DNA from: Phallusia mammillata
Taxonomy: Eukaryota
NCBI GenBank assembly: GCA_965637545.1
Contig: OZ281497.1
Coordinates: forward strand, 24,676,001-24,740,000
Direction of reading: 5' to 3'
Length of the DNA stretch: 64,000 bases
Below, piece after piece: positions 1 to 64,000 of this stretch. Both the position numbers and the translations under genes were made by a program. Numbering within the stretch: position 1 is the first letter of the stretch; each line of letters opens with the position of its first letter. The notes under the pieces are model-generated. The model did no database searches. It was not told where the DNA came from and saw nothing but the letters and a program-made list of their open reading frames with translations.

Positions 1-1
1 T

Positions 2-3000
2 CCTATTTTTACTAGTACTGAAAACAAAGTGTCAACAGAAACTACATTGGACACATCAACCACTCCAAATCAGTTGCCATCAACGACCACGTTATCAACT
101 ACTACTGGGGCAATTGGTAAACTAGTTGAGCCGTCGTCTACTGCAACAACAACACAATCTATTACCAGTACGACAGTATCGACAACAAAGACGTTCGGTT
201 CAACTGCCGAAAATTGGTTGACAACGACGAATTTGGCTACTACAATACAGCAGGACCAGCAATCGTCAACAGAACCAGAGATAGCATCAACAACGTCAGT
301 AAAAGCTTCAACTTTATCTGAAGTAGTCACAAAGGCCACCAGCAGTGTCACTGTTCCATCAAGTACTGAAGAAGCAACAACGCTAAAGACAACAACACCG
401 CCATCAGAAGCTTCAGCAAAAACATCAACGACAACAATGAGATCTTCAACAAAACCTTCAGAGAACTCAAAGTCTACAGTAGCAACAACAGCAGAATCCA
501 AAGACACAACAAAAGCTACCAGGGCAACAACTGGAGCAGATGAAACACCAAGGGCAACTACAGTCATTATCAAGTCAACAGAAGCCCCACAGGTGTCAAC
601 AACAACAGAGTCTGTAGACAAACCAAGTACTACTGCTGGAATAACAGGTGCAACAAGTTCTGCGGCGGCAACCAAAGTACCCACTGAAACATCAACTATC
701 ACAGCTACACCAACTAAATCAACGACGGATTTCACATCGACAGCTTCATCTACAGAGAAACCAAAGTCATCCACTGTAGTGAAAGAGACTACAAACACTG
801 CAAAAGTGGCATCGGCAACTACACCCAAAGAAACACCAGCTACCGCCGAACCCACCGCCAGATCTACTGAAAGCCCGAGAGCTTCAACAGTTTCTAGTCA
901 ATCTACGACAACAGAAATGACAACTACACACATACTAACAAAGACCACACCAACAACAAAATTTGCAGAAACTCCAATAACAACAACAGTTGCAACAGAA
1001 TCTACAGAAACGCCGCAAGTAACAACTGTAAACACAGAAAATACTGCAACATCAAAAGGACCAGCAGGAACAACCGAAACTCAAGGAACAACTAGAACGA
1101 CCGACGTTACGGTCGAATTTAAAGATACTACTACACCACTTACAACAAAAATTACAGAAACACCAAATGCGTCTACAGTAACACCAGTCTTAACCAGAGC
1201 AACAAAGGCGGAAATTGCCACAACAGAGTCGGTAGAAACACCAACGGCGACCGCAAAAACCACACCGCCAGTAGGAACTTCAAGGCCAACCACAACTAAT
1301 AAAGGTTCTGTTGAAACACCAAAGACGACAGAAATATCGTCTACGCCACGTGTAACCATACCCACAACCAGAAATACAGAACCGCCTAAAGCAAGTACAA
1401 CAACGACAACAAAAACTTCAACGAAAGCGACAGAAGCACCTTCGACAAGCACAGAAGAAGTTAAGACAACGACAACAAAAATTACCGAACCGTCAACAAT
1501 AACTACACAATCAACAAAAATTCCAAGAGAAACAACAACCACGAGTGACATTCCTAAAACAACAAAAAGGATAGAATCTACAACAGAAGATGCAATAACA
1601 ACCAAGGCAACAACAGCAACATTCGATTTTTCAGAAACACCAGTGACGACTGAAGCCGCAACGACTAGTTTGTTTTCCGTCACCACATCTACACTCTCGT
1701 CACAAAGCCAACCAACTACTATCACAGAACCAGAGCCAGTTACTGCAGACTCTACCACGACGGGTCTAAGTATAACAGAACCAACACCATCTGAGGCTTT
1801 GGTTTCCACTACATCAAGTCCTTTAACTTCCAGCTCAAACTCCAGTGGTTCAACATCTTCTCAGGCCACAACAAGTCGAACGGCAACTGCCACAAGTGAA
1901 TCCATCACGCTAACGACCACCGAGGAGCCGGATCCGTTTACTGTTGACACCCAAACACCAGCCAGTTCAAAACAAACTACAACTCTAACCAGCAACAAAC
2001 AGACAAGCACACAAATAGAAACAGTATCACCATCAGCAACATCTAGAACAACAGCCGGAACGTTTGCAACTACACCTGTAGAAGTAACTTCTGCAAAAAC
2101 CACAACAACAGGTGCCACTGCTGGCAAAACTACAACTATTGATGCAACGGATGGCAAAACTACAACTACAGATGCAACGGATGGCAAAACTACAACCACT
2201 GATGCAAAGGATGGCAAAACTACAACTACAGATCCAACTGTTGGCAAAACTACAACTACAGACGCAATAGCTGGCAAAACTACTACTACAGATGCAACTG
2301 CTGGTAAAACTACAACTACAGATCCAACTGCTGGCAAAACTACAACTACTGATGCAACTGCTGGCAAAACTACAACTACAGATGCAACTCCTGGCAAAAC
2401 TACAGCTACAGATGCAACCACTGGCAAAACTACAACTACAGATGCAACTCCTGGCAAAACTACAACTACTGATGAAACTGTTGGCAAAACTACAACTACA
2501 GATGTAACTGCTGGTAAAACTACAACTACAGATGCAACTCCTGGCAAAACTACAACTACAGATGCAACGGATGTCAAAACTACAACTACAGATGCAACTG
2601 CTGGTAAAACTACAACTACAGATGTAACTGCTGGTAAAACTACAACTACAGATGCAACTCCTGGCAAAACTACAACTACAGATGCAACGGATGTCAAAAC
2701 TACAACTACAGATGCAACGGATGGAAAAACTACAACTACAGATGTAACTGCTGGTAAAACTACAACTACAGATGCAACTCCTGGCAAAACTACAACTACA
2801 GATGCAACGGATGTCAAAACTACAACTACAGATGCAACGGATGGAAAAACTACAACTACAGATGTAACTGCTGGTAAAACTACAACTACAGATGCAACGG
2901 ATGTCAAAACTACAACTACAGATGCAACGGATGGCAAAACTACAACTACAGATGCAACGGATGGAAAAACTACAACTACTGATGCAACTGCTGGCAAAAC

Positions 3001-6000
3001 TACAACTACAGATGCAACTCCTGGCAAAACTACAACATCTGATGGCAAAACTACAACTACAGATGCAACAGCTAGCAAAACTACAACTACAGATGCAACT
3101 GTTGGCAAAACTACAACTACAGATGCAACAGCTAGCAAAACTACAACGTCAGATGCAACGGATGTCAAAATTACAACCACAGATGCAACGGATGTCAAAA
3201 CTACAACTACAGATGCTACAGCTAGCAAAACTACTACTACAGATGCAACAGCTGGTAAAACTACAACTACAAATGCAACTACTGGCAAAACTACAACTGT
3301 AGATGCAACTGTTGGCAAAACTACAACTACTGATGCAACGGATGGTAAAACTACAACCGCAGATGCAACTGCGGGCAAAACTACCACTACAGATCCAACT
3401 GATGGTAAAACTACAACTACAATTGCAACGGATGGAAAAACTACCACCACAGATGCAACTGCTGTCAAAACTACAATTACAGATGCAACAGCTAGCAAAA
3501 GTACAACTACAGATCCAACTTCTGGCAAAACTACAACTACAGATGTACCTGCAGGCAAAACTACAACTGCAGATGTAACTGCAGGCAAAACTACAACTAC
3601 AGATGCAACTCCTGGCAAAACTACCGCCACAGACCCAACTGCTGGCAAAACTACCACCACATCTGCAACGGATGTCAAAACTACAACTACTGATGCAACA
3701 GCTGGAAAAACTACAACCACAGATGCAAAGGATGGCAAAAGTACAACTACAGATCTAACTGCTGGCAAAACTACAACTACAGATCCAACTGCTGGCAAAA
3801 CTACAACTACTGATGCAACTGCTGGCAAAACTACAGCTACAGATGCAACCACTGGCAAAACTACAACTACAGATGCAACTCCTGGCAAAACTACAACTAC
3901 TGATGAAACTGTTGGCAAAACTACAACTACTGATGAAACTGTTGGCAAAACTACAACTACAGATGTAACGGATGGCAAAACTACAACTACTGATGAAACT
4001 GTTGGCAAAACTACAACTACAGATGCAACTGCTGGCAAAACTACAACTGCAGATGCAACGGATGTCAAAACTACAACTACAGATGCAACTTTTAGCAAAA
4101 CTACAACTACAGATGCAACGGTTGGAAAAACCACGACTACAGATGCAACGGATGGCAAAACTACAACTCCAGATGCAACAGATGTCAAAACTACTACTAC
4201 AGATGCAACTCCTGGCAAAACTACAACTACAGATGCAACCACTGGCAAAACTACAACCACAGATGCAACTCCTGGCAAAACAACAACTACAGATGCAACT
4301 GCTGGCAAAACTACAACTCCAGAGAAGCCAGAAAAGTTGATAGAGACAACAACTACATCTGGCGTTACGTCCAGTTCGGTTCCAGTAACTTTATCCACGG
4401 ATACAAGTGTCACTACCGATAGTTCGACGCCCAGACTCACAAACCAACCAACTACAAGTGGAGCTGATCCCGTTCCAAGAGACGGTGATGATGAAAAATC
4501 AACAACAACTATGTTATCAACCTCCGCTCAAACAACCGAGGTAGTTCTCACAAGTAGACAGTTTTCATCACCTGTCCAGGTTACCTCAACAACAGAACAG
4601 TCAATTGTTACAATTCCCACTGCCGCGAGTGCCTCCACGCCATCCACCACAAATGACAACACCACAATGTCTTCCACTACTCCTAGGTCTTCGTCTTCCA
4701 TTGAACCCGAACCAAGTTTAGCGTCTTCCACAACAATTTCCGCATCTAAAGCAACAACTTTTGTGCCTTCAACAAGTAAAAACACATTTTCTAGCCCTAA
4801 AACCACAGATGCCTTAACAAGCACCCCTGATGCAACAACCCTTGTGCCTTCTGATACTTCTGTGCCAAGTGTAACGCCTTCAACTGCAATAAGTACTGTG
4901 ACAGCTTCAACCGAACGAGTTTTAGTAACTTCTTCTGCTGTCCAAACAACTGAAGAAAATCTATCACCAACAGCTGGTACCACAACTGAGATTCTTTCCA
5001 CAACTCAAGAGGACAAGCCATTAGTTTCGACAACCTCCGAAACCGGATTTTCTACTTATGCATCTACTACAACTAACGCTATGGAAAAACTTTCTACAAC
5101 CGATGAACCGGCGGTTGGTGTATCAACCATTGACAATAACACAACATTTGGTGTTCCGACTCCGACTGTAACTTCAACAACAGCTCAACCAATCACCCTC
5201 GAAACAGCCAGAACAGTGAAATCAAACCCTGGTCCTTCTATACCAGTAACTGTCTCTAGTTCAACACACTCTTCGACAGGTATGTCAGCTTCTTCAGCAA
5301 CGCCAACTGATAATGTTGGAGCTGAAATCACCACTACCCTGTCAACGTCAACCATTGGTAATGTAACTACAAAAGTTAAACCGAATGATCCCGAAAAGAA
5401 AGATCCGGATGGTAGTAAAGTTACTGAGCCGGGTGTTACACACCCAACCACAACTGAAGGAAAAGACCCGATGATATCCACTACTCCGTCTTACAACGGT
5501 AAAACAAGTTTTTCTTTTAGAGAATGAAAAATATTTTTATGTCAGAGCTAAAGATATCACTCTAGGGTCTAGGCCTTTCAAACATTAAAAATTTTCTTTT
5601 GTTTGATTTTGCAGATTTCATAAATACATTATTGCATGGCGCATGATTGTAAAACCGTACACTTCCATGTCATGTCACTTTCATTTGTTTTATAAATTTT
5701 GCGTTGATATGGAGGTTTTGTGCTTTATCTTAAATGTTTTGTTTCATTTCGCGCAGCTAACGGAACGACCACCAACGGCGGTAGCACGATCACAATAAAA
5801 GAAAAGGGAAAAACGATTCCGATAAAAAGTGGATTCAAGACCATATGCAAACCAGACAACATCACAATACTCGTAGACAAGGTATAACAAAAGAGTTTTG
5901 ATGATGTAGAGTGTAGACCAAACTGTATTAGATCAGAACTTGTCTTAAAACAGCCATTGGATAATTTTTTAACACTTTTTGCATTTAAAAAAGCTTGTGT

Positions 6001-9000
6001 TTATCTTGATTCACTTTAATGTTTGTGGTAAAATATATTTTTCATAAAATACGCAATGTTCAGCTTCTGATTTGTAAAAACAATTATCAAAATATTTGTC
6101 CACACGTTCCATATCTTGTTACAGTCGGTCATTGGCGAGTACGAGTCGAAATTCGGTCCTCTTCATTTGAACGATTATGAAGATCCGAGATGTAGAGGAG
6201 TGGAATACGAGGATTATTACCGTTACACTATTGCTCCTGATATTCTGGACTGTGGTACTGAATTCGAGGTATGACTGGCACTATTTTTATTTACACACCA
6301 CCAAGAAATCTAAGTGCTTTGAAAAAGATTTAAGGGAATATTTCCCACCAAAAGAAGCTTTTTTTGGTTTTGAATTCTGGTAATCTACCACAAACTACAA
6401 ATGTTTCGCCTATCATGACAAAAATATAAATGTAAACAAATGTCATACTTTTCAGCAAGAAACGTTAAGTCTCGCGATTTTAAAATGTGCTCGAAATATT
6501 TGAACAGGCCCGATGTTGACTTAAAAGCGGAAATAATTTCAGTAATATACAGTGCCGGATTAAGGGTCTGCTGGCCTGTAGGCACATTTTAGAAGTGGCC
6601 CGAAAATCAGGATTGCCAACTAAAAAATTAGAATTATCGTGTTGCCATATCTTTCTACTAATTTTAAAGTGGCCTGGATTTTTGACTGGCCTGTAGGCAC
6701 GTGCCTACTTTGCCTAATGGTTAATCCGGCACTGGTAATATATCTTGCTAAATAGATATCAAAAACGCTAAGTTATTTACAAGCTAGCCTGATGAAACAA
6801 ACTTTGTGCTCCGTTACAGGTGAACGAAACCCACGTAAACTTTACGAACGTGGTGTCCAACTCGCAACGTAGAGCTCAGTGGCTGAAGAGTATCGGCGAC
6901 AGCAACGGTCAAGTAATCCTTGGCAACCGACTCGCTCGCCTTCCTATGGTGTTTGTCCACATGAACATTTGGTGTACTTTCCCAATTGATGTGAACGTCA
7001 GTACGCCGTTCTTGCCGCAAATACAGTAAGTACATTTGTTGATAAAAAAGTTGGCATATGATCTTACCCTAATGAGATCACGGAGGCAAAGCATGACGTA
7101 ACAGTTGATGATGTCACCATCTCGGACAGTTATCTTCAGAAAGTCGTAAAAAATATCAATCTAATTTCCTTAACCCACGTATTATTATTGACCTGTTAAG
7201 CTACGACAAATGACGTCAGGCTATTATTTTTACGCTATAACAACGTAAATCGTATGACGCAATGCCTCTGTCTAACAATCTGTTTTGCAGTTGTTTTGTT
7301 TTTAATAGGGACGAAAGATAACAAACAACCATAAATTATTATATTTTTTAAAGACAACAATACAGAAAATACAACAAATATTTTTTTCGCAGAATCCATA
7401 TGCTTACTTTCAACGTGTCCGGTCACGGTCAGTTCTCAGCACTGATGCAGCTTTACAAGACGGAAGCTTTTGAAGATCCCTACCTGCGTCCGCCAACACT
7501 TGCAATTGATGACAACTTGCATGTAGGAATCAGTCTACTTGAAAGCAGGGACATGTCGACGTTTCTTGTAAGTCATTACAGGACTTTTAGTTAGCTTGTT
7601 ATATTAGTACTTGACAAGCTTACAACCCAATTACCAAAGTTGCTTGAGAAGTGAAGCCAAATTGAATATTGTTTATTAATTCGCATCGCTTACAAGAAAT
7701 GCAAAATGTCACTTGTAAGTTATAACATAGTAAATCCGATTTGCAAACCATTTGGCCCATAGCTAGTTGCACGAAACGTGTTTGAAAATTGCATTTTATC
7801 TGATAAAGCTTTGTACAAAACAAAATTCAAATTAACAATTTAAATAAACAATTTAAGCCTAAACCTCGGTCGTATGTCATAACTCATAACTAATACATAT
7901 TGTGTCAGCGATACACAATCATCTAAAGATTCTTATTCAATTTTAGGTGGTCCGTGAATGCTGGGCGACCCCCGCAAGAGATCACAATCACCCGAACCGA
8001 TACGACATCATTTCCGAGTCCTGTGCAATCCCTGGGAGCTTGGATGACTCTATCCGCATACTGGAGAACGGAATGAGCAAGAGAGCGAGATGGCAGGGTT
8101 CAGTTTTTAAGTTTGTTGAGTTTGATCATGTTTGGCTTCACTGTGAAATCAGAGTCTGCTTTGGGGACAACTGCCAACCGGTAAGCAGAAACAATAGTTA
8201 GATTGTTTTTCTACGTTGAAAACTTACCTTGAATGGAGTATTGTAACGCTTTAATAAATCAAAAATTACTAAGGATTTCAGTGGTTTCATTTTTCCTTTC
8301 GGTAACAGTTTGTCAAGTGGTAATAACTTATAAGTTGTAAAAGTGAAGAGTATGAAGCGTACCCCGAAACAACACTATATCCATATATTGTTACAGTATT
8401 TGATTAGTCCAGTTTAAGTCATTCCTTATTGGTCTTCTTGCCATCTTCATTTTGTGTAAGTTAATTAATCAAACAATATTTTTATTTCCAGAACTGCGTC
8501 AACAGCCGAGCAAGGAGAGACACAAGGAATAAGGAGAAAAAAGAAAGTCTACACATCCTGAGCGCTGGGCCCGTAGTGGTTGGAAAAAAGATTAATGCAA
8601 CTACTCCACAGCCAAAAGCCAGTGCTACCACGAGTAAGTAAAGCATTTTAATACCATTTTCTTCGATGTCTTTTTACGGTTTGTGCTTTACCTGAAGACT
8701 CACGCAGTTTTGTACGTGTTTTGCGTCATTTTTACTTTCTGATCTGGAAAGATGGTTTCATATGGTTATGTATCAATAAGGTCACTTACAAATTTTTGTA
8801 TTTTAGACACAAGTGGCTCAATCTTGGAAGAAACGACAGTCCTCATTCTGGTGATTTCCTTGAGCGTCATCATAGTGTTTTGCTGTATCGTCATAATATG
8901 TGTGCTGTACCGACTTCGGAGACAAAGACGCCGCAACAAGCAGCTCGCGGGCGCCACCAACCTCGCCACGGCGCCTTTTGATTCTCGCGGTTTCAGAAGG

Positions 9001-9306
9001 TCGAGCATCGATCACCTCGAGAACGCGGTAGGACGAAGCAATTCCAGCATGAGCACATTCAGCTCTTCACGTTGTGCCAGTCCTCAATCGATGTCACCCA
9101 CTATATCGGCGATATCTCCCGGTCGCTATGGTTACGATAACACCAACTTCTTTTCGTCGACCACAGAGCTAAGGGAAGCGGAGGAAGTCGCTGACGATTT
9201 CCCTGCGCCACCTTCTGAGCTCCTCGCAGCGCCCATTGGTGGCGGCCAAACAAGCACAAGAGTAACGATAGAGGGCGCTCATGAGCAATGTAGCTCGTAT
9301 TTATAA
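2..9306 (+). CDS. Mucin-like Thr/Ser-rich, ZP-domain, single-pass membrane protein (>2340 aa, 5' end outside window)
   Basis: Exons <2-5498, 5757-5881, 6125-6268, 6820-7025, 7393-7567, 7947-8180, 8492-8633 and 8807-9306 all have GT-AG junctions with compatible phases. The first exon is open from the window edge. ZP-N shows ICKPD, PRCRG, DCGT and IWCTF. ZP-C shows GQFSALMQLY, ECWATP and LHCEIRVC. These are followed by a furin-type site RARR, an EHP-like LSAGPVVV, a TM helix VLILVISLSVIIVFCCIVIICVLY, a basic stop-transfer RLRRQRRR and a cytoplasmic tail ending SSYL. Confidence 0.93.
2096..4322 (+). repeat. Coding 30-bp tandem repeat (about 74 units of DATxGKTTTT)
   Basis: Unit of the form gatgcaactgctggcaaaactacaactaca. 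One in-frame 9-nt deletion near 3040. 2641-2760 and 2761-2880 are identical 120-bp blocks. Confidence 0.97.
6550..6734. mobile_element. hAT-family MITE (185 bp) in a ZP-gene intron
   Basis: Perfect 14-bp TIRs CAGTGCCGGATTAA / TTAATCCGGCACTG and a perfect 8-bp TSD GTAATATA (6542-6549, 6735-6742). Confidence 0.92.
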
Positions 9307-9869
9307 AGCGACCCGTATTATAGACTCGTTTATATTTAAAGTTCACTGCTATTAGTTAGGCGCGTAGATTTTTGCTGTGTTTATATTATGTTCCTTGAAC
9401 CTTTAGCGTCGCATCGTCGATAATATCGTCGATAATACTGTATTTGGTGCACATTGTTGTCAGTGATGTGGCAAACAAGCTAAATTAACATGTGTTTTTT
9501 ATTGCAACATGGATTTGTATTGAGGTTTTTTTCATTTAAGCCGGAACATTTTAAACGTTTTAGATAATTGTTTTAATTTTTTTATTTTTTGAACTGATTT
9601 TTGTTGCCAACGCCTGTGCATTTGGAAAGGTTAATTCTAGAAATACACTGGTAAGGTGCTGCTAGCCTTTAAAAGTAACACTTTTTTGTAGCATCTGTGT
9701 TGTTTTGTAAAACGATTATTTTTCTGCTTGCAAGAATTAATGCTGAACGTTTAAATTTTATATGTTACTTCGACATATACTTACGTTTCGGGTTCGTTGT
9801 GTTTGTTCTATTTTCGAGCTGTACCAACATGTATTATCCAATAAAACGTTTCAAACGAAATAATGCACT

Positions 9870-9945
9870 TCTGGCAAATGTATTCTATTAACCGACCGAC
9901 GTTTCAATACCCTATTCAGGTCGCCTTCATTAGGGTAATAACACT
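9870..9945 (-). mobile_element. Degenerate Penelope-like pLTR / hammerhead relic
   Basis: The minus strand reads ccctaatgaaggcgacctgaatagggtattgaaacgtcgg, matching 47642-47681 with the core mutated to CTAATGA. Flanking similarity continues (aatagaa..ttgcca). Confidence 0.5.
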
Positions 9946-11706
9946 CCAAAAGTAAACGCCGAGATGAAACAAAAAAGGCATCAACACAAACTTAACGAAA
10001 GGTAATAAACACAAAGACTTTTAATCAAAAGTCTTTAAATTCTGCCCTTAGGTAAATCAGACACTGCTCGCAGTAGAGGCAAAAACAAAGTATGCTGAGG
10101 GTAAGGCGAGCGTTCGCTGCTTATTTCGCGTGCAAAATCGAATGACTAAACAAACTGCAGCGCGACATAATAGAGAAAAAAGAGAATGCGAGAAAAAAGC
10201 ACTATTAGCACACTTTGATTATCGCGGGTCTGTAGAGTCGCTACAAAATTCAATAATCCTGAACCATCTCAATTTGTCCTAGAATTACAATACGTCCCAA
10301 ACAAGATTTGTGCTGTTAAACTGTTTGATTTTTAAAAAAGTGATCAATAAGACGGTATAACATGAGTATAATAAAACAGTCGGTGGGGCGTGGAATTAGA
10401 AATGTGGCATAGAACTTTAATTACTTTTACAAAATTCTAGCAAACAATTAAAGAAACAAGATTGCTTGTTCGCATGTTAACCTAGAGGTTTGGTTTACAG
10501 TAAAAAAAATCCCGAAATTTTCGATTCGAACTCAACCACCCATGTTACGCGTTTAACCTTGCTGCGATTTCGTGAGGTTCTCACTTCGCTTTGGATGGTC
10601 GGCGTTTCACAGGGTGAGTCTTCTTTAAACTATTTTTGTATAAATTAGTTTTCCTATTTTACCAGAACCGGAATGAAATAAAAGTTTCTGTATTTTTGTA
10701 ATTTTGTAAATTAAAAGAACCCTTAGTTTTTTTTGTCTATTTATTTACTTGACTATAACTATAAAATCTCACACCCCAAATAGAACATGTTTTTCATTGC
10801 AAAAGTAACAGTTCTTGTTAAAGCAAATTAAACTTGGCATACGTTTTGTAAAGAGTGTGGATATGTTATTCGTTTTTGGTATGTTATAAGTAAAGAAACT
10901 AGATGCGATTATCGCACTCTAACAATAATGAAAGTCACATATGGGCAAAACATTATGCGTTCGAAAAATGATACTTTGAATCAGCGGCAGAAAACTTTTC
11001 CAACAACAAAAAAATAAGTTGTGGACAATCTAAAAAATAAATGTTTTTACTGTACAAGATGTGGATTTTTTCGTTAACTGTAGGTTATAGAGCAACCTTT
11101 AAAGACAAAGCTTAAGTTTCGGACGATTAACACGTTACGCATTATGGAACGTTTAGTAATTAAATAAAATACCTAATACAAAGTATCGTGTGTTCGGTGA
11201 TCTAAATACGGCTTAAAAACGAATGTCAACTAAAGTTTGGAAGAAAAAGTGATGTAAATTAGTGGCGCTCTAGAGCAGATTGCAATGTAAACCTTCCGAG
11301 GAAAAACACTTTGGCTTTAGGGACAAAGAGATTTCTCCACAATGACTGCACGTACCCGCTGCAAATTTATTTTTACAAGTTGGGCAAACAATTTTTAAAA
11401 TAAAAGTTTATATCAGAGCTAGAATGGAACACCAAGTGAAAAACATAGATAAAAACAGTAAAACAATGCACATGCATTAAGAAAAACGATTTTACTGGGT
11501 TTCTTTTACCTATTGTAATATCGAAAGTTTAAAGACCACAACACATACAATAAAACCAAAAAAAAAAACTACAACACAAATAGCATAACCACATCGTCTA
11601 GTGCCGCTAACAAATAAAACAAGACACCACAAATGCACACACATGGTCGCAGCAGAGTAAAAAGCGGTGTCTCTATAAACTAAATCACGTCACTAGGAGG
11701 CAGGAA

Positions 11707-11790
11707 GTTGGCGGAATGGTCTGGCGCGCTTGACCCACATACAGACATAAAAAACCTGATCGAGATTCGACCCTGCGAGAGTCCTGGGTT
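11707..11790 (+). mobile_element. tRNA-derived SINE-like head (degenerate)
   Basis: A-box-like TGGCGGAATGGT at 11709 and B-box-like GAGATTCGACCC at 11762. No cloverleaf. Confidence 0.3.
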
Positions 11791-12457
11791 AGAACCCCGG
11801 GAAAAAAAAAATAAGTCACTAGGGCCATATAAAATATTGCTGGACCACTGCTAGAAAAAAGCAACACAAAATAGTATATACACTGACTTAACACTTTTAA
11901 TGACCATCTAGTAATCAGTTTTAGTTTTCTATTTTTGATACAAACAAAGACCCTTCAAGATGGGACTATAGTGCTCGAAAAGCGGGCAGAAAATTTCTTT
12001 CGCAATCCCTTTTTTTCCTTCATGTCCTGGTTTCATTAGAACTAATTTAGTGTTTTTCGATACTTTTGATTTTTCAGTTTTTGCTCCCTTTCCACATATC
12101 CGTAGGAATGCTTGTGGTGGTGGTGAAAAAAAAACTGAAATAAGAAAGATTTCTCAAACGAGGTGAGTAAGTGTACATTTTTTACAGTGTTGCTCCACAA
12201 CCAAAAGTGAAACGAAATAGTCAGCACAAACTTCAGGGTAAACTTGTCTTAACAATGACTTCACTGATTTTAATTAAATGTATGGCAACATCAAGCTTGC
12301 ACCTGCAGGAAAAGTTACGTAAAACACAGAGTGGAAGAAGCATCCTCTCCACTTAGGCCAGTTACAAAACAAGCCCGGGATTGGGAATAAAGACGTGAAG
12401 GAAAAAAACAGGGTATGTATTAACATATTTTGCTCCAACCTGAATAACATCATGATC

Positions 12458-15400
12458 CTACGATTGTTGAAAAGAACCAGTGAGCGTTGCCACCATAAAT
12501 GGGGCGGTAAATTGGCTCAGGTTTCCCATCTTGCTGGAAGGTTGGGGCTGAACTTCAAGTACATCGTCTGTCACGTTGATTTCATCGTGGTCAGTGGTAC
12601 TAACTCGTGATAGATCCTTAAAAACTAAAATTTGGAAATTAAGTGGATGTTACATTGAGATTGATTGTACTGTTCATATTGTACTTACTTTGTTCTGCCT
12701 TAGGGCGCACAGAAGCATCTCCGTCCCAGCATTTTCTCATGAGGTTTGTGAGGATATTAAAAATCTCCTTGTCATCATCAGCAAGTGTTGTTTCCACATT
12801 TTCGACATACGTCTCATCAGGTCTAACACCTGATGAAATTCGTGCCATCAGGATCTCTTCCGACAGTGTACGGCCGTAAAAAATCGGATTCAATGTCACG
12901 ATTTCATACAAAACCATTCCGAAGCTAAAAAAGGTTACATTTAAAAAAAAAATTGTTATCTCTATCCATATACATGTATTCACACCTGTAAATGTCTGAT
13001 GCTGGGTCAACCGATCCACCTTTGTAAAATTCGGGTGAAACATACAACAACGAATATTGCCTTGTGATGGTCGTGTCTACTGTGCTGGGTTTCATACCTG
13101 AAGCTCTGATGACGTTATTTGCCCCAAAATCGGAAAGTTTAAGGCATAACCTGGTGGTAAGTAGAATATTATCGGGTTTTATATCACCATGACAAAATAT
13201 TTGGCCTGGATTGTAGTTGTGCAGGTATGTAAGAGCCGAGATAAGTTGTCGAGCGAAACGAAGCCTCAACATCCAGCTGACTTTTTTCTCCCTGTGTTTC
13301 TCCAAATAACGTGACAAATTTTCACCACCGATGAATTCCAGTATTATGGCAATCTCGTTATTCCAACTTGTGAAGCCATAAATTTGCACGATGTTTGGAT
13401 GTTGGACTCGAACTAAGGTTTCAGCTTCTCCCTGAACACTGAAATATTATATTTGTTATGTTACTAATGATAAACCACCAATTTTTGTTTTTTCCAGATT
13501 AACCTTGTCTCTACCCATTTGCATTTGAAAGTTAGGAGTTACTGGCAACACGACTTTGTTTTATGTTCAGTGGAATTTGAGTTCATCATTATGACGTCAT
13601 TGTGGTGTGATTACGTCATAGTACACAGGTAGCGCTGTTAATAAAATTTACCTTTACCACACTTCACCTTTTTTTGTGACTGTATATTTGATTTACTTCG
13701 CCAGTCAGAGAAATACATTTTGCAACAACTGTTCCCAAAGATTCGTGGAAACACCGACGAATTGCACCAAATCCTCCACAGCCGATGTAGTCTACTATGT
13801 TAGTGCTAGTTGAAAGCGATACTGCATCGATTTTAGCTAACTTTGATGAAAAGTGGATCTAAAAAAGCACAATTTTGTTACGTAGTTTCAAATACGTTTT
13901 GATATGAAGAACCCTAATCAAGATTTTCGATTTGTTTGGATAGTTTGCTGATCTCAGCTGTAACACTGAAACAGAAAGTTCTTAATGTCCACTTACAAAT
14001 TTGCCGTAAAACACGTATCATCTATTTTATGAAACAACCATCAATAAAAAACAAATTGCAAACTTTCAGGTTCTCATTTCTTCGCTGATATATTTTTAAC
14101 TCGTTGCTGAGGAATTCATCAAGCTGAGAAATGTATTTTCCCACAAGATCTGACCCGTTGCTGTGATCAACAGACAATACGAAAGTTTCCGCTTGCTCCT
14201 TGGCTTTAAAATGAGCGGATTTGATCACTTCCGCGTCCGTGTAACCAGTTCCACATATCTGCAACAACATTCAAGAATGAAAGATAAGTAGAGTCTAGTG
14301 GTTCTCAAAAGGGTGCCACTTGGCTCCCCAGGGGATAAATTTAATTTTCTGGGAGCAAATTCGTTCCAGTAAGGAATTAGGGATGAAAAGTTGTGTATAA
14401 GAAACATTTTCATTACTTTTTAATTAAATTCATAAAATTTGGACAGCCTGCTTCGCCATTCTTACAGCATGTAAGAAGGTCCAGCTGCTGCAGTGACTGC
14501 TGGCATAATAAATCAGGTTTTTCCAACATTTTCTTCTTAGTAGGGATTCGTTGGTACACCGCAAGTCCCGGTGTCGTGGGTTCGAATCCAACCACAGGCC
14601 ACAGTAATGTTTTTGAATCTGGTTTAGTACAACGTACTGTGCTTTTTCATGATTTTGCCTGCGTACCGCACCTTACTGTCTTCCTTGTATTTAACATACC
14701 TCTTCCATTGAGCATCTGTACTGAAGCACGGCACGCATCTTTTTTTCTTCAAGTTGGCCTCTTAGTTCCTCCTGTGACATAGTTTGTTAAAGTAGTCACC
14801 TTTGGTAATTATTTTAAGTCTTGCAGATCTTTTGTCACCTGGCACAATCTAATGCAATTATTTTTATGCAAATAAAACTAATAAAAAACTAATAAATATA
14901 ATAAGCAAATTTACCCGTTTGTGAAGGTTGTTTTCGGTAAATTGCTTCAGCACTGCATCTAAACGACTCTCTAGTTTTTCTTTATACTTTTCCGCTATTT
15001 CTTGTGGATGTTGATTTGTTTGTTGTAAGTATAAATCAACAGCCGTTTTTCGATAACCCTCTTCGATTTCATGTAAATCATTTTCTTCGAAATATTGTCC
15101 ATCGCCTAACTGAAAACATTACAAATGTTTGCATCATTTATTTCCGTGATCGATGAAAGGATAGAAAAATGAGAACATCATCCGTGTGATATATTTCTCC
15201 ACTTTCTTACTGTGCAACTGTACATACTGTACATTAACAGAAAAATTGTCGATGAATTAGACGCTTTATTAATTTAAAGTCCTACAAAATGGCCAATTAA
15301 AATCCAAAACAAAACCAGTTTGGCCAAAAAGCTATTATTTTTTTATCAATCAACTTACGTCGTCACGTCAATCGGTAAAATACCAAACTTAAAGCGAAGG

Positions 15401-17785
15401 AGTAGAAAATACCTACATAAATACCATTAGAAACATACCCACAAGAAATTAGACAGATATGTACAGAGTCAGTAAGATGAATTGATTTCTTATTGTTAAG
15501 TTACCTTACATTAGATTTTAACCAACCTCTCCAAGATTTTGTTTGTATGAACGCTCTGCAGCAAAAATGGATTCCCGCACTTTAAGCTTTACTTGTTCCT
15601 AAAGAGAAACTATACCATTACTCATTTAAAAGTTCGTATTTTCATCAAATCGAAAAACATTATAACTTATATTGAACTATCACCAAACACAAATATACCG
15701 TGCAATAACACAAAAACATAACAAAACCTTTGTAGCCATGTTAATTTTCTTATACTCCTCAAATTCATGGTTTATAATATCTTCCAAGTTTTTTCGATGC
15801 TTTTCAACAAACAAATCGTTGCCAAACTTTGGCATCTGATCAAAGTTAACCAATGTTTTCTTTTTACACACTTCATTGATGTCTAAAATCTCTTTGTCAG
15901 TTTTGTACTTATTTTCACACGCCTGAAACAAAGCGTTTAACTTTAATACTTAGTTTAGGTAGTAAAGGTGCAACTTACCTGATTCATATGTCGGCGATAA
16001 ATATCTCTGCATTTTTGATTAATTTCTAAAATAGCAGCTATCGCCGTTGTCTAAAAACAAGTAAAAATAGTGAGACATCTAAAAAACGGTTCGTTTTTGA
16101 AACAAGACGTCATCGATAAACTGCATGCGCAATGACTGGTAATGATCCCGTTCCATCTAACCTTGTTTAATTTTAGCGCGTATGGGCCATACTTACTTCC
16201 ATAACTGTACCGACTTTGGGCATTTTTCCACTGCAAAATAAATCGACGTATTCAAACGTAAAATTGATGAGATCTTTTCCTGTCACTGGTTTGTTGTTTA
16301 CTTCTTTCACTACAAGATTGTCAGGATGGAAAAGTCGTCGAACAAGAACATCCACCATTTGTTTGAAACAAGTACGTACCCCTAAAAGCCACGTTAATTT
16401 ATGTTTGGGGTGAAAACTGATTTAATTTGGAAGCTCAACAACAAACTCATCACTACTTAGGTAAAAATAGTTTTCTACAAAACCAAAAAGTATTGCAACT
16501 ACCTGCCACATCAAGCTGACTCTGGTTTTCGTACATTCTCCCCAATTTTTCTCCGGGATGAGGCATCAGAAAGCAGGAAACGTTTTTAAAAGAATCACGT
16601 AAATTGTTTCGAACTGATTTAATATCTTTATGATCGTATTGTACTTGGAACACCCTGTCAAGCAGTTCATTCCCTCCATCGAAGCCAAAGGGAACATCAG
16701 GAAAAAGCCAATCTCGGACAAGAAACATTATGTCCTAAAGTAAATTATGTTCATTTTACTACCAATCTACATCCGCACAATCAATTCATATACCTGAAGA
16801 GATCTGTCGTCTTGCTTTAGTATCTTTTGGGCCACTCTTAAGTACTCCGTAAACAGCTGTAAACCGTTCAAAACAGTTAAATGAGGTATGTACAGATTAT
16901 AGTCATTGTACTAACATGCAAATGTTGCAAAGTGTCCTCTTTGATAGTGTTCTGCACGTTGCATATTAGCTTTGAACTTATCAGGGTACTTAGTGCAAAG
17001 ATCACCGAATTATCTTCCACTGAAGATGAGGAATCGAACCAACCTTGAGTGTCCATTAAAAATAATGCCACCTAAGAAACGTTCATCATATATTGTCAAT
17101 TATAACTCTACCTTCAAATCATACTGGTAGATTATTGTGCTCAAACAAACAAAACAAAAATGATTCAACACACCCGTTCGTGTTGACGCGTTTTTACAAA
17201 AAAGGGCTCATCCCATATCCATATTCCGTGTGTGTGGTGCCTCATTCCACCCCTCCATCCAAAACCTCTTAAATCAATTTGTTGTTGTTGTAGCCACGAT
17301 GCTGACTACAATATAAGTGAACGACATCATCACCTCACATATATCTTTCGTTGAAGGTTAGGTATACCTACCGTTTTATTTTGTGCCCACAAAAATCGCA
17401 TCATAAGGTTAAGCATGAATGATTTTCCAGTCCGAAATGGTCCACCAAGAGAGTAAATAGCAACAGGTGTATCAACAACACCTGGATGTTGAAAAATCCT
17501 TTCAAAAGCCGTTTTATCGATACTGTAACGATTTGTGTGATGTGGAAAGATGTGCACTGCCTTATGACCGGTATTGGTGTGACCTTTAAACCACAGTCAA
17601 ATTTTGGATACTTTGAAAACATATTAAACACAGTAAACCGAAAGCAATTGAACTCGAAGCCACTTACCAATATTTGCACTTGTAGATTGAATTCTAAGTT
17701 CCTGGAATCCTTGCTCATTTTGTATCCCTGCTATATCATTCTTTTCCCTGTCAGCAACGTTTTCAGACACTTTGGATTCAGACAT
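12458..17785 (-). CDS. ATL-K1: atlastin/GBP-family GTPase + three tandem three-helix-bundle modules + RIPK-like protein kinase (predicted 981 aa)
   Basis: 17 exons (minus): 17785-17668, 17583-17372, 17305-17174, 17071-16916, 16856-16794, 16734-16503, 16381-16197, 16050-15979, 15922-15728, 15598-15527, 15109-14915, 14771-14700, 14258-14064, 13858-13668, 13438-12986, 12924-12689, 12624-12458. Total 2946 nt, all GT-AG, phase-compatible, no internal stop. GTPase motifs: GPFRTGKS, GWRGGMRHHTHGIWIW, MDTQG, LFTEY, FLVRDW. Kinase motifs: IGCGGFG, VVAK, HGDIKPDN, DFG, YVSPE. Confidence 0.85.
14537..14601 (+). mobile_element. tRNA-derived SINE-like fragment in an ATL-K1 intron
   Basis: Canonical B box GGTTCGAATCC at 14579-14589 with a weak upstream A-box-like segment. 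Absent from the paralogous ATL-K2 intron. No complete cloverleaf. Confidence 0.4.
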
Positions 17786-17817
17786 TGGTGGTTTACATCA
17801 AATTACTGCAAAATACT

Positions 17818-20600
17818 AAGGCCTTCGTATATACGCAAACCCGATAACAAATACAACATTTAGCTGGCAGTTCTGCTTTGCAACATAACGAAACGTAGCT
17901 ACAGTACCTGTTGTTCCTTCTGTTTGCTTAGTTCCGCTTTTACAGCGAAACTTACTGAGGCAGAACGTACAAAGCGGAACGCACTGAAATGGACAGGCAG
18001 ACAAGCGAGTCAACACAAAAGTCTGACAAAAACGCCCCTTATACTGTTGCAATATAACACCTCATTGTTGCAACATAAGCTGCAGTAAAATCCCTGTGTT
18101 GCTTTCAGACTAAGCTTAGCCTAACATGAATAAACCCTTAAGAACCACCTAGCTTTACAGTAACCAGGGAATGTAACAACAAATGTGCCACATCTCCACA
18201 GTGGTTATTTACAAGTTTAAAACAAATGCCTAATATTACAGTAAGATTTAGGTTCACATTATGGATGACACCTTGCCACGTTCATAGAGGGCGACAGTCA
18301 TTTATTTGCCTACCCACGCACCTGTAAACATTTTCCGATGATTAGGTACAAGACCACACATTTTGTCGCGATGACTTGCTTATGGGCAACGATGAACCTT
18401 GGTCCGATACTGGTTTGCAAAACTCACTTATGAAAAGTCGTGGTCTCCTTGCATTTTATATGAAGTAAAACGAGAAAAACTGCAACCATACTGTTCCCTT
18501 TAAAAATCACCAAATTAATACTAATCAGTGAAACCTCATTATAAAATATTCACGACGTGTTTTGCGATACACACGCAACTGTGAGTAAAACGCTGCTTGG
18601 GATCCGTGCCAAAACGTTTCTTTTATTGTAACTGCTCTGAATTGCTTGAACAAAAAAAAAACGATTTGTCGTAAATAGAAAATTTCTGTTTTGAAGCAGA
18701 TAAAGTTATTGAGCAGACAATTGCTTAACTTTTTCACTATTCTGTACATTTTATACCTGGTTGTGTTTACTGAATGTGGAGTCATATCTTCCGTGTCATG
18801 GCTCTTTTGTCTGAATGACAGTTTTACATTATATAAAAACGAATACAGCAATATGGAGATAAAAGTTATCGTGGTAATATGTTGTATATTTTGACCATTC
18901 GTCAGCAGAGTTTAACATAGCGGCTAACTCTTGCCCTACTACAAGATTAATGTCTTTTTGTCATTTTGTTTTGTATTTAATGTCCTTTTTGTCAGTTTTT
19001 GATGAAAAGACAGATAAGTAAGGTATTTCAATAATTTTTTGTTTAAAAAATGTTTGTGGAAATAAAATCTAAGATAAAAGCAATATAATTCCTAGGGATT
19101 CACATTTTATGTCGATTATTCGGCGTTTTTTTCTTTCATCGGTGTGGTTGCAGCACAATATACATTATTTTTGTTATATTATTTTGATGTATTTACACTA
19201 ATCAGCAAACGTTAACAGGGAAAATAACAAAGGTTTGCCAATACATAAAATAAAGCTATTGCAGTTTGAAGTCTTTGTTGGTGATTGTTAACATTCAATT
19301 TTGTGTTCAAAAATTATATAAAAAACATGTAAATTTATTTGCCATATTTTTAAGTTGATAATATGTTTCTTGAAAAGCAAAGTGCGGCTTACATTGAAAA
19401 GGCCTAATGCGAGAAAAAATAAAACAACATACAAGCGAACAATGTTTACGATTTCTAAACGCTACAATTTGAAAATCAGTGACAGTTAAGAGACACAATG
19501 TGTAGGCCACTCGGTGGAAAACGAGAGCAAACAATAAGATAGTTGCACAACTCTACATTAAACGCCCAACAAGATGCAATAACTGTTTACACAAACAAAC
19601 AAACGCAAGTCGACAAGCATACAAGTCATTACAACATGATTTGGATTGGTTTTCTTTGTTCACCACCGGAACAAATTTACCCGAAATTATTTGTACAATT
19701 GTACATGTACACTTTGCCTATAGTTTTACCACATCCATGTACACTTTGCCTATAGTTTTACCACATAATTTGCAAATTAAAAATACAGCACAAAACGGAT
19801 AAAACAAGCGAGCTTACAGCGCAAGAAAAGCAGATAGGAGAAGTCAATGGAACTTTATCGCACCAACAAAAATGCACAAGAGAAACAAAAATAACTTGAT
19901 GATAAGAAACAGGAAGAACAGAACATAAAATAGGCAACGATCAGCTTGCAAAGTAATATTTGCTTAACAAAGAGAAGATTTTGCAGTCTGTAGAGTGTAG
20001 ATAAATACCTTGTACGAGCTGCGTGCACGAAAGCAGGTGATTCCAATATGCACACAAAAAAAACACGGAAAATTGATTGACAAGTTTTTTAACAAAGATT
20101 GAAAATCTATTTTAGTAATAAGTAATGCCTACATAAACATTTAGATAGGTCCCAGTTCCCGAAATTAAACTTTTGTCCCCAGTCTCTACTGCAAGGTAAA
20201 GCATACCACAAGACAGCTCCACATTTAGATAAAAGCGAAAAAAGGGGGTGGGGTAGGGTGAAAAACTAAGTTTTAAAGTTGATTTTAAGTTTTTTAAGTT
20301 ATATCACCTTACTTTAACCCACATTGCCTAAACTGGCAGCATTTTTTGTAATGTCTCGTTTTAACAAATACGTATTGGTGCACTTTGCTTCACTTGTCGG
20401 AATTTAGCTAAATATTGAGGTGACGTGAAATGGTGTTAGTAGATTTTTCCCGGTACATATAGTACAAAAGAAAGTTACAAAAAAAACTTTGTAGAAATGT
20501 CATTTTGGTGTGTCTTCGGAAACGCTTTAAGCTAGCTTCTGTTTTTTTTTACATTTCCGCAAACCGGTAGAAATGTCTGTGGAATACTTGCAATCCACGG
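17818..20600. repeat. Segmental duplication block S, paralogous to about 60645-63960; its right part also matches about 51830-53340
   Basis: Long colinear matches, e.g. acataacgaaacgtagctacagtacctgttgttccttctgtttgcttagtt (17883 and 60718) and atggatgacaccttgccacgttcatagagggcgacagtcatttatttgcc (18261 and 61080). Confidence 0.9.
17908..18330 (-). promoter_or_regulatory. Putative non-coding first exon / promoter of ATL-K1
   Basis: Donor acaacag|GTACTG at 17907 and acceptor ttttgcAG at 17806-17807, 20 nt before the ATG. This part of block S is highly conserved in the copy at 60743-61150. Confidence 0.4.
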
Positions 20601-20929
20601 AGGTACTCTGAAACAAGAAAAACAACCCTTAGCAAAAAAGCAAATGGACAGTCAGTTCCACAGGCTGCGGCTAATTTTAGATCGAATTGTAACATACACA
20701 TTTGCCAAATGCTTTGCTGGTACAAAGTACATGAATCGCAACTTTAAGAACTCAACTCGTACCAATTTAAGACTGGAAGCAGGCTGAATAAGCATGCCTT
20801 TCTTTCAGGGTTTAAAAATATGAAACTTGTGTCAAGCCAACTAGACAAAATAAAGGTACCAGGGCGTAATGAAAAAAACTGGTTATTCATTAACATACTT
20901 GTGTACCAACCTGAATCACATTGCGACCC

Positions 20930-23900
20930 TTACGCTTTTTCAACAGAACTAGTGAGCGTTGCTATAATAAATGGGGCAGTGAATTGACTCAGGTTTCCCA
21001 TCTTGCTTAAATTGGGGGGCAAAGCTTCAGGTACATCGTCAGGCACATTGATTTCGTCGTGATCATCGGTACTAACTTGTGACAACTCATGAGCAACTTT
21101 AAATATAAAATTAAGTAGATGTTACGTTAAGATTGATTGTACTGTTTAATTTACAGTTACTTTGTTCTGCTTTTGGACGCGAAGAAGCATCTCCGTCCCA
21201 ACATTTTCTCATGAGGTTTGTGAGTAAATTGAAAATCTCCTTGTCATCATCAGCAAGAGTTGTTTGAACATTTGTCACATGTTTCACATCGTCGTCCGGT
21301 CTTAGGCCTGATTGAATTCGCAGCATCACCACCAAGGAAGGGCGTTGATTGCCGTGAAAAATCGGATACAATGTCACGATTTCATACAAAACCATTCCGA
21401 AGCTGAAAAAATGTATAAACAACGGGGCTTAATGCAACACCTTGATTGTTTGGAATCATATAGGTTTTGTTTAAATTCTCAATGGTCCTTAGAAACCAAA
21501 TATACAATGACAGCTAACCTGTAGATGTCAGATGATGGGTCAGGTATTCCCTCTTTAAAAAACTCAGGGGAAACGTAAAAAGCTGTATATTCCTTGGTGT
21601 TGCTCGTGTCAACAGTGGTTGTCATTTCAGTAGCTGCTATGACGTTATTTGCCCCAAAATCAGCAAGTTTCACACATAGATTAGTGGTAAGTAAAATGTT
21701 TTCGGGTTTTATATCACAATGACAGAATGTTTCGCCTGGTTTGTAGTTGTGCAAGTATGAAAGAGCTGAGATAAGTTGTCGTGCACATCGAAGTCTCAAC
21801 TTCCAACTCAGCCTTTTTTGCCTGTGTTTCTCCAAGTAGCTTTTTAGATTTCCACCATCTATGTACTCGAGTATTATGGCAACCTCGTTATTCCAACTCG
21901 TAAAGCCATTAATTTGCACAATGTTTAGATGACGGAATCGAACCAACGCTCCAGCTTCCCGCCGAACACTGCAAAGTGTATTAAGTGGTATAAGGATGTT
22001 GAACGTATAATTTTTGACTTTTTACACCGGTCTGTTCATTTGACATTGTCTACATAGATATTTTGGACCATTTTGTCATCTAACCCTTAAACTAAATTTT
22101 TTGATACCAATTAACGTGGAGACAGACTCTTTGAAAACTTCTTTTTCATCATTTTTTGTCCCTTTTTATCATTTTTGTCACTCATTAAATATTTTGCTTG
22201 TACATACCCATTTTTGCGCTTGTCTATTTCTGGACTGCTGCCTTTTAGAGATGTGCACTTTGCAACAACTCTTCCCCAAGATTTGTGGTAGCAACGACGA
22301 ACTGCACCAAATCCTCCACAACCAATGTAGTCTGTCTTGTCAATATTTGTAGCTAGTGACACTGCGTCAACTTCAGTTAACTTGGATGAGAACTGCATCT
22401 GAAACAACGCAAAATATGTAGTTTACGACAGAACAAATTGAGATTAGTTAGTGAAGTGTCGCAGTAGACCATTTCGACAAACAATGTCAACAGTCGATTA
22501 AACATTGTCATTAAAATGTTTAAAATATATTTTTACCTTGGATTGACTCTGTGCTGGTTTTTTAAGGACTTCCACAGATTTAACGACATTGACTTCTTTT
22601 GCAACAGGATGAAAGTGTGGCCTATGGTCTTCTGATGCCCGAGGTTTTGATTGGCTACTGGAGTGAGAGCTCTAAATCAAAAACGTTTTTTAATACAACA
22701 ACAAAACCAAGAAAACCACGGGAAAACTTAAATTAGATGAGCATGTTAAAAAAGGTTAACAAACGTCCAAATTTTCCGTACCGCGGCGTTGAACTCTTTC
22801 GACACGAGATTTCCATCCGAAGTAGAGGGTACTAAAACAGGTATGAAAAAATTTAATGTTTAATGTTTATAACAAACCGGCACAAAAAATAAACATACAC
22901 CGGCATTCCTGAGTTTTTTGTTAACCAAAGATTAAGGATGGATTTTAGCAGTAAATTTTAAATAAACATACAACATTGTTTTCCAGCAGGATTTACGATT
23001 TGGTGTGTTTTAGTTACAAATAGACTTTACTGATATAACAAATCACAAAACGCGTATTTGCAACGATTTTAATTTTTAGACTAACCATCTTTATCCAGCA
23101 TTTTGAACTCATCTTCATTTCCAGTCATTTTATCCTCGTCTTGTCCTTGAGGAAATATCTGAATAACAACAAAATTAACATCATTTTAATGCTAATTTGT
23201 AGGACAATATCCTATCACTATTTTCCATACATTTTCTTCTTTTATGGTTACTAGGTTGCATATTACCTTCAGGCTACAAAAATAAATTTAAAACAACTAG
23301 TCCAAATAGTTTAAAATACCCATAAACTTGGGGTGAACTTGCAATTGATAGACGTGTCTAACACCACAAACCTGTCGCCTTGCTCGGTAAGCTTGCTGGG
23401 TATGCCGCTGATCAACGAAAGGAAGTGATGAGTTGAGCATATTTACTAGAGATGAAGCAGATGTAATAAGTTCCGGATCATTGGCTTCATGAATCAGACC
23501 ACACACTCGCTTGATATTCTCCGCATATAAGTTAAACTCAGATGTAATGGGTTCCAATAACCAAAGTTTCTTAAGTGACCAATCTTCCCCGGAGCTTTTA
23601 GAGACCAAGTTTTCAAGTCTACGAAAAACAAAAGAATCGCACATACCAAAAGCAAACTTGGATACAAGTTTCCATCGGTCCTCGGTTAAATGTTTCTGCT
23701 GCTTTCGAAATTCGTTCAAGGGCAAGACCATCATCATGTAGAAAGCGCCAACTCGCATTCTTGGCCCTGTAGATGATCTGTTGTTACATATTGGCTACAA
23801 GTGAAAGCAAGAATTCGAGTAAGTGAAACAGACTGAATATCTCCATCGTAATTCATCAGGCAGTTGAGTGTCAATATGAAATTGACAGGAACATAACAGT

Positions 23901-25689
23901 ATGCAAATACATTGCTGTTTAGGACAAGTTTTTGGTGTATAGCATCATATTTGCTTCCACATATCTGTCGTCCGAGCTGGATCTGCGATTTTTGAGATAA
24001 ACCAAGTATCTGGACTATAAACCTGGGTCGGTACGACGGATGAAGGTTGTATAGTTGAGCTGGTCGTGATGTAAATATCTTCCGAGCACGTGGAAGCAAG
24101 TTTCCTCCCGCTAAATGCTTCAAGTACCCTTCTGCAAAATTTCGTCCATTTAATAGTGGTTTAGGAACCAAACTGGAAAATGATTTAAATGCTGCCATAT
24201 CTAAACCATCGAAAATGATCAAAACATTAGGATCACTGCAAATGGCAGCGAGTATAATAGTTGCCTCATCAGGTGTGCAAATCCAATCCGATAACATGGT
24301 GGAAATGAGAAACTGAAGAAGCGTCATTTTTGTAGTGAAGTTAAGTAGCCTGATGACAATGTAAAAGATAAACGATACTCTTCCACACAATTGTCCATCT
24401 AACGCTTGGAGGGCCCACTTTTTTGCTGGTGTGGTTTTTCCTATTCCAGCTTGCCCAATCACGCCAACTATATTTCCATGTCTTTCGATGTAGTTTTGTT
24501 TTGCTTGTTTTTCATGCATTTTAAATTTTTTCGAAGCCTCGTGATGTGAAAGTAGTTTGGCAACATTAAACATTTCTGCACCAGTAATGTTACTTTCAGG
24601 TCTTTCATGAAGTTTTTTAAAAGTCTCTTCTTGGTGATAATGTCCTTCTGCTTGAAACATGTCGTCAATTTGTTTTGGTTTGTTAATTAGGGCAACGGGG
24701 ACGGGTTCTATAGCTTGGTCTAAAAACTCAGCAAGAGACGATTCTTTACTGGCGATGTCTTTGACTTCTCTCTTTAGTAAAGACTTCAGTTCTTCACCCA
24801 AAAGTGGAAGGAAATATATGTATGTCACTATGGTGCTCTCAGTTACAATGCGGTAAACTGCGCTCCTTTATAGTGGTATTGTGTTCGCACGTGTAATTGT
24901 TGGTTGTGCTCTGTTTTTAAAGATTTCCGCTACTGAATCGCAGATCTATTCCAAACCAAAAAAGTGTTCTACAAACGTAGTCGTTTTCATGTTATCTAAA
25001 AATGAAAACTAGAATATTTGTTTAATGATTTTCATTTAGCTTCGTTTCCCATGAACTACGTAACGTTAAATATATTTTTTTAACCCACAAGTCAAACAAA
25101 GCATGTCCTTACATTTTTCATTTCCTGGGGCTGGTGTTGTTTGCTGATGTTGACTTGCTGAAGGCTGGGCTGCTGTAGATTGATAGGGTTTCTGATTGAT
25201 CAAGATATACTGATGAAATTCTACCGGTGCGTTGAACACTGGTCCAGTCGTGTGGGTGATGGTGTCTCCAAACTGTGGAGCTTCTGCTTCCCCCTAAAGT
25301 CAATGATAACCATTTTAAATAAATTGCAACTTCCTTAGTTGTACGATCCTTTTTAATTTCTTACAATATTAATAACATTGCCTTCTGGATTAACTGGAAC
25401 CATGTTGATTGCATTTGTCGGTGGTTCTTCTTTTGCTGCTTCTTTAGATAAATTGGACTGGGGTCGAACATTGTCCGATTCTCGGAATACGCCAATTGGA
25501 GGCACAACGTCACCGGAACCTTAAAATATACAACTTGTGTCAACAAAATCGTAAAGCTAAAATGCTTTGTAAGTTACCTGCATTATTAGTTTGACTGTTT
25601 TGGGGAACATCATTATCCAAGACTTGAGATGAGTTTAGTTGGGGTAAAGCATCGCCCAATGAGGGCGCATTAGGTCCGTGTTGAGCCAT
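20930..25689 (-). pseudogene. NLR-K1: disrupted RHIM-like + NACHT + RIPK-like kinase gene; kinase exons still open
   Basis: Exons 25689-25578, 25519-25365, 25293-25113, about 24797-23372, 22671-22537, 22398-22208, 21968-21519, 21402-21161, 21096-20930. The NACHT exon acceptor is GG instead of AG (24798-24799). A net 208-nt deletion relative to NLR-K2 at 23744-23754 removes the winged-helix region and shifts the frame. Walker A region GKTTP and Walker B DGLDM deviate from the paralog. Confidence 0.8.
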
Positions 25690-27056
25690 AGTTACAAATT
25701 GCAAAACATTTTGATTTAAGTTTTCTGCAAAACAACTACATGGAGAAAGGATATCACATTCACTAAAGTTTTTTCAAAAAAAACTGATAATGTGAACTGC
25801 CTTTTCAACCTATAATGCTCTATGCCAGGAGTTGCCACCAAAGTAAGGACGGAAGTCATTTCGGCCCCTACGACGTATGAAACACTTTTTAACCTGCTTT
25901 GTTAGATTTATAAAAGTAGCTTTTTGAAGACATGTTGATAAAAAAAACATTTAACGCCTTTCGAACGTTTACCGGAACGTTGCTTTCTCGAAAATATTCT
26001 TTTTCCGCTGCAATGTAGTTGGCGTCGGTCATGATCAGGTTTTTTTCTAAGGTTTGGTTTGGGTGACCGCTAAGTAGTTTTAAGAGACCGCAAGTGTTTC
26101 ATTTAAATACCAAAAAATAGCCATATTCCAAATTTTGGGAAACCGCTGGAGAATTTTGCACACCTTAAAATAGATGAAAATAGCGTTGGTTGTAAAATAA
26201 TACTTTTCCTAGTTTGCATTGGTAAAATGCACCACTTTCTGCCTAAAATAATCAAAAGCAACAAAATATTGAACGTCCAGTCAAACTACCGCAATACAAC
26301 ACATTCAAGAACAATTGAAAAAACGCTGAACGTGAACACGAAACATTTTTATCTATAACATGAACACGAAAACACCGTTTTATTTTGTTTTAGTTTAATT
26401 TTAACGAAAACGAACAAGACCCTGCGGTCGGTTTGCCACTTACCTAAACGCTAAAACGTTTCTAACAGTTTCTGTAGAAATGTATAGGATTACCTAAATG
26501 AAAGACCTTTGTGTTTACTGACGCCAACTTGTACAGACAGTTTGGCTTAGTACATTGTTCTCGCGTTTTTCAATTACCAGTTATCCAATGAATACTTTGG
26601 AAACACGGCAAGAATTAGAAACTTTTCACTGTTGGCAATAACAAAAGAAAAGTTAAGCACGAGACTTTTATGTTTGTTAGAAGGGTGGAGGTGTAAAAGT
26701 TTATTAAGCATCTATAGTACACAAGTTTCTTAACTTGCGTTAAAAGTCTTTAGCCCGCTGATTATTATGGCTTAATTGCACATTAAAATTAAACATACTT
26801 TTTAATTTTAAACTGCAACACTGTATGTACATCATCAGCAACGCACAAGTAAACTAACATTGACTTCGTAAGATAGCAAATTTGAGTACAAATAAGGTCT
26901 TGGTTTTGTTCACCATGCTAGTAAAATTTGATCCGCCACGTTGTCATGCCCGATCCTAAGCTTTCGAGGCTATTCACCGGAACGAAGCGAATATTTACTG
27001 AGCCACAGCAGTGTGGCACGACAAAGCAAATCTATGGTCACAGGCAGTCTTTTACT

Positions 27057-27226
27057 TTAATAGCACCATACAAAACTAATTCCACACAGTATGGTGTGTA
27101 GGTAAAAATACAAATAATACTTTACACACTTACCAACATTGATGGTTAATAGCACCATACAAAACTAATTCCACACAGTATGGTGTGTAGGTAAAAATAC
27201 AAATAATACTTGACACACTTACCAAC
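27057..27226. repeat. 89-bp tandem duplication
   Basis: ttaatagcaccatacaaaactaattccacacagtatggtgtgtaggtaaaaatacaaataatact occurs at 27057 and 27146. Confidence 0.9.
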
Positions 27227-28849
27227 TAATGTTTGTTTGTTGCAGACTGATTCTACCAAACATGGTAATTTGTTTAATTGTTTCCAGAAACATAAAAAGT
27301 TGATTTAGTTTTCACAACAACTTTTAATGAGCTGATCAGCAGTTTGGTTGTGACAATTTTAATTATTACTTTATCACGGCAATGCAACAAGTTTACAATC
27401 CCAACTGAATTAACCACAGATGAAAAATCGGTCTAAAGACTGCTGAGCGCAAATAAATTGGTTAAAAATATCGCATAAAAAGACCGGTGAACAAAAAAAT
27501 TGTACGTAGAGACCATTAATCTCTGGCTACACGGAAGTTAATTCTAAGTCACCCAGGCGTGAAGTTTTATAAATACAGCGTTGGTAATTAGGCTTGCAAG
27601 AAATATAAAAATAAGAGAATTTTAAGTAGTTCACAATACGCGTATAAGGTTGGATTTACTGTCAAAACTTCAACCATACCAGCATCAAACGATATCCCTA
27701 AGCTGACTCATTTTGAAACGTTTCCGTTGATTCAGGTGTTTTAGATTATATATTATTGCAAACTATCTACTTTTAGTCTCAACACGTACAAATCCACTTT
27801 GTACGTTTTCAAGTTTATTTCTGCTTGGGTTCATGGTCGACAAATTATAATTATCCATTTCACATCACCGATTGTTAAAAAATCAAGATGTTTTTTGTCA
27901 AAATAGTGCAGTATGCTATGTGGTAGAGCTGCTAACATCATAACCAACATATGCGCATGATACATTGCGGGTATGGAAATGCACCCAAACGAACTACACC
28001 TACTGGCTTTTACCTGCGCTGGTACATGAAGTTAAGGCAACCGTACATCGCGATAAGACGTTGATGAACAGGCGATTCCAAACCGATATAACTTAACTAA
28101 GACAAACCAATTAGATACTAAAGCTGTAATTTTGAAACGTTGATACAAATCTTAAAAAGGTTTGAAAAAAGATTAGATTGTATTATTTCGTAACATAGAT
28201 TATGTAATTGTACGAAAGTAAAGTTACTGCAAACAAGAGAAATAAAACTTAACACTATTTAAACCAAAAAATTAAATAACTCATTCGATTAAAAAGAAAA
28301 TCTCCGACAGCATAGTGAAACTAAAGTTGGGTCGCGGCGGCAAAAAGACTTTTTTCTAACGAGCCTTTTTTACATAAGACAGTAAAAAAGACATTTGATT
28401 TCTTTTCATCAATGTGCTGCTCTTCTTTCACCGCTTGTTTAACAGGTTGCCTTATGCTAAGGGCTTCCGCTAACTAAATATATAGAAAAATATGCTTATG
28501 TAAGTTCTTATGCTATTATAGCTCTATTTATGTTTGTTGTGAGATATTGTGTTATTAGTTTTACTTAAGTAAGTATAAGACGACTCCAAACAAAAATACT
28601 TTCATAAAGTACTGTATTTAGTGGATATGTACTTATTCAGACAAATCGGTCACTTTTGCAAAGAATAATTTGTTGGGATTCGGCTGATACCGAATCTTTT
28701 ACGAGCACATATTTAAAGCGTTAAACGTGTCTTTTCTGCTTGATAAGGTAGCAAGCAATCTTTCAAATTACAACTTAACGAAAATCGTGTCATTTATTAT
28801 ATTTCTGTAACACATTATCGTTTTTCCAACCGCAGACAAAAATCAGTAA

Positions 28850-29100
28850 TTCATTGGCTGATTGGCAATCATACTTGTTAACCCAACCAAAAACTTTTGC
28901 GGCCAAACCGAAAATTAGCCGATTCGGTACATCACTAGTATTTAGTCGAAAATTGCACAACCAATCAACCAAAAACTGCACCACAAACTTTACTGCAAGA
29001 GGGCCAAGCTAGGTCTGCGTGACGTTATCACATGAGACAGGAAGCTGTAAATATCACGTGACTATACAGTGATTCCACGGGCAATGCGCGCTGCGTCAAT
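28850..29100. promoter_or_regulatory. Promoter-like motif cluster
   Basis: Two ATTGG and one CCAAT box, TGACGT, CAGGAAG and palindromic TCACGTGA within 250 bp of CpG-richer sequence. No gene can be assigned. Confidence 0.25.
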
Positions 29101-29399
29101 ATCCTATAGAATTATAATTGACATATTTGAATGAGACTAAAGGTAATAATAAGGTTAAGGTTAAATGCCTAAAGCATAATTAAAAGATGTCATAAAACAT
29201 AAAAAAGTTTATGATGTACAGTTTGGATCAGTAAAATTCTGCAAATCTTTTCGGCAGGGTTATTTTATAATATTTAACAACCACATTATATTTTCCCAAA
29301 ATCAATGTATGTAAAGTTGCAAATAACAACATAATTATATGCATTGCAAGAAGACAATGCTTCAATCATGATGTATACTTTAAAAAAATTGTTGTATTA

Positions 29400-29870
29400 C
29401 ACCAACCTATTTTGTCTAACACAGATAACAACACGTAATATTTTTGCTAAATATAAAGCCACATTACACAAAGCTTTTGCTACCAATTCACTAACACACA
29501 GCTATCATTTTAACCATGTAAAGACAACAACATTTAAACACAACAGCTTTTCTAGAATCTTGTCTTGAAAATTTCCTGTTAAGCATTTCGACTCATAATA
29601 TATCCAGAAAACTATAAACTATTGCGCAGTTAATACTAATCAAGATCTCTCTTTTATGGGATGGTTGCATTACGCCAACCTGTTTTCTCTAACACAGTAA
29701 ACACCCACTGGTATCAACCATTACCAAATTTCTTAAATATAATTATGCAACATTACATTATATTTAGATTATAACATATCAATGCACTAACACACAGCAG
29801 CTCTTTCAACAATTCAAAGCCAAAAACATTTAACATTCCGACTTTACTACAACCACAAAACTATGGACTA
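29400..29870. repeat. Diverged tandem duplication (about 280-bp period), related to about 59990-60170
   Basis: Shared words ccaacct..ctaacacag, ctaacacacagc and ctgttaagcatttcgac (29577 and 60116). Confidence 0.6.
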
Positions 29871-32369
29871 TTACGCATTATGTTAATTGGGACCGAAAAC
29901 GGAACTCGTACGTTCGAATGGCTTCATACACGCAAGCAAAAAAAAGGCATATTGGTCTCCGTGACACAGCGACAGATGGACGACCCCATGGTTCTCCACC
30001 AGATCATGTAACTGGGGTGGAGCAGAAGTGAAAAAGTTGACCAAGAAACCGAAGAACTGCAGTAGGTACAACCGCATTACATGTTATTGCTGTATTAACA
30101 TGCAAACTGCGATCTGACAAATACAAGACAGTGGACAAAATCAAATATCTACACGCTGATTGTTGGAAAAACTTTGAGTTAACGTTGAAAACAATGAAAG
30201 AAATTGTAAAGCAGTTGTGTTGTACCTACTTTTTTTAGAAGTATCATAAATCTTCTACTCATTGAGCAAAATAGAAGTCACTATTTCTGTTTTTTGCGAT
30301 GTAAAATACCGTTATGATGTCCTATGGGTGTTCTCTGGCTTCACCAAGCGGTAAAACTTGTATGCAAATGAGGTTACTGCTGGTGATAGTTCCGCATCAC
30401 GAAGTACACGGATTTTTTACCGCGATTCGATTATTGACTTCTGGCGCAGATTATGGTCTGTACCCGTTCAACTACTCCGTTGCGACACCGTGTGTACAGA
30501 CTATACATTTGACCTGCCTACTTTTTTCAGTTTATATTACAGTAATAAGAGACAAACAACAAACAAACAACAAATATAGAAATGCTTGTTTGCCTGTTTG
30601 ATTATAGAAGTATCATATCTACAAATAAAATATAAATCCGTCACACAATACGTCTTCTTAAAAATATTTGTGATGTTAAACTCGAACACAACCATCCTGT
30701 TGACGCATTTTTTAATTTTATGGCAACAAAACGTATAAAACAGAACAAATGTTTAAAATTGGAATGGTAAAATATTCAAAAAAATAGCTGTTGATTTAAA
30801 ATCCTTTCATTCCGTAAGAATGATTAATAGGTACAAAAAATGTTGTGGGGCATGAGGTTAGAAACGTGGATGAAAAACTGTGATTTTTTGACAGTAGCAT
30901 CTTTCTGAAATTAAAAAATTATTATTTGCTTTTTTTTTTATTCGAACGCAACCACCCATGTTAAGCGTCCAATCTACACCACCGATTTGGCGAGGTTCTC
31001 ACTTCGCTTTGGATGATCGGCGTTTTATGCTTTAAGTCTTGTTTGCATAAATGAATTGTTTGCATAAATTTGTAATACAATCGATGCTAGATCCGTAATA
31101 CCATAAAAAATACTTTTTTCTGCACGATGTACAATGTTAAAAATATATAATAGCACCTTATATTACTAAAATGCATATATTACTTAAAAAATAATGGTTG
31201 CATTATGTAAGTTAGTTATCTTTTTTGGTTTTGTTATGTCCTTTGGAAGTGATTTTTCAATTTGCAAAAGGGAAAGTAATACTTAACGTTAAAAGTTGAT
31301 TTCAATGCTTACAGTTATTAAAAAGAGTTATGTGCTTGGGTCATGTTATGCATGAAAATGTGCAATGCCTATCGCAGTCCAGCAGTAATAAATGACAAAT
31401 ATGGCCGAAACGTTTTTTATTGTGTCTGTATAGTTGCAGAAAAACGTTAAGAGAAAATTGTAAGGTTTGGACAATCTTAAACATAAGAGAAAAACGTAAC
31501 ATGTTTTCAACCTTACATGAAGTTAAGTAAACCAAGAAAAGAAAACCCAATAACAAAACTTCGACTATTAGGCAATTTAAATAACAGTAGAAAACGAATG
31601 TAAACCTTTTGTTATAGGGGTTAGTGGCGTTAAAAAGAGTTGAAAACCATGGTGTCAATAGGTGTCGCCAAAGGCCCAAAACACACACAATAAAACCGTA
31701 ACAACAAACCTAAAATAAAAAAGACAGAAGCACAATAAAAAACTACCAGGCAACACAAATTTACACACAGGGTCGAAAGCGGTCTACAGACTTTATACTC
31801 AAGTCAACAAGTGTACAAGCAAATCACCAGGGTTTGTACTATTGCTTGTCCTCCTATAGAACAAAGCAACACAAAATGATATACACACTTCGTATTTAAT
31901 TTTTTCACGTACAGTTGTGCATTACATGTCGACACATAAACAATCACGTTTTTACCAGCAACCTTACTACCCACACTGTGGGTGTAAGAAGGGTCGAAAT
32001 TTAGGTTGGCGGTTATATCATCCACACCCCTGGTTCCCTTTTTACCAATCTAGTGTTTTACGACAGTTTATTCAATTTTTTTTTTCACAGATCCATAGGA
32101 ATGCGCGTGCTGAATTTGATGAAAACTGAAAAAGAAAAACCATCATAATCCAAGGTGAGTAAACATTATTTTTGTATGGTTTTCTACACGGTGAACGGCA
32201 AAATTTATTAAAAATGCATTGCAACATTTAGCTTGCACCCAGACACAGTCACTCAAGAAAAGTAGGAAAGAGCATACTTTTCACTTAAAAGAGTCATAGA
32301 AAATAGCCTGAACTTGGAAAAAAAAGGCAACTTATTACCAACCTGAATAACATCGTGATCCTACGATTG

Positions 32370-35300
32370 TTAAACAGAACTATTGAGCGTTGCCACCATA
32401 AATGGGGCGGTGAATTGGCTCAGGTTTCCCATCTTACTGGAAGATTGGGGCTGAACTGCAAGTACATTGTCAGCCACATTGGTTTCGTCGTGGTCAGTGG
32501 TACTAACTTGTGATAAATCCTGAAAAACTAAAAATAGGAAATTAAGCTTATGTTATATTAAATTGATTGTATTATTTATTTTGCAGTTACTTTGTTCTGC
32601 CTTAGGGCGCACATAAGGATCTCCATTCCAGCATTTTCTCATAAAGTCAGTGAGGATATTGAAAATATGCTTCTCATCACCAGCAAGTGTTGATTTTACA
32701 TTATTAACATGCGTCTCATCCGGTCTTACACCTGATGAAATTCGTGCCATCAGGATCTCTTCCGACAGTGTACGGCCGTAAAAAATCGGATTCAATGTCA
32801 CGATTTCATACAAAACCATTCCGAAGCTAAAACGAAGACATTTTTTCAAAATTTGTTAACTGTTTCCAACTACAGGCATTCACACCTGTAAATGTCTGAT
32901 GCAGGGTCAACCGATCCACCTTTGTAGAATTCGGGTGAAACGTACAACAACGAATATTGCCTTGTGATGGTCGTATCTATTGTGCTGTGTTTCATACCTG
33001 AAGCTCTGATGACGTTATTTGCCCCAAAATCGGAAAGTTTAATGCATAACCTGGTAGTAAGTAGAATATTATCGGGTTTTATATCACCATGGCAAAATAT
33101 TTGGCCTGATTTGTAGTTGTGCAAGTATGAAAGAGCCGAGATAAGTTGTAGAGCGAATCGAAGTCTTAACTTCCAACTCGGATGTTTCTCCCTGTGTTTC
33201 TCCAAATAACGTGACAAATTTCCACCACCGATGAATTCCAGTATTATGGCAATCTCGTTATTCCAACTCGTGAAGCCATAAATTTTCACGATGTTTGGAT
33301 GTTGGACTCGAACCAAGGTTTCAGCTTCTCCCTGGACACTGAAATATTATATTTGTAAAGTAAAAAATGTCGTTTTTACTGATGATAAACAACCAATTTT
33401 GTTTTCCAGATTTACCTTATTTTTACCCATTTGCATTTGAAACTTACTGGCAACACGAATTTGAGTTCATCATTATGACGTAATTGTGCTGTGATTACGT
33501 CACAGTACACAAGTAGCGCTGTCATTAAAAATTTACCTTTACCACACTTTACCTTTTTTTGTGACTGTATATTTGATTCACTTCGCCTGTGAGGGAAATA
33601 CATTTTGCAACAACTGTTCCCAAAGACTCGTGGTAACATCGACGAATTGCCCCAAATCCCCCACACCCGATGTAGTCTACTATGTCAGTGCTAGTTGAAA
33701 GCGATACTGCATCGATTTTAGCTAACTTTGATGAAAAGTGGATCTAAAAAGCACAATTTGTTACGTAGTTTCAAATATATTTTTACATGAACGATCCTAA
33801 TCGACATTTTCAAAATGTTTGATTAGTCCGGCACATTTATTGATCTCAATACAGTAAACATTAAACTGTAACATTTGTTTAAGTCGAGGTTCATTGGTGT
33901 AAAACATATTCCTTGGGTTTACAAAAAAGATTTTTTTAGATTCGTTGTCCATTGCTTTACGTAACAAACAAGCACAAGCTTCGACATTTTACTCGTATCA
34001 GCTTGCTCAAAATGTGGGATTCGCCAAGTCGGACTTTGCCTCAATGTCCAAACGGATTTTTAAGATATGGGAGTATTTTTGACGTACCGCACATAAAATG
34101 ATCAAAAAAGTCCGGTTCGTGTCTTCTATTCAGCAAAATAACTCTAAACGACAATTTTACAAACTTTCAGATTCTCAATTCTTCTTCGACACAATTTTAA
34201 CTCGTTGTTAAGAAATTCATCAAGCCGGGATATATATTTGCCCACAAGCTCCGATCCTTTGCTGTGATCCACTGACAAGACAAGGGTTTCTGCTTGCTCC
34301 TTCGCGTTGGAATGAGTTTGTTTGATTATTTCCGCGTCCGTTGAACCAGTGCCACATATCTGCGCAACATTTACGGTTGGAAGATATGGCGAAAAATAAA
34401 AAAGTATGGTGAAAATAGTAGCGATTATCGTGTCGATTAATCTGTTATGACTGATTGTTTAACAACAATATGTTGCCTTCAGTAAGGTGTATTGTTTTAT
34501 TCATCAGTATTTGTAACTCCATTTGAAGTGGTACATACCTCTTCCATTGAGCTTCTGTACTGTTGGATGGCACAAGTCCATTTTCCATCAAGTTGGCGCC
34601 GCAAATTCTCCTGTCAAGATATTGAACTTTTACACTTGTTATGACAAAACGTTTTGATGAGCTTAGCAGATGTATTGTCCCCTGGCAAAATATCATGCAA
34701 GTGTCTTAAACACTGACATTGTTGAAAATATAACTAAAACTAATAATTTGACACAAAGTTTTAAAAATAAATCATTGTAAATATTACTCCTTTGTGATGG
34801 TTTTTCTCTTTAAATTGCTTCAGCGCTTCATCTAAACGTCTCTCTAGTTTTCCTTTATACTTCTTCACTATTTCTCGTGGATATTGATGTGTTTCTTGGA
34901 AATATAAATTAACAGCTGTTTTTCGAAAGCTCCCCTCGATTTTATGCACTGAGTTTTCGTCAACATGTTGTCCACTGCTTAACTGAAAACATAAATAAAA
35001 CAGCATGCAACAATACATATGTTTTTACCACATATGTATAGATATGTAATCAATGATAGTCAACAAATCAAGAAATGCTACACTACCGCTGTTAAACAAT
35101 TGTCCAAAGAGTTCATGCGAAATTTGAAATGATCGGATTTATAAACGTTTTTACATTATTCTATTTTATTCATTCATTTAAAAATTCTTTGTCTGGATTG
35201 TAACAAGGTTTATGTCAATAGACAATCAAAAATTACTTTACGTTTTTTGTGACATATTATGTAACCAATATAATAACATTGTCTACCTCTTCGAGATTTT

Positions 35301-38150
35301 TTGTGTACATTTGTTCAGCAGCAAATGTAGATGCGTGCGCTTTGAGTTTCATTTGCTCCTAAATAAAGATAAAAACTAAAAAAAGCTTTAATCTTTGTTT
35401 TGTATTACTGTTCGCGATTTTGATAAAATTTGCACTTCACACCACTATGGGTTGTCCAATCATTATTTTTTGTTCAACGGTGCAACAAACATTACATTTA
35501 CTTTTTCTTAAACATTTATCAAATAATTTTTTTAAAAACCTTTTCGGCTCCGTTAATTTTCTTGTACTCTTGAAATTCATTTTCTACGAAGTCTTGCAAT
35601 TTTTCAAAATACATTTTGTGAAACGCATCGTTGCCAAACTTGGGCTTGACTTCGAAGCTCAACAAGACTTTTTCTTTGCACTTATAATGGATGTTTATAA
35701 ATTCTTCGTCACTTTTGAAAGCGTTTTTGCACAACTGCAAGGAACAAATCTTTCACTTTAAGTATTTTTACAGTTAGCATACTGATTAACCACCAATTTA
35801 CCCGTTTCATTTCTTGGCGATACTCGTCTTTGCATTCTTGAACAATGTTTAAAATGTCCGCCGTTGCCGTAGCCTAAAACAACACAGTTAAACTACGCGT
35901 TTTTCATGAGGATCAATTTTACAAAAAAATCAGTTTAACCTCTTGTGTTATTTTCAAACCAATACAAATAACAAGATATATTGTTCTAGAATCTAGACAA
36001 TCTACGTCCAACTCACCTGGACACTGGTGCCAATTTTAGGCATTTTTTCGCTGCTAAAAACGTCAGCGTATTCAGACACAAAATTGATGAGATCATTTCC
36101 TTTTACCGGTTTGTTGTTGAATTGTTTTACGACTAGTTGATCGGGATGAAAAATTCGCCTAGCAAGGACTTCCACCATTTCTTTGAAGTTGTCATGTAGA
36201 TCTTAAAAGCGAAGTACCAGTTTTCAACTGCCTTTTCCTTTTAGTTTAATGTTTTAAGTTTGAAGAAATCACATTGTTTTTCAGCAATGACAAATTACTT
36301 AAAAAGCTTGTATTTTCATTCTCTATTGTCCCGAACTTATGTGTTGACAATTCGATACACATACTAACCACTTGACAAGTCTAAATGAATGTTCTCTCGG
36401 TGCCTCTCGGCAATTTTGTTTCCAGGAAAAGGCATGATGAAACACGAAACATTTTCAAATGAATCAAGCAAGTTTTTTCTAACTGATTTGATATCTAAAT
36501 GATCGACGTGTACACGAAAAATTTTCTGAAGATATTTATCCCCTCCATCAAATCCAAGCGGAATCTCAACGTAAGGGAAGTCACGGATAAGAAACAGCAA
36601 TTCCTGAAACAAGGTAAGTGTTTTACAAAACAAAAACTCCATAACATTTCACAAACCTGGAACGAATTGTTATCATGCTTCAGGACTTTTTGTGCCATTC
36701 TTGCGTATTCAGTAAACAGCTGTAAACAACTATATTTAACATCACTGTGTGCGTAGTGAACAAAACTAAGTAGTTAAACAAAACTGACGTGAAGATGTTG
36801 CAATGTGTCTTCTTGAATCATTTGTCTTGTGTTGTATATTTGCATCGAACTTATAAGGGTGCTTAATGCAAAGACCATGGCGTTGTCTTTCACAGAGGAT
36901 AAAGCGTCGAACCCACCTTGGGTATCCATCAGAAATAATGCAACCTATAAATAGTTTTTGAAACATTATTGTCACAAAACGATTTTTTGATGTCTTCTAC
37001 AGTACAAAAAAATTGATAAATTTCTTGCGGTAACTAAAATCAGGACAAAAACAGAAGACAAAAACCAACAAGGCCGTGATGAGAAGTGGATACAAAAAAA
37101 GGCTCATCCCATATCCATATTCCTTCTGTGTGGTGCCTCATCCCATCACTCCACCCAAAACCTTCGTCCAATTTAATTTTTTGGGATTGAACCCATGACT
37201 GTGACTAAAACAAAATATATAGCACTATAACCTTACGCAACAAATGATTTTTTTATTATTACCACCAAACAAATATACCGCATTGCTTTTTTCTGCCCAT
37301 AAAAAACGCAGAAATAGGTTAAGCATGAATGATTTTCCTGTTCTTGATCGCCCACTAATAGAATAAATGGCAACAGGTATGTTGGCGACATTTGGATGAT
37401 TAAATATCTCCTGAAATGCCTGTTTGTCGATTCTGTAGCCATGTCTGTCATCCCGGACGATAATTTCCACAGCTTTGTGAGCAGGAAGACAGTCTACCCT
37501 CTCAAAGCCTAAAAACAAGATATTCAGAAAACAACATCAAGTTAATTTTGGAAGTAGCAAATAATGTAACTTCCCAACCTCAATGTTGTAATAGAATTTG
37601 TTAAAAATAAACAAATACAAAAATAGTTGCTTTCAAAAACTTCATTGATAGATAACTTTCAGTTTCGATCAGGCATCAGGATTTGGGACACACTAACATA
37701 TTTACTTTACTGTGCAAACATTATTAGGCTTTAAAAATTCAACGATAAAATCTTTCCGTTTGGATAGACAACAGTAACATTTCCAACGCAATGTGAAGAT
37801 GCTATTATTACACAACAGTAATTCAGATATACGAAATGCGTTAACTAAATCGACCCATTTTCAAGCATTCCCGGCGATAAAATTCGGCCTGCTGTAGGTT
37901 TCGAACCTCCGACAAAACCATGCTACACACAAGGTGCTGTTTGCCCACCTAAACTACGCAGACAGAAAGTCAAAATACATGCCGCGTATGCACTGGGATG
38001 TGAACTCACGTTTGAAAACTGCTGTGGCTGATGATGACTAAGAACACGTAAAAATCACTTACCAACATCCGCATGTGTAGTTAAAAGTTCCTCTTCTTTT
38101 TGATTATCTTCAATTTCACCAGAAATCCCAGGATAGCTGGATTCAGACAT
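32370..38150 (-). pseudogene. ATL-K2: atlastin/GBP-family GTPase + 3x helical module + RIPK-like kinase, with a single +1 frameshift before the kinase
   Basis: Exons 38150-38063, 37508-37279, 37204-37070, 36944-36789, 36719-36657, 36603-36369 (or 36372), 36201-36017, 35873-35802, 35734-35540, 35358-35287, 34982-34788, 34610-34539, 34360-34165 (196 nt instead of 195), 33743-33553, 33338-32886, 32826-32591, 32527-32370. Motifs: GRSRTGKS, RHHTEG, DTQG, FLIRD, HGDIKPDN, DFG. An extra A (plus-strand T4 at 34329-34332) gives TGA at 34222-34220. It could be a sequencing error or a kinase-less 612-aa GTPase. Confidence 0.7.
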
Positions 38151-39119
38151 TGTAATCAACGATGGGTTTTTGTCATCAAACGGTCTAAATCTTTTATTAC
38201 CTCAACTCATTATCTAAAACTGAAACTCAGTCTTTTGTGGGCCAATACGCCTAAAGAGAAAACGCCTAGCTTGATTAATTCAGTTTTAAAAAACAACGAT
38301 CGCACCCAGTAATGCGATTCAAAATTTTCACAGAAGTCGTATTTTCCAGACGGTTCTGTTACAAAGAGTCCATTCACAGTAACCAGTAACACTAACCGAC
38401 TGCCTGATCTCATAAAATTTGGTGGACGGTTCCATAGAACCGGTGCAAACCGGCTGAATCCCACCACTGATCGTACCCAAAGCTGTGAGGTTTATTTGCC
38501 TTGGTTTGGTGAATCTTATTACTGCAGCAGAATTTCCAAAGGTGAAACAGCAGTGAGAGCAATAAGTCAATAAATAGGCTAACACTAGGCGCACATTATC
38601 TGTTGCTTGGAACACAATTATACCTGCGTGGTTTGAATGACCAATTAACTAATTGAGGTGTAAATAAACTCCCTGACGAGGCGCAAAAACCTGTAGTGTG
38701 TGATAGTAGTTACGTTCCGTGTTCGACTTACTTGATTAGTGTAAATCGAAGCCGACCTGGATATTTTGTTGTCATACTACTAATTTGTTAATATGTTCTA
38801 CAGGTAAGAAACAACATCACATGCAAACATTTGTCCAACGAAACGATTATAGGCCACCACTCTTTTCTAAACGATTTACTTAGGGTTGAAATACTTCTTA
38901 AACATGATTTCAAACTATTTCAATTGATCAGGAATCGCTGAGTTTGCACGACATTTGCGTGTTTTGACATTGTTATGGCCAATTTTTTACGTGGTGGGTT
39001 ACAGCGGCTTCTTGCATTCATAATAGTATTTTCGGAAGAGGATTTAAAGTTTATAAGATCCATGCAACGTAATGGCTAGTTTTTTGCAAGAAACGTCGCT
39101 TCATACTGATTAAGCTACA

Positions 39120-42100
39120 AATCATACAAAAAGAATTGGCCTGCATTGCAACACTTGATCTGGACACCAAAAAATAATCCTCAATATCTTGATATTGATA
39201 TGAACGGAAACAAGCAAGAAAACTGCTTACTTGATTAAACGTAAAACTCTAACCGAAATAAACAAGGGTCTCTTTTGGAATTCATTGTCAGTAAATCCAG
39301 TTTGAGTGTGCATTTTCCGTTTTGTGCACATTTAGTCATCAACCACTGCAGAAAAACATTGGGTTGCGTGGTATAACGGATGTTGCGTCGACTGTGACAA
39401 GCGGATAAATATTCCTCCTACCTATTAGTCAAACAAGATAATCAACATAAGTTTGTGTAACTACTGAAACGTTCCAAAGCATCTTTTGTTAATTTTGTAA
39501 GAAGGGTATGATAGTTGGTTACTCGCGAAAAACCTAAATATATTTTTCAGTTTCCCTTTTAAACACTATCGTACACAGGAATCTATGAACTGCAGCAGAA
39601 TTGTTACAAGAAAACTAAAAAGGTTGCTTTCTAATATACTCCCATTTTATATAATCTATAACCTATTTGCCAAATTACTGTGTACTTCATTTTATCTACA
39701 CATATGATTGTAGCGTGTTTACGCTAATAAATGTTGTGTTTTATTAGATTTTTAAGGACAAATTATTAGAAAGCGTTTACTTAACTTCAAAAAAAGTTCC
39801 GTCCGTATTCTTTTTTGCGTCATTCTTGTTATATAAGTACAATAGACAGTAAAAAAGAACGGAAAACCACTTTAAATTTATTTTCTTGCTTTGACCTTGA
39901 TATTGTCGTCAAAGGTCAGTTTGTTTTCAAACACCAATTTTCTTGGAAGGCACTAACATTTGTAATACAGACACTACAAATTAAGAAGTCATTTGCTACA
40001 AAAGGTATACATAGCAAACTATTTTTCAACTTTGTTTTGCAAAACGAATACCATTGACCTGTATAAACCATTTGCGGTACAGACGCCGAACGACCGTTAA
40101 ATGACATTTTGACACACTTTTCAAAGTAGGGAGTCCTTAGTGTTCAACAATACCGTTTTGCGTAATTTAAACACCACTTAAGTATTTATTCTAGAATTGA
40201 TTTGTCAAAAATAAAGTATCTACGTTATGACGAAAAATCGTTCTTAACTTGTTTGTAACACCTTCAAGTTGACCTTTGGTGACCCGTGGCCATACGGCGG
40301 CCAAGCTGGCAACAATAATTTAAAGACCACGTATCCCGGCTTTCGAAAAAGTCAAGTTTATTTTTTTATCTTTATGTTGATCAACAAAACGACGTAGCAT
40401 TACAGATGATTTCTAATCACCGAAACGACTGTCTGGTAAAACGCCTGTCCGACGTCAAGCTGAGTCCTCACACTTTGCTTTAAATTATCGGAAACCATTA
40501 CTCCTTTGGGACTTCTATCTTACTGACAGTGTACACATATTATGGGCTTTAAACGTAACCATTGGGCCGATTAAGGCAAAATTTTAAATAATCAATCAGC
40601 ACATTAGATACAATCCGATCATTTCAATGTATGTGTGAATAGGAGAAAATCCCTTTAACATGTTGTTGTTTCTTGCTGTGTTACCATAAGTCTGTGGTGA
40701 AATACAATATGACAATGAAAAAAATACAAAGAAAACCTTTTGAAAGTTGGGTTAATGCTTTCTAATAATTTGTCCGTTGGAATCTAAAAATAACCGCAAC
40801 ATTTCCTTACCGTAAACACGCGTATTGTGATCAATTTTTTTGCTTGCAAAAACAATCATATGTGTAGATCAAATGATGTGTATAGTAAATTGGCAAATAG
40901 GATATAGAATATTTAAATTGGGAGTATATGAGAAAGCAACCTTTCTAGTTTTCTTGTTGCAATTGTGATGCAGTTCATAGATCCCTGTATACGAGAGCGT
41001 CAAATAGGAAAACTGAAATATAGAGAATGTTTTGTTGCAACACCAAACTAGAATGGTGGCTTTCTGATATACTTCCATTTTATATATTTTATACGATATT
41101 TACCAATTTACTATACACATCACTTGATCTACACATATGATTGTTTTTGTAAACAAAAACTAATGGGTCCCCACACGCGTATTTGTGCGGATTTACGGTA
41201 AACAAATGTTGCGGTGATTTTTAAATTCTTAAGAACAAATTTTCAGAAAGCGTTAACCAAACAATGAAAAATTTTGTTGTATTTTTTTGCACTATTATTG
41301 TCGTATAATTACTAAAACATTAAAAAAGAACGAAACAAATACTTTCAATTTAATCTCTTGCTTTGACCCAGATATTGTCGTCCAAGGTCGGGTTTTAAAC
41401 ACAATTTTTTTCTAGAAAGCTGTAACAGTTGTGTTACAGACAATTGAAAAGCGATTTGCTGCAAGTGTATACATAACTTTTCATTTAACTTTGTTTCGCA
41501 AAACGAGTTTTTCATTTAACTTTGTTTCGCAAAATAAGTACCATTGACCTGTAGGAACCTTTAGGGTGCACACACCAAACGACTGTTTGACCTTTTGACA
41601 CCGTTTTCAATAGCACGCCGTCCTTGGTGTTCAACAACACCGTTTGACCTAATTTATACATGCCTTGAGTATTTGATTCAAAAAAAAAAACGCTACGTTA
41701 TGGCGAAAGAAAGTTCTGAACTGTGTTAGTAATACCTACTAATTGACCTTAAGTAACCCGTGGTCATGCAGCGGCCAACCTAACAACGAGCATTTTAAAA
41801 ACTTTTATCTTGCAAAAAAGTCAAGTTTATTTTTTCATATTTAGTTTGTTTAACAAAGTCTTGCTTGACATTATACGAAACCGAAGCACGCTTATTAGGT
41901 TTAAATCGCGTCATATGTGTGAAACCTTTGCCAAAACTGAAAATGTGAGTGATAACTTAATAAAACGACATAGCATTGCTGGGCAAAACAGCTGATTTCT
42001 AATCACCGAACGACGTCTCGTAAAACGTCTGTCCGACGTCAAGCTGAGCCCTCCCGCTCTGGACCAAGTTCGGATTAATATCTAACATATGTCCAAATTT

Positions 42101-42970
42101 GAATAAATTTGAAGCACTCTTTCTTTACTAAACGAGCGTTACAAACCAGCGTTAAAAATTTTACGTTTCAGGGGCCTGTGGATGAACCGCTGGGTAATTT
42201 GGGGTCAAACTTCTGGTGGACCAAGTTTGAATTAATATCTAACATATGTCCAAATTTCAATAAATTTAAAGCACGCTTTCTTCACTAAACGAGCGTTACA
42301 GACCAGCGTTAAAAATTTTACGTTTCGGGGGCCTGTGGGTGAACCGCTGAGTAATTTGGGGTCAAACTTCAGGTGGACCAAGTTTGGATTAATATCTAAC
42401 ATATGTCTCAATTTGAATAAATTTGAAGCACTCTTTCTTGACCAAACGAGCGTTACAAATCAGCGTTAGACAGAAAAAAGAAAAATGAAAAAAAGAATAA
42501 AGGAAAAAAGAAAAAAAGAAAAAAAATACGGACAAAAACAATATGTGCCCCTTCAGGGAAGATGACCCATAATTATCATACACTACTTACAAGATAAACA
42601 AAAATTGCTTTGGAATGTTTCAGTAGTTACACAAACTTATGTTGATTATCTTGTTTGACTAATAGGTAGGAGGAATATTTATCCGCTTGTCACAGGCGAC
42701 GCAACATCCGTTAAACCACGCAATCCAATGTTTTTCTGCAGTGGTTGATGACTAAATGCGCACAAAACGGAAAATGCACACTCAAACTGGATGTACCGAC
42801 AATGAATTCCAAAGGAGACCCCTTGTTTATTTCGGTTAGAGTTTTACGTTTAATCAAGAAAGTAGTTTTCTTGCTTGTTTCCATTTATATCAATATCAAG
42901 GTATCGAGGATAACCGACACAAATATTTTTTGGTGCCCAAATCAATTGTTGCAAGGCAGGCCAATTCTCT
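39120..42970. repeat. Cluster of inverted and direct duplications
   Basis: About 39120-39490 is inverted at about 42600-42970. About 39505-39700 is inverted at about 40860-41050. About 39660-40490 recurs directly at about 41097-42060. About 40690-40905 is inverted relative to about 41097-41310. Confidence 0.8.
41161..42573 (+). mobile_element. Helentron/DINE-1-like non-autonomous element with a 157-bp tandem array (copy 1)
   Basis: 5' subterminal TAATGGGTCCCC, a 157-bp period array (ggaccaagtt at 42061, 42218, 42375), an A-rich tract, then a 3' end ccccttcagggaagatgacccataat shared with the copy at 46021. Confidence 0.5.
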
Positions 42971-42999
42971 TATTGCTCATCAAGCAGTTTTATTGAAAA

Positions 43000-43045
43000 C
43001 AATCGACGTTTTGACGTCCTATACAAAACGCCTTCATCAGGATGA
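43000..43045 (-). ncRNA. Minimal type I hammerhead-ribozyme motif, mutated (GAAA to AAAA)
   Basis: Reads CTGATGA-aggcgttttgtataggacgtc-AAAAC-GTC, in the 3' pLTR of the Penelope-like element. Confidence 0.45.
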
Positions 43046-44254
43046 CATATCTTGCAGGACAAAATTCTTATAAAGCGACAAAATGCAAAACATACACACA
43101 AAAAAACAGCGATAAGATCGCGCGTGCTGCAAACTCGCACCAACGCAGTGATAAAAATACAAGCTCAGTGGTGTAAAAGCGGCCGAAAATTTATCGGCAT
43201 TAGAACATCTGTTTTAGCGTTCATTGTGTTGGCGTGTGAACGGATGTTCCAAAACTAGCATCATTCGTGTCCACATTCCTTTCGTGCTTCTTTCGTGTTT
43301 AGACTACTACCGGTCTCACCGATATAAATTTCGTCACACTCCCGGCACGGTATAGCATACACCACACCCCTTGTCGAAGTAGAGCATTTAGCGGGTCTTT
43401 TGGGTGCGACAGCATCTGACGTAGGGTGTTTGCTGGTTTAACCCCAACCGATACACCGAAATCGTTCAACATACAACGGATTATATCTGTTAACCTTGGT
43501 ATGTAAGGTAAGGTGAAAAAGGCACGTTCTTTGTACTGGATCTGTTTCGTGAAACCTTTTTATGATCACGGATAATCTAGTTCAGGTAGCCATATAACCG
43601 CAGGGCCTCATTTACCCTGTGCAATTCCGTTTGGAGCAATGCTAGGTCTGTCGTCAAGCGTACGGCCTGGTCTTTAAGTGCTTTGACAACAGCCTTTTTC
43701 TGGTATAATGCATGATGGGATGTAAAGTGTAAATAGCGCGTGGTACTGGTCGGCTTGTGGAACACACCTGTTCTTGCTTTCAAAATCCATATTGAATGCA
43801 ATTCCTCGTTGCACATTGTTTAAATGTCACAAAAACTCCGATACCTGGTGTTTATCAATGATACATGTATCATCTACATACTGTCGCCCAAACCGTGGTG
43901 GCGTGGCAATAGTTTGCAAGGCACGTTCCTCGGCAGACTCCATGACCATGTTGGCAACGGCCACTGACACAGGACAGTCCATGGCCGTGCCATACATTTG
44001 TTTGTAAAAGAAACCTCTGAATCTAAAGTATGTTTGTTGCAAAGAAACCTCAAGCCCCCTATGTATGTCTTCATGAGTCCATGTGGTCCTGTGTTTAAGG
44101 CTGTAATCATGGAGTAAACGCGACTTCGTTATTTCCAATGCTAGATCGATTGGTACGTTGGTAAACAATGAAGTAACATCAAATGAAACCAACGTTTCGT
44201 CTTCACACAATGATTGTTGCGCTTTATAAGAATTTTGTCCTGCAGGATATTTCA

Positions 44255-44300
44255 TTATCCTGATGAAGGCGTCTTGTATAGGACGTCGAAACGTCGATTG
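44255..44300 (+). ncRNA. Minimal type I hammerhead-ribozyme motif of a Penelope-like pLTR
   Basis: CTGATGA (44260-44266), then one A, stem II ggcgtctt/aggacgtc (8 bp with two GU pairs), then GAAAC-GTC (44288-44295) containing the palindromic ACGT. Confidence 0.6.
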
Positions 44301-45114
44301 TTTACAATAAAACTGCTGGATGAGCAATACTTGGTTATACATAATGCCTGGCAGCAATAAGAAATGCCTGCCATAATGCCTGGCAGCAATAAAACAGGGA
44401 AACAATTACTGGGTTTGAGAACCCATAGGCATATGACATTAAACTGGTATTACCCAAATGTGAAGAAAAGCTGTTATTTTAGAACTGTCCGCCATGGGTA
44501 TTTAAGATTACCCGAACTTAGGATCTAACGTTGAAAAATATTTAGCGTCCGACATTTCGTCGTGGCTATCGTCCAACTCTCAGTAGAGGGTATAACACTT
44601 CTTTTTCGTCAGGTGATTCACTGGCCTATAGACAAAATGTGGTCTCACCTGACTTTTTCCGTACCAGTGCAATAGAACTAGACCACGACCACCACTAACG
44701 CAAAATAAGAAACTCTGTGTGGGTCGTTATCCTGGACAAGCGCTAAGAGGAAACGCAGTAACAGTCGCTATGGAGTGTTTATTAGCAGAAAAAAATATGG
44801 CAAAATATTGACAAACTATACGGCAGGGGTGGGCAAACTTTTCAGTGCAAGGGCCGCATTCAAAAGTTCTTAATCTTATGGGGCCGCGTAGTATTTCATC
44901 AACGGCCACCAATTACTTGCTTGTTTTTGTTTTAAAACTAGAATAGTGGTTTTCCTATATATTGCCGGGTTATATATACTACATCATATTTAATGATGTA
45001 TCACATATTCCATTTACTACATTCATAATGGATATATATTTGGCACCTACATTTCATTGGGTCCCTAGCTTCTTCCTGGCACTTTATAACCTAATTGTTT
45101 CTGCAAGCATAATC

Positions 45115-46050
45115 TAATGGGTCCCCACACATATGCATATGCGATGACACAATCACTGTTAGATATTTACCAATTTACTGTACACATAATTTGATGTACA
45201 CATATGATTGTTTTTGCAAGCAAAAACGAATGGGTCCCCACACGTGCGTTTGTGCGGATTTATGGTAAACAAACATCCTGGTTATTTTTAGATTCTTAAG
45301 GACAAGCTTAACCAACTTTAGCCTTACCCCAAAAAGTTTTGTCCGTATTGTTTTTGCATCATTATTGTCATATAATTACAAAAAACCGTAAATAGGAACA
45401 CAGCTGTTAAAAATTTTAGCAGGTTAAGTCTTGTATTTCTGGCCTCAATAACATGTGAACAAACAAACAAATATTTGGGGCTAAAGGGGTGAAAATGGAT
45501 ATATACAACTTCAAGTTACAAAATAGTTTAAAATACGCTGCAATGTACCAATCAAAACGTATGTAACTCCAGAAACATCTGCTTTAGCAAGTATGGCTGT
45601 TTTAAAAATTTCACGTTTTGGGGGGCTGTGGGGGAACCAAGGGGTCAAACAAGGTCAAAATTCACATGGACCATCTTTTGACCAATATCTATAATGTGTG
45701 TAAATATGAAAAAGTTTGAACCATTCTTTCTTGATCAAAACGTGGGAACAAATCCGCGTTAAAAATTTTACGTTTTGGGGGGCTGTGGGTGAACCGAAGA
45801 ATCAAACGGGGTCAAAATTCACATGGACCATCTTTAGACCAATATCTGTAATGTGTGTAAAATTGAAAAATTTTGAACCATTCTTTCTTGACCAAAACGT
45901 GGGAACAAATCCGCGTTAGAAAGAAAAAAAGAAAAAAAGAAAAAAAGAAAAAAAGAAAAAAAGAAAAAAAGAAAAAAAGAAAAAAGAAAAAAGAAAAAAA
46001 AATATAGACAAAAACAATATGTGTCCCCTTCAGGGAAGGGGACCCATAAT
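45115..46050 (+). mobile_element. Helentron/DINE-1-like non-autonomous element with a 157-bp tandem array (copy 2)
   Basis: 5' TAATGGGTCCCC (45115; second copy at 45231), two 157-bp units (45604, 45761), a (GAAAAAAA)n tract at about 45920-46000, and a 3' hairpin GTCCCCTTC-AGG-GAAGGGGAC overlapping GGGGACCCATAAT, the inverse of the 5' motif. Confidence 0.55.
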
Positions 46051-47637
46051 AACTGGTGTAAAGAATTTGGTTTATATCATGTATATACCATTTAAAGCCA
46101 TGTAAAATGCTGAGATTAATAATTTCTAACTTGTTGCATAAGTTTAGCTAAACGAAGCTAACTGATTATGACGTCATAATATGTATTGTGACGATTGCGG
46201 TGCCTGTTTTCTCGCATTGTTTGCACACAATAAGCGGATAAAAAGCCTGATGCATATAGTTACTAGTCTGGTAATCTTTTTTCCGGTCTCACGAATTCTG
46301 TTTTTAGCAGTTTAAACATCAAAATATTTGGCAAAATAGGTTTAGTTACTTCACGGCCGCCAAACTCGTCTCCGCGGCCGCATGTGGCCGTACGGCCGCA
46401 GGTTGTGCACGCCTGATCTAGCTCAAAATATTAACATATGCATATTTTCAGGTATTTGTTGTCACTTGTTTGGACAAACATTGGTTGAAACGCTACAATT
46501 GTAATTGTTTCAAAATAAACAAGCATTTAAACAAGCACGTTTTTGTTAATAAATTCCTTGCGCCAACATTAAACAATGCGAGCCACTTTTAGTATCCATT
46601 TTTAGTATATGCAATACGGGTCCTGCAATACGGGTACTGTGTTCTTACTCGTCGAAATTAAGTACGTCCCGCTTAATAGATTATCGGAAAGTGTAAACTG
46701 TCGGTTCCTTTCCACTAATACAGGTATCGAATCAGACACAATCATGTTTACATACTTAACAAACGAACCCGGTACACATACCTCAGTAGTTGATGGCACA
46801 AATACATCCTCAAGAATATCTCATTTTTAACCTCGACAAGGTAAGCGCTCTCAACAAGTGATTGCAGGGCATAAACAAAAGCACGCCCACCTTACTGATG
46901 CCATTGCCTACAGCTGAGGAGTTCATTGCGCAATGTTGTTAAATTCGTGGGGCGTTCCTTTTGGACTTTGGCCTTTGTCACCTTCAAAAGATAATTGGTT
47001 CCCTTCGCCTGTTCCTTTGCCAAGGTCTCGCAAAAAATCCTTACCAACGTGGGTTGAAAACAAATGGCGTTTGACGTCGTCTGCTGCCTTGACACTTGCA
47101 GAAGAGTTAAAAAAAAACATTAAAAAAATCTCCCTGCATTTCATGAAACGGAGGCGACATACTTAATGTAAAAGACGTCCTGCGCTATAACTCGCGCCTG
47201 CTTGACTGCAGAGTCATGGCGTGCTTGCCAATTTGTGTGCCCTCCAATTTAACGGTTGGCAAAAGCAACGAAACACCCTAGTTTAGGCGCGTTTGAGCAC
47301 TGCTGTCTTTCATCAAAAACAATAAAACAGTTCGATATTGATAAAATCACTGCGCAGCACAATATTCAAGACAAGTTAACAGTACGACAGCCGGTAGACC
47401 ACCCCTCTCAACAGCACTTGACCCGCAAAACGGCTTGTAACGCACGAAAAAAGGCTTGCGACAAAACTAATAAAGAAACTAAGACGTGATGTTTTCAACG
47501 TGCTACAGGCACCTGCTCAAAGATTAGAGGCCTAATCATTTCCTATCGCGCGGTGTTTTCGTTGCGTCGTGACGTGCTTGCGTTTAATTATTTTTTCCTT
47601 TGTTTATCGTGCACTGTACTACGCGCATTTAGTGTTA

Positions 47638-47745
47638 TTTACCCTGATGAAGGCGACCTGTATAGGACGTCGAAACGTCGGAATAGAAATACTTGCCATA
47701 AGAGCTCAATTAACTTGATATTATGCCTGGCAGCAATAAGCTTAT
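47638..47745 (+). ncRNA. Solo Penelope-like pLTR with an intact-core hammerhead motif
   Basis: CTGATGA (47644-47650) ... GAAAC-GTC (47672-47679). Downstream atgcctggcagcaataag is shared with 44344-44361. Confidence 0.55.
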
Positions 47746-49089
47746 ATAAGAAACTTACGGTCAAGTGGTCGAAACCCAGTGGTCAGTTATCACCGCCCTA
47801 ACGGCTTGTAGTCGGTTACCATTGAAATAAATTGTAGCTGGAATGCTGCTAAAGGCAAAGATGGTGAAACAATGCTCACAAGATGTTTGAATTGCTTTTG
47901 ACAGCTTGTTTTCATCAGTTTCAAACAATTTATGGAAACAAATAACTTAAACAAAACTAACCGGGCAGTAGGCTAAACTTCTAGCACAAAATAAAAAACT
48001 CGGTTAACATGAAGTTACGAAAACGCAACGCATAACCCCAATGTTTGAGTTGGAATCCACAATCGCAAAAATATTTTTGGAAAACTATTACGCAAACAAG
48101 CGTTTTTATGATTGTTGGTTGTAGTTATATGAAGCAATTTAGTTCGAGTTTTCTGTGTGGTTTGTGTGAGCTGATATCAATAGCAAACACAAATTAGGCA
48201 TATTTGTGCGAGTACGTTAATCGTTTGGCGTGCCATGAATCACCTCGAGTGCCAATCTTGGCACGCGTGCCGAGCTCTGGGCTAAGGTTTCGCTTGCCAA
48301 AACATTTTGTTGAAAATTCGTCACTTAATGACGTTTAACATAGTTTATGATACAATATTTAGCAGATTATGTTGTCTAACAAGTACTATCTTCCAATGCA
48401 AAACGTCATGCATATCCACCCGAAGAAAGCAGGCACCAAGGTAACGGTTAGATAGGGTTAGAAAGTTAGTTTCGAGGTTGAGAATTAGTTTTTGAGGATT
48501 CTTTTTCGCCTGAATCAAATAAAACTCACCAAAAAGAGTCAGCTTAGAAATAGGTAAAGTTCTGGACCATCATATTCCAGAAGGATGTGTTATTACTACA
48601 TATGTTTTGGTAAAGAAAAGAGAATGGGCGAAATATTTTTTACCAGTAAAAAGCAACAATTTGACTCAACAAGGCTGTTGGACACAAAAGGGCAAAACAT
48701 TGCTGTATACAGCAATTATATAAAAAAAGCAATTATATATAATTCGGATTTTTTTAATAAGCTGATAATTGGACAGAGGAAAACTTAGACCGACAAGTGT
48801 CGGTAGTGTGTGCAAGGGTACCTTCTTAATTTGGATCTTCACTTTCACCAGAAAATCTAGAGTATTTCGATTTATAAGAAATTGTAATCATTTATGGTTT
48901 TTGTCTTCAAATGATTAAAATTTGTTATTACCTAATAAAACTTTTTGATACTGCTGCAGAAGTACGAATGGTGATACGTCAGCGGGTGCATTAAGTCAAT
49001 GAATAAGTTTGACAATAGGCACACATTATCTTTTGCCCGGAAACAATTATACCTGCGTGATTTAAATGACCAATTAATTGCGTGTAGGT

Positions 49090-49310
49090 CAGCTGTGGGC
49101 AACCTTCGTCACTGTGGGGCCAAATACAATTGCAATAACTAGATCGCGGGCAGCACCTTTGTATGACACAAGGTGATTTTATTTCGTTGCATAATAAAAA
49201 TGCCTTACTACAAGTAAACTCGCATTTGATTCTCGCAGCATATTGTGTCTCTGCGGGCCGCACAACCTTTAATCAAGAGCCGCATGTGGCCCGCAGGTTG
49301 CCCACCCCTG
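49090..49310. mobile_element. hAT MITE (221 bp)
   Basis: TIRs CAGCTGTGGGCAAC / GTTGCCCACCCCTG and a perfect 8-bp TSD GTGTAGGT. The flanks are homologous to the empty site at about 38610-38720. Confidence 0.88.
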
Positions 49311-49458
49311 GTGTAGGTAGACCCCTGACGAGGCACATAATTCTGCCGTGGTTTGTGATAGCAGTTCGGGTCCGCTTTTTTGCGGACGACCTGCTCCAAC
49401 ATACATTACGTTGTATTGCTTAACTGTTGACCATTTATAATCATAAGAAATAAAGTTA

Positions 49459-51050
49459 GGGGAGAGCGGGTTAAAATGAGGTGGTGGGGTAAAATGAAGT
49501 TGACCTTTTTTAGACGACCTACTTACGCCACCGTGCGCCGAATCTGTGTTTAGGCGGCCATTTTGAGTATCAATCTTGTCGAGGAAAGATTTTGGTTTCG
49601 GCGGTTCTTTAAAAAGTTTGGAGCAAAAAAATTAAAAATAGCCTGTTTCTTAATATAAGTGACATAAGTTTGATTCTTTTTTTCCCAAGACATATACAGT
49701 TTAGAAATAAAAAGTCTTTATTTTAGATTGGTTAGTGCTGAGACAAAATAATTGGTGATGAATCAAAAAGTTTTCCAGTTATTGTTATTTTTTGTGAAAG
49801 CTTTTTCTGTTCAGTACAGGCGGGGGGCAAAATGAAGTACCCCACTGTGGTATTGCAATACAACTAACCCATATTTATTGACTTTGCTATCACAATGGCA
49901 CGCAATCTAGTATTTTTATTGGTATAGCATAGCTGGCTAGCTGTTAAACAGTTGAGAAACAGAAAATTGGTTTAGGATTTGGAAATTATATAATTGTTTA
50001 TTTAAATGTTAGCTATTGAAGTTTGTATTTTTATTAGACACCCAGCATGGCAAGGATATATAAGAGAAAAATTCATAGGCAAAACTGGTCCAAGGAAGCC
50101 ATGCAATCAGCAGTATTAGAGGTAACAAACAAACGTTTGAGCTACAGAGAGGCATCAGATAGTTTCCATATCCCAGAAAGTACACTTGAAAGAAGGGTGT
50201 CATGGTTCCGAAAAAGCCAGACATTAAATACAGCATGCAGGAAAGGTATGGCTGTAACAGATCATGATATTTAGATCTAGACATACTGTCCCAGATTTTT
50301 CAGTATAGTAGCTGCATTTACCTATTAATGTTTGGTTACTTTTCACTGTCACTGTGCTTTTTAAATGTTACCAATACTAAAATTTTGCAGAACTTGGAAG
50401 ATACAGACTAATTTTTTCTGTTTCACAAGAAAAGCAATTGTTTAAATATGTCAAAATTTTGGAAGCATCACTGTTTGGTCTTACTCCAAAAGAACTTCGT
50501 GGACTAGCATTTCAAGTTGCTAAAAGAAACAACATGGAGAACAAATTTAATCAAAACACTGGCTTAGCCGGCAAAGATTGGCTTCGAGGATTTTAAAGTA
50601 TAAAAAGGCTGCAAACAATGTGAAACTTAATCAGAAAGAAGATGCAGTCTGCTTGTTTTGTGAGTTATATTCCACTTCTACAGAATGATGGATTTGTTGC
50701 TGTATCTGTCATAGGTGGGCACATTACTCGTCGGCTGGAGTTGATGAGTGTGAAAGCTGTATTCGCTATATTTGCGATTTATGCCACTGATTAGGCCTGT
50801 TACTGAAGAAAAGTGTTCATTGGTTGTATTCGTTGTTCTTCGCAACTATTTTCTTTATAAATGCAAAAAAAACAATTTGTTGCTATTTTGTGCATTTTGT
50901 TCTTATTCATTTTAGTGCAGTATGACAAAATCTCATTTTACCCCACCTATGGGGCAAAATGGGAAAAAACGGACCCTTGGGAAATTTAAAATAACTTGTT
51001 GTTTGTAAAGTAAGGCTTGACTATTGGGGGGTGGTTTCTGTAGTAGATAG
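49459..51050 (+). mobile_element. Internally deleted pogo/Tigger-like DNA transposon (HTH_psq + CENP-B-type HTH + PHD relic, no DDE domain)
   Basis: TA precedes GGGGAGAGCGGG. Exon 50047-50245 encodes MARIYKRK..WSKEAM..IPESTLERR. After an intron, 50391-50596 encodes LGRY..GLTPKELRGLAF..AGKDWLRGF*. This jumps to a C-x2-C..WAH..C-x2-C relic at about 50640-50782. Subterminal ggggcaaaatg motifs are present; the right terminus is not resolved. Confidence 0.8.
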
Positions 51051-53666
51051 ATTAAACTACCTGCCATGTAAGTTTGGGTTCAATATTCCCAGTGTTAACG
51101 AAGCTACGACGGTTTCCGCTAAAGTGTCCCATTATACCCATGTTTTTATACATTGCTTGCAAACAGACGATATTATTTAATTTAGCTCGATTGTTTGCAG
51201 AAAATTCTACCCGGCGGTGGACAACTTCATTTCGTCAAATAAACCGATATATTAGCAACCATTTGTTGGTTTTAATAACGCAACGGTATTATACGACAAA
51301 ACAATTAACAGTAGCAAAAATTACTGCAAAAAAGTAAAAATGTGAAAGTTTATCCTAAACGGCAAAGCATTACAGAACTCCTGCTTTTAACGTTTGACAG
51401 AAAGATATAGAAATATGCCAGGTATGAAATGAGGATGCTGCATTTTTACGGTTTTCCAACAAAGTCGGCAACATCATTTTGGCGAGTGTATCTACACATA
51501 AACGTTCATTTGATTTGTGCGATTGTTGACGTCCAATTTTGTGTTTGATATTTTATTCGACTGTAGGGGTTTAGAGAAACAAACATTGCGATTAAGGCTC
51601 AAGACTATTTGTGATACTTAGATAATGTAGTATAATACTGATGGCAAAATCTTGTTTAAATTCGGCGTACACTGCAAGATACAAATTAAACAAAAAAATA
51701 CAAATTGTAAGAGCAATACCTATGACGTCAAAAGACTGTAGTTAAAAAAATTAATACAATTTTACCGAACTAGAGAGTAAATCATCTGGAATAGTGCACA
51801 AATCTCAACAATAAGCAAGTGCGTTCACTGCTTACACAAACAAACAAACGTAAGTTGACACGCCTACACATGATGTAGATTTTTATTCCTGGTTTACTAT
51901 GTAAAAAAAATATGCGAAATGATTTCTACAGTTTTACAGTTTTGCGCATAGTTAAATCACATTCTCTACTTTGCAAATGAAACACCCAACACAAAACGTA
52001 TATAACAAGCAAGCTTACTCCGCAACACAAATATATTTACTGGGAAATGTGCATAGACTTGAACCACTCATAATCGATTTTTTATAATAGTTAACGCCTA
52101 ATATTTGTGTTCGAATATTTGAGAAACGTAGAAAACGTAATAGCGAAGAAACCAGAACAATAATAGAACAATGCCTACGATATACAATGGATACAATTTG
52201 AAAATCAGTGACAGTATTGGGACACAAGGTGGCCGCTTGGTAGAACTCGAGAGCCAATCAACAATATAGTTCCCCCATTTCTACACCAAGCGCCCGAAAA
52301 CATGCGATAACTATTTACACAAACAAAGGCAAGTCGATACACGTACAAGTCATAACAATATGATTAAAATTGTCATTTCTTGTTTACCATGGGAACTAAT
52401 TTACCCGAAATTATTTGTACAATTTTACATTTACATTTTACCTATAGTTAAATCACATCCCCTACTTTGCAAATTAAAAATACAACACAAAACGGATGAA
52501 ACAAGCGAGCTTACAGCGTAGGAAAAGCAGATAGGAGAAGTCAAGACGTTGACGTTTTCCTTATATATATTAATGGAACTTTATCGCACCAACAATAAAT
52601 GCACAAGAGAAACAAAAATAAACTCGATGACAAAAACAGGAAGAACAGAACATAAAATAGGCAACAATAAACTTGCAAAGTAATATTTGCTTAATAATGC
52701 CATTTACAGTGATTAAGAGAACATTTTGCAGCCTGTAGAGTGTAGATAAATACCTTGTACGAGCTGCGTGCACGAAAGCAGGCGATTTCAATATGTACAC
52801 AACAAAACGCCGGGAAACTGATTGAGATGTTATTTAACACTGATAAAAAACTTATTTTAGTCATAAGCATTGGCTGTATAAACATTTAGATAGATCCCAG
52901 TTCCCGAAATTAAACTTTTGTCCCCAGTCTCTACTGCAAGGTAAAGCATACCACAAGACAGCTCCACATTTAGATAAAGCGGAAAAAGGGGGGTGGGGTA
53001 GGGTGAAAAACTAAGTTTTAAAGTTAGTTTTAAATTTTGTTATATCACCTTACTTTAACCCACATTGTCTAAACTGGCAGAATTTTTTGTAATGTCTCGT
53101 TTTAACAAATACGTATTGGTGCACTTTGCTTCACTTGTCGGAATTTAGCTAAATATTGAGGTGACGTGAAATGGTGTTAGTAGATTTTTCCCGGTACATA
53201 TAGTACAAAAGAAAGTTACAAAAAAACTTTGTAGAAATGTCATTTAGGTGTGTCTTCGGAAACGCTTTAAGCTAGCTTCTGTTTCTTTTTACATTTCCAC
53301 AAACCGGTAGAAATGTCTGTGGAATACTTCCACGGAGGTACACTGAAACAAAAAAAAACAACCCTTAGCAAAAAAAGCAAATGGACAGTCAGTTCCACAG
53401 GCTGAGGCTAATTTTAGATCGAATTGTAACACACACATTTGTCAAATGCTTTGCTGGCACAAAGTACACGAATCGCAACAATAAGAACTCAACTCGTACC
53501 AATTTAAGACTGGAAGCAGGCTGAATAAGCATGCCTTTCTTTCAGGGTTCAAAAATATGAAACTTGTGTCAAGCCAACTAGACAAAATAAAGGTACCAGG
53601 GCGTAATGAAAAAAACTGGTTATTCATTAACATACTTGTTTACCAACCTGAATCACATTGCGACCC

Positions 53667-56600
53667 TTACGCTTTTTCAACAGAACTAGTGAGCGTTGCT
53701 ATAATAAATGGGGCAGTGAATTGACTCAGGTTTCCCATCTTGCTTAAATTGGGGGGCAAAGCTTCAGGTACATCGTCAGGCACATTGATTTCGTCGTGAT
53801 CATCGGTACTAACTTGTGACAACTCATGAGCAACTTTAAATATAAAATTAGGTAGATGTTACGTTAAGATTGATTGTACTGTTTAATTTACAGTTACTTT
53901 GTTCTGCTTTTGGACGAGAAGAAGCATCTCCGTCCCAACATTTTCTCATGAGGTTTGTGAGTAAATTGAAAATCTCCTTGTCGTCATCAGCAAGAGTTGT
54001 TTGAACATTTGTCACATGTTTCACATCGTCGTCCGGTCTTAGGCCTGATTGAATACGCAGCATCACCACCAACGGAGGTCGTTGATTGCCGTGAAAAATC
54101 GGATACAATGTCACGATTTCATACAAAACCATTCCGAAGCTGAAAAAATGTATAAGCAACGGGTTTAATGCAACACCATGATTGGTTGGAATACAGGTTT
54201 TGTTTAAATTCTACCCAAATATACAATGACAGCTAACCTGTAGATGTCCGATGCTGGGTCAGGTATTCCCTCTTTAAAAAACTCAGGGGAAACGTAAAAA
54301 GCTGTATATTCCTTGGTGTTGCTCGTGTCAACAGTGGTTGTCATTTCAGTAGCTGCTATGACGTTATTTGCTCCAAAATCAGCAAGTTTCACACATAGAT
54401 TAGTAGTAAGTAAGATGTTTTCAGGTTTAATATCACAATGACAAAATGTTTCGCCTGGTTTGTAGTTGTGCAAGTATGAAAGAGCAGAGATAAGTTGTCG
54501 AGCGAACCGAAGTCTCAACTTCCAACGCAGGTTTTTTTGCCTGTGTTCCTCCAAGTAGCTTTTTAGATTTCCACCACCGATGAATTCCAGTATTATGGCA
54601 ACCTCGTTATTCCAACTAGTAAAGCCATAAATTTGCACGATGTTTGGATGACGAAATCGAACCAACGCTCCAGCTTCCCGCCGAACACTGCAAAGTGTAT
54701 TTAGTGGTATAAGGATGTTGAACGTAAATTTTTTGACTTTGTACACTGGTCTGTTCATTTGACATTGTCTACGCAGACATTTTGGACCATTTTGTCACCT
54801 AACCCTTAAATTAATGTTTTGATACCAATTTACCTTGAGACAGACTGTTGGAAAACTTGATTTTTATTATTTTTTGTTATTTTTGATAATCAAAACCACT
54901 AATCAAATATTTTGCTTATACACACCCATTTTTGCGCTTGTCCATTTCTGGACCGATGCCTTTCAGAGATATGCACTTTGCAACAACTCTTCCCCAAGAT
55001 TTATGGTAGCAACGACGAACTGCGCCAAATCCTCCGCAACCAATGTAGTCTGTCTTGTCAATATTTGTAGCTAGTGACACTGCATCAACTTCAGTTAACT
55101 TGGAGGAGAACTGCATCTGAAACAACGCAAAATATGTCGTTTACGACAGAACAAAGTGAGATTAGTTAGTGAAGTGTCGCAGTAGACCAGCGGATCTCAA
55201 TGTGGGGTCCGCGGAACTTTAAGGGTCCGTGAGGCAATTTTGGGGGAACCGCGAAGTTGAAGTAATGCGATATTATTATTTGGCGTCAGTTTGTGTCACT
55301 AAAGAAGTTTAAATCAAAGTTGAATTGAGAATTGACTGCCTCCATTGCTAGACAATAGCCTTTATTGAATGACAACTATCAAAAACGCAATTGTTCACAA
55401 TCGTAATGCTTCTTGTTTTGTCTGTGATGTTACAAGCTGTCTTTGGATGATTATTATGCGCCCTTTTGCATAACTAGCTAAAATCAACTTTCGTTTCTAT
55501 GAAATACACATTTAGGCTTAGGACCGCGACCCCTCAAAACAATGGCAAAAAAACGTTTTGAAAAAAATATGAAAAAGTTTGATAACCACTGCAGTAGACC
55601 ATTTCGACAAACAATGTCAATAGTCAATTCAACACTACCATTAAAATGTTTAGAATATATTTTTACCTTGGATTGACTCTGTGCTGTTTTTTTAAGGATT
55701 TCCGCAGATTTAACGACAATGTGTTCTTCAGGATTAGAGTGTGGCCTATGGTCTTCTGGTGCCCGAGATTTTGGTTGGCTACTAGAGTGAGAGCTCTAAA
55801 CCAACGACGTTTTTTAACACAACGATAAAATAACCAAACCACAGAAAAAATAAATTAATTTAGCATGTCAAAAAATTTTTACATTTTCCGTACTGTAATC
55901 AAATTAAAACAATTAGTTTAAAATACGACTTAAACTTGATGTGAAATTGATATGTCTAATAGCACAAACCTCTCCCCTGGCTGGGTGAGCTTCCAGGGCA
56001 TGCCTCTGATCAAAGGAAGGAAGTGATGAGTTGAGCATTTTTAATAAAGATGAAGCAGATGTAATGAGTTCCGGATCATTGGCTTCATTAATCCAATTAC
56101 ACACTCGCCTGATATTTTCCGCATATAAGTTCAACTCAGATGTAATGGGTTCCAATAACCAAAGTTTTTTAAGTGACCAATCTTTCGCGGAGCTTGTTGA
56201 GACCAAGGTTTCAAGTGTATCAAAAACACCAGAACCGCACATACCAAAAGCAAACTTGGATACCAGTTCCCATTTGTCCTCGGTTAGTTGTCTCCGTAGC
56301 CTTTGAAAGTCATCCAAGGGCATAATCATCATCATGTAGAAGGCGGCAAAAAACTCCTGCCAGGTGAGATGAGAAAAGTATCTTACTTTGTGTCCGTCTA
56401 ATATCGTCAGCTTCATATTCACTTGCTTTGTTACTGGTATGTTTAGGAATGCATTTATCGTTGAAGATTTAATCCCAGCTTTTTCAAAGTCCCTGTCTTT
56501 TAAAACAAATTTTCCGTTGAGAAAAGCATCCCAAGCCATTTTTGCCAGTTTCTCCATATCACATTCTTGACTCTTCGGATGATCTGTTGTTAGATATTGG

Positions 56601-59600
56601 CTAAAAGCAAAAGCTAGAACTCGTGTGAGTGAAACAAACTGAATATCTCCATCGTAATTCATCAGGTAGTTGAGTGTCAATATGAAATTGACAGGAACAT
56701 AACAGTATGCAAATACATTGGGGTGTTGGATAAGTTTTTGGTGTATAACCTCGTAGTTGTTTCCACATATCTGACGTCCAAGTTCATCCTGTGATGTTGG
56801 AGTTAAACCAAGTATCTGGACTATAAACTTGGGTCGGTATGAAGGATGGAGCTTGTGCAGTTGAGATGGTCGTGATGTGAAAATCTTTCGAGCACGTGGA
56901 AGCAAGTTTCCTCCCGCTAAATGCTTCAAGTAACATTCTGCAGTATTTTTTTCATGTAACAGTGGTTTCGAAATCAAACTTGAAAATGATTTGAATGCTG
57001 CCTCATCCAAACCGTCGCAAATGATCAAAACGTGAGGATCACTGCAAATGGCAGAGAGTATAACGGTTGCCTCGTCACGTGTGCAGTTCCAGTCTGATAA
57101 CATGGTGGAAACCAAAAACTGAAGAAGCGTCACCTTATCCATGAAGTCAAGGTGCCTGATCGCAATGTAAAAGACAAATGATACTCTTCCACATAACTGT
57201 CCACGTATAGCTTGTAGGGCCCACTTTTTGGAAATAGTGGATTTTCCTATTCCAGCTTGTCCAATAACGCCTAAGACATTTCCATGTTTTTCGATGTAGT
57301 TTTGCTTAGCTTCTTTTTCAACTGTTCTAAATATTTTCGAAGCCTCGTGTTGTGCCATCAGTTGTGCAACATTAAACATTTGTTCACCGGTAAAGTCACT
57401 TGGTGGTTCATAGACCTCCTTTATGCGGCGGTAGTGTCCTTCTGCTTGAAAATCGTCTTCAATTTGTTGTGGTTTGCTGACCATGGCAACGGGGACGGGT
57501 TCTATAGCTCGGTCTACAATTTTAGATAGTGACGATTCATCATCAGCGATGGCTTCAACTTTTTTGGTGAGTAGAAACTGTAGTTGCTCATCTAAAAGAG
57601 GAAAATTAATAGTTTGACAAATAATTTTTCGTCATCATGGTGCTACAATGCGGTGAGCTGTGTTCCTTTGTAGTGCATTGCGGTAGCATGTGTCGTCTGC
57701 TTTCTTACGAACGTGAGTGACACTACTTTCGCGTTTTAATAAGTGGGTTTTCTTAAATATTGCAACTACTGACGGTTGCAAACATAGGGGTAAACCTGTT
57801 AACTAGCAATTAAAACCTATGAATAATCCTATTATGTGTGTGTTTTAATGATCTTTTTTTGTTTCGTTTCCGGTGGACTACGTCACGTAAACATTTTAAA
57901 ATTTTCTCAAACGACTTAACTCAAAAGTCAGACAAAGATAGTCCTCACATATTTCATTTTCAATGGCTTGTGTTGTTTGCTGATGCAGACTTGCTGAAGA
58001 CTGGGTTACTGTAGATGGGCTCTTTGCTCTCCCAGGTTGTGCTACCGGAGGAGGAGGACTTTCTGATTCCGTCCATAGGTTATGGTCTGTATGTGGTTGC
58101 TTTGCATTGCACCCTGGTCCACTTGTGTTGGTGGTTGTGTCACCAAGCTGTACCACTTGTGCTTCCCCCTAAAATAAATTTATTATCGGTTATAGATGAT
58201 TACACTGGTCAACACAATTTTTGGTGTCTTTAATGTTAAAACTGATATTGACTAATTTTGGGGTGCTGATTTCAAAAATCATTACGGTTTTCTTCAACCA
58301 GATCAACTTTTTAAGTTATTTACAAAATCAAAATTTATGACCATATTGATTCAATGACTTTAAAATCATGCTTTTATGTGTTTGTTAAAGTTTTGTTACA
58401 TTATACACATCAATTTCCTACAGTGCAGTCAGTTTTATAGCATATGCGTTCTATGCTTATGCTCTGTCTAAAAATGGTTGGTGCAGGCTAGCGGTAACTT
58501 TGAACTATACATGTTTTATGGAATGATTTTCAGTCTAGTAAAGCAAGGTGGTAAAACTAAAATTAATAGTGGCTAGGTCATCTATAAGGTGTTGCATGAA
58601 TTACCAAGATGTTTTATGCTACATTTCTGGTGTAAACCCATACAACACAACTAAAAAGAAAAAAAGGTCTGTATCAAATGTGCATATCTTGCACACTTCG
58701 ATGAGGTCTTAGGGGTTTAGGACAAGCAATTGGCTCCACTTACCTAATGTTGACTGGAATATTGCAGTACTGGACAAAAACAGCAAAAAGGGACTGAAAT
58801 TATTAGAAAGAGTACATAACTAAGTTATTGAGCGGTCTGAAAAATTCGGTAACAAAATGAGTATAAAGCTACACTTCCCTCTTGAAACGTAGGTGATAAA
58901 ATTGATCAGAATTAAGCTGAAAGGTTTCATCAGGATATTAGTAAAACAAAATGTGTCAGGGAAGAAGGAATAATGTGGTCCTGGCTAACTGCTGTTGGTC
59001 AATTAAACGGGACGATATTGCTGCCACTCAGTTCCGAAAGTTACCAAAGTACATGTGTAGGGGTATACCTGATAACTTACACATTTGAAACATTTTTTTG
59101 TTTTTTTGTGTTGAATTTTGTTTCTTAGGAGTGTCCACCTGTTACATTTAAAATTAAATTCGAAATTTTGTTCTTGCAATAACGTTAATTCTAAATAAAT
59201 ACTCAAAACCAGTTTTACTTTTGTGTATAACTTACATATAGATTGTTTTTCAAATGTGGATGTACCATAACACAAAAACTAGACGTGATACAGATAAACT
59301 GGTTGCATTTTTGAAATCAGAGCACTAGAATTAGTCAAAATCAGTTAAAACATTCCAGACACTAGTAAAAAAATATTTTTTTTTTGTTGCCCAGTGTAAC
59401 CATTGGAAATAAAAGTATAATAGATCTTTTCGAATTTCTTACAATTTTTGTAACATTGCTTTCGGGATGAGCTGGAATTAAGTGGGCTGGAACTGTATCC
59501 GATTCTCGGGATACACCAAGTGGAGATGAAATGTCAACCGAACCTTAAAATATACAACTTGCGTCAAGAAAATCGTAAAGTTATAGGATGCTTTGTAAAT

Positions 59601-59715
59601 TACCCGCTTTGTTGGTTTGACTGGTTTGGGGAACATCATCATTCAAGACTTGAGATAAGTTTTGTTGAGGTAACGTATCGCCCAATGCGGGCGTATTAAG
59701 CCCGTGTTGAGCCAT
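53667..59715 (-). CDS. NLR-K2: N-terminal low-complexity region with a RHIM-like motif + NACHT (no LRR) + RIPK-like kinase (predicted 1077 aa)
   Basis: 9 exons (minus): 59715-59604, 59543-59443, 58168-57949, 57591-55970, 55795-55667, 55116-54926, 54687-54238, 54139-53898, 53833-53667. Total 3234 nt, GT-AG, phase-compatible, no stop. NACHT motifs: GQAGIGKS, LIICDGLDE, IFTSRP, YVPVNF, FSHLTWQEFFAA. Kinase motifs: IGCGGFG, VVAK, HCDIKPEN, DFG, YVSPE. Confidence 0.85.
55168..55591. mobile_element. hAT-Charlie-type MITE in an NLR-K2 intron
   Basis: TIRs CAGCGGATCTCAA / TTGATAACCACTG and a perfect 8-bp TSD CAGTAGAC. The empty site is in NLR-K1 at about 22460. Confidence 0.9.
58203..59396. mobile_element. 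Non-autonomous TIR element (1194 bp) flanked by TA, in NLR-K2 intron 2
   Basis: Ends TA-CACTGGTCAACA ... TGTTGCCCAGTG-TA, with about 100 bp of imperfect inverted subterminal sequence. The paralogous NLR-K1 intron is only 71 nt. Confidence 0.8.
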
Positions 59716-60644
59716 AATTACAAATTGCAAAGCATTTTGTTTTCAGTTCTTGCAAAACAAAGAAAAATAATATATCCGTAAAGTATCTTACATTAAAGTT
59801 AACAAGAGCTTGTCGGAGTTTTACCGCATAGTTATCCATTGAAGCGTTCCCAACAGTTTCTATTTATATGTACCGGTAACCTAATCCATAAAAGGTAACC
59901 TAAAATGGGGATATGGCATCTTAACTAGAGAACCGCACAAAGTAGTTTGCTTAAAATCTGACAAATTAACAAAACCAAATGCTGTTTAGAAACTAGTAAC
60001 ATTTTACCACCAAGCTCTCACTGTCCATTTGCTAACACACAGCTCTACTGCAAAATATTTCAGGACCAACATTTAAAAATGCCAGCGTTTCGCAGAATCC
60101 TGTATTGAATGTCTACTGTTAAGCATTTCGACCTATAAAACAAGCAGAAAAAATAAAAACCACTGCGCAAGAAGTTCAACACGAATTGTTGGGTAACGAA
60201 GTCATTTAAAAATTGCAGTTGGTTGGACCAGAAATTTTGCGTACGTGCCTGATTTTAGCTTTCACAGAAAAAGTTGTTGATCCCTGTTTTACGATTCAGG
60301 AATTTGTTTTCCCAAATTGGCAAATATCGAGAACTCACGTCGCTAAACGAGGCTAATACCTACAGAAAGATGTTGTACCTTGCTGGTGATTTGACCGCGG
60401 ACATTGCGTACGTGACTGCTTTGCGCTTTTACAGGCATGTTTTTTTTCTGTTTTACGATTCTGGGATTCGACTTCCAAATATAGCAAATGCCGAGAACGC
60501 TCGTGTACAAACGAGTTTACTAATGATAAACCATCGTAAGTGCATACTAACTTTTTGCGCGTACAAGTTCAGTGCGAAATTAACGACTTGGAATAACGGT
60601 GAAGCTACAGCGCGTTTACCGCCTATTCACAACTTTCAACTGTA

Positions 60645-63600
60645 AGGCCTTGGTATGCAGATATGTAAAATCCGATAACAAATACAATATTTAACTTAGT
60701 TATAGTTCTGCTTTGGAACATAACGAAACGTAGCTACAGTACCTGTTGTTCCTTCTGTTTGCTTAGTTACGACTTTTGCAGCGAAACTTACTGAGGCAGA
60801 ACGTACCAAGCGGAAGGGATATTGGCAGACAAGTGAGTCAACACTAAAGTCTGACAAAAAAAAGCCCCCTACTGTTGCAATATAATCCCTTGCTGTTGCA
60901 ACATAAGCTGCAATAAAATCCCTGTATTGCATTCAGACTAGGCTTAGCCTAACATAAATCAACCCTTTAGAACCACCAACTGATTAATACAACATCAAAT
61001 GTGGAACATATCCGCAGTGATTACTTACAAGTTTAAAACAAATGCCCAATATTGCAGTAATATTTAGGTCCAGTCCACTATGGATGACACCTTGCCACGT
61101 TCATAGAGGGCGACAGTCATTTATTTGCCCACCCACGCACCTGTAAACAATGTCCGATGATCAGGTACAGGACCACACATTTTTTCGCGGTGACTTCCTT
61201 ACGGGCAACGATAAACTTTGGCCTGATACTGGTTTGCAAAACTAACTTATGAAGAGTCGTGGTCTCCTAGCATTTTATATGAAGTGTATGTTTTTAAATA
61301 TAACGAGAAAAACTGCAACAATACTGTTCCCTTTAAAAATCACCAAATAATACTATAATTAATCAGTGAAACCTCATTATAAAATGTTCACGAAGTGTTT
61401 TGTTATACACACGCAACTGTGAGTAAAACGCTGCTTGGGACCCGTGCCAAAACGTTTCTTTTATTCTAACTGCTCGACATTGCTTAAACAAAAAAAACGT
61501 CATACAGTTGCCTAATTTTTTCGCTGTTCTGCGCAGTTTATATCTGGTTATGTTTATTGTATGTGGGGTGATATCTAGCTGTTATGTCTGAATTGCAGTT
61601 TTTCATTAGATAAATGACGAATACAGCAATGTAAAGATAAAAGTTATCGTGGTAATCTGTTGTATATTTTAAATAATCGTCTGCAGACTTTAACATTGCC
61701 GTTAACTTTTGCCCTTGTACAACGTAAGCATCCTCTATGTCATTTGGTTATAATGTAAGATGAAAAGAGATTGTTATTTTACGTCGCTTAATTGGCGTGT
61801 TTTTGATTTGATAAATCGTCGGTGGTTGTAGCACAAAATATATTATTTTTGTAGTACTGTTTTGATGTATTTACACTAATCAGCAAACGTTAACAGGGGC
61901 ATTCTAGTAAGAGGTTTGGGAATACATAAAATGATGTTGTTGCAGTTTAAAGTCTTAAAATTGTTAGTATTTAATTTTGTGTATGAATATTTGAACAAGC
62001 TCTGGTCGGGCCAACCATGTTATTAAGGCTTACATTTATTTATTTATTTCATTGTTTATTAAAAAACGTATAAAAAGCATGTTTTTCATTAAATGAAGCA
62101 TAGATTGCAAAGACCTAACAAGAGAGAAAAATTAAACAACATACAAGCGAACAATATGTACGGTGTCCAATGTCTAGAATTTGAAAATCAGTGACAGATT
62201 ATGAACACAAGGTGGTCGCTTGGTGGCACTCGATAGCAGATTAACAATATAGTTGCACACATCTGCACTAAGCGTGTAGAACAGGGGTGGCCGCATCCGG
62301 CTCTTTGCCTGTTTTTATGCGGCTGTTACGTTGTTGTCGAAGCTTAGGGTCACTGTGGATATTTTGGTTAGTTTGTGGCTATGGAAATTTTGCTTTTAAA
62401 CAAACTTACTATCGATACGGCCACAAACCTTGTCTTGAAACTGCAACCCATGTTGCAAATGGCTTGATTGTGATGAATTTAGTATCGCCACCTTACATTT
62501 TGTAAAACACGACGACAACTTTGGAGCGCATGCGCGTTAAATAAAAATACCGCAAAGTTTCTCACCAGGGAAAATCTTTTCAGTACACAATTTTTGTCAA
62601 GTTAGCCTTCAAAATGACAGAGAAAAAAGATTTCAGAACCTCTCCAGACGTAAATCTTACCGCAAGGTACTGATAGAAAGAGAAAAAAAGATGTTTTAAT
62701 TTGTATGTTTGTGTTTGTGAGATTTGTTGAAATGAGAGTTTGTGTGTTTTAAAGTAGACAGTAAAAGTCATTCATCGTTGAAAATGACTGACCCGTGGCC
62801 TGTACATGTCAAAATGTGTCATTATTGTGTTTGTGTGCGACATTTAGAATAAATCTGGCAAAGCACAGGTCCATGTGTGTAAGGAAGGACGAAGCAATGA
62901 ACATGTTTGCCCGTGTGTAATGTGGCTCTTTGTGGTAACCCAGTAACAAATGTGGCTCTTAGGTGTTGACCAGTTGGCCACACCTGGTCTAAAAGATGCG
63001 ATCACTGTTTATACAAACATACAAACGCAAATTGGCACGCATACAAACTGAAACAACATGATTTAAATTTATTCCTCGTTTACCAGGGGAACAAATTGTC
63101 CGAAACTGAGTTAAATCACATTCCCTACTTTGCAACTTTAAAATAACACACAAAACGATATAACAAGCAGCTTACTTCGCAACACAATGCAGATAGTAGA
63201 TGTCAAGTCGAAAAACAAAAATGAACTTTATTAGAAGAAACAGTAAGAACAGAACAGAAAGTAGGCAACGAACAGCTTGCAAAGCAATATTTTCTTGAGA
63301 GTACGATTTACAGTGAGTTTTACAAACACGAATAAAAGTTGCATTGTCTAGGAGTCGGTATGAAAAGTTGTCGTGAAAACTAAAGAAACTAATAATAATT
63401 GTCAATAATAAGGCAGAAGCACAATCGAACCATCTGCTTTTGGGATTAATTACAAATACATTGTACAAAATTTCAAAATGCACAACAGAAAAACGTACAG
63501 AAAGCGATTGAGATGTTATTCAACAATGATAAAAAGTTAATTTTAGTAATAACATTGGCTGAAAAAAGTTTTAGTTAAGCGATAATTTCTGAAATCAGAC

Positions 63601-63960
63601 TTGTTTCCCCAGTCCCTACTGCAAGATAAAGCATACCACAAGTCAGGCCCGCATTTGGTTAAATTCCGATAGGCGGCGCAAAGAGCTGAATCATTAATTT
63701 AGTCGCTAACGTAAGTTTTCAGTATTTTTTGTGATACTACCTTAACTAAACCAATTCAGCCATTTATCGGAATTTAGCTAAATATTGAGGTAACATCAAG
63801 CGGTGTTATTAGATTTTTCCCAGTGCCCAAAGTGCCGTTACAGTAAACAAAAAACGTCGAAAAAATGTAAATTTGATGTGTTTTTAAGAATACTTTAAGC
63901 TAGCTTCAGTTTCTATTCTTATTTCATAGATCCGAAGAAGAATATGTAGATCTCCCGCAG
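60645..63960. repeat. Diverged copy of segmental block S (17818-20600)
   Basis: Colinear similarity throughout, including ctactgcaag..aaagcataccacaag (20187, 52931, 63617) and ctttaagctagcttc (20525, 53264, 63893). Confidence 0.88.
62282..62986. mobile_element. hAT MITE (705 bp)
   Basis: TIRs CAGGGGTGGCC / GGCCACACCTG and a degenerate 8-bp TSD (GTGTAGAA / GTCTAAAA). Absent from paralogous blocks at about 19560 and 52290. Confidence 0.7.
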
Positions 63961-64000
63961 AGGCAACCCGCAGATTTTCAATGAAACAAAACAACCAACC

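Follow-up and report, generated by a model that had tools for sequence, protein, structure and literature searches.

The kinase studied here belongs to an expanded family of ascidian non-RD TKL kinases (HGD or HCD) that is represented by Phallusia A0A6F9DQ76 (P0207), at least 17 Clavelina lepadiformis paralogues and Ciona LOC144746229. In this family the kinase normally lies at the N-terminus of the protein and, as a module joined to many different partner domains, is followed by a variable domain (Kelch, TPR, TIR+Roc or Z-alpha); a GBP/atlastin or NACHT partner occurs in none of the relatives that we found. Databases list these relatives as "RIPK1-like", a name that was assigned to P0207 automatically. 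In the ROCO kinases (LRRK2 and the Dictyostelium Roco proteins), one chain combines a dimerising GTPase with a TKL-group kinase, and the state of the GTPase probably controls the kinase. In vertebrate NOD1/NOD2-RIPK2 and RIPK1/RIPK3 signalling, NLR oligomerisation gathers TKL kinases that are recruited via CARD or RHIM adaptors. Finally, plant NLRs with an integrated kinase and fungal NLRs with a Pkinase end domain unite a STAND NTPase and a kinase in one protein, the plant proteins keeping NB-ARC and LRRs and the fungal ones carrying the kinase N-terminally; two papers attribute such genes to local gene fusion in fast-evolving clusters (PMC4986451; PMC5819176).

Here, we analysed a window of 64,000 nucleotides from Phallusia mammillata, in which one four-exon kinase unit is present in four minus-strand copies, each behind atlastin-type GTPase exons (ATL-K1 and ATL-K2) or behind a NACHT exon (NLR-K1 and NLR-K2). 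The ATL-K genes resemble the ROCO kinases in combining a dimerising GTPase with a TKL-group kinase; the Roc-COR GTPase is Ras-like, that of ATL-K is an atlastin domain of the dynamin superfamily, homology is confined to the kinase fold, and the origins are independent. The NLR-K genes, as proposed, would share the combination of STAND NTPase and kinase with the plant and fungal proteins, differing in having an animal NACHT, a putative C-terminal kinase and no repeats. Their logic would be like that of the NOD and RIPK pathways with a putative covalent join where vertebrates use an adaptor, and neither CARD nor DD nor a Pfam-detectable RHIM is found in the present genes. The preliminary description of this locus had named no known animal family with either architecture, and we encountered none among the relatives that our database comparisons retrieved or in the papers that we consulted. 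With modest confidence we favour a lineage-specific ascidian cluster in which a short TKL kinase stands behind four genes, as an obligate fusion in the GTPase genes and a likely one in the NACHT genes. The four genes are as follows.

Positions 12458 to 17785, minus strand: ATL-K1, predicted gene of 17 exons and 981 aa, all sites GT-AG, single open frame; atlastin-type GTPase exons 17785-16197, three 72+195-nt helical exon pairs 16050-14064, kinase unit 13858-12458.
Positions 32370 to 37482, minus strand: ATL-K2; all ATL-K1 GTPase and repeat exons have an intact counterpart in 37482-34165 (exon-by-exon tblastn), first coding exon not located.
Positions 20930 to 25715, minus strand: NLR-K1; NACHT exon about 24830-23374, linker exon about 22677-22543, kinase unit 22398-20930.
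Positions 53667 to 59715, minus strand: NLR-K2, predicted model of 9 exons and 1077 aa, all GT-AG, frame open throughout; E1 59715-59604, E2 59543-59443, E3 58168-57949, NACHT exon 57591-55970, linker exon 55795-55667, K1-K4 55116-53667.

Rebuilt from the sequence, kinase exons K1 to K4 measure 191, 450 or 453, 236 or 242 and 167 or 158 nt across the four copies, with phases 0/2/2/1, sizes and phases being exactly as the preliminary description had them; the open frames comprise 345-349 codons.

Minus strand, kinase unit of ATL-K1: K1-K4 at 13858-13668, 13438-12986, 12924-12689 and 12624-12458; first codon ATC, not ATG.
Minus strand, kinase unit of ATL-K2: K1-K4 at 33743-33553, 33338-32886, 32826-32591 and 32527-32370; first codon ATC.
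Minus strand, kinase unit of NLR-K1: K1-K4 at 22398-22208, 21968-21519, 21402-21161 and 21096-20930; intact, first codon ATG.
Minus strand, kinase unit of NLR-K2: K1-K4 at 55116-54926, 54687-54238, 54139-53898 and 53833-53667; K1 starts AG/ATG.

Pkinase was matched in all K2 exons (Pfam, E 1e-25 to 1e-29), and the motifs of the kinase (in ATL-K1 GCGGFG, VVAK, HGDIKPDN, DFG and SPE), of the GTPase (GxxRxGKS, DTQG, RD) and of the NACHT module (Walker A and B) are all intact, with dN/dS of 0.14-0.45 across all domains. The unit is a complete coding region of about 349 codons in four exons, from ATG to stop. The 349-residue kinase aligns over its residues 2-340 with Clavelina P0242 (residues 1-342), and similarly with Phallusia P0207, Ciona P0241 and others, so that it is collinear with the N-terminal kinases from Met1 to the FxxPF tail motif; moreover, the K2 exon boundaries are identical, and they recur in unrelated database fragments. 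It is thus a short member of the family, with the difference that in the present genes the partner lies upstream and only about 10 residues of the kinase follow FxxPF; no RHIM, death domain or CARD is found on it. The cassette had been discussed in terms of RIP kinases, an affinity that appears not to be specific: in PDB, RIPK2 and RIPK1 reach the same scores as TAK1, IRAK1/4, JAK and plant RLKs (E 1e-12 to 1e-19), and the kinase is no nearer to RIPK2 or RIPK1 than to TAK1, IRAK4 or plant RLKs. In a kinase-domain tree the four kinases form one clade (support 100/98) with Phallusia P0207 as its sister; one module is common to two unrelated NTPase gene types. No protein at least 50% identical to the kinase was present among 1.84 billion representatives, and hence these genes have no product on record, whether annotated or derived from transcripts, which counts against the favoured reading.

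The two gene types had been reported to share homology from about 30 nt inside the preceding intron to beyond the stop codon. The downstream part of this claim stands, since homology extends about 60 nt beyond the stop (70-77%), whereas the 30 nt upstream are marginal (55-57%, mostly pyrimidine tract and AG). The 64-nt intron 3 is likewise homologous between the types (75-79%), and no such homology is seen in intron 1 (about 40%). The cassette did move as a unit, the DNA copy taking along the introns and the beginning of the 3' flank. Exon shuffling describes this in part: a module is shared by two gene types, but what was captured is a whole downstream gene and not internal exons, its ATG-to-stop frame being collinear with the N-terminal kinases. 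Between the ATL copies, dS is 1.10 for the GTPase, 0.75 for the repeats and 0.19 for the kinases; between the NLR copies it is 0.33 for NACHT and 0.13 for the kinases; and between the kinases of the two types it is 0.6-0.65. The lower dS of the kinase unit compared to the sensor parts indicates that the unit is younger and points to gene conversion or re-exchange. Identity steps sit 73-86 nt upstream of K1, one of them at the 5' edge of a block revealed by self-comparison of the window.

Positions 19846 to 22471, minus strand: block 93% identical to 52572-55189 (92.75% compared to 82-86% further upstream), its ends lying 73 nt upstream of K1 and about 1.08 kb beyond the stop.

The kinase unit shows concerted evolution, each copy being younger than the sensor part to which it is attached.

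In the GTPase genes, a fusion with the kinase is strongly implied by the logic of the sequence. Both ATL copies have changed the initial ATG to ATC, and their K1 lacks an in-frame Met and is directly preceded by a TAG. Because the start codon is lost in both and purifying selection nevertheless persists (kinase dN/dS of 0.28 between ATL-K1 and ATL-K2), these kinases must be read as fusions, with a predicted product order of GTPase, helical repeats and kinase.

Positions 13859 to 14063, minus strand: junction intron of ATL-K1; the last GTPase-gene exon ends at 14064 with donor AAA/GTTTGC in phase 0, and the K1 acceptor is TTTTTTAG/ATC at 13858.

This junction and that of NLR-K2, put forward earlier as 14064/13858 and 55970/55795/55116, are canonical GT/AG with compatible phases. 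The donors leading from sensor to kinase are of a weak type (GTTTGT or GTTTGC), which counts against fusion; in favour of it, the donor after 14064 is placed where the two repeat exons before it have their working donors. The junction intron of ATL-K1 contains no poly(A) signal and no alternative first exon conserved between ATL-K1 and ATL-K2; that of ATL-K2 does have an AATAAA, which argues against fusion.

The GTPase had been presented as an atlastin/GBP sensor, and it proved to be of the atlastin type. A GBP-type domain (PF02263) is matched in the G-domain exons at 16456-16734 and 36367-36648 (Pfam), but that model covers atlastins too, and GBP_C gave no match. In comparisons of the GTPase exons with PDB, atlastins are the sole matches with E below 1e-9 (E 1e-10 to 1e-15, best ATL1/ATL3) and GBP2 scores 2e-3. 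We therefore rejected a GBP-type assignment, and knowledge of pathogen sensing by GBPs is not directly transferable to these genes. The G domain shares the P-loop arginine, DTQG and RD with atlastins (GPFRTGKS, DTQG and VRDW in ATL-K1; GRSRTGKS, DTQG and IRDF in ATL-K2). The membrane hairpin of atlastins is missing: the two transmembrane helices and the C-terminal amphipathic helix are absent, the helical repeats run directly into the kinase, and no transmembrane segment is found in ATL-K1, in which the highest 19-residue Kyte-Doolittle mean (1.35) falls within the G domain. ATL-K is thus predicted to be soluble like vertebrate GBPs, from which it differs in having three tandem helical exon pairs and the kinase in place of the GBP C-terminal helical domain and CaaX box. 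Of the exon pairs that follow the G domain, after which atlastins have a three-helix-bundle middle domain, repeat exon R3b, the only one compared with PDB, matches no atlastin chain, and the three 195-nt exons have no credible Pfam match.

In the NACHT genes, the join to the kinase would need one further exon.

Positions 55667 to 55795, minus strand: linker exon of NLR-K2, 43 codons, phase 0-0, Ser/Pro/His/Lys-rich, sole possible join of the NACHT exon to K1.

NACHT was matched in 55916-57631 and 23737-24867 (Pfam PF05729, E 5e-18), with weak NOD2_WH and NLRC4_HD2 matches below the cut-offs, and NLR-K2 has the Walker A and B motifs GQAGIGKST and LIICDGLDE. An LRR or other recognisable sensor domain was not found, the C-terminal parts of seven ascidian NLRs giving no tblastn match beyond the NACHT exon in the window, whereas annotated Clavelina relatives do have LRRs. 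Exon 3, the one N-terminal exon scanned, has no Pfam match to a death-fold effector domain and contains a short RHIM-like tetrad, VQLG. Another ascidian-like host has a related NACHT locus, and the 10 kb downstream of it contain no kinase, which counts against a fusion.

Since K1 starts directly after its acceptor (AG/ATG), an upstream-gene transcript ending in a phase-0 donor can splice on in frame. A NACHT-kinase fusion through the 43-codon exon is only plausible, and it is here that a separate gene has to be weighed. It is possible, if rather unlikely, that only the GTPase genes are fused and that the NACHT loci encode the kinase separately, as a gene of its own or as a downstream cistron, with translation from the ATG of K1; a spliced leader or a non-coding first exon (possibly the linker exon itself) would then be joined to K1, and the NACHT gene would end at a stop 18-25 codons past the proposed donor. 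The AG/ATG start of K1 is kept in NLR-K1, NLR-K2 and a distant relative locus (L001), the frame that it opens is complete and collinear from residue 1 with stand-alone relatives, the substitutions of the linker exon look neutral (1 synonymous, 12 non-synonymous), and the recently homogenised block leaves this exon outside. In NLR-K1, moreover, a deletion of about 210 nt in the NACHT exon shifts the frame near 23752 with loss of part of the NACHT region, and still the kinase changes of this lineage (8 synonymous, 6 non-synonymous; about p=0.005 compared to neutrality) indicate constraint, which fits independent expression of the kinase. Against a separate gene, a strong donor (AAG/GTAAAA) lies upstream of the K1 acceptor, and in Ciona an acceptor that is paired with an upstream donor is preferentially cis-spliced rather than SL-trans-spliced (PMC1488885). 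The linker exon is preceded by a good acceptor, its frame stays open in both paralogues despite a 6-nt indel between them, the stretch from the NACHT stop to this exon is free of poly(A) signals in NLR-K2, and the spacing of 800-1000 nt is unlike that of Ciona operons, which have no intercistronic DNA (PMC1488885). The single-chain sensor-kinase receptors proposed earlier are thus supported at the GTPase genes, by the lost ATG and constrained kinase, and remain putative at the NACHT loci, where K1 retains its ATG and the NACHT exon of NLR-K1 is frameshifted.

If the favoured fusions are made, the kinase domains would be gathered by nucleotide-driven GTPase dimerisation, or by the NACHT module as it oligomerises, and would switch on through trans-autophosphorylation; the cluster might then have an immune role. 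Conversely, the kinase could be bait and not output, mimicking a host kinase targeted by pathogens so that its modification triggers the NTPase module, as for the integrated kinases of plant NLRs. Integrated kinase domains are a common class in plant NLRs (e.g. PMC5819176), the NACHT genes have no LRR or other sensor domain so that something else must sense, and the ascidian kinase family is large with many partner domains. We nevertheless consider a bait improbable, as all catalytic motifs are kept at dN/dS of 0.14-0.35, which fits an active enzyme (decoys can be active too), and neither architecture has an effector domain for output.

A reading of the cluster as debris left by segmental duplication, non-functional and made of chimeric, unexpressed gene pieces, would suit the frameshift in NLR-K1, the transposon insertions within introns and fragments between genes and the lack of a product in protein databases, but is very unlikely given 17 (ATL-K1) and 9 (NLR-K2) exons whose splice sites are all canonical and whose joined frames stay open for 981 and 1077 codons, ATL-K2 exons that are intact wherever tblastn located them (the first was not located) at dS up to 1.1, and the dN/dS of 0.14-0.45 in every domain. 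Two repeat insertions lie in introns of NLR-K2.

Positions 55190 to 55590, minus strand: repeat insertion in the linker-K1 intron of NLR-K2, absent from NLR-K1; summed contig depth very high in bins 55067-55666.
Positions 58190 to 59420, minus strand: repeat insertion in the E2-E3 intron of NLR-K2, absent from NLR-K1; very high contig depth.

Possible RNA runs touch repeat insertion only (58190-59420), and the sequencing runs that cover the locus are DNA; independent DNA runs confirmed the sequence locally, at the linker exon, at K1 and where the NACHT exon ends.

Self-comparison of the window, which is AT-rich eukaryotic DNA, revealed four paralogous minus-strand stretches that align across ~1.5 kb. 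In all four, the kinase exons (K1 to K4) could be rebuilt with exactly the sizes and phases given in the preliminary description (191, 450/453, 236/242 and 167/158 nt; phases 0/2/2/1), leaving open frames of 345-349 codons, and Pfam recognises Pkinase in every copy (E 1e-25 to 1e-29). The proposed arrangement of one kinase downstream of either a GTPase or a NACHT was matched as well, as Pfam finds NACHT upstream of the kinase in two genes (NLR-K1 and NLR-K2) and a GBP/atlastin GTPase domain in the other two (ATL-K1 and ATL-K2). No additional copies or fragments of the kinase unit are present within the 64-kb window.

Searching with the K2 exon at an identity of at least 50% gave no match among 1.84 billion representatives, and therefore no product of the four genes is on record. 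The closest single-domain relatives are ascidian, namely a "RIPK1-like" protein of Phallusia mammillata itself (A0A6F9DQ76), several Clavelina lepadiformis proteins and one Ciona protein, and in all of these the kinase is N-terminal. Alignments start at residue 2-12 of the window kinase and residue 1-13 of the relatives, and end at a common FxxPF motif ~10 residues before the window kinase stop, where the relatives extend into other domains (Kelch, TPR, TIR plus Roc, or Z-alpha in a family search with a Clavelina kinase, P0242, as query). The K2 exon limits are common to database fragments. Moreover, the NACHT-linked copies read TTTCAG/ATG, with the acceptor immediately before the start codon, and at a distant locus of a related ascidian-like host (L001) the first kinase exon likewise directly follows an acceptor and has ATG as its first codon. 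From this collinearity with the relatives' N-terminus and the AG/ATG start it follows that the cassette comprises the whole coding sequence of a short ascidian family member that stands alone, and is not a shuffled set of internal exons as had been proposed. The kinase had also been called a RIP kinase; in a PDB search it is equally distant from TAK1, RIPK2, RIPK1, IRAK1/4, JAK and plant receptor kinases, and it can safely be described as TKL-group and non-RD (HGD/HCD). A kinase-domain tree unites the four copies in one clade (support 100/98), split by type and sister to A0A6F9DQ76; such monophyly had been named beforehand as support for local shuffling.

In two Clavelina lepadiformis proteins (P0317 and P0316) Z-alpha (Z-DNA-binding), or TIR plus Roc/Ras, is annotated C-terminal to the kinase, which adds to the sensor-like partners of this kinase module. 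A donor-like ATTCAG/GTTGG (junction after ATTCAG) is kept 16-20 nt past the stop in all four units, at the position where the relatives run on into other domains, and may be a vestige of the junction to lost C-terminal exons.

Donor-like site after the kinase stop (minus strand)
12440-12458
20912-20930
32352-32370
53649-53667

Models of the two gene types and exons discussed below (minus strand)
ATL-K1: atlastin-type GTPase exons, three 72+195-nt helical exon pairs (last ends 14064), 205-nt intron, K1 from 13858
NLR-K2: three short N-terminal exons, 1622-nt NACHT exon ending 55970 (GAG/GTTTGT, phase 0), linker exon, K1 from 55116
55795-55667: linker exon of NLR-K2, 129 nt (43 codons), phase 0-0
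58168-57949: N-terminal exon of NLR-K2, RHIM-like tetrad inside one exon in the model
25293-25069: N-terminal exon of NLR-K1, likewise

The ATL-K1 model comprises 17 exons with canonical GT-AG borders and a single open frame of 981 codons starting at ATG 17785. ATL-K2 has an intact counterpart for each of these exons but the first, its start exon not having been located. The GTPase had been described as atlastin/GBP. At E 1e-10 to 1e-15 its exons match ATL1/ATL3 and Drosophila atlastin alone, compared to 2e-3 for GBP2, and it has the P-loop arginine as well as the DTQG and RD motifs; on these similarities it is of the atlastin type. No hydrophobic segment was found in the GTPase protein, and the one repeat exon searched against the PDB (R3b) has no sequence match to the atlastin three-helix bundle. 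In both ATL copies ATC stands at the position of the relatives' ATG, and the two kinases are nevertheless constrained (dN/dS 0.28), so their translation must have continued after the loss of the start codon. As the ATL K1 exon has no in-frame Met, a TAG lies just upstream and no alternative first exon is common to both junction introns, this translation can come from the upstream GTPase frame alone. The donor after 14064 coincides in position with the donors that work in the two repeat exons before it. We therefore regard a real atlastin-kinase fusion as probable on the sequence.

The NLR-K2 model has nine exons and 1077 codons. NLR-K1 shares its layout minus ~210 nt of the winged-helix/helical region, whereby the frame shifts into a stop, and is broken. 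LRR exons are absent from both NACHT genes, and the window holds no remnants of LRRs or a C-terminal domain, whereas annotated Clavelina NACHT relatives carry LRRs. In favour of a NACHT-kinase fusion, the linker exon combines a good acceptor with a strong donor and keeps an open frame in both copies, which differ by a 6-nt indel, no poly(A) signal follows the NACHT frame in NLR-K2, and in Ciona acceptors having an upstream donor undergo cis-splicing rather than trans-splicing (PMC1488885). Conversely, the kinase ATG is kept, the linker evolves neutrally, and the NLR-K1 kinase is constrained (8 synonymous and 6 non-synonymous changes on its own lineage) despite its broken NACHT frame. The claim that all four genes encode single-chain sensor-kinases thus probably stands for the ATL genes, with their ATC start and constrained kinases; for the NACHT genes the arguments are evenly balanced, NLR-K1 being disrupted and a predicted NLR-K2 fusion amounting to the toss of a coin.

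A RHIM-like tetrad occurs in an N-terminal exon of both NACHT genes (NLR-K2 VVQLGDTTTNTSGP, NLR-K1 APQFGDTITHTTGP) and is also seen in Phallusia COS1.5 (APQIGDTNIHTTGP); the Pfam RHIM model gives no match in these exons.

No Pkinase was found among the NACHT relatives in NACHT-based searches (proteins of 315-1001 aa and 383-1218 aa), and the best 150 K2-exon matches in all representatives, mostly multi-kinase proteins, include neither NACHT nor atlastin. The P0242 family search likewise returned no GBP/atlastin or NACHT partners, only the domains named for the relatives. The related-host loci (L001-L005) show a kinase without upstream sensor or a NACHT without downstream kinase. A metagenome scan with the K2 exons gave nearly exclusively bacterial kinases and one relevant locus (L006), where no sensor lies upstream of the kinase. 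Within these searches the view that the architectures are undescribed in animals held up: neither atlastin/GBP-kinase nor NACHT-C-terminal-kinase was found among the ascidian relatives (within those length windows and the best 150) or in surveys of animal NLRs. NLR-kinase combinations are known from plants and fungi (PMC4986451, PMC5819176).

Synonymous divergence is strongly mosaic across the gene parts.

Synonymous divergence (dS) by gene part
ATL-K1 vs ATL-K2, GTPase: 1.10
ATL-K1 vs ATL-K2, helical repeats: 0.75
ATL-K1 vs ATL-K2, kinase: 0.19
NLR-K1 vs NLR-K2, NACHT: 0.33
NLR-K1 vs NLR-K2, kinase: 0.13
Kinases between the two types: 0.6-0.65

Even between types, kinase dS lies below that separating the GTPase parts of ATL-K1 and ATL-K2. 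In within-type comparisons the block of high identity takes in introns and begins 73-86 nt upstream of K1; between types homology spans the exons, intron 3 (64 nt) and ~60 nt beyond the stop, bearing out the earlier observation that it passes the stop codon. A simple duplication of a two-gene unit is ruled out by a five-fold difference in dS between parts of one gene pair; such a pattern requires gene conversion, or a renewed exchange, that affected the kinase unit alone. That the genes are debris is made very unlikely by dN/dS values of 0.14-0.45 in all domains.

Atlastin G domains dimerise upon GTP binding and NACHT modules oligomerise upon nucleotide exchange. By either route the kinases joined to them would come close to each other, and we infer that this proximity would allow trans-autophosphorylation. 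No recognisable sensor domain was found on either NTPase gene type; an immune-receptor role is put forward as a hypothesis, limited by the descent of the GTPases from atlastin and not from GBPs. By analogy with plant NLRs, the kinase might alternatively be an integrated decoy, and this reading is a live one. If transcripts are as modelled, this ascidian would make single-chain proteins of two kinds, each coupling a TKL kinase directly to a module that self-associates under nucleotide control. ROCO proteins are known to combine a GTPase and a kinase in one chain; the present ones would be a second, independent design beside the ROCO/LRRK2 family and a natural test of adaptor-free induced-proximity kinase activation. 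They would also point to a concrete route by which tunicates gain new immune-type receptors, through an acceptor set right before a start codon, upstream read-through and gene conversion. A wider proposal, which we consider rather unlikely, is that the kinase unit would be a promoter-less plug-in cistron. Its acceptor directly before the ATG would make it expressible behind any gene, yielding a separate kinase protein by spliced-leader trans-splicing when unpaired and a covalent sensor-kinase when an upstream phase-0 donor pairs with it, while gene conversion would keep the copies interchangeable. From this one cassette ascidians would assemble, and reassemble, NTPase-kinase receptors that need no adaptor (atlastin-kinase, NACHT-kinase), which would form an animal counterpart of plant NLR integrated-domain loci.

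Two DNA runs of one independent study (X1 and X2) carry the NLR-K2 locus. Their contigs agree with its sequence around the NACHT exon end, the linker exon and K1, and flag two intronic stretches as high-copy repeats. Possible RNA runs have next to no sampled words in common with the locus, and four compared runs gave no splice joints across it, only repeat matches and one indel polymorphism. At 54820-54905, 84 nt of the NLR-K2 K1-K2 intron are replaced by 32 other letters in both DNA runs' contigs, which is an indel polymorphism or a paralogue. For the two DNA runs, contig depth summed over the NACHT core (56267-57066) reaches 60-170x the local baseline, a depth figure that is no copy number; many near-identical genomic NACHT copies could explain it.

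Neighbouring features of the window
2-5524, plus strand: single open frame of 1841 codons running off the window start, Thr/Ser/Pro-rich, internally repetitive and mucin-like, without Pfam match
17837-18944 and 60668-61722: 1.1-kb element, two copies 79-86% identical, just upstream of ATL-K1 and NLR-K2; could be a repeat or a common 5' flank
39000-51000: transposon debris between ATL-K2 and NLR-K2, with inverted or direct repeats
43830-44405: weak reverse-transcriptase frame within this debris
50038-50271: psq-type HTH of a pogo-like transposase within this debris

Follow-up and report, generated by a model that had tools for sequence, protein, structure and literature searches.

A predicted fusion of an atlastin-type GTPase with an IRAK/RIPK-type kinase beside NACHT-kinase genes of an ascidian

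The minus strand of a 64,000-nucleotide stretch of Phallusia mammillata DNA (the window, whose first letter is position 1 throughout) carries an atlastin-type G domain, a helical stalk and a protein kinase domain in succession. The locus, ATL-K1, raises the question of whether these parts belong to one gene and, if they do, what a GTPase of this kind would do with a kinase at its end. We argue below that the DNA is best read as a single-gene fusion with a predicted joined transcript.

Gene model and domains of ATL-K1

ATL-K1 (K1) was rebuilt from the DNA as 17 exons with GT..AG introns throughout and a coding sequence of 2946 nt, giving 981 aa and a stop (Table 1); the ATG at 17785 has an in-frame TGA five codons 5' of it, and the terminal TAG lies at 12460-12458. 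The intact 981-aa model with a full G domain that had been proposed from the letters alone (the sequence-only reading) was recovered with all GTP motifs, and so was the phase-0 joining of ...RRNENLK/IHFSSK... across a 205-nt intron, here intron 13. We also agree with its description of a soluble protein with neither a transmembrane hairpin nor a CaaX box. The highest Kyte-Doolittle mean over 19 residues is 1.35 and falls inside the G domain, so no transmembrane segment is predicted, and the C-terminus reads ...SFQQS, which lacks a CaaX box. A CaaX box acquired by intron retention was rejected: K1 readthrough does end in ...CFIK before its stop, but neither the paralogue ATL-K2 (K2; ...CKIVV, then stop) nor a kinase-less C2 relative has one, and we regard the K1 ending as chance. 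Likewise rejected as a hidden exon was a hydrophobic open reading frame in intron 10 of ATL-K1, since the intron does not align with that of K2.

Table 1. Positions of the genes, exons and domains discussed in the text
Feature	Position	Strand	Remarks
ATL-K1 gene	12458..17785	-	17 exons, 981 aa; open frame, structure matched in paralogue
ATL-K1 exons 1-7 (high to low)	17785-17668, 17583-17372, 17305-17174, 17071-16916, 16856-16794, 16734-16503, 16381-16197	-	
ATL-K1 exons 8-13 (high to low)	16050-15979, 15922-15728, 15598-15527, 15109-14915, 14771-14700, 14258-14064	-	
ATL-K1 exons 14-17 (high to low)	13858-13668, 13438-12986, 12924-12689, 12624-12458	-	
Exon 1: start codon and N-terminal peptide MSES...	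17668..17785	-	
Exons 2-7: atlastin-type G domain, aa about 45-366	16197..17583	-	Pfam GBP, solved-structure matches
Exons 8-13: three 89-aa helical repeats, aa 367-633	14064..16050	-	
Intron 13: GTPase/kinase junction	13859..14063	-	205 nt, phase 0, GTTTGC...TTTTAG
Exons 14-16: protein kinase domain, aa 634-927	12689..13858	-	Pfam Pkinase, motifs, PDB relatives
Exon 17: C-terminal tail ending ...SKMGNLSQFTAPFMVATLTGSFQQS, then stop	12458..12624	-	Pfam: no match
ATL-K2, intact paralogue	32370..38150	-	970 aa, 17 exons; same phases, same junction
NACHT-kinase copy B	20933..24867	-	Kinase module intact
NACHT-kinase copy D	53670..57631	-	Pfam NACHT 4.6e-18
Copy D, 572-aa NACHT/WH/HD2 exon	57631-55916	-	Intact
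Copy D, linker exon	about 55795-55666	-	
Copy D, kinase module	55116-53670	-	

The GTPase had been called atlastin/GBP-like, a label of which the atlastin half stood and the GBP half did not. Pfam GBP (PF02263) matches exons 2, 3, 4 and 6 in collinear order (profile positions 3-43, 44-68, 75-126 and 158-226). The GTP motifs are GPFRTGKS (87-94), DTQG (161) and VRDW (233); the P-loop keeps its Arg (R90, with K93 and S94), which aligns with atlastin-1 together with the remaining motifs. Among solved structures, atlastin-1/3 and Drosophila atlastin match the G domain best, with E-values for atlastin-1/3 of 1e-11 to 3e-15 compared with 2e-3 for GBP2, which matches on one exon. The peptide encoded by exon 7 aligns with atlastin residues about 268-343 (the end of the G domain and the linker), and GBP_C had no Pfam match on any ATL-K1 exon. 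The atlastins (ATL1-3, Drosophila atlastin), with which the P-loop GxxRxGKS, DTQG and RD are shared, are the closest relatives exon by exon, but they possess two tandem transmembrane segments (the hairpin) and a C-terminal amphipathic helix, both lacking in ATL-K, and a single three-helix bundle where ATL-K appears to have three 89-aa repeats, followed by an attached kinase. The GBPs (GBP1/2/5) resemble ATL-K as soluble large GTPases with a PF02263 G domain and a long helical extension, and may have an immune role in common with it, but they carry GBP_C and often a CaaX box, neither of which is found in ATL-K, and its sequence is far nearer to atlastin. Bombyx BmAtlastin-n, a cytoplasmic protein reported to be antiviral, resembles ATL-K in being a GTPase of the atlastin clade that lacks transmembrane segments and has a coiled-coil middle part, whereas its C-terminal domain, as far as that account describes it, has no known function and is not mentioned as a kinase (PMC4926086).

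Each repeat of the stalk is encoded by a 72-nt and a 195-nt exon, with every boundary in phase 0. The repeats match each other in register but weakly (profile E-values of 3.5e-4 to 0.015), and had no significant match to solved atlastin structures or to Pfam; the stalk as a whole is highly charged (44 K+R and 49 D+E, with 2 Pro).

In the kinase part, Pfam Pkinase matches exon 15 (6e-25), and the motifs GCGGFG (659), VVAK (677-680, with K680), HGDIKPDN (780-787), DFG (800) and SPE (831) can be read, the catalytic ones being kept across 10 paralogues. The kinase looks catalytically complete and is apparently active. Its catalytic loop, HGD, is non-RD and identical to that of IRAK1. Plant Pelle/RLK kinases, IRAK1, RIPK2 and IRAK4 are its nearest solved relatives, at similar E-values, and RIPK2 (1.8e-12) and RIPK1 (6e-16 in a profile search) score much as IRAK1/4 and plant RLKs do; bird RIPK1 shares 29% identity with it. 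Among named database entries the closest is a Phallusia mammillata protein that its source calls 'RIPK1-like', with 78-91% identity to this genome. The earlier term "RIPK-like" is therefore too specific: judged by these comparisons the kinase is of the IRAK/Pelle/RIPK type and non-RD, a class within which RIPK cannot be assigned over IRAK/Pelle. RIPK/IRAK/Pelle-RLK kinases, with IRAK1, RIPK2, IRAK4 and RIPK1 among the best solved matches, have the death domain, CARD and RHIM among their partners; ATL-K1 has none of these, with no Pfam match for them on the tail or other exons and no [IV]Q[IVLF]G motif.

A kinase cassette shared with NACHT genes and a second ATL-K gene

The same four-exon kinase cassette, entered in phase 0, ends both the ATL-K genes and neighbouring NACHT (NLR-type) genes. 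These NACHT-kinases (copies B and D in the window, and loci L001 and L004) also share with ATL-K a tail motif, KMGNLSQFTAPF(M/I)(V/I)ATL, which lies in exon 17 of ATL-K1 and is common to K2 and the NACHT-kinase copies, whereas their N-terminal engine is a STAND ATPase and that of ATL-K a dynamin-superfamily GTPase. In the kinase tree the ATL-K kinases nest inside the NACHT-kinase clade, with 99% support for K1 and K2 together. All three junctions read in copy D can join in phase 0. In copy B, a deletion relative to D splits the NACHT exon into two frames, and this exon may be broken.

K2 equals K1 in the length of exons 4-16, and the conservation of the junction noted in the sequence-only reading is confirmed (...RRIENLK/IHFSSK..., with equal phases and 17 exons). 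A clade with 98% support unites K1 and K2 with a third G-domain remnant, which lies on C4, in keeping with a single origin. Between K1 and K2, dN/dS is 0.20-0.26 in the G domain, 0.19-0.45 in the stalk and 0.06-0.47 in the kinase, with the lowest value (0.06) in kinase exon 14; by this measure all structured parts are under purifying selection. Exon 1 is fast-evolving, with 20% amino acid identity and a dN/dS of about 1.25. The dS values break inside intron 13, from 0.6-1.2 upstream of the junction to about 0.2 (0.17-0.24) downstream, and the final 83 nt of this intron are 82% identical to K2 while the remainder does not align. On this evidence the two kinase halves are related through recent conversion or exchange, and the alignable 3' part of the intron marks the 5' edge of the putatively shared or converted kinase tract. 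The conserved junction is therefore, on the kinase side, little more than one observation.

Proposed origin and mechanism weighed against alternatives

The explanation that we favour, with moderate confidence, is that the ATL-K genes are real single genes for a soluble GTPase with a stalk and a kinase, which arose by replacement of a 3' module and in which GTP drives the proximity of the kinases. An atlastin-derived GTPase, from a family expanded in this ascidian, would have lost further repeats and a Gly/Ala-rich tail and gained the four-exon cassette of the adjacent NACHT genes through a phase-0 intron. The exon-13 donor after RRNENLK is kept in the kinase-less C2 relative, and from this shared donor the kinase-less relatives continue into further repeat exons and a Gly/Ala-rich hydrophobic tail. 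The resulting protein (atlastin-type GTPase, charged helical stalk of roughly 270 aa, IRAK/RIPK-type non-RD kinase) would bind GTP and form head-to-head G-domain dimers as in atlastin, the stalk possibly mediating higher-order assembly, and dimerisation would juxtapose the C-terminal kinases and switch signalling on by induced proximity. Its NACHT-kinase siblings would reach kinase proximity by ATP-driven oligomerisation. Among proteins that dimerise under the control of GTP, atlastins and GBPs are understood best, nucleotide-driven oligomerisation is the known role of NACHT domains, and RIPK/IRAK/Pelle-RLK kinases are activated within oligomeric assemblies. Non-RD kinases are often independent of activation-loop phosphorylation. 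The HGD loop makes trans-autophosphorylation of the activation loop a weaker candidate for the specific switch, while leaving the broader idea of induced proximity untouched. Judging by its surroundings, ATL-K would act in cytosolic innate immunity.

The fusion could also be real and the GTPase serve as a targeting device or scaffold, bringing a constitutively active non-RD kinase to membranes, to the surface of a pathogen or to a partner, or the kinase could phosphorylate the GTPase and stalk. We consider this unlikely, although a non-RD loop as in IRAK1 and a long, charged stalk would suit such a role, and the hydrophobic tail of the kinase-less relatives suggests that the family acts at membranes: every recognisable membrane anchor has been lost in ATL-K, and the presence of the cassette on NACHT as well, an engine of nucleotide-driven oligomerisation, favours a shared proximity logic.

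It is more doubtful still that the fusion is an artefact, with the GTPase-stalk and the kinase in separate transcription units (through an operon or spliced leader at exon 14, or another first exon). Ascidians do use spliced-leader trans-splicing and operons; exon 14 begins with Met (MQFSSKL) in three NACHT-linked copies; and a GTPase-only isoform is possible, since readthrough of the exon-13 donor runs into a stop 13 codons on in K1 and 5 codons on in K2. The locus was found neither in the public RNA-labelled runs searched, which leaves the joined transcript a prediction, nor in a set of 5.8 billion proteins, where a word-index search with exon 15 gave no match at E<=1e-20 and no ATL-K1 fragment. 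Four RNA-labelled runs yielded two contigs (512 nt and 195 nt, about 94% alike) that fall on exon 15, but the loose end of the 512-nt contig is exactly K2 intron 14, which makes it K2 exon 15 with adjoining intron, a piece of unspliced (or genomic) sequence that is silent on splicing. Against separate units stands the structure of the kinase module itself. Its four exons open with a phase-0 acceptor, exon 14 begins with ATC after an in-frame TAG in both K1 and K2, and 119 codons follow without Met, the earliest Met in the kinase half falling at aa 753 in K1, which is past the Gly loop, the catalytic Lys and helix C, and at aa 804 in K2. With no Met before the catalytic core and a TAG in frame, the module cannot be translated alone, which bears out the earlier claim that the kinase exon has no start codon of its own. 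In most paralogues, too, exon 14 lacks an initial Met, homologues starting VVSSKL, VTFSSKL or TNTISSKL directly after the acceptor, as an internal exon would. Moreover, intron 13 spans only 205 nt, and the phase-0 fit and the open frames are maintained in two paralogues; together with the dN/dS values and the missing start, these features uphold the GTPase-kinase fusion as a prediction.

Plant NLRs with integrated kinase domains follow a decoy logic, and the cassette might similarly be bait for effectors that target host RIPK/IRAK-like kinases, with the NTPase reporting its modification. A single cassette on two unrelated NTPase scaffolds within a birth-and-death cluster, from a kinase family much expanded in ascidians with numerous partner domains, would fit this idea, but we think it very unlikely: every catalytic residue is retained and exon 14 is the most constrained of all by dN/dS (yet decoys can stay active), and there is no known effector. 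That the two genes are chimeras or pseudogenes without function, recently produced by rearrangement in a dynamic cluster, in which decay is seen in the disrupted NACHT exon of copy B and a G-domain-only remnant at C4:24.782 Mb, is highly improbable, with both 17-exon frames intact though dS in the GTPase half is about 1, and dN/dS well below 1.

Comparable proteins and occurrence elsewhere

Like ATL-K, the ROCO proteins (LRRK2, Dictyostelium Roco4) carry a GTPase and a kinase of the TKL type on a single chain; their scaffold is a nucleotide-dependent dimer, as that of ATL-K would be. The likeness is one of analogy only: ROCO proteins have a Roc (Ras-like) GTPase with COR, whereas the ATL-K GTPase belongs to the dynamin superfamily and lacks COR, and no ATL-K1 exon had a Pfam match to Roc, Ras or COR. 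LRRK2 and other ROCO NTPase-kinase fusions are studied for control of the kinase by nucleotide state, and a natural atlastin-kinase fusion would offer a direct and simple means of learning if an IRAK/RIPK-type kinase can be activated by G-domain dimerisation alone. It is a tentative suggestion, which we hold less firmly than the fusion mechanism above, that in ATL-K a dynamin-superfamily GTPase is for the first time seen wired directly to a protein kinase, making a soluble, GTP-gated switch for innate-immune signalling, and that the cassette is an exchangeable output in ascidians. If true, the cassette moves via phase-0 introns between unrelated oligomerisation engines (a STAND ATPase and an atlastin-type GTPase), a natural experiment in which proximity alone would be the activating principle. 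The presence of one cassette on both NACHT and atlastin scaffolds is a clear example of exon shuffling within a cluster of immune genes. GBP-like immune roles of atlastin relatives without transmembrane segments have been suggested for silkworm, and the same source gives Ciona as a species in which no GBPs were found (PMC4926086). ATL-K would extend the idea that such relatives take these roles where GBPs are reportedly absent.

A full-text literature search yielded no description of an atlastin/GBP-kinase fusion. A candidate second fusion at C2:15.20-15.22 Mb, where a 29%-identical kinase lies 6 kb beyond atlastin-like G exons, was set aside, as a retrotransposon between them makes the linkage doubtful. 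An exhaustive search of representative proteins returned 203,451 kinase matches, led by multi-kinase or plant RLK proteins, and none of the 19 closest database kinases scanned carried a GBP domain. The 67 relatives (length window 358-1139 aa) found through a Clavelina family member, P0100, likewise included no GBP+kinase architecture; the search with its kinase region gave kinase+TPR, kinase+TIR+Roc, kinase+Sushi and kinase+Kelch, and the kinase family shows a large expansion in ascidians with many partner domains.

The ATL-K1 gene and its GTPase-kinase junction

When rebuilt from the minus-strand read of 17900..12300, the gene ATL-K1 comprises 17 exons separated by GT..AG introns throughout, and its CDS of 2946 nt encodes 981 aa, in line with the intact 981-aa model proposed by the sequence-only reading. 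The ATG lies at 17785, with a TGA in frame five codons 5' of it, and the stop codon at 12460-12458. Exons 2, 3, 4 and 6 match the Pfam GBP family (PF02263) collinearly along the profile, and the nearest solved structure of each G-domain exon is atlastin-1, atlastin-3 or Drosophila atlastin (3e-15, 1.6e-6, 1e-11, 2e-4), with GBP2 appearing once among the matches (2e-3). In the alignment to ATL1, the P-loop GPFRTGKS pairs with GAFRKGKS, and both the LMDTQG and the VRDW motif are found, so that the G domain, complete with the P-loop Arg, DTQG and RD as had been claimed, looks competent. The stalk (exons 8-13) consists of three units, each of a 72-nt and a 195-nt exon with every boundary in phase 0, which together encode 3 x 89 charged, proline-poor residues. 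Compared by profile, the units match one another weakly (E 3.5e-4 to 0.015) but without exception in register, as would be expected after an old triplication. Exons 14-16 encode a protein kinase (Pfam Pkinase 6e-25 on exon 15), which is predicted to be active since the Gly loop, K680, HGDIKPDN, DFG and SPE are all in place; with its HGD catalytic loop, also seen in the aligned IRAK1, it is a non-RD kinase. No Pfam match was obtained for the tail, exon 17. The ATL-K1 protein has no hydrophobic segment (the top 19-residue Kyte-Doolittle mean, 1.35, falls within the G domain) and no CaaX box or RHIM-like motif, which agrees with the claim that the atlastin-like transmembrane hairpin and the CaaX box are missing.

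The junction ...RRNENLK/IHFSSK... is exact as first described, and it is kept as ...RRIENLK/IHFSSK... in the paralogue ATL-K2, which has 17 exons like ATL-K1, identical phases, exons 4-16 of equal length and an intact 970-aa frame. Between the paralogues, dN/dS is 0.19-0.45 over the GTPase and stalk halves (dS 0.6-1.2) and 0.06-0.47 over the kinase. The kinase exon was also correctly described as having no start codon of its own: exon 14 opens with ATC, directly preceded by an in-frame TAG. No Met occurs in the kinase part before residue 753 in ATL-K1 and 804 in ATL-K2, past its Gly loop, catalytic Lys and helix C, and a kinase-only product would therefore be devoid of its N-lobe. In most paralogues, the homologue of exon 14 likewise follows directly after the acceptor with no initial Met (VVSSKL, VTFSSKL, TNTISSKL); an initial Met (MQFSSKL) was found in three NACHT-linked copies only. 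We gave lower weight to the alternative that GTPase and kinase lie on separate transcripts, and consider the case for a predicted GTPase-kinase fusion in one gene, as built from comparative anatomy, to be strong. Among the public RNA-labelled runs searched, none covers the locus. Four of these runs yielded two short contigs only, over exon 15, at ~94% identity. The longer of these was rejected as splicing evidence, as its loose end is exact intron 14 of ATL-K2 and thus unspliced ATL-K2 sequence; no fragment of the ATL-K1 protein was found in a large protein set.

Intron 12 of ATL-K1 holds a tRNA-derived SINE-like element (window 14413-14600), antisense to the gene and with a GGTTCGAACCC-type box, in which ARAGORN found no tRNA. 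Because of this insertion, the intron measures 441 nt, compared to 179 nt in ATL-K2. Similar peptides (FEP.TPG...) also occur at other loci.

Coordinates of the features discussed (positions within the window unless contig C4 is named)
Feature	Position	Strand	Remarks
ATL-K1, exon 13	last base 14064	minus	peptide end ...RRNENLK
ATL-K1, intron 13	14063..13859	minus	205 nt, phase 0
ATL-K1, exon 14	first base 13858	minus	peptide start IHFSSK
ATL-K2	38150..32370	minus	paralogue of ATL-K1
High-identity tract, ATL-K1	13859-13941 + 13439-13667		starts inside intron 13; spans kinase exons and intron 14
High-identity tract, ATL-K2	33744-33826 + 33339-33552		counterpart of the preceding
NACHT-kinase B	20933-24867	minus	
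B, kinase part	20933-22404	minus	
B, NACHT exon	24867-23737 + 23794-23300	minus	second part in another frame; deletion relative to D
NACHT-kinase D	53670-57631	minus	
D, NACHT/WH/HD2 exon	57631-55916	minus	intact 572 aa, Pfam NACHT 4.6e-18
NACHT-kinase L001	C4:24.742-24.746 Mb		
NACHT-kinase L004	C4:24.786-24.790 Mb		
Third atlastin-type G-domain piece (L003/L004 joined)	C4:24781968-24783122	+	exons 2-6 only

Kinase type and the shared cassette

In both single-sequence and profile searches, the relatives of the kinase with solved structures were plant Pelle/RLK kinases, IRAK1, RIPK2, IRAK4 and RIPK1, all with similar scores and interspersed with partial AMPK/Snf1 and JAK matches. Over ~340 aa, the complete kinase region shares 33-38% identity with a large ascidian kinase family; its identity to bird RIPK1 is 29%, and that to a plant LRR-RLK 27%. 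The sequence data thus support an assignment as an IRAK/Pelle/RIPK-type TKL kinase. The earlier term 'RIPK-like' can serve as a loose label but is otherwise too specific, given that IRAK1, IRAK4 and plant RLK matches score alike and that identity to bird RIPK1 is 29%. Clavelina members of the ascidian family carry the kinase N-terminally, followed by TPR, TIR+Roc, Sushi or nothing, and Kelch-partnered relatives come from metagenome-derived (ENA/JGI) sequence of unknown organism. One of the Clavelina proteins, P0167 (Clavelina lepadiformis, 777 aa), combines kinase, TIR and Roc/Ras domains, a ROCO-like combination. The closest named database protein is P0032, a P. mammillata 'RIPK1-like' protein, at 78-91% identity to this genome (G000); the locus closest to it lies in a dense cluster at C4:22.32-22.40 Mb, where >15 kinase exons share 40-47% identity with the kinase of ATL-K.

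Within the window, four minus-strand genes alternate: ATL-K1, NACHT-kinase B, ATL-K2 and NACHT-kinase D. B and D, as well as L001 and L004, are LRR-less NACHT genes (NACHT being the NLR-type ATPase domain) that end in the four-exon kinase cassette of ATL-K (exons 14-17 there). The NACHT, linker and kinase exons of D can be joined via three phase-0 junctions, while B is possibly broken, as its NACHT exon lies in two frames. Genome-wide, kinase exon 15 has eight close copies (68-100% identity), all at C4 24.689-24.828 Mb. Of the six outside ATL-K, at least four stand behind a NACHT exon (B, D, L001, L004); for the remaining two, no NACHT exon was identified. In the exon 15 tree, ATL-K1 and ATL-K2 form a clade (99% support) nested among NACHT-linked copies. 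Judging from these placements, the kinase is a cassette of four exons that is mobile and whose tail carries a conserved motif, KMGNLSQFTAPF(M/I)(V/I)ATL. Elsewhere in the window (2068-4323), a 30-nt unit is repeated in tandem ~75 times (85% matches), with a composition strongly skewed in A/T and in G/C; one frame reads TTTTDATAGK, resembling a Thr-rich coding repeat of the mucin-like kind.

Origin of ATL-K

The nearest G-domain relatives of ATL-K are kinase-less atlastin-like genes (L007/L008, C2:15262001-15282000; ~69% identity). In the closest of these (C2:15.272-15.278 Mb), an exon ends in ...FQRRNENLK and is followed by the same GTTTG donor as in ATL-K; 3' of this donor are more repeat exons (24-aa, 65-aa) and a last exon that encodes a hydrophobic tail rich in Gly/Ala. 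By this comparison, the kinase cassette of ATL-K is a replacement, standing in the place of "more stalk plus membrane tail". The G-domain tree unites ATL-K1, ATL-K2 and the piece at C4:24.782 Mb in a clade (98% support), sister to the kinase-less genes at C2:15.2 Mb; one capture event followed by duplication would fit. The C4 piece is convergent to a NACHT-kinase gene and is probably a remnant, since neither stalk nor kinase exons were found 3' of it.

Between ATL-K1 and ATL-K2, dS drops exactly at the junction, from 0.6-1.2 to 0.17-0.24. Introns 1-12, 15 and 16 do not align, whereas intron 14 shares 77% identity and the final 83 nt of intron 13 share 82%. Read together, these patterns indicate gene conversion or a later exchange of the cassette, with a breakpoint in intron 13.

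At a further locus (L009/L010, C2:15203001-15223000), a kinase of two exons that looks active (HQDLKPDN, DFG) and is 29% identical to that of ATL-K1 occurs 6 kb downstream of a set of atlastin-like G exons. A retrotransposon (RT/integrase ORFs) lies between them, and their linkage in one gene is doubtful.

Proposed induced proximity and precedents

Atlastin G domains form head-to-head dimers upon GTP binding, via the P-loop Arg; NACHT domains form oligomers upon nucleotide binding; and IRAK and RIPK kinases are activated within oligomeric assemblies. Induced proximity would be a logic common to both engines, the atlastin-type GTPase and the NACHT, and the best argument for it is that one cassette is found on both kinds within one cluster. 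We gave lower weight to the alternatives that the GTPase acts as a targeting device or that the kinase is an integrated decoy. As for how induced proximity might operate, the non-RD catalytic loop cautions against assuming activation-loop trans-autophosphorylation as the specific switch.

An atlastin/GBP-kinase fusion was not found in the full-text literature searched, nor was a GBP+kinase architecture among the database relatives examined (within length windows, among the best 150 matches listed). The nearest published case is silkworm BmAtlastin-n, which is TM-less and cytoplasmic and is reported to be antiviral (PMC4926086); no kinase is mentioned in the parts of that article consulted. What appears to be new here is that an NTPase-kinase signalling fusion, itself of a known kind, would be built with a dynamin-superfamily GTPase.

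Follow-up and report, generated by a model that had tools for sequence, protein, structure and literature searches.

The window analysed here is a 64-kb stretch of the genome of Phallusia mammillata, and all positions refer to it. On its minus strand, from 59715 to 53667, lies a gene (copy A) for which a nine-exon model gives an open frame of 1053 aa, with AG/GT sites at every exon border. The first-pass annotation, made from the sequence alone, had arrived at 1077 aa; the predicted length is now about 1053 aa, and leaving out the linker exon described below would shorten it to about 1010 aa. Exon 1 (59604..59715, 112 nt) starts with an ATG at 59715, is open up to a GT donor and ends in phase 1; its aa identity in copies B, C and D is 68–77%. 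Exon 2 (59443..59471) is a micro-exon of 29 nt, a length shared by copies B and C, with AG/GT sites; we infer that it is spliced in, which brings the phase back to 0. Exon 3 (57949..58168, 220 nt) encodes a low-complexity N-terminal region bearing VVQLGDTTTNTSGP, a degenerate version of the family motif APQIGDTNIHTTGPVYNAPV. The second intron holds a high-depth repeat insertion of ~1.2 kb (58190..59389), present in copy A and missing in B and C, of which 58301-59379 is skipped by one DNA contig of sequencing run X2.

Exon 4 (55970..57591, 1622 nt) encodes a FISNA-like segment, the NACHT NBD, HD1, WHD and HD2, and contains the motifs GQAGIGKS, DGLDE, TSRP, FSHLTWQEFFAA and WELVSKFAFGM. In a 36-sequence alignment, G110, G113, G115 and K116 of Walker A (GQAGIGKS) are invariant, as are G193, D195 and E196 of Walker B (LIICDGLDE), where D192 is almost so, and S239 and R240 of sensor-1 (TSRP); H407 of the WHD (FSHLTWQEF) is almost invariant. 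In copy C the first Asp of Walker B is replaced by Val. The profile (HMM) scan that the first-pass annotation had proposed as a check returned Pfam NACHT (PF05729) at 4e-18 for exon 4 and Pkinase at 1.9e-29 for the kinase; NOD2_WH and NLRC4_HD2 on exon 4 fell slightly under their cut-offs. A PDB sequence search with exon 4 found NLRP3 (1.3e-16). An AF2 model of the module (pLDDT 82.7) was matched by Foldseek to NLRP3 NACHT crystal structures with an E of 1e-19 over ~530 columns, and to NOD2 with a TM of 0.55. The modelled NACHT fold is complete, comprising NBD-HD1-WHD-HD2, and the annotators' view that one 1622-nt exon holds an entire NACHT module is borne out by motifs, Pfam and fold alike. 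Of the features of animal NLRs (NACHT-type STAND ATPases), copy A shows Walker A, Walker B, the sensor-1 Arg, and the WHD fold and its His; its NTPase is a NACHT (PF05729), not the NB-ARC of plant NLR-IDs.

The final 18 residues of exon 4 are predicted to be disordered, and its donor, GAG/GTTTGT, is in phase 0. Only if this donor went unused would the frame continue through a tail (55913..55969) to a TAA stop at 55915-55913, an outcome that had been named as fatal to the fused model. Comparison of copy A with B and C shows that this tail is not conserved: a frame-breaking indel of 4 nt lies 17 nt past the donor and leaves tails that differ in frame and length, against one 3-nt indel inside the whole 1.6-kb NACHT exon. 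The tail is therefore probably non-coding and is treated as the start of intron 4.

Between the NACHT and kinase exons lies exon 5, the linker (55667..55795, 129 nt, phase 0-0), encoding 43 aa without a Met and flanked by AG/GT sites. It exists in three copies in the whole genome and is open in A, B and C. The first-pass annotation had argued for its coding status from an in-frame indel relative to the paralog at 22537-22671. The indel is real, 6 nt long and in frame; it is nevertheless weak evidence for coding, because the introns on either side are conserved to the same degree as the linker itself and its substitutions number one synonymous against 5 or 11 non-synonymous, and the NACHT exon of that paralog is broken (~70 codons deleted plus a frameshift). 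This substitution pattern rules the linker out as coding evidence and suggests an exon without amino-acid coding constraint. The argument is in any case unnecessary, since skipping the linker also keeps the frame. Of the proposed path from exon 4 through the 129-nt linker into the kinase, the compatible phases and the AG/GT sites stand, and the splicing itself is a prediction. Intron 5 carries a repeat insertion (55220..55518), seen as an alignment gap against copy B, where it is missing; summed contig depth is very high across 55060-55659.

The kinase is encoded by four exons. The first (54926..55116, 191 nt) has a phase-0 acceptor and carries the Gly-rich loop GCGGFG and the beta3 lysine (VVAK); the second (54238..54687, 450 nt) contains the alphaC Glu (RREAG), the non-RD loop HCDIKPEN, DFG and SPE; the third (53898..54139, 242 nt) covers subdomains IX-XI (DIYSFGMVLYEI ... 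CW ... RP), with DIYSFG and SSRP also present in the kinase; and the fourth (53667..53833, 167 nt) encodes a C-terminal tail with the motif SKMGNLSQFTAPF and ends in a TAA stop (53669-53667). The C-terminal motif occurs in all eight cluster copies, and in the C7 relatives of the kinase it takes the form LSNFTQPF. The catalytic residues are invariant in a 10-copy alignment, and the kinase looks catalytically complete. It is of the non-RD class, with HCD in copies A, B, C and C7a and HGD in the remaining copies; non-RD kinases are a class that has been connected with innate immune receptors (PMC3621455). In a profile search of the PDB, the kinase scored 96 bits with JAK1 JH1, 81 with an L-type lectin RLK, 74 with FERONIA, 70–72 with Snf1/AMPK and 65 with RIPK2. 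Assignment to the RIPK family was rejected on these scores, RIPK2 falling below JAK1 JH1 and the plant RLKs, and the kinase is best described from its sequence as non-RD and TKL-like, not specifically RIPK-like. The analogy with RIPK2 implied in the first-pass annotation thus survives as functional logic and not as kinship. The best single-domain database matches to the kinase have 43–46% identity, some of them fused to Kelch repeats or to glycosyl hydrolase 20.

Read from its N-terminus, the predicted polypeptide would begin with a low-complexity region bearing the degenerate family motif, continue with an entire NACHT ATPase of NLRP/NOD type (NBD-HD1-WHD-HD2) and a disordered spacer of ~60 residues, and end with a catalytically complete TKL-like kinase of the non-RD class and the conserved C-terminal motif MGNLSQFTAPF.

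Ordinary members of the family have LRR exons. Searching the 64-kb window with the family's own LRR exons (tblastn) and a motif scan revealed none, and none lies in copies C and D; four other family loci (L003, L004, L006 and L007) served as positive controls and were all found. Cryptic LRR exons at copy A were rejected on this basis, in agreement with the original description of an LRR-less protein. Its further statement that no death-fold exon is visible also held: up to an E of 10, no Pfam family, death-fold, BIR and RHIM included, matched exon 3, residues 1–230 of Phallusia COS1.5 or the 520 aa at the N-terminus of locus E. The N-terminal motif is kept across the NLR family, although its Asn is lost in copy A. 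By eye its consensus, PQIGDTNIHTTGP, resembles a RHIM core and fits QIGxxNxxxxG, the pattern of the RIPK1 RHIM; no Pfam RHIM, DD or CARD matched it, and the motif, degenerate in copy A, may be RHIM-like.

The genome contains at least 307 candidate NACHT exons of this NLR family. Within one 140-kb cluster, the same kinase cassette is found downstream of GBP GTPase exons, of NACHT-LRR exons and of a motif-only N-terminus; locus E (L003), for example, joins a NACHT and four LRR exons to it. The NACHT exons of locus E and of the NACHT-LRR paralogs L004, L006 and L007 are 57–73% identical to that of copy A, the N-terminal motif exon is common to all and every junction is in phase 0. Copy A differs from these paralogs in having no LRR exons and in a deletion of ~17 codons at the 3' end of its NACHT exon, and its donor lies 9 codons past the usual family donor. 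A second, unrelated kinase lies downstream of a NACHT-LRR gene at C4:28.97 Mb; a KEN domain considered there was not confirmed by Pfam on single ORFs. Exon shuffling would be easy in this family, because the cassette and the LRR exons both join in phase 0. Copy A is probably a lineage-specific member of this very large ascidian NLR family in which the RI-type LRR exons have been replaced by the four-exon Ser/Thr-kinase cassette, attached through phase-0 splice sites.

Such clusters evolve fast, and copy A might instead be left over from tandem duplication and unequal crossing-over, decaying or never expressed, its open frame reflecting no more than recent history. Of the five NACHT-kinase loci, copies B and D are indeed broken, the 3' half has been homogenised recently (dS of 0.10 against 0.45 for the NACHT exon) and transposons have inserted into introns 2 and 5. 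However, the spliced ORFs of copies A (1053 codons) and C (1057 codons) are intact. Copy C (C4:24.785-24.790 Mb) is diverged and lies 56 kb away, with a NACHT dS of 0.45 and indels of +15 and -3 nt, and the same nine-exon model is still open in it. Kinase dN/dS is 0.14–0.31 in every pair, recent ones included, and 0.14–0.18 in the youngest; NACHT dN/dS is 0.13–0.33, with 0.33 for the A–C pair. These ratios point to purifying selection on the NACHT and kinase halves alike and, with the intact ORFs, make a mere by-product very unlikely.

A more serious question is whether NACHT and kinase form one protein or two. In the latter case, a NACHT-only protein would be read through to the stop at 55915-55913 and a separate kinase of ~350 aa would start from the ATG at 55116, by way of an internal promoter or spliced-leader trans-splicing. 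Such a kinase is conceivable because an ATG stands exactly at the acceptor in copies A, B and C, and the C7 relatives appear to have a start Met of their own, a few codons farther upstream. The unconstrained linker fits this arrangement, as does Phallusia COS1.5, the closest named relative, which as listed has 696 aa, ends inside HD2 and contains the N-terminus and NACHT module without LRR or kinase; furthermore, tunicates use spliced-leader trans-splicing and operons (PMC1488885, PMC2760879). The ATG at the acceptor is, however, confined to these three copies. The acceptor of kinase exon 1 occupies the same phase-0 position in 11 of 11 copies examined, and of the eight cluster copies, five lack a Met at or near it and carry a stop directly upstream, so that in these the exon must be internal. 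As these start-less copies are nonetheless under purifying selection, cis-splicing would appear to be the rule for the cassette. Donors in the right phase lie upstream of the acceptor, and paired acceptors in Ciona favour cis-splicing (PMC1488885). Unlike the situation in Ciona operons (PMC1488885), no poly(A) signal adjoins the acceptor, the preceding 60 nt containing neither AATAAA nor ATTAAA. With a read-through tail that is not conserved, two separate products seem fairly unlikely.

Searches of other data bear on the fusion as follows. None of 65 public NACHT homologues (593–1888 aa), among them annotated Clavelina, Phallusia and Ciona proteins, has a kinase domain, and a NACHT search over the 297–945 aa range returned no protein with Pkinase. 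Among these homologues, tunicate proteins included, there was thus no case of NACHT followed by a kinase, the combination that the first-pass annotation had suggested looking for in other proteomes, and the fusion draws no cross-species support from them. An exhaustive database search with the kinase mostly returned multi-kinase proteins, and the single-domain matches that ranked best had at most 49% identity; none of the metagenome contigs with the closest kinase exons (44–49% identity) carries a NACHT in the 10 kb upstream. The two sequencing runs that match the locus, X1 and X2, both gave genomic contigs crossing exon–intron borders. Across 53660-59659 no splice joints appeared in four runs, those presumed to be RNA matching intronic repeats only, and a protein-word search with kinase exon 1 among transcript-derived fragments found no match.

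A fused single ORF is the most likely reading of the locus, as a gene prediction with comparative support: it is favoured by the open frame of copy C, the start-less acceptors, the purifying selection and the indel past the NACHT donor. In the original proposal of an LRR-less NACHT joined to a kinase, the shared strand and compatible phase are established, as are the domains, their conservation and the selection on them; from these we infer that a single mRNA joins NACHT and kinase.

If so, nucleotide-driven oligomerisation of the NACHT would gather the attached kinase domains, which would trans-activate one another and then signal, the logic of NOD1/2–RIPK2 induced proximity being wired in cis. 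The kinase would then be the output. The first-pass annotation had left the choice between an in-cis effector and an integrated decoy undecided. As a decoy or sensor in a real fusion, the kinase would be bait for pathogen effectors that target host kinases, and output would pass through the N-terminal motif or through partners. The LRR sensor is gone and something else must sense; integrated kinase domains are credited with such a role in plant NLRs (PMC4759884), and a motif kept across the family could serve as output. In copy A, however, this motif is the one without its Asn, every catalytic residue of the kinase is kept under purifying selection, and one cassette on four N-terminal architectures, the motif-only gene and GBP GTPases among them, is better suited to a common effector. 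A decoy role is distinctly improbable. The evidence leans towards a shared effector, because the cassette is reused behind GBP, NACHT-LRR and motif-only N-termini and is conserved and catalytically complete-looking. A broader and more tentative proposal, which may or may not prove right, is that of a plug-in immune kinase cassette, a single conserved non-RD module with a C-terminal docking motif of its own, shuffled in phase 0 onto innate-immune NTPases that oligomerise (NACHT, NACHT-LRR and GBP GTPase) or onto a RHIM-like motif alone.

The usual view of animal NLRs is that death-fold domains let them recruit adaptors and kinases in trans. Copy A resembles vertebrate NLRP3 and NOD2 in the sequence and predicted fold of its NACHT over FISNA-NBD-HD1-WHD-HD2, with Walker A and B, sensor-1 and the WHD His present, and would share with NOD2 and its trans partner RIPK2 the logic of an oligomerising ATPase that activates a kinase. 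It differs in having no PYD, CARD, BIR or LRR and in carrying a kinase, not a RIPK orthologue, at the C-terminus of the same polypeptide. To RIPK1 and RIPK3 it bears the likeness of a non-RD-type immune kinase with a short QIG-type motif, although in copy A that motif is N-terminal instead of C-terminal, lacks the Asn and has no Pfam RHIM match. In fungal NLRs with kinase domains, the kinase is N-terminal and the C-terminus consists of WD, ANK or TPR repeats, whereas the kinase of copy A is C-terminal and repeats are absent. Fungal NLRs in general are described as having a NACHT or NB-ARC core with highly variable domain organisation (PMC4986451, PMC12258605), and PMC4986451 mentions Pkinase once. 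Copy A comes close to plant NLR-IDs in combining a STAND NTPase and a cis kinase in a fast-evolving cluster. Plant NLR-IDs have an NB-ARC, usually keep the LRR and carry a kinase thought to be a decoy. Copy A, in contrast, has a NACHT and no LRR, and its cassette is common to several gene types, which suggests an effector. In plants, STAND NTPase immune receptors acquired kinases in cis through the shuffling of domains or exons within clusters that evolve fast (PMC4759884), and within the literature searched cis receptor–kinase fusions are described for plant NLRs only.

If the fusion is real, the plant-type fusion design would have originated independently in a chordate NLR that carries its own kinase, and kinase activation by induced proximity would prove capable of being hard-wired to a NACHT oligomer. 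A NACHT and a kinase on one polypeptide would also make a compact, testable system in which ATPase and kinase mutants can be made. Should the cassette prove to be a plug-in module, this chordate would possess a set of self-contained sensor–kinase proteins, with signalosomes hard-wired in cis, of which the NACHT-kinase is one member. The cluster illustrates how new immune architectures may originate, through phase-0 exon shuffling and gene conversion within a family with at least 307 candidate NACHT exons.

The window spans C4:24676001-24740000. The predicted NACHT-kinase gene, A, occupies positions 59715-53667 on its reverse strand and is modelled in nine exons. Three N-terminal exons (59715-59604, 59471-59443 and 58168-57949) precede the NACHT exon (57591-55970), a linker exon (55795-55667) and a cassette of four kinase exons (55116-54926, 54687-54238, 54139-53898 and 53833-53667). 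AG/GT sites and a pyrimidine tract are found at all of the junctions, and splicing yields an open frame of 1053 codons. The first-pass annotation had given 1077 aa; the open frame holds but that length could not be reproduced, the discrepancy being small and N-terminal. Introns 2 and 5 contain repeat insertions (58190-59389 and 55220-55518) with very high summed contig depth. The former is missing from B, a tandem paralog, and from C, a diverged copy 56 kb away, and one DNA contig (run X2) skips 58301-59379, so the insertion may be polymorphic. A conserved N-terminal family motif, APQIGDTNIHTTGPVYNAPV, lies at 58100-58168 (reverse strand) and recurs in L006, L010, P0001 (residues 90-115) and Phallusia COS1.5. 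By eye it fits the RHIM-like pattern QIGxxNxxxxG; it has no match to Pfam RHIM, and the copy in A has lost the Asn. Tunicates seemingly lacked RHIMs in a 2014 survey (PMC4262963).

The NACHT exon is exactly 1622 nt long, as first annotated, and contains all the NACHT motifs ascribed to it. Pfam NACHT matches at 4e-18, with NOD2_WH and NLRC4_HD2 marginally below their cut-offs. The best named relative is COS1.5 of P. mammillata (58% identity), then NLRs of Clavelina and Ciona, and among proteins of solved structure NLRP3, NLRP1 and NLRP5 come nearest in sequence. An AlphaFold model built on an alignment of 36 homologues (pLDDT 82.7, pTM 0.81) superposes on NLRP3 NACHT crystal structures over ~530 columns (E 1e-19), aligns to NOD2 as well and is disordered in its final 18 residues. 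Together these point to an entire FISNA-NBD-HD1-WHD-HD2 unit and no more. In copy C (L001) the first Walker B Asp is replaced by Val (FVGLDE versus CDGLDE in A), so this copy may be ATPase-impaired despite its intact ORF.

The NLR family is large, with at least 307 candidate NACHT exons in the 240-Mb assembly, and ordinary members (L004, L006 and L007) carry RI-type LRR exons 3' of the NACHT exon. Neither tblastn nor a motif scan that recovered all positive controls found an LRR exon in the window, in copy C or in D, another locus of the cluster. The description of A as LRR-less is thereby borne out, and the cryptic LRR exons that the first-pass annotation had named as an objection were looked for in the window and not found. 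Compared with the family, A has lost ~17 codons at the 3' end of the NACHT exon, and its donor lies nine codons past the usual one.

The four kinase exons carry GCGGFG, VVAK, the alphaC Glu, HCDIKPEN, DFG, SPE, DIYSFG and CW...RP, and are predicted to encode a complete kinase. It is non-RD, with HCD in A and HGD in most paralogs; non-RD kinases are typical of plant and animal pattern-recognition receptors (PMC3621455). A profile built from ten copies scored 96 bits with JAK1 JH1, 74-81 with plant receptor-like kinases, ~70 with Snf1/AMPK and 65 with RIPK2; assignment to the RIPKs was rejected, RIPK2 scoring below all the others. No public representative closer than 49% identity was found. Downstream of the kinase domain a motif, SKMGNLSQFTAPF (53700-53745, reverse strand), is conserved at the same place in all eight cluster copies, and the C7 relatives have a related form, LSNFTQPF (L009, about 3060-3110 and 9450-9500); it may be a docking site. 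At C4:28.97 Mb (L019, C4:28969501-28979500, reverse strand) another NACHT family member precedes an LRR exon and the exons of a distinct, RD-type kinase (HRDLKPHN), with no Pfam match to a KEN domain in single ORFs.

The eight close kinase copies all lie within C4:24.688-24.828 Mb, behind several partners. NACHT alone precedes the kinase in A and C, which are intact, in D, which has one TAA stop, and in B (20933-25689, reverse strand). B keeps the exon order of A and intact kinase exons, but its NACHT exon has lost ~70 codons of the WHD, those for FSHLxWQEF among them, and has a frameshift; it is probably a pseudogene. In E (L003, C4:24820001-24830000; 1582-9117, forward strand) four RI-type LRR exons of 162 nt, phase 0-0, intervene. 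One codon ahead of its stop, the last of them offers a phase-0 donor (AAG|GTTTAA), so E could encode a NACHT-LRR-kinase or terminate there like an NLR of the ordinary kind. Next to E, F (L004) carries LRR exons and no kinase. G (L005, C4:24764001-24774000; 2507-4460, reverse strand) is without NACHT: the N-terminal motif exon is followed by a 149-nt exon, whose entry and exit phases match those of the NACHT exon, and the kinase. In two further genes of the window (12461-17557 and 32373-37437, both reverse strand) the same four-exon cassette, its first exon start-less, lies downstream of exons for a GBP-family GTPase (best exon 1.2e-15 against Pfam GBP). The window also holds a Ser/Thr-rich, mucin-like open frame of 1832 codons (29-5527, forward strand) with ~75 copies of a 30-nt repeat (2068-4323) and no Pfam family match.

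D and E share the kinase and the intron 5' of it but have different NACHT exons. Identity among A, B and C is 90-99% from linker to gene end (55810 to 53400, introns included) and 77-90% in the NACHT half (57600 to 55900), a sign that the kinase half has recently undergone gene conversion or recombination. The cassette has thus moved or been converted between genes.

Sequencing runs matching the A stretch are genomic only, as their contigs cross exon-intron borders, and runs guessed to be RNA touch just intronic repeats; the case for a single fused gene is comparative. A and C are 73% identical in the NACHT exon (dS 0.45) and 94-98% in the kinase (dS 0.10). Projected on C, the nine exons of A yield an intact 1057-aa ORF with all splice sites preserved and no changes in exon length other than +15 and -3 nt. 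The acceptor of kinase exon 1 is the same phase-0 site in all eight cluster copies and three more distant relatives. Only A, B and C have an ATG there; D, E, G and both GBP-linked copies have a stop immediately 5' of the acceptor and no Met up to the Gly-rich loop. All eight kinases are nevertheless intact and evolve under purifying selection (dN/dS 0.14-0.31, young pairs included), which suggests that the cassette is normally an internal, C-terminal module. A 4-nt indel separates A from B and C 17 nt beyond the NACHT donor, and the tails read past the donor agree in neither frame nor length, whereas the 1.6-kb exon itself has one 3-nt indel between A and C; the donor therefore marks the end of the coding frame. 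No poly(A) signal was found in the 60 nt 5' of the kinase acceptor, and in Ciona acceptors paired with an upstream donor prefer cis- over trans-splicing (PMC1488885).

An in-frame 6-nt indel had been taken to support coding status for the linker. The indel is real, but the paralog, B, is broken, the flanking introns are equally conserved and the substitutions are mostly non-synonymous (synonymous to non-synonymous, 1:5 for A-C and 1:11 for A-B). As the exon is also confined to A, B and C, being absent from D, it is predicted to be either an unconstrained disordered spacer or no exon at all. This is irrelevant to the NACHT-kinase fusion, since NACHT donor and kinase acceptor are both phase 0 and skipping keeps the frame.

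A review of metazoan NLRs assigns to those of ascidians either NACHT with LRRs or NACHT alone (PMC11508797). Of 65 NACHT homologues from public databases that have a suitable length, none has a kinase domain, and a full-text literature search for NLR-kinase or NACHT-kinase fusions returned plant papers only. NACHT and GBP modules oligomerise upon nucleotide binding. The kinase is more probably an output module than an integrated decoy. As an output module, the cassette would be activated through induced proximity once nucleotide binding had caused the NACHT (or GBP) module to oligomerise. A common cassette behind NACHT, GBP and a lone short aggregation-type motif fits this role, and A would follow the same induced-proximity logic as NOD1/2 with RIPK2, with its kinase in cis.
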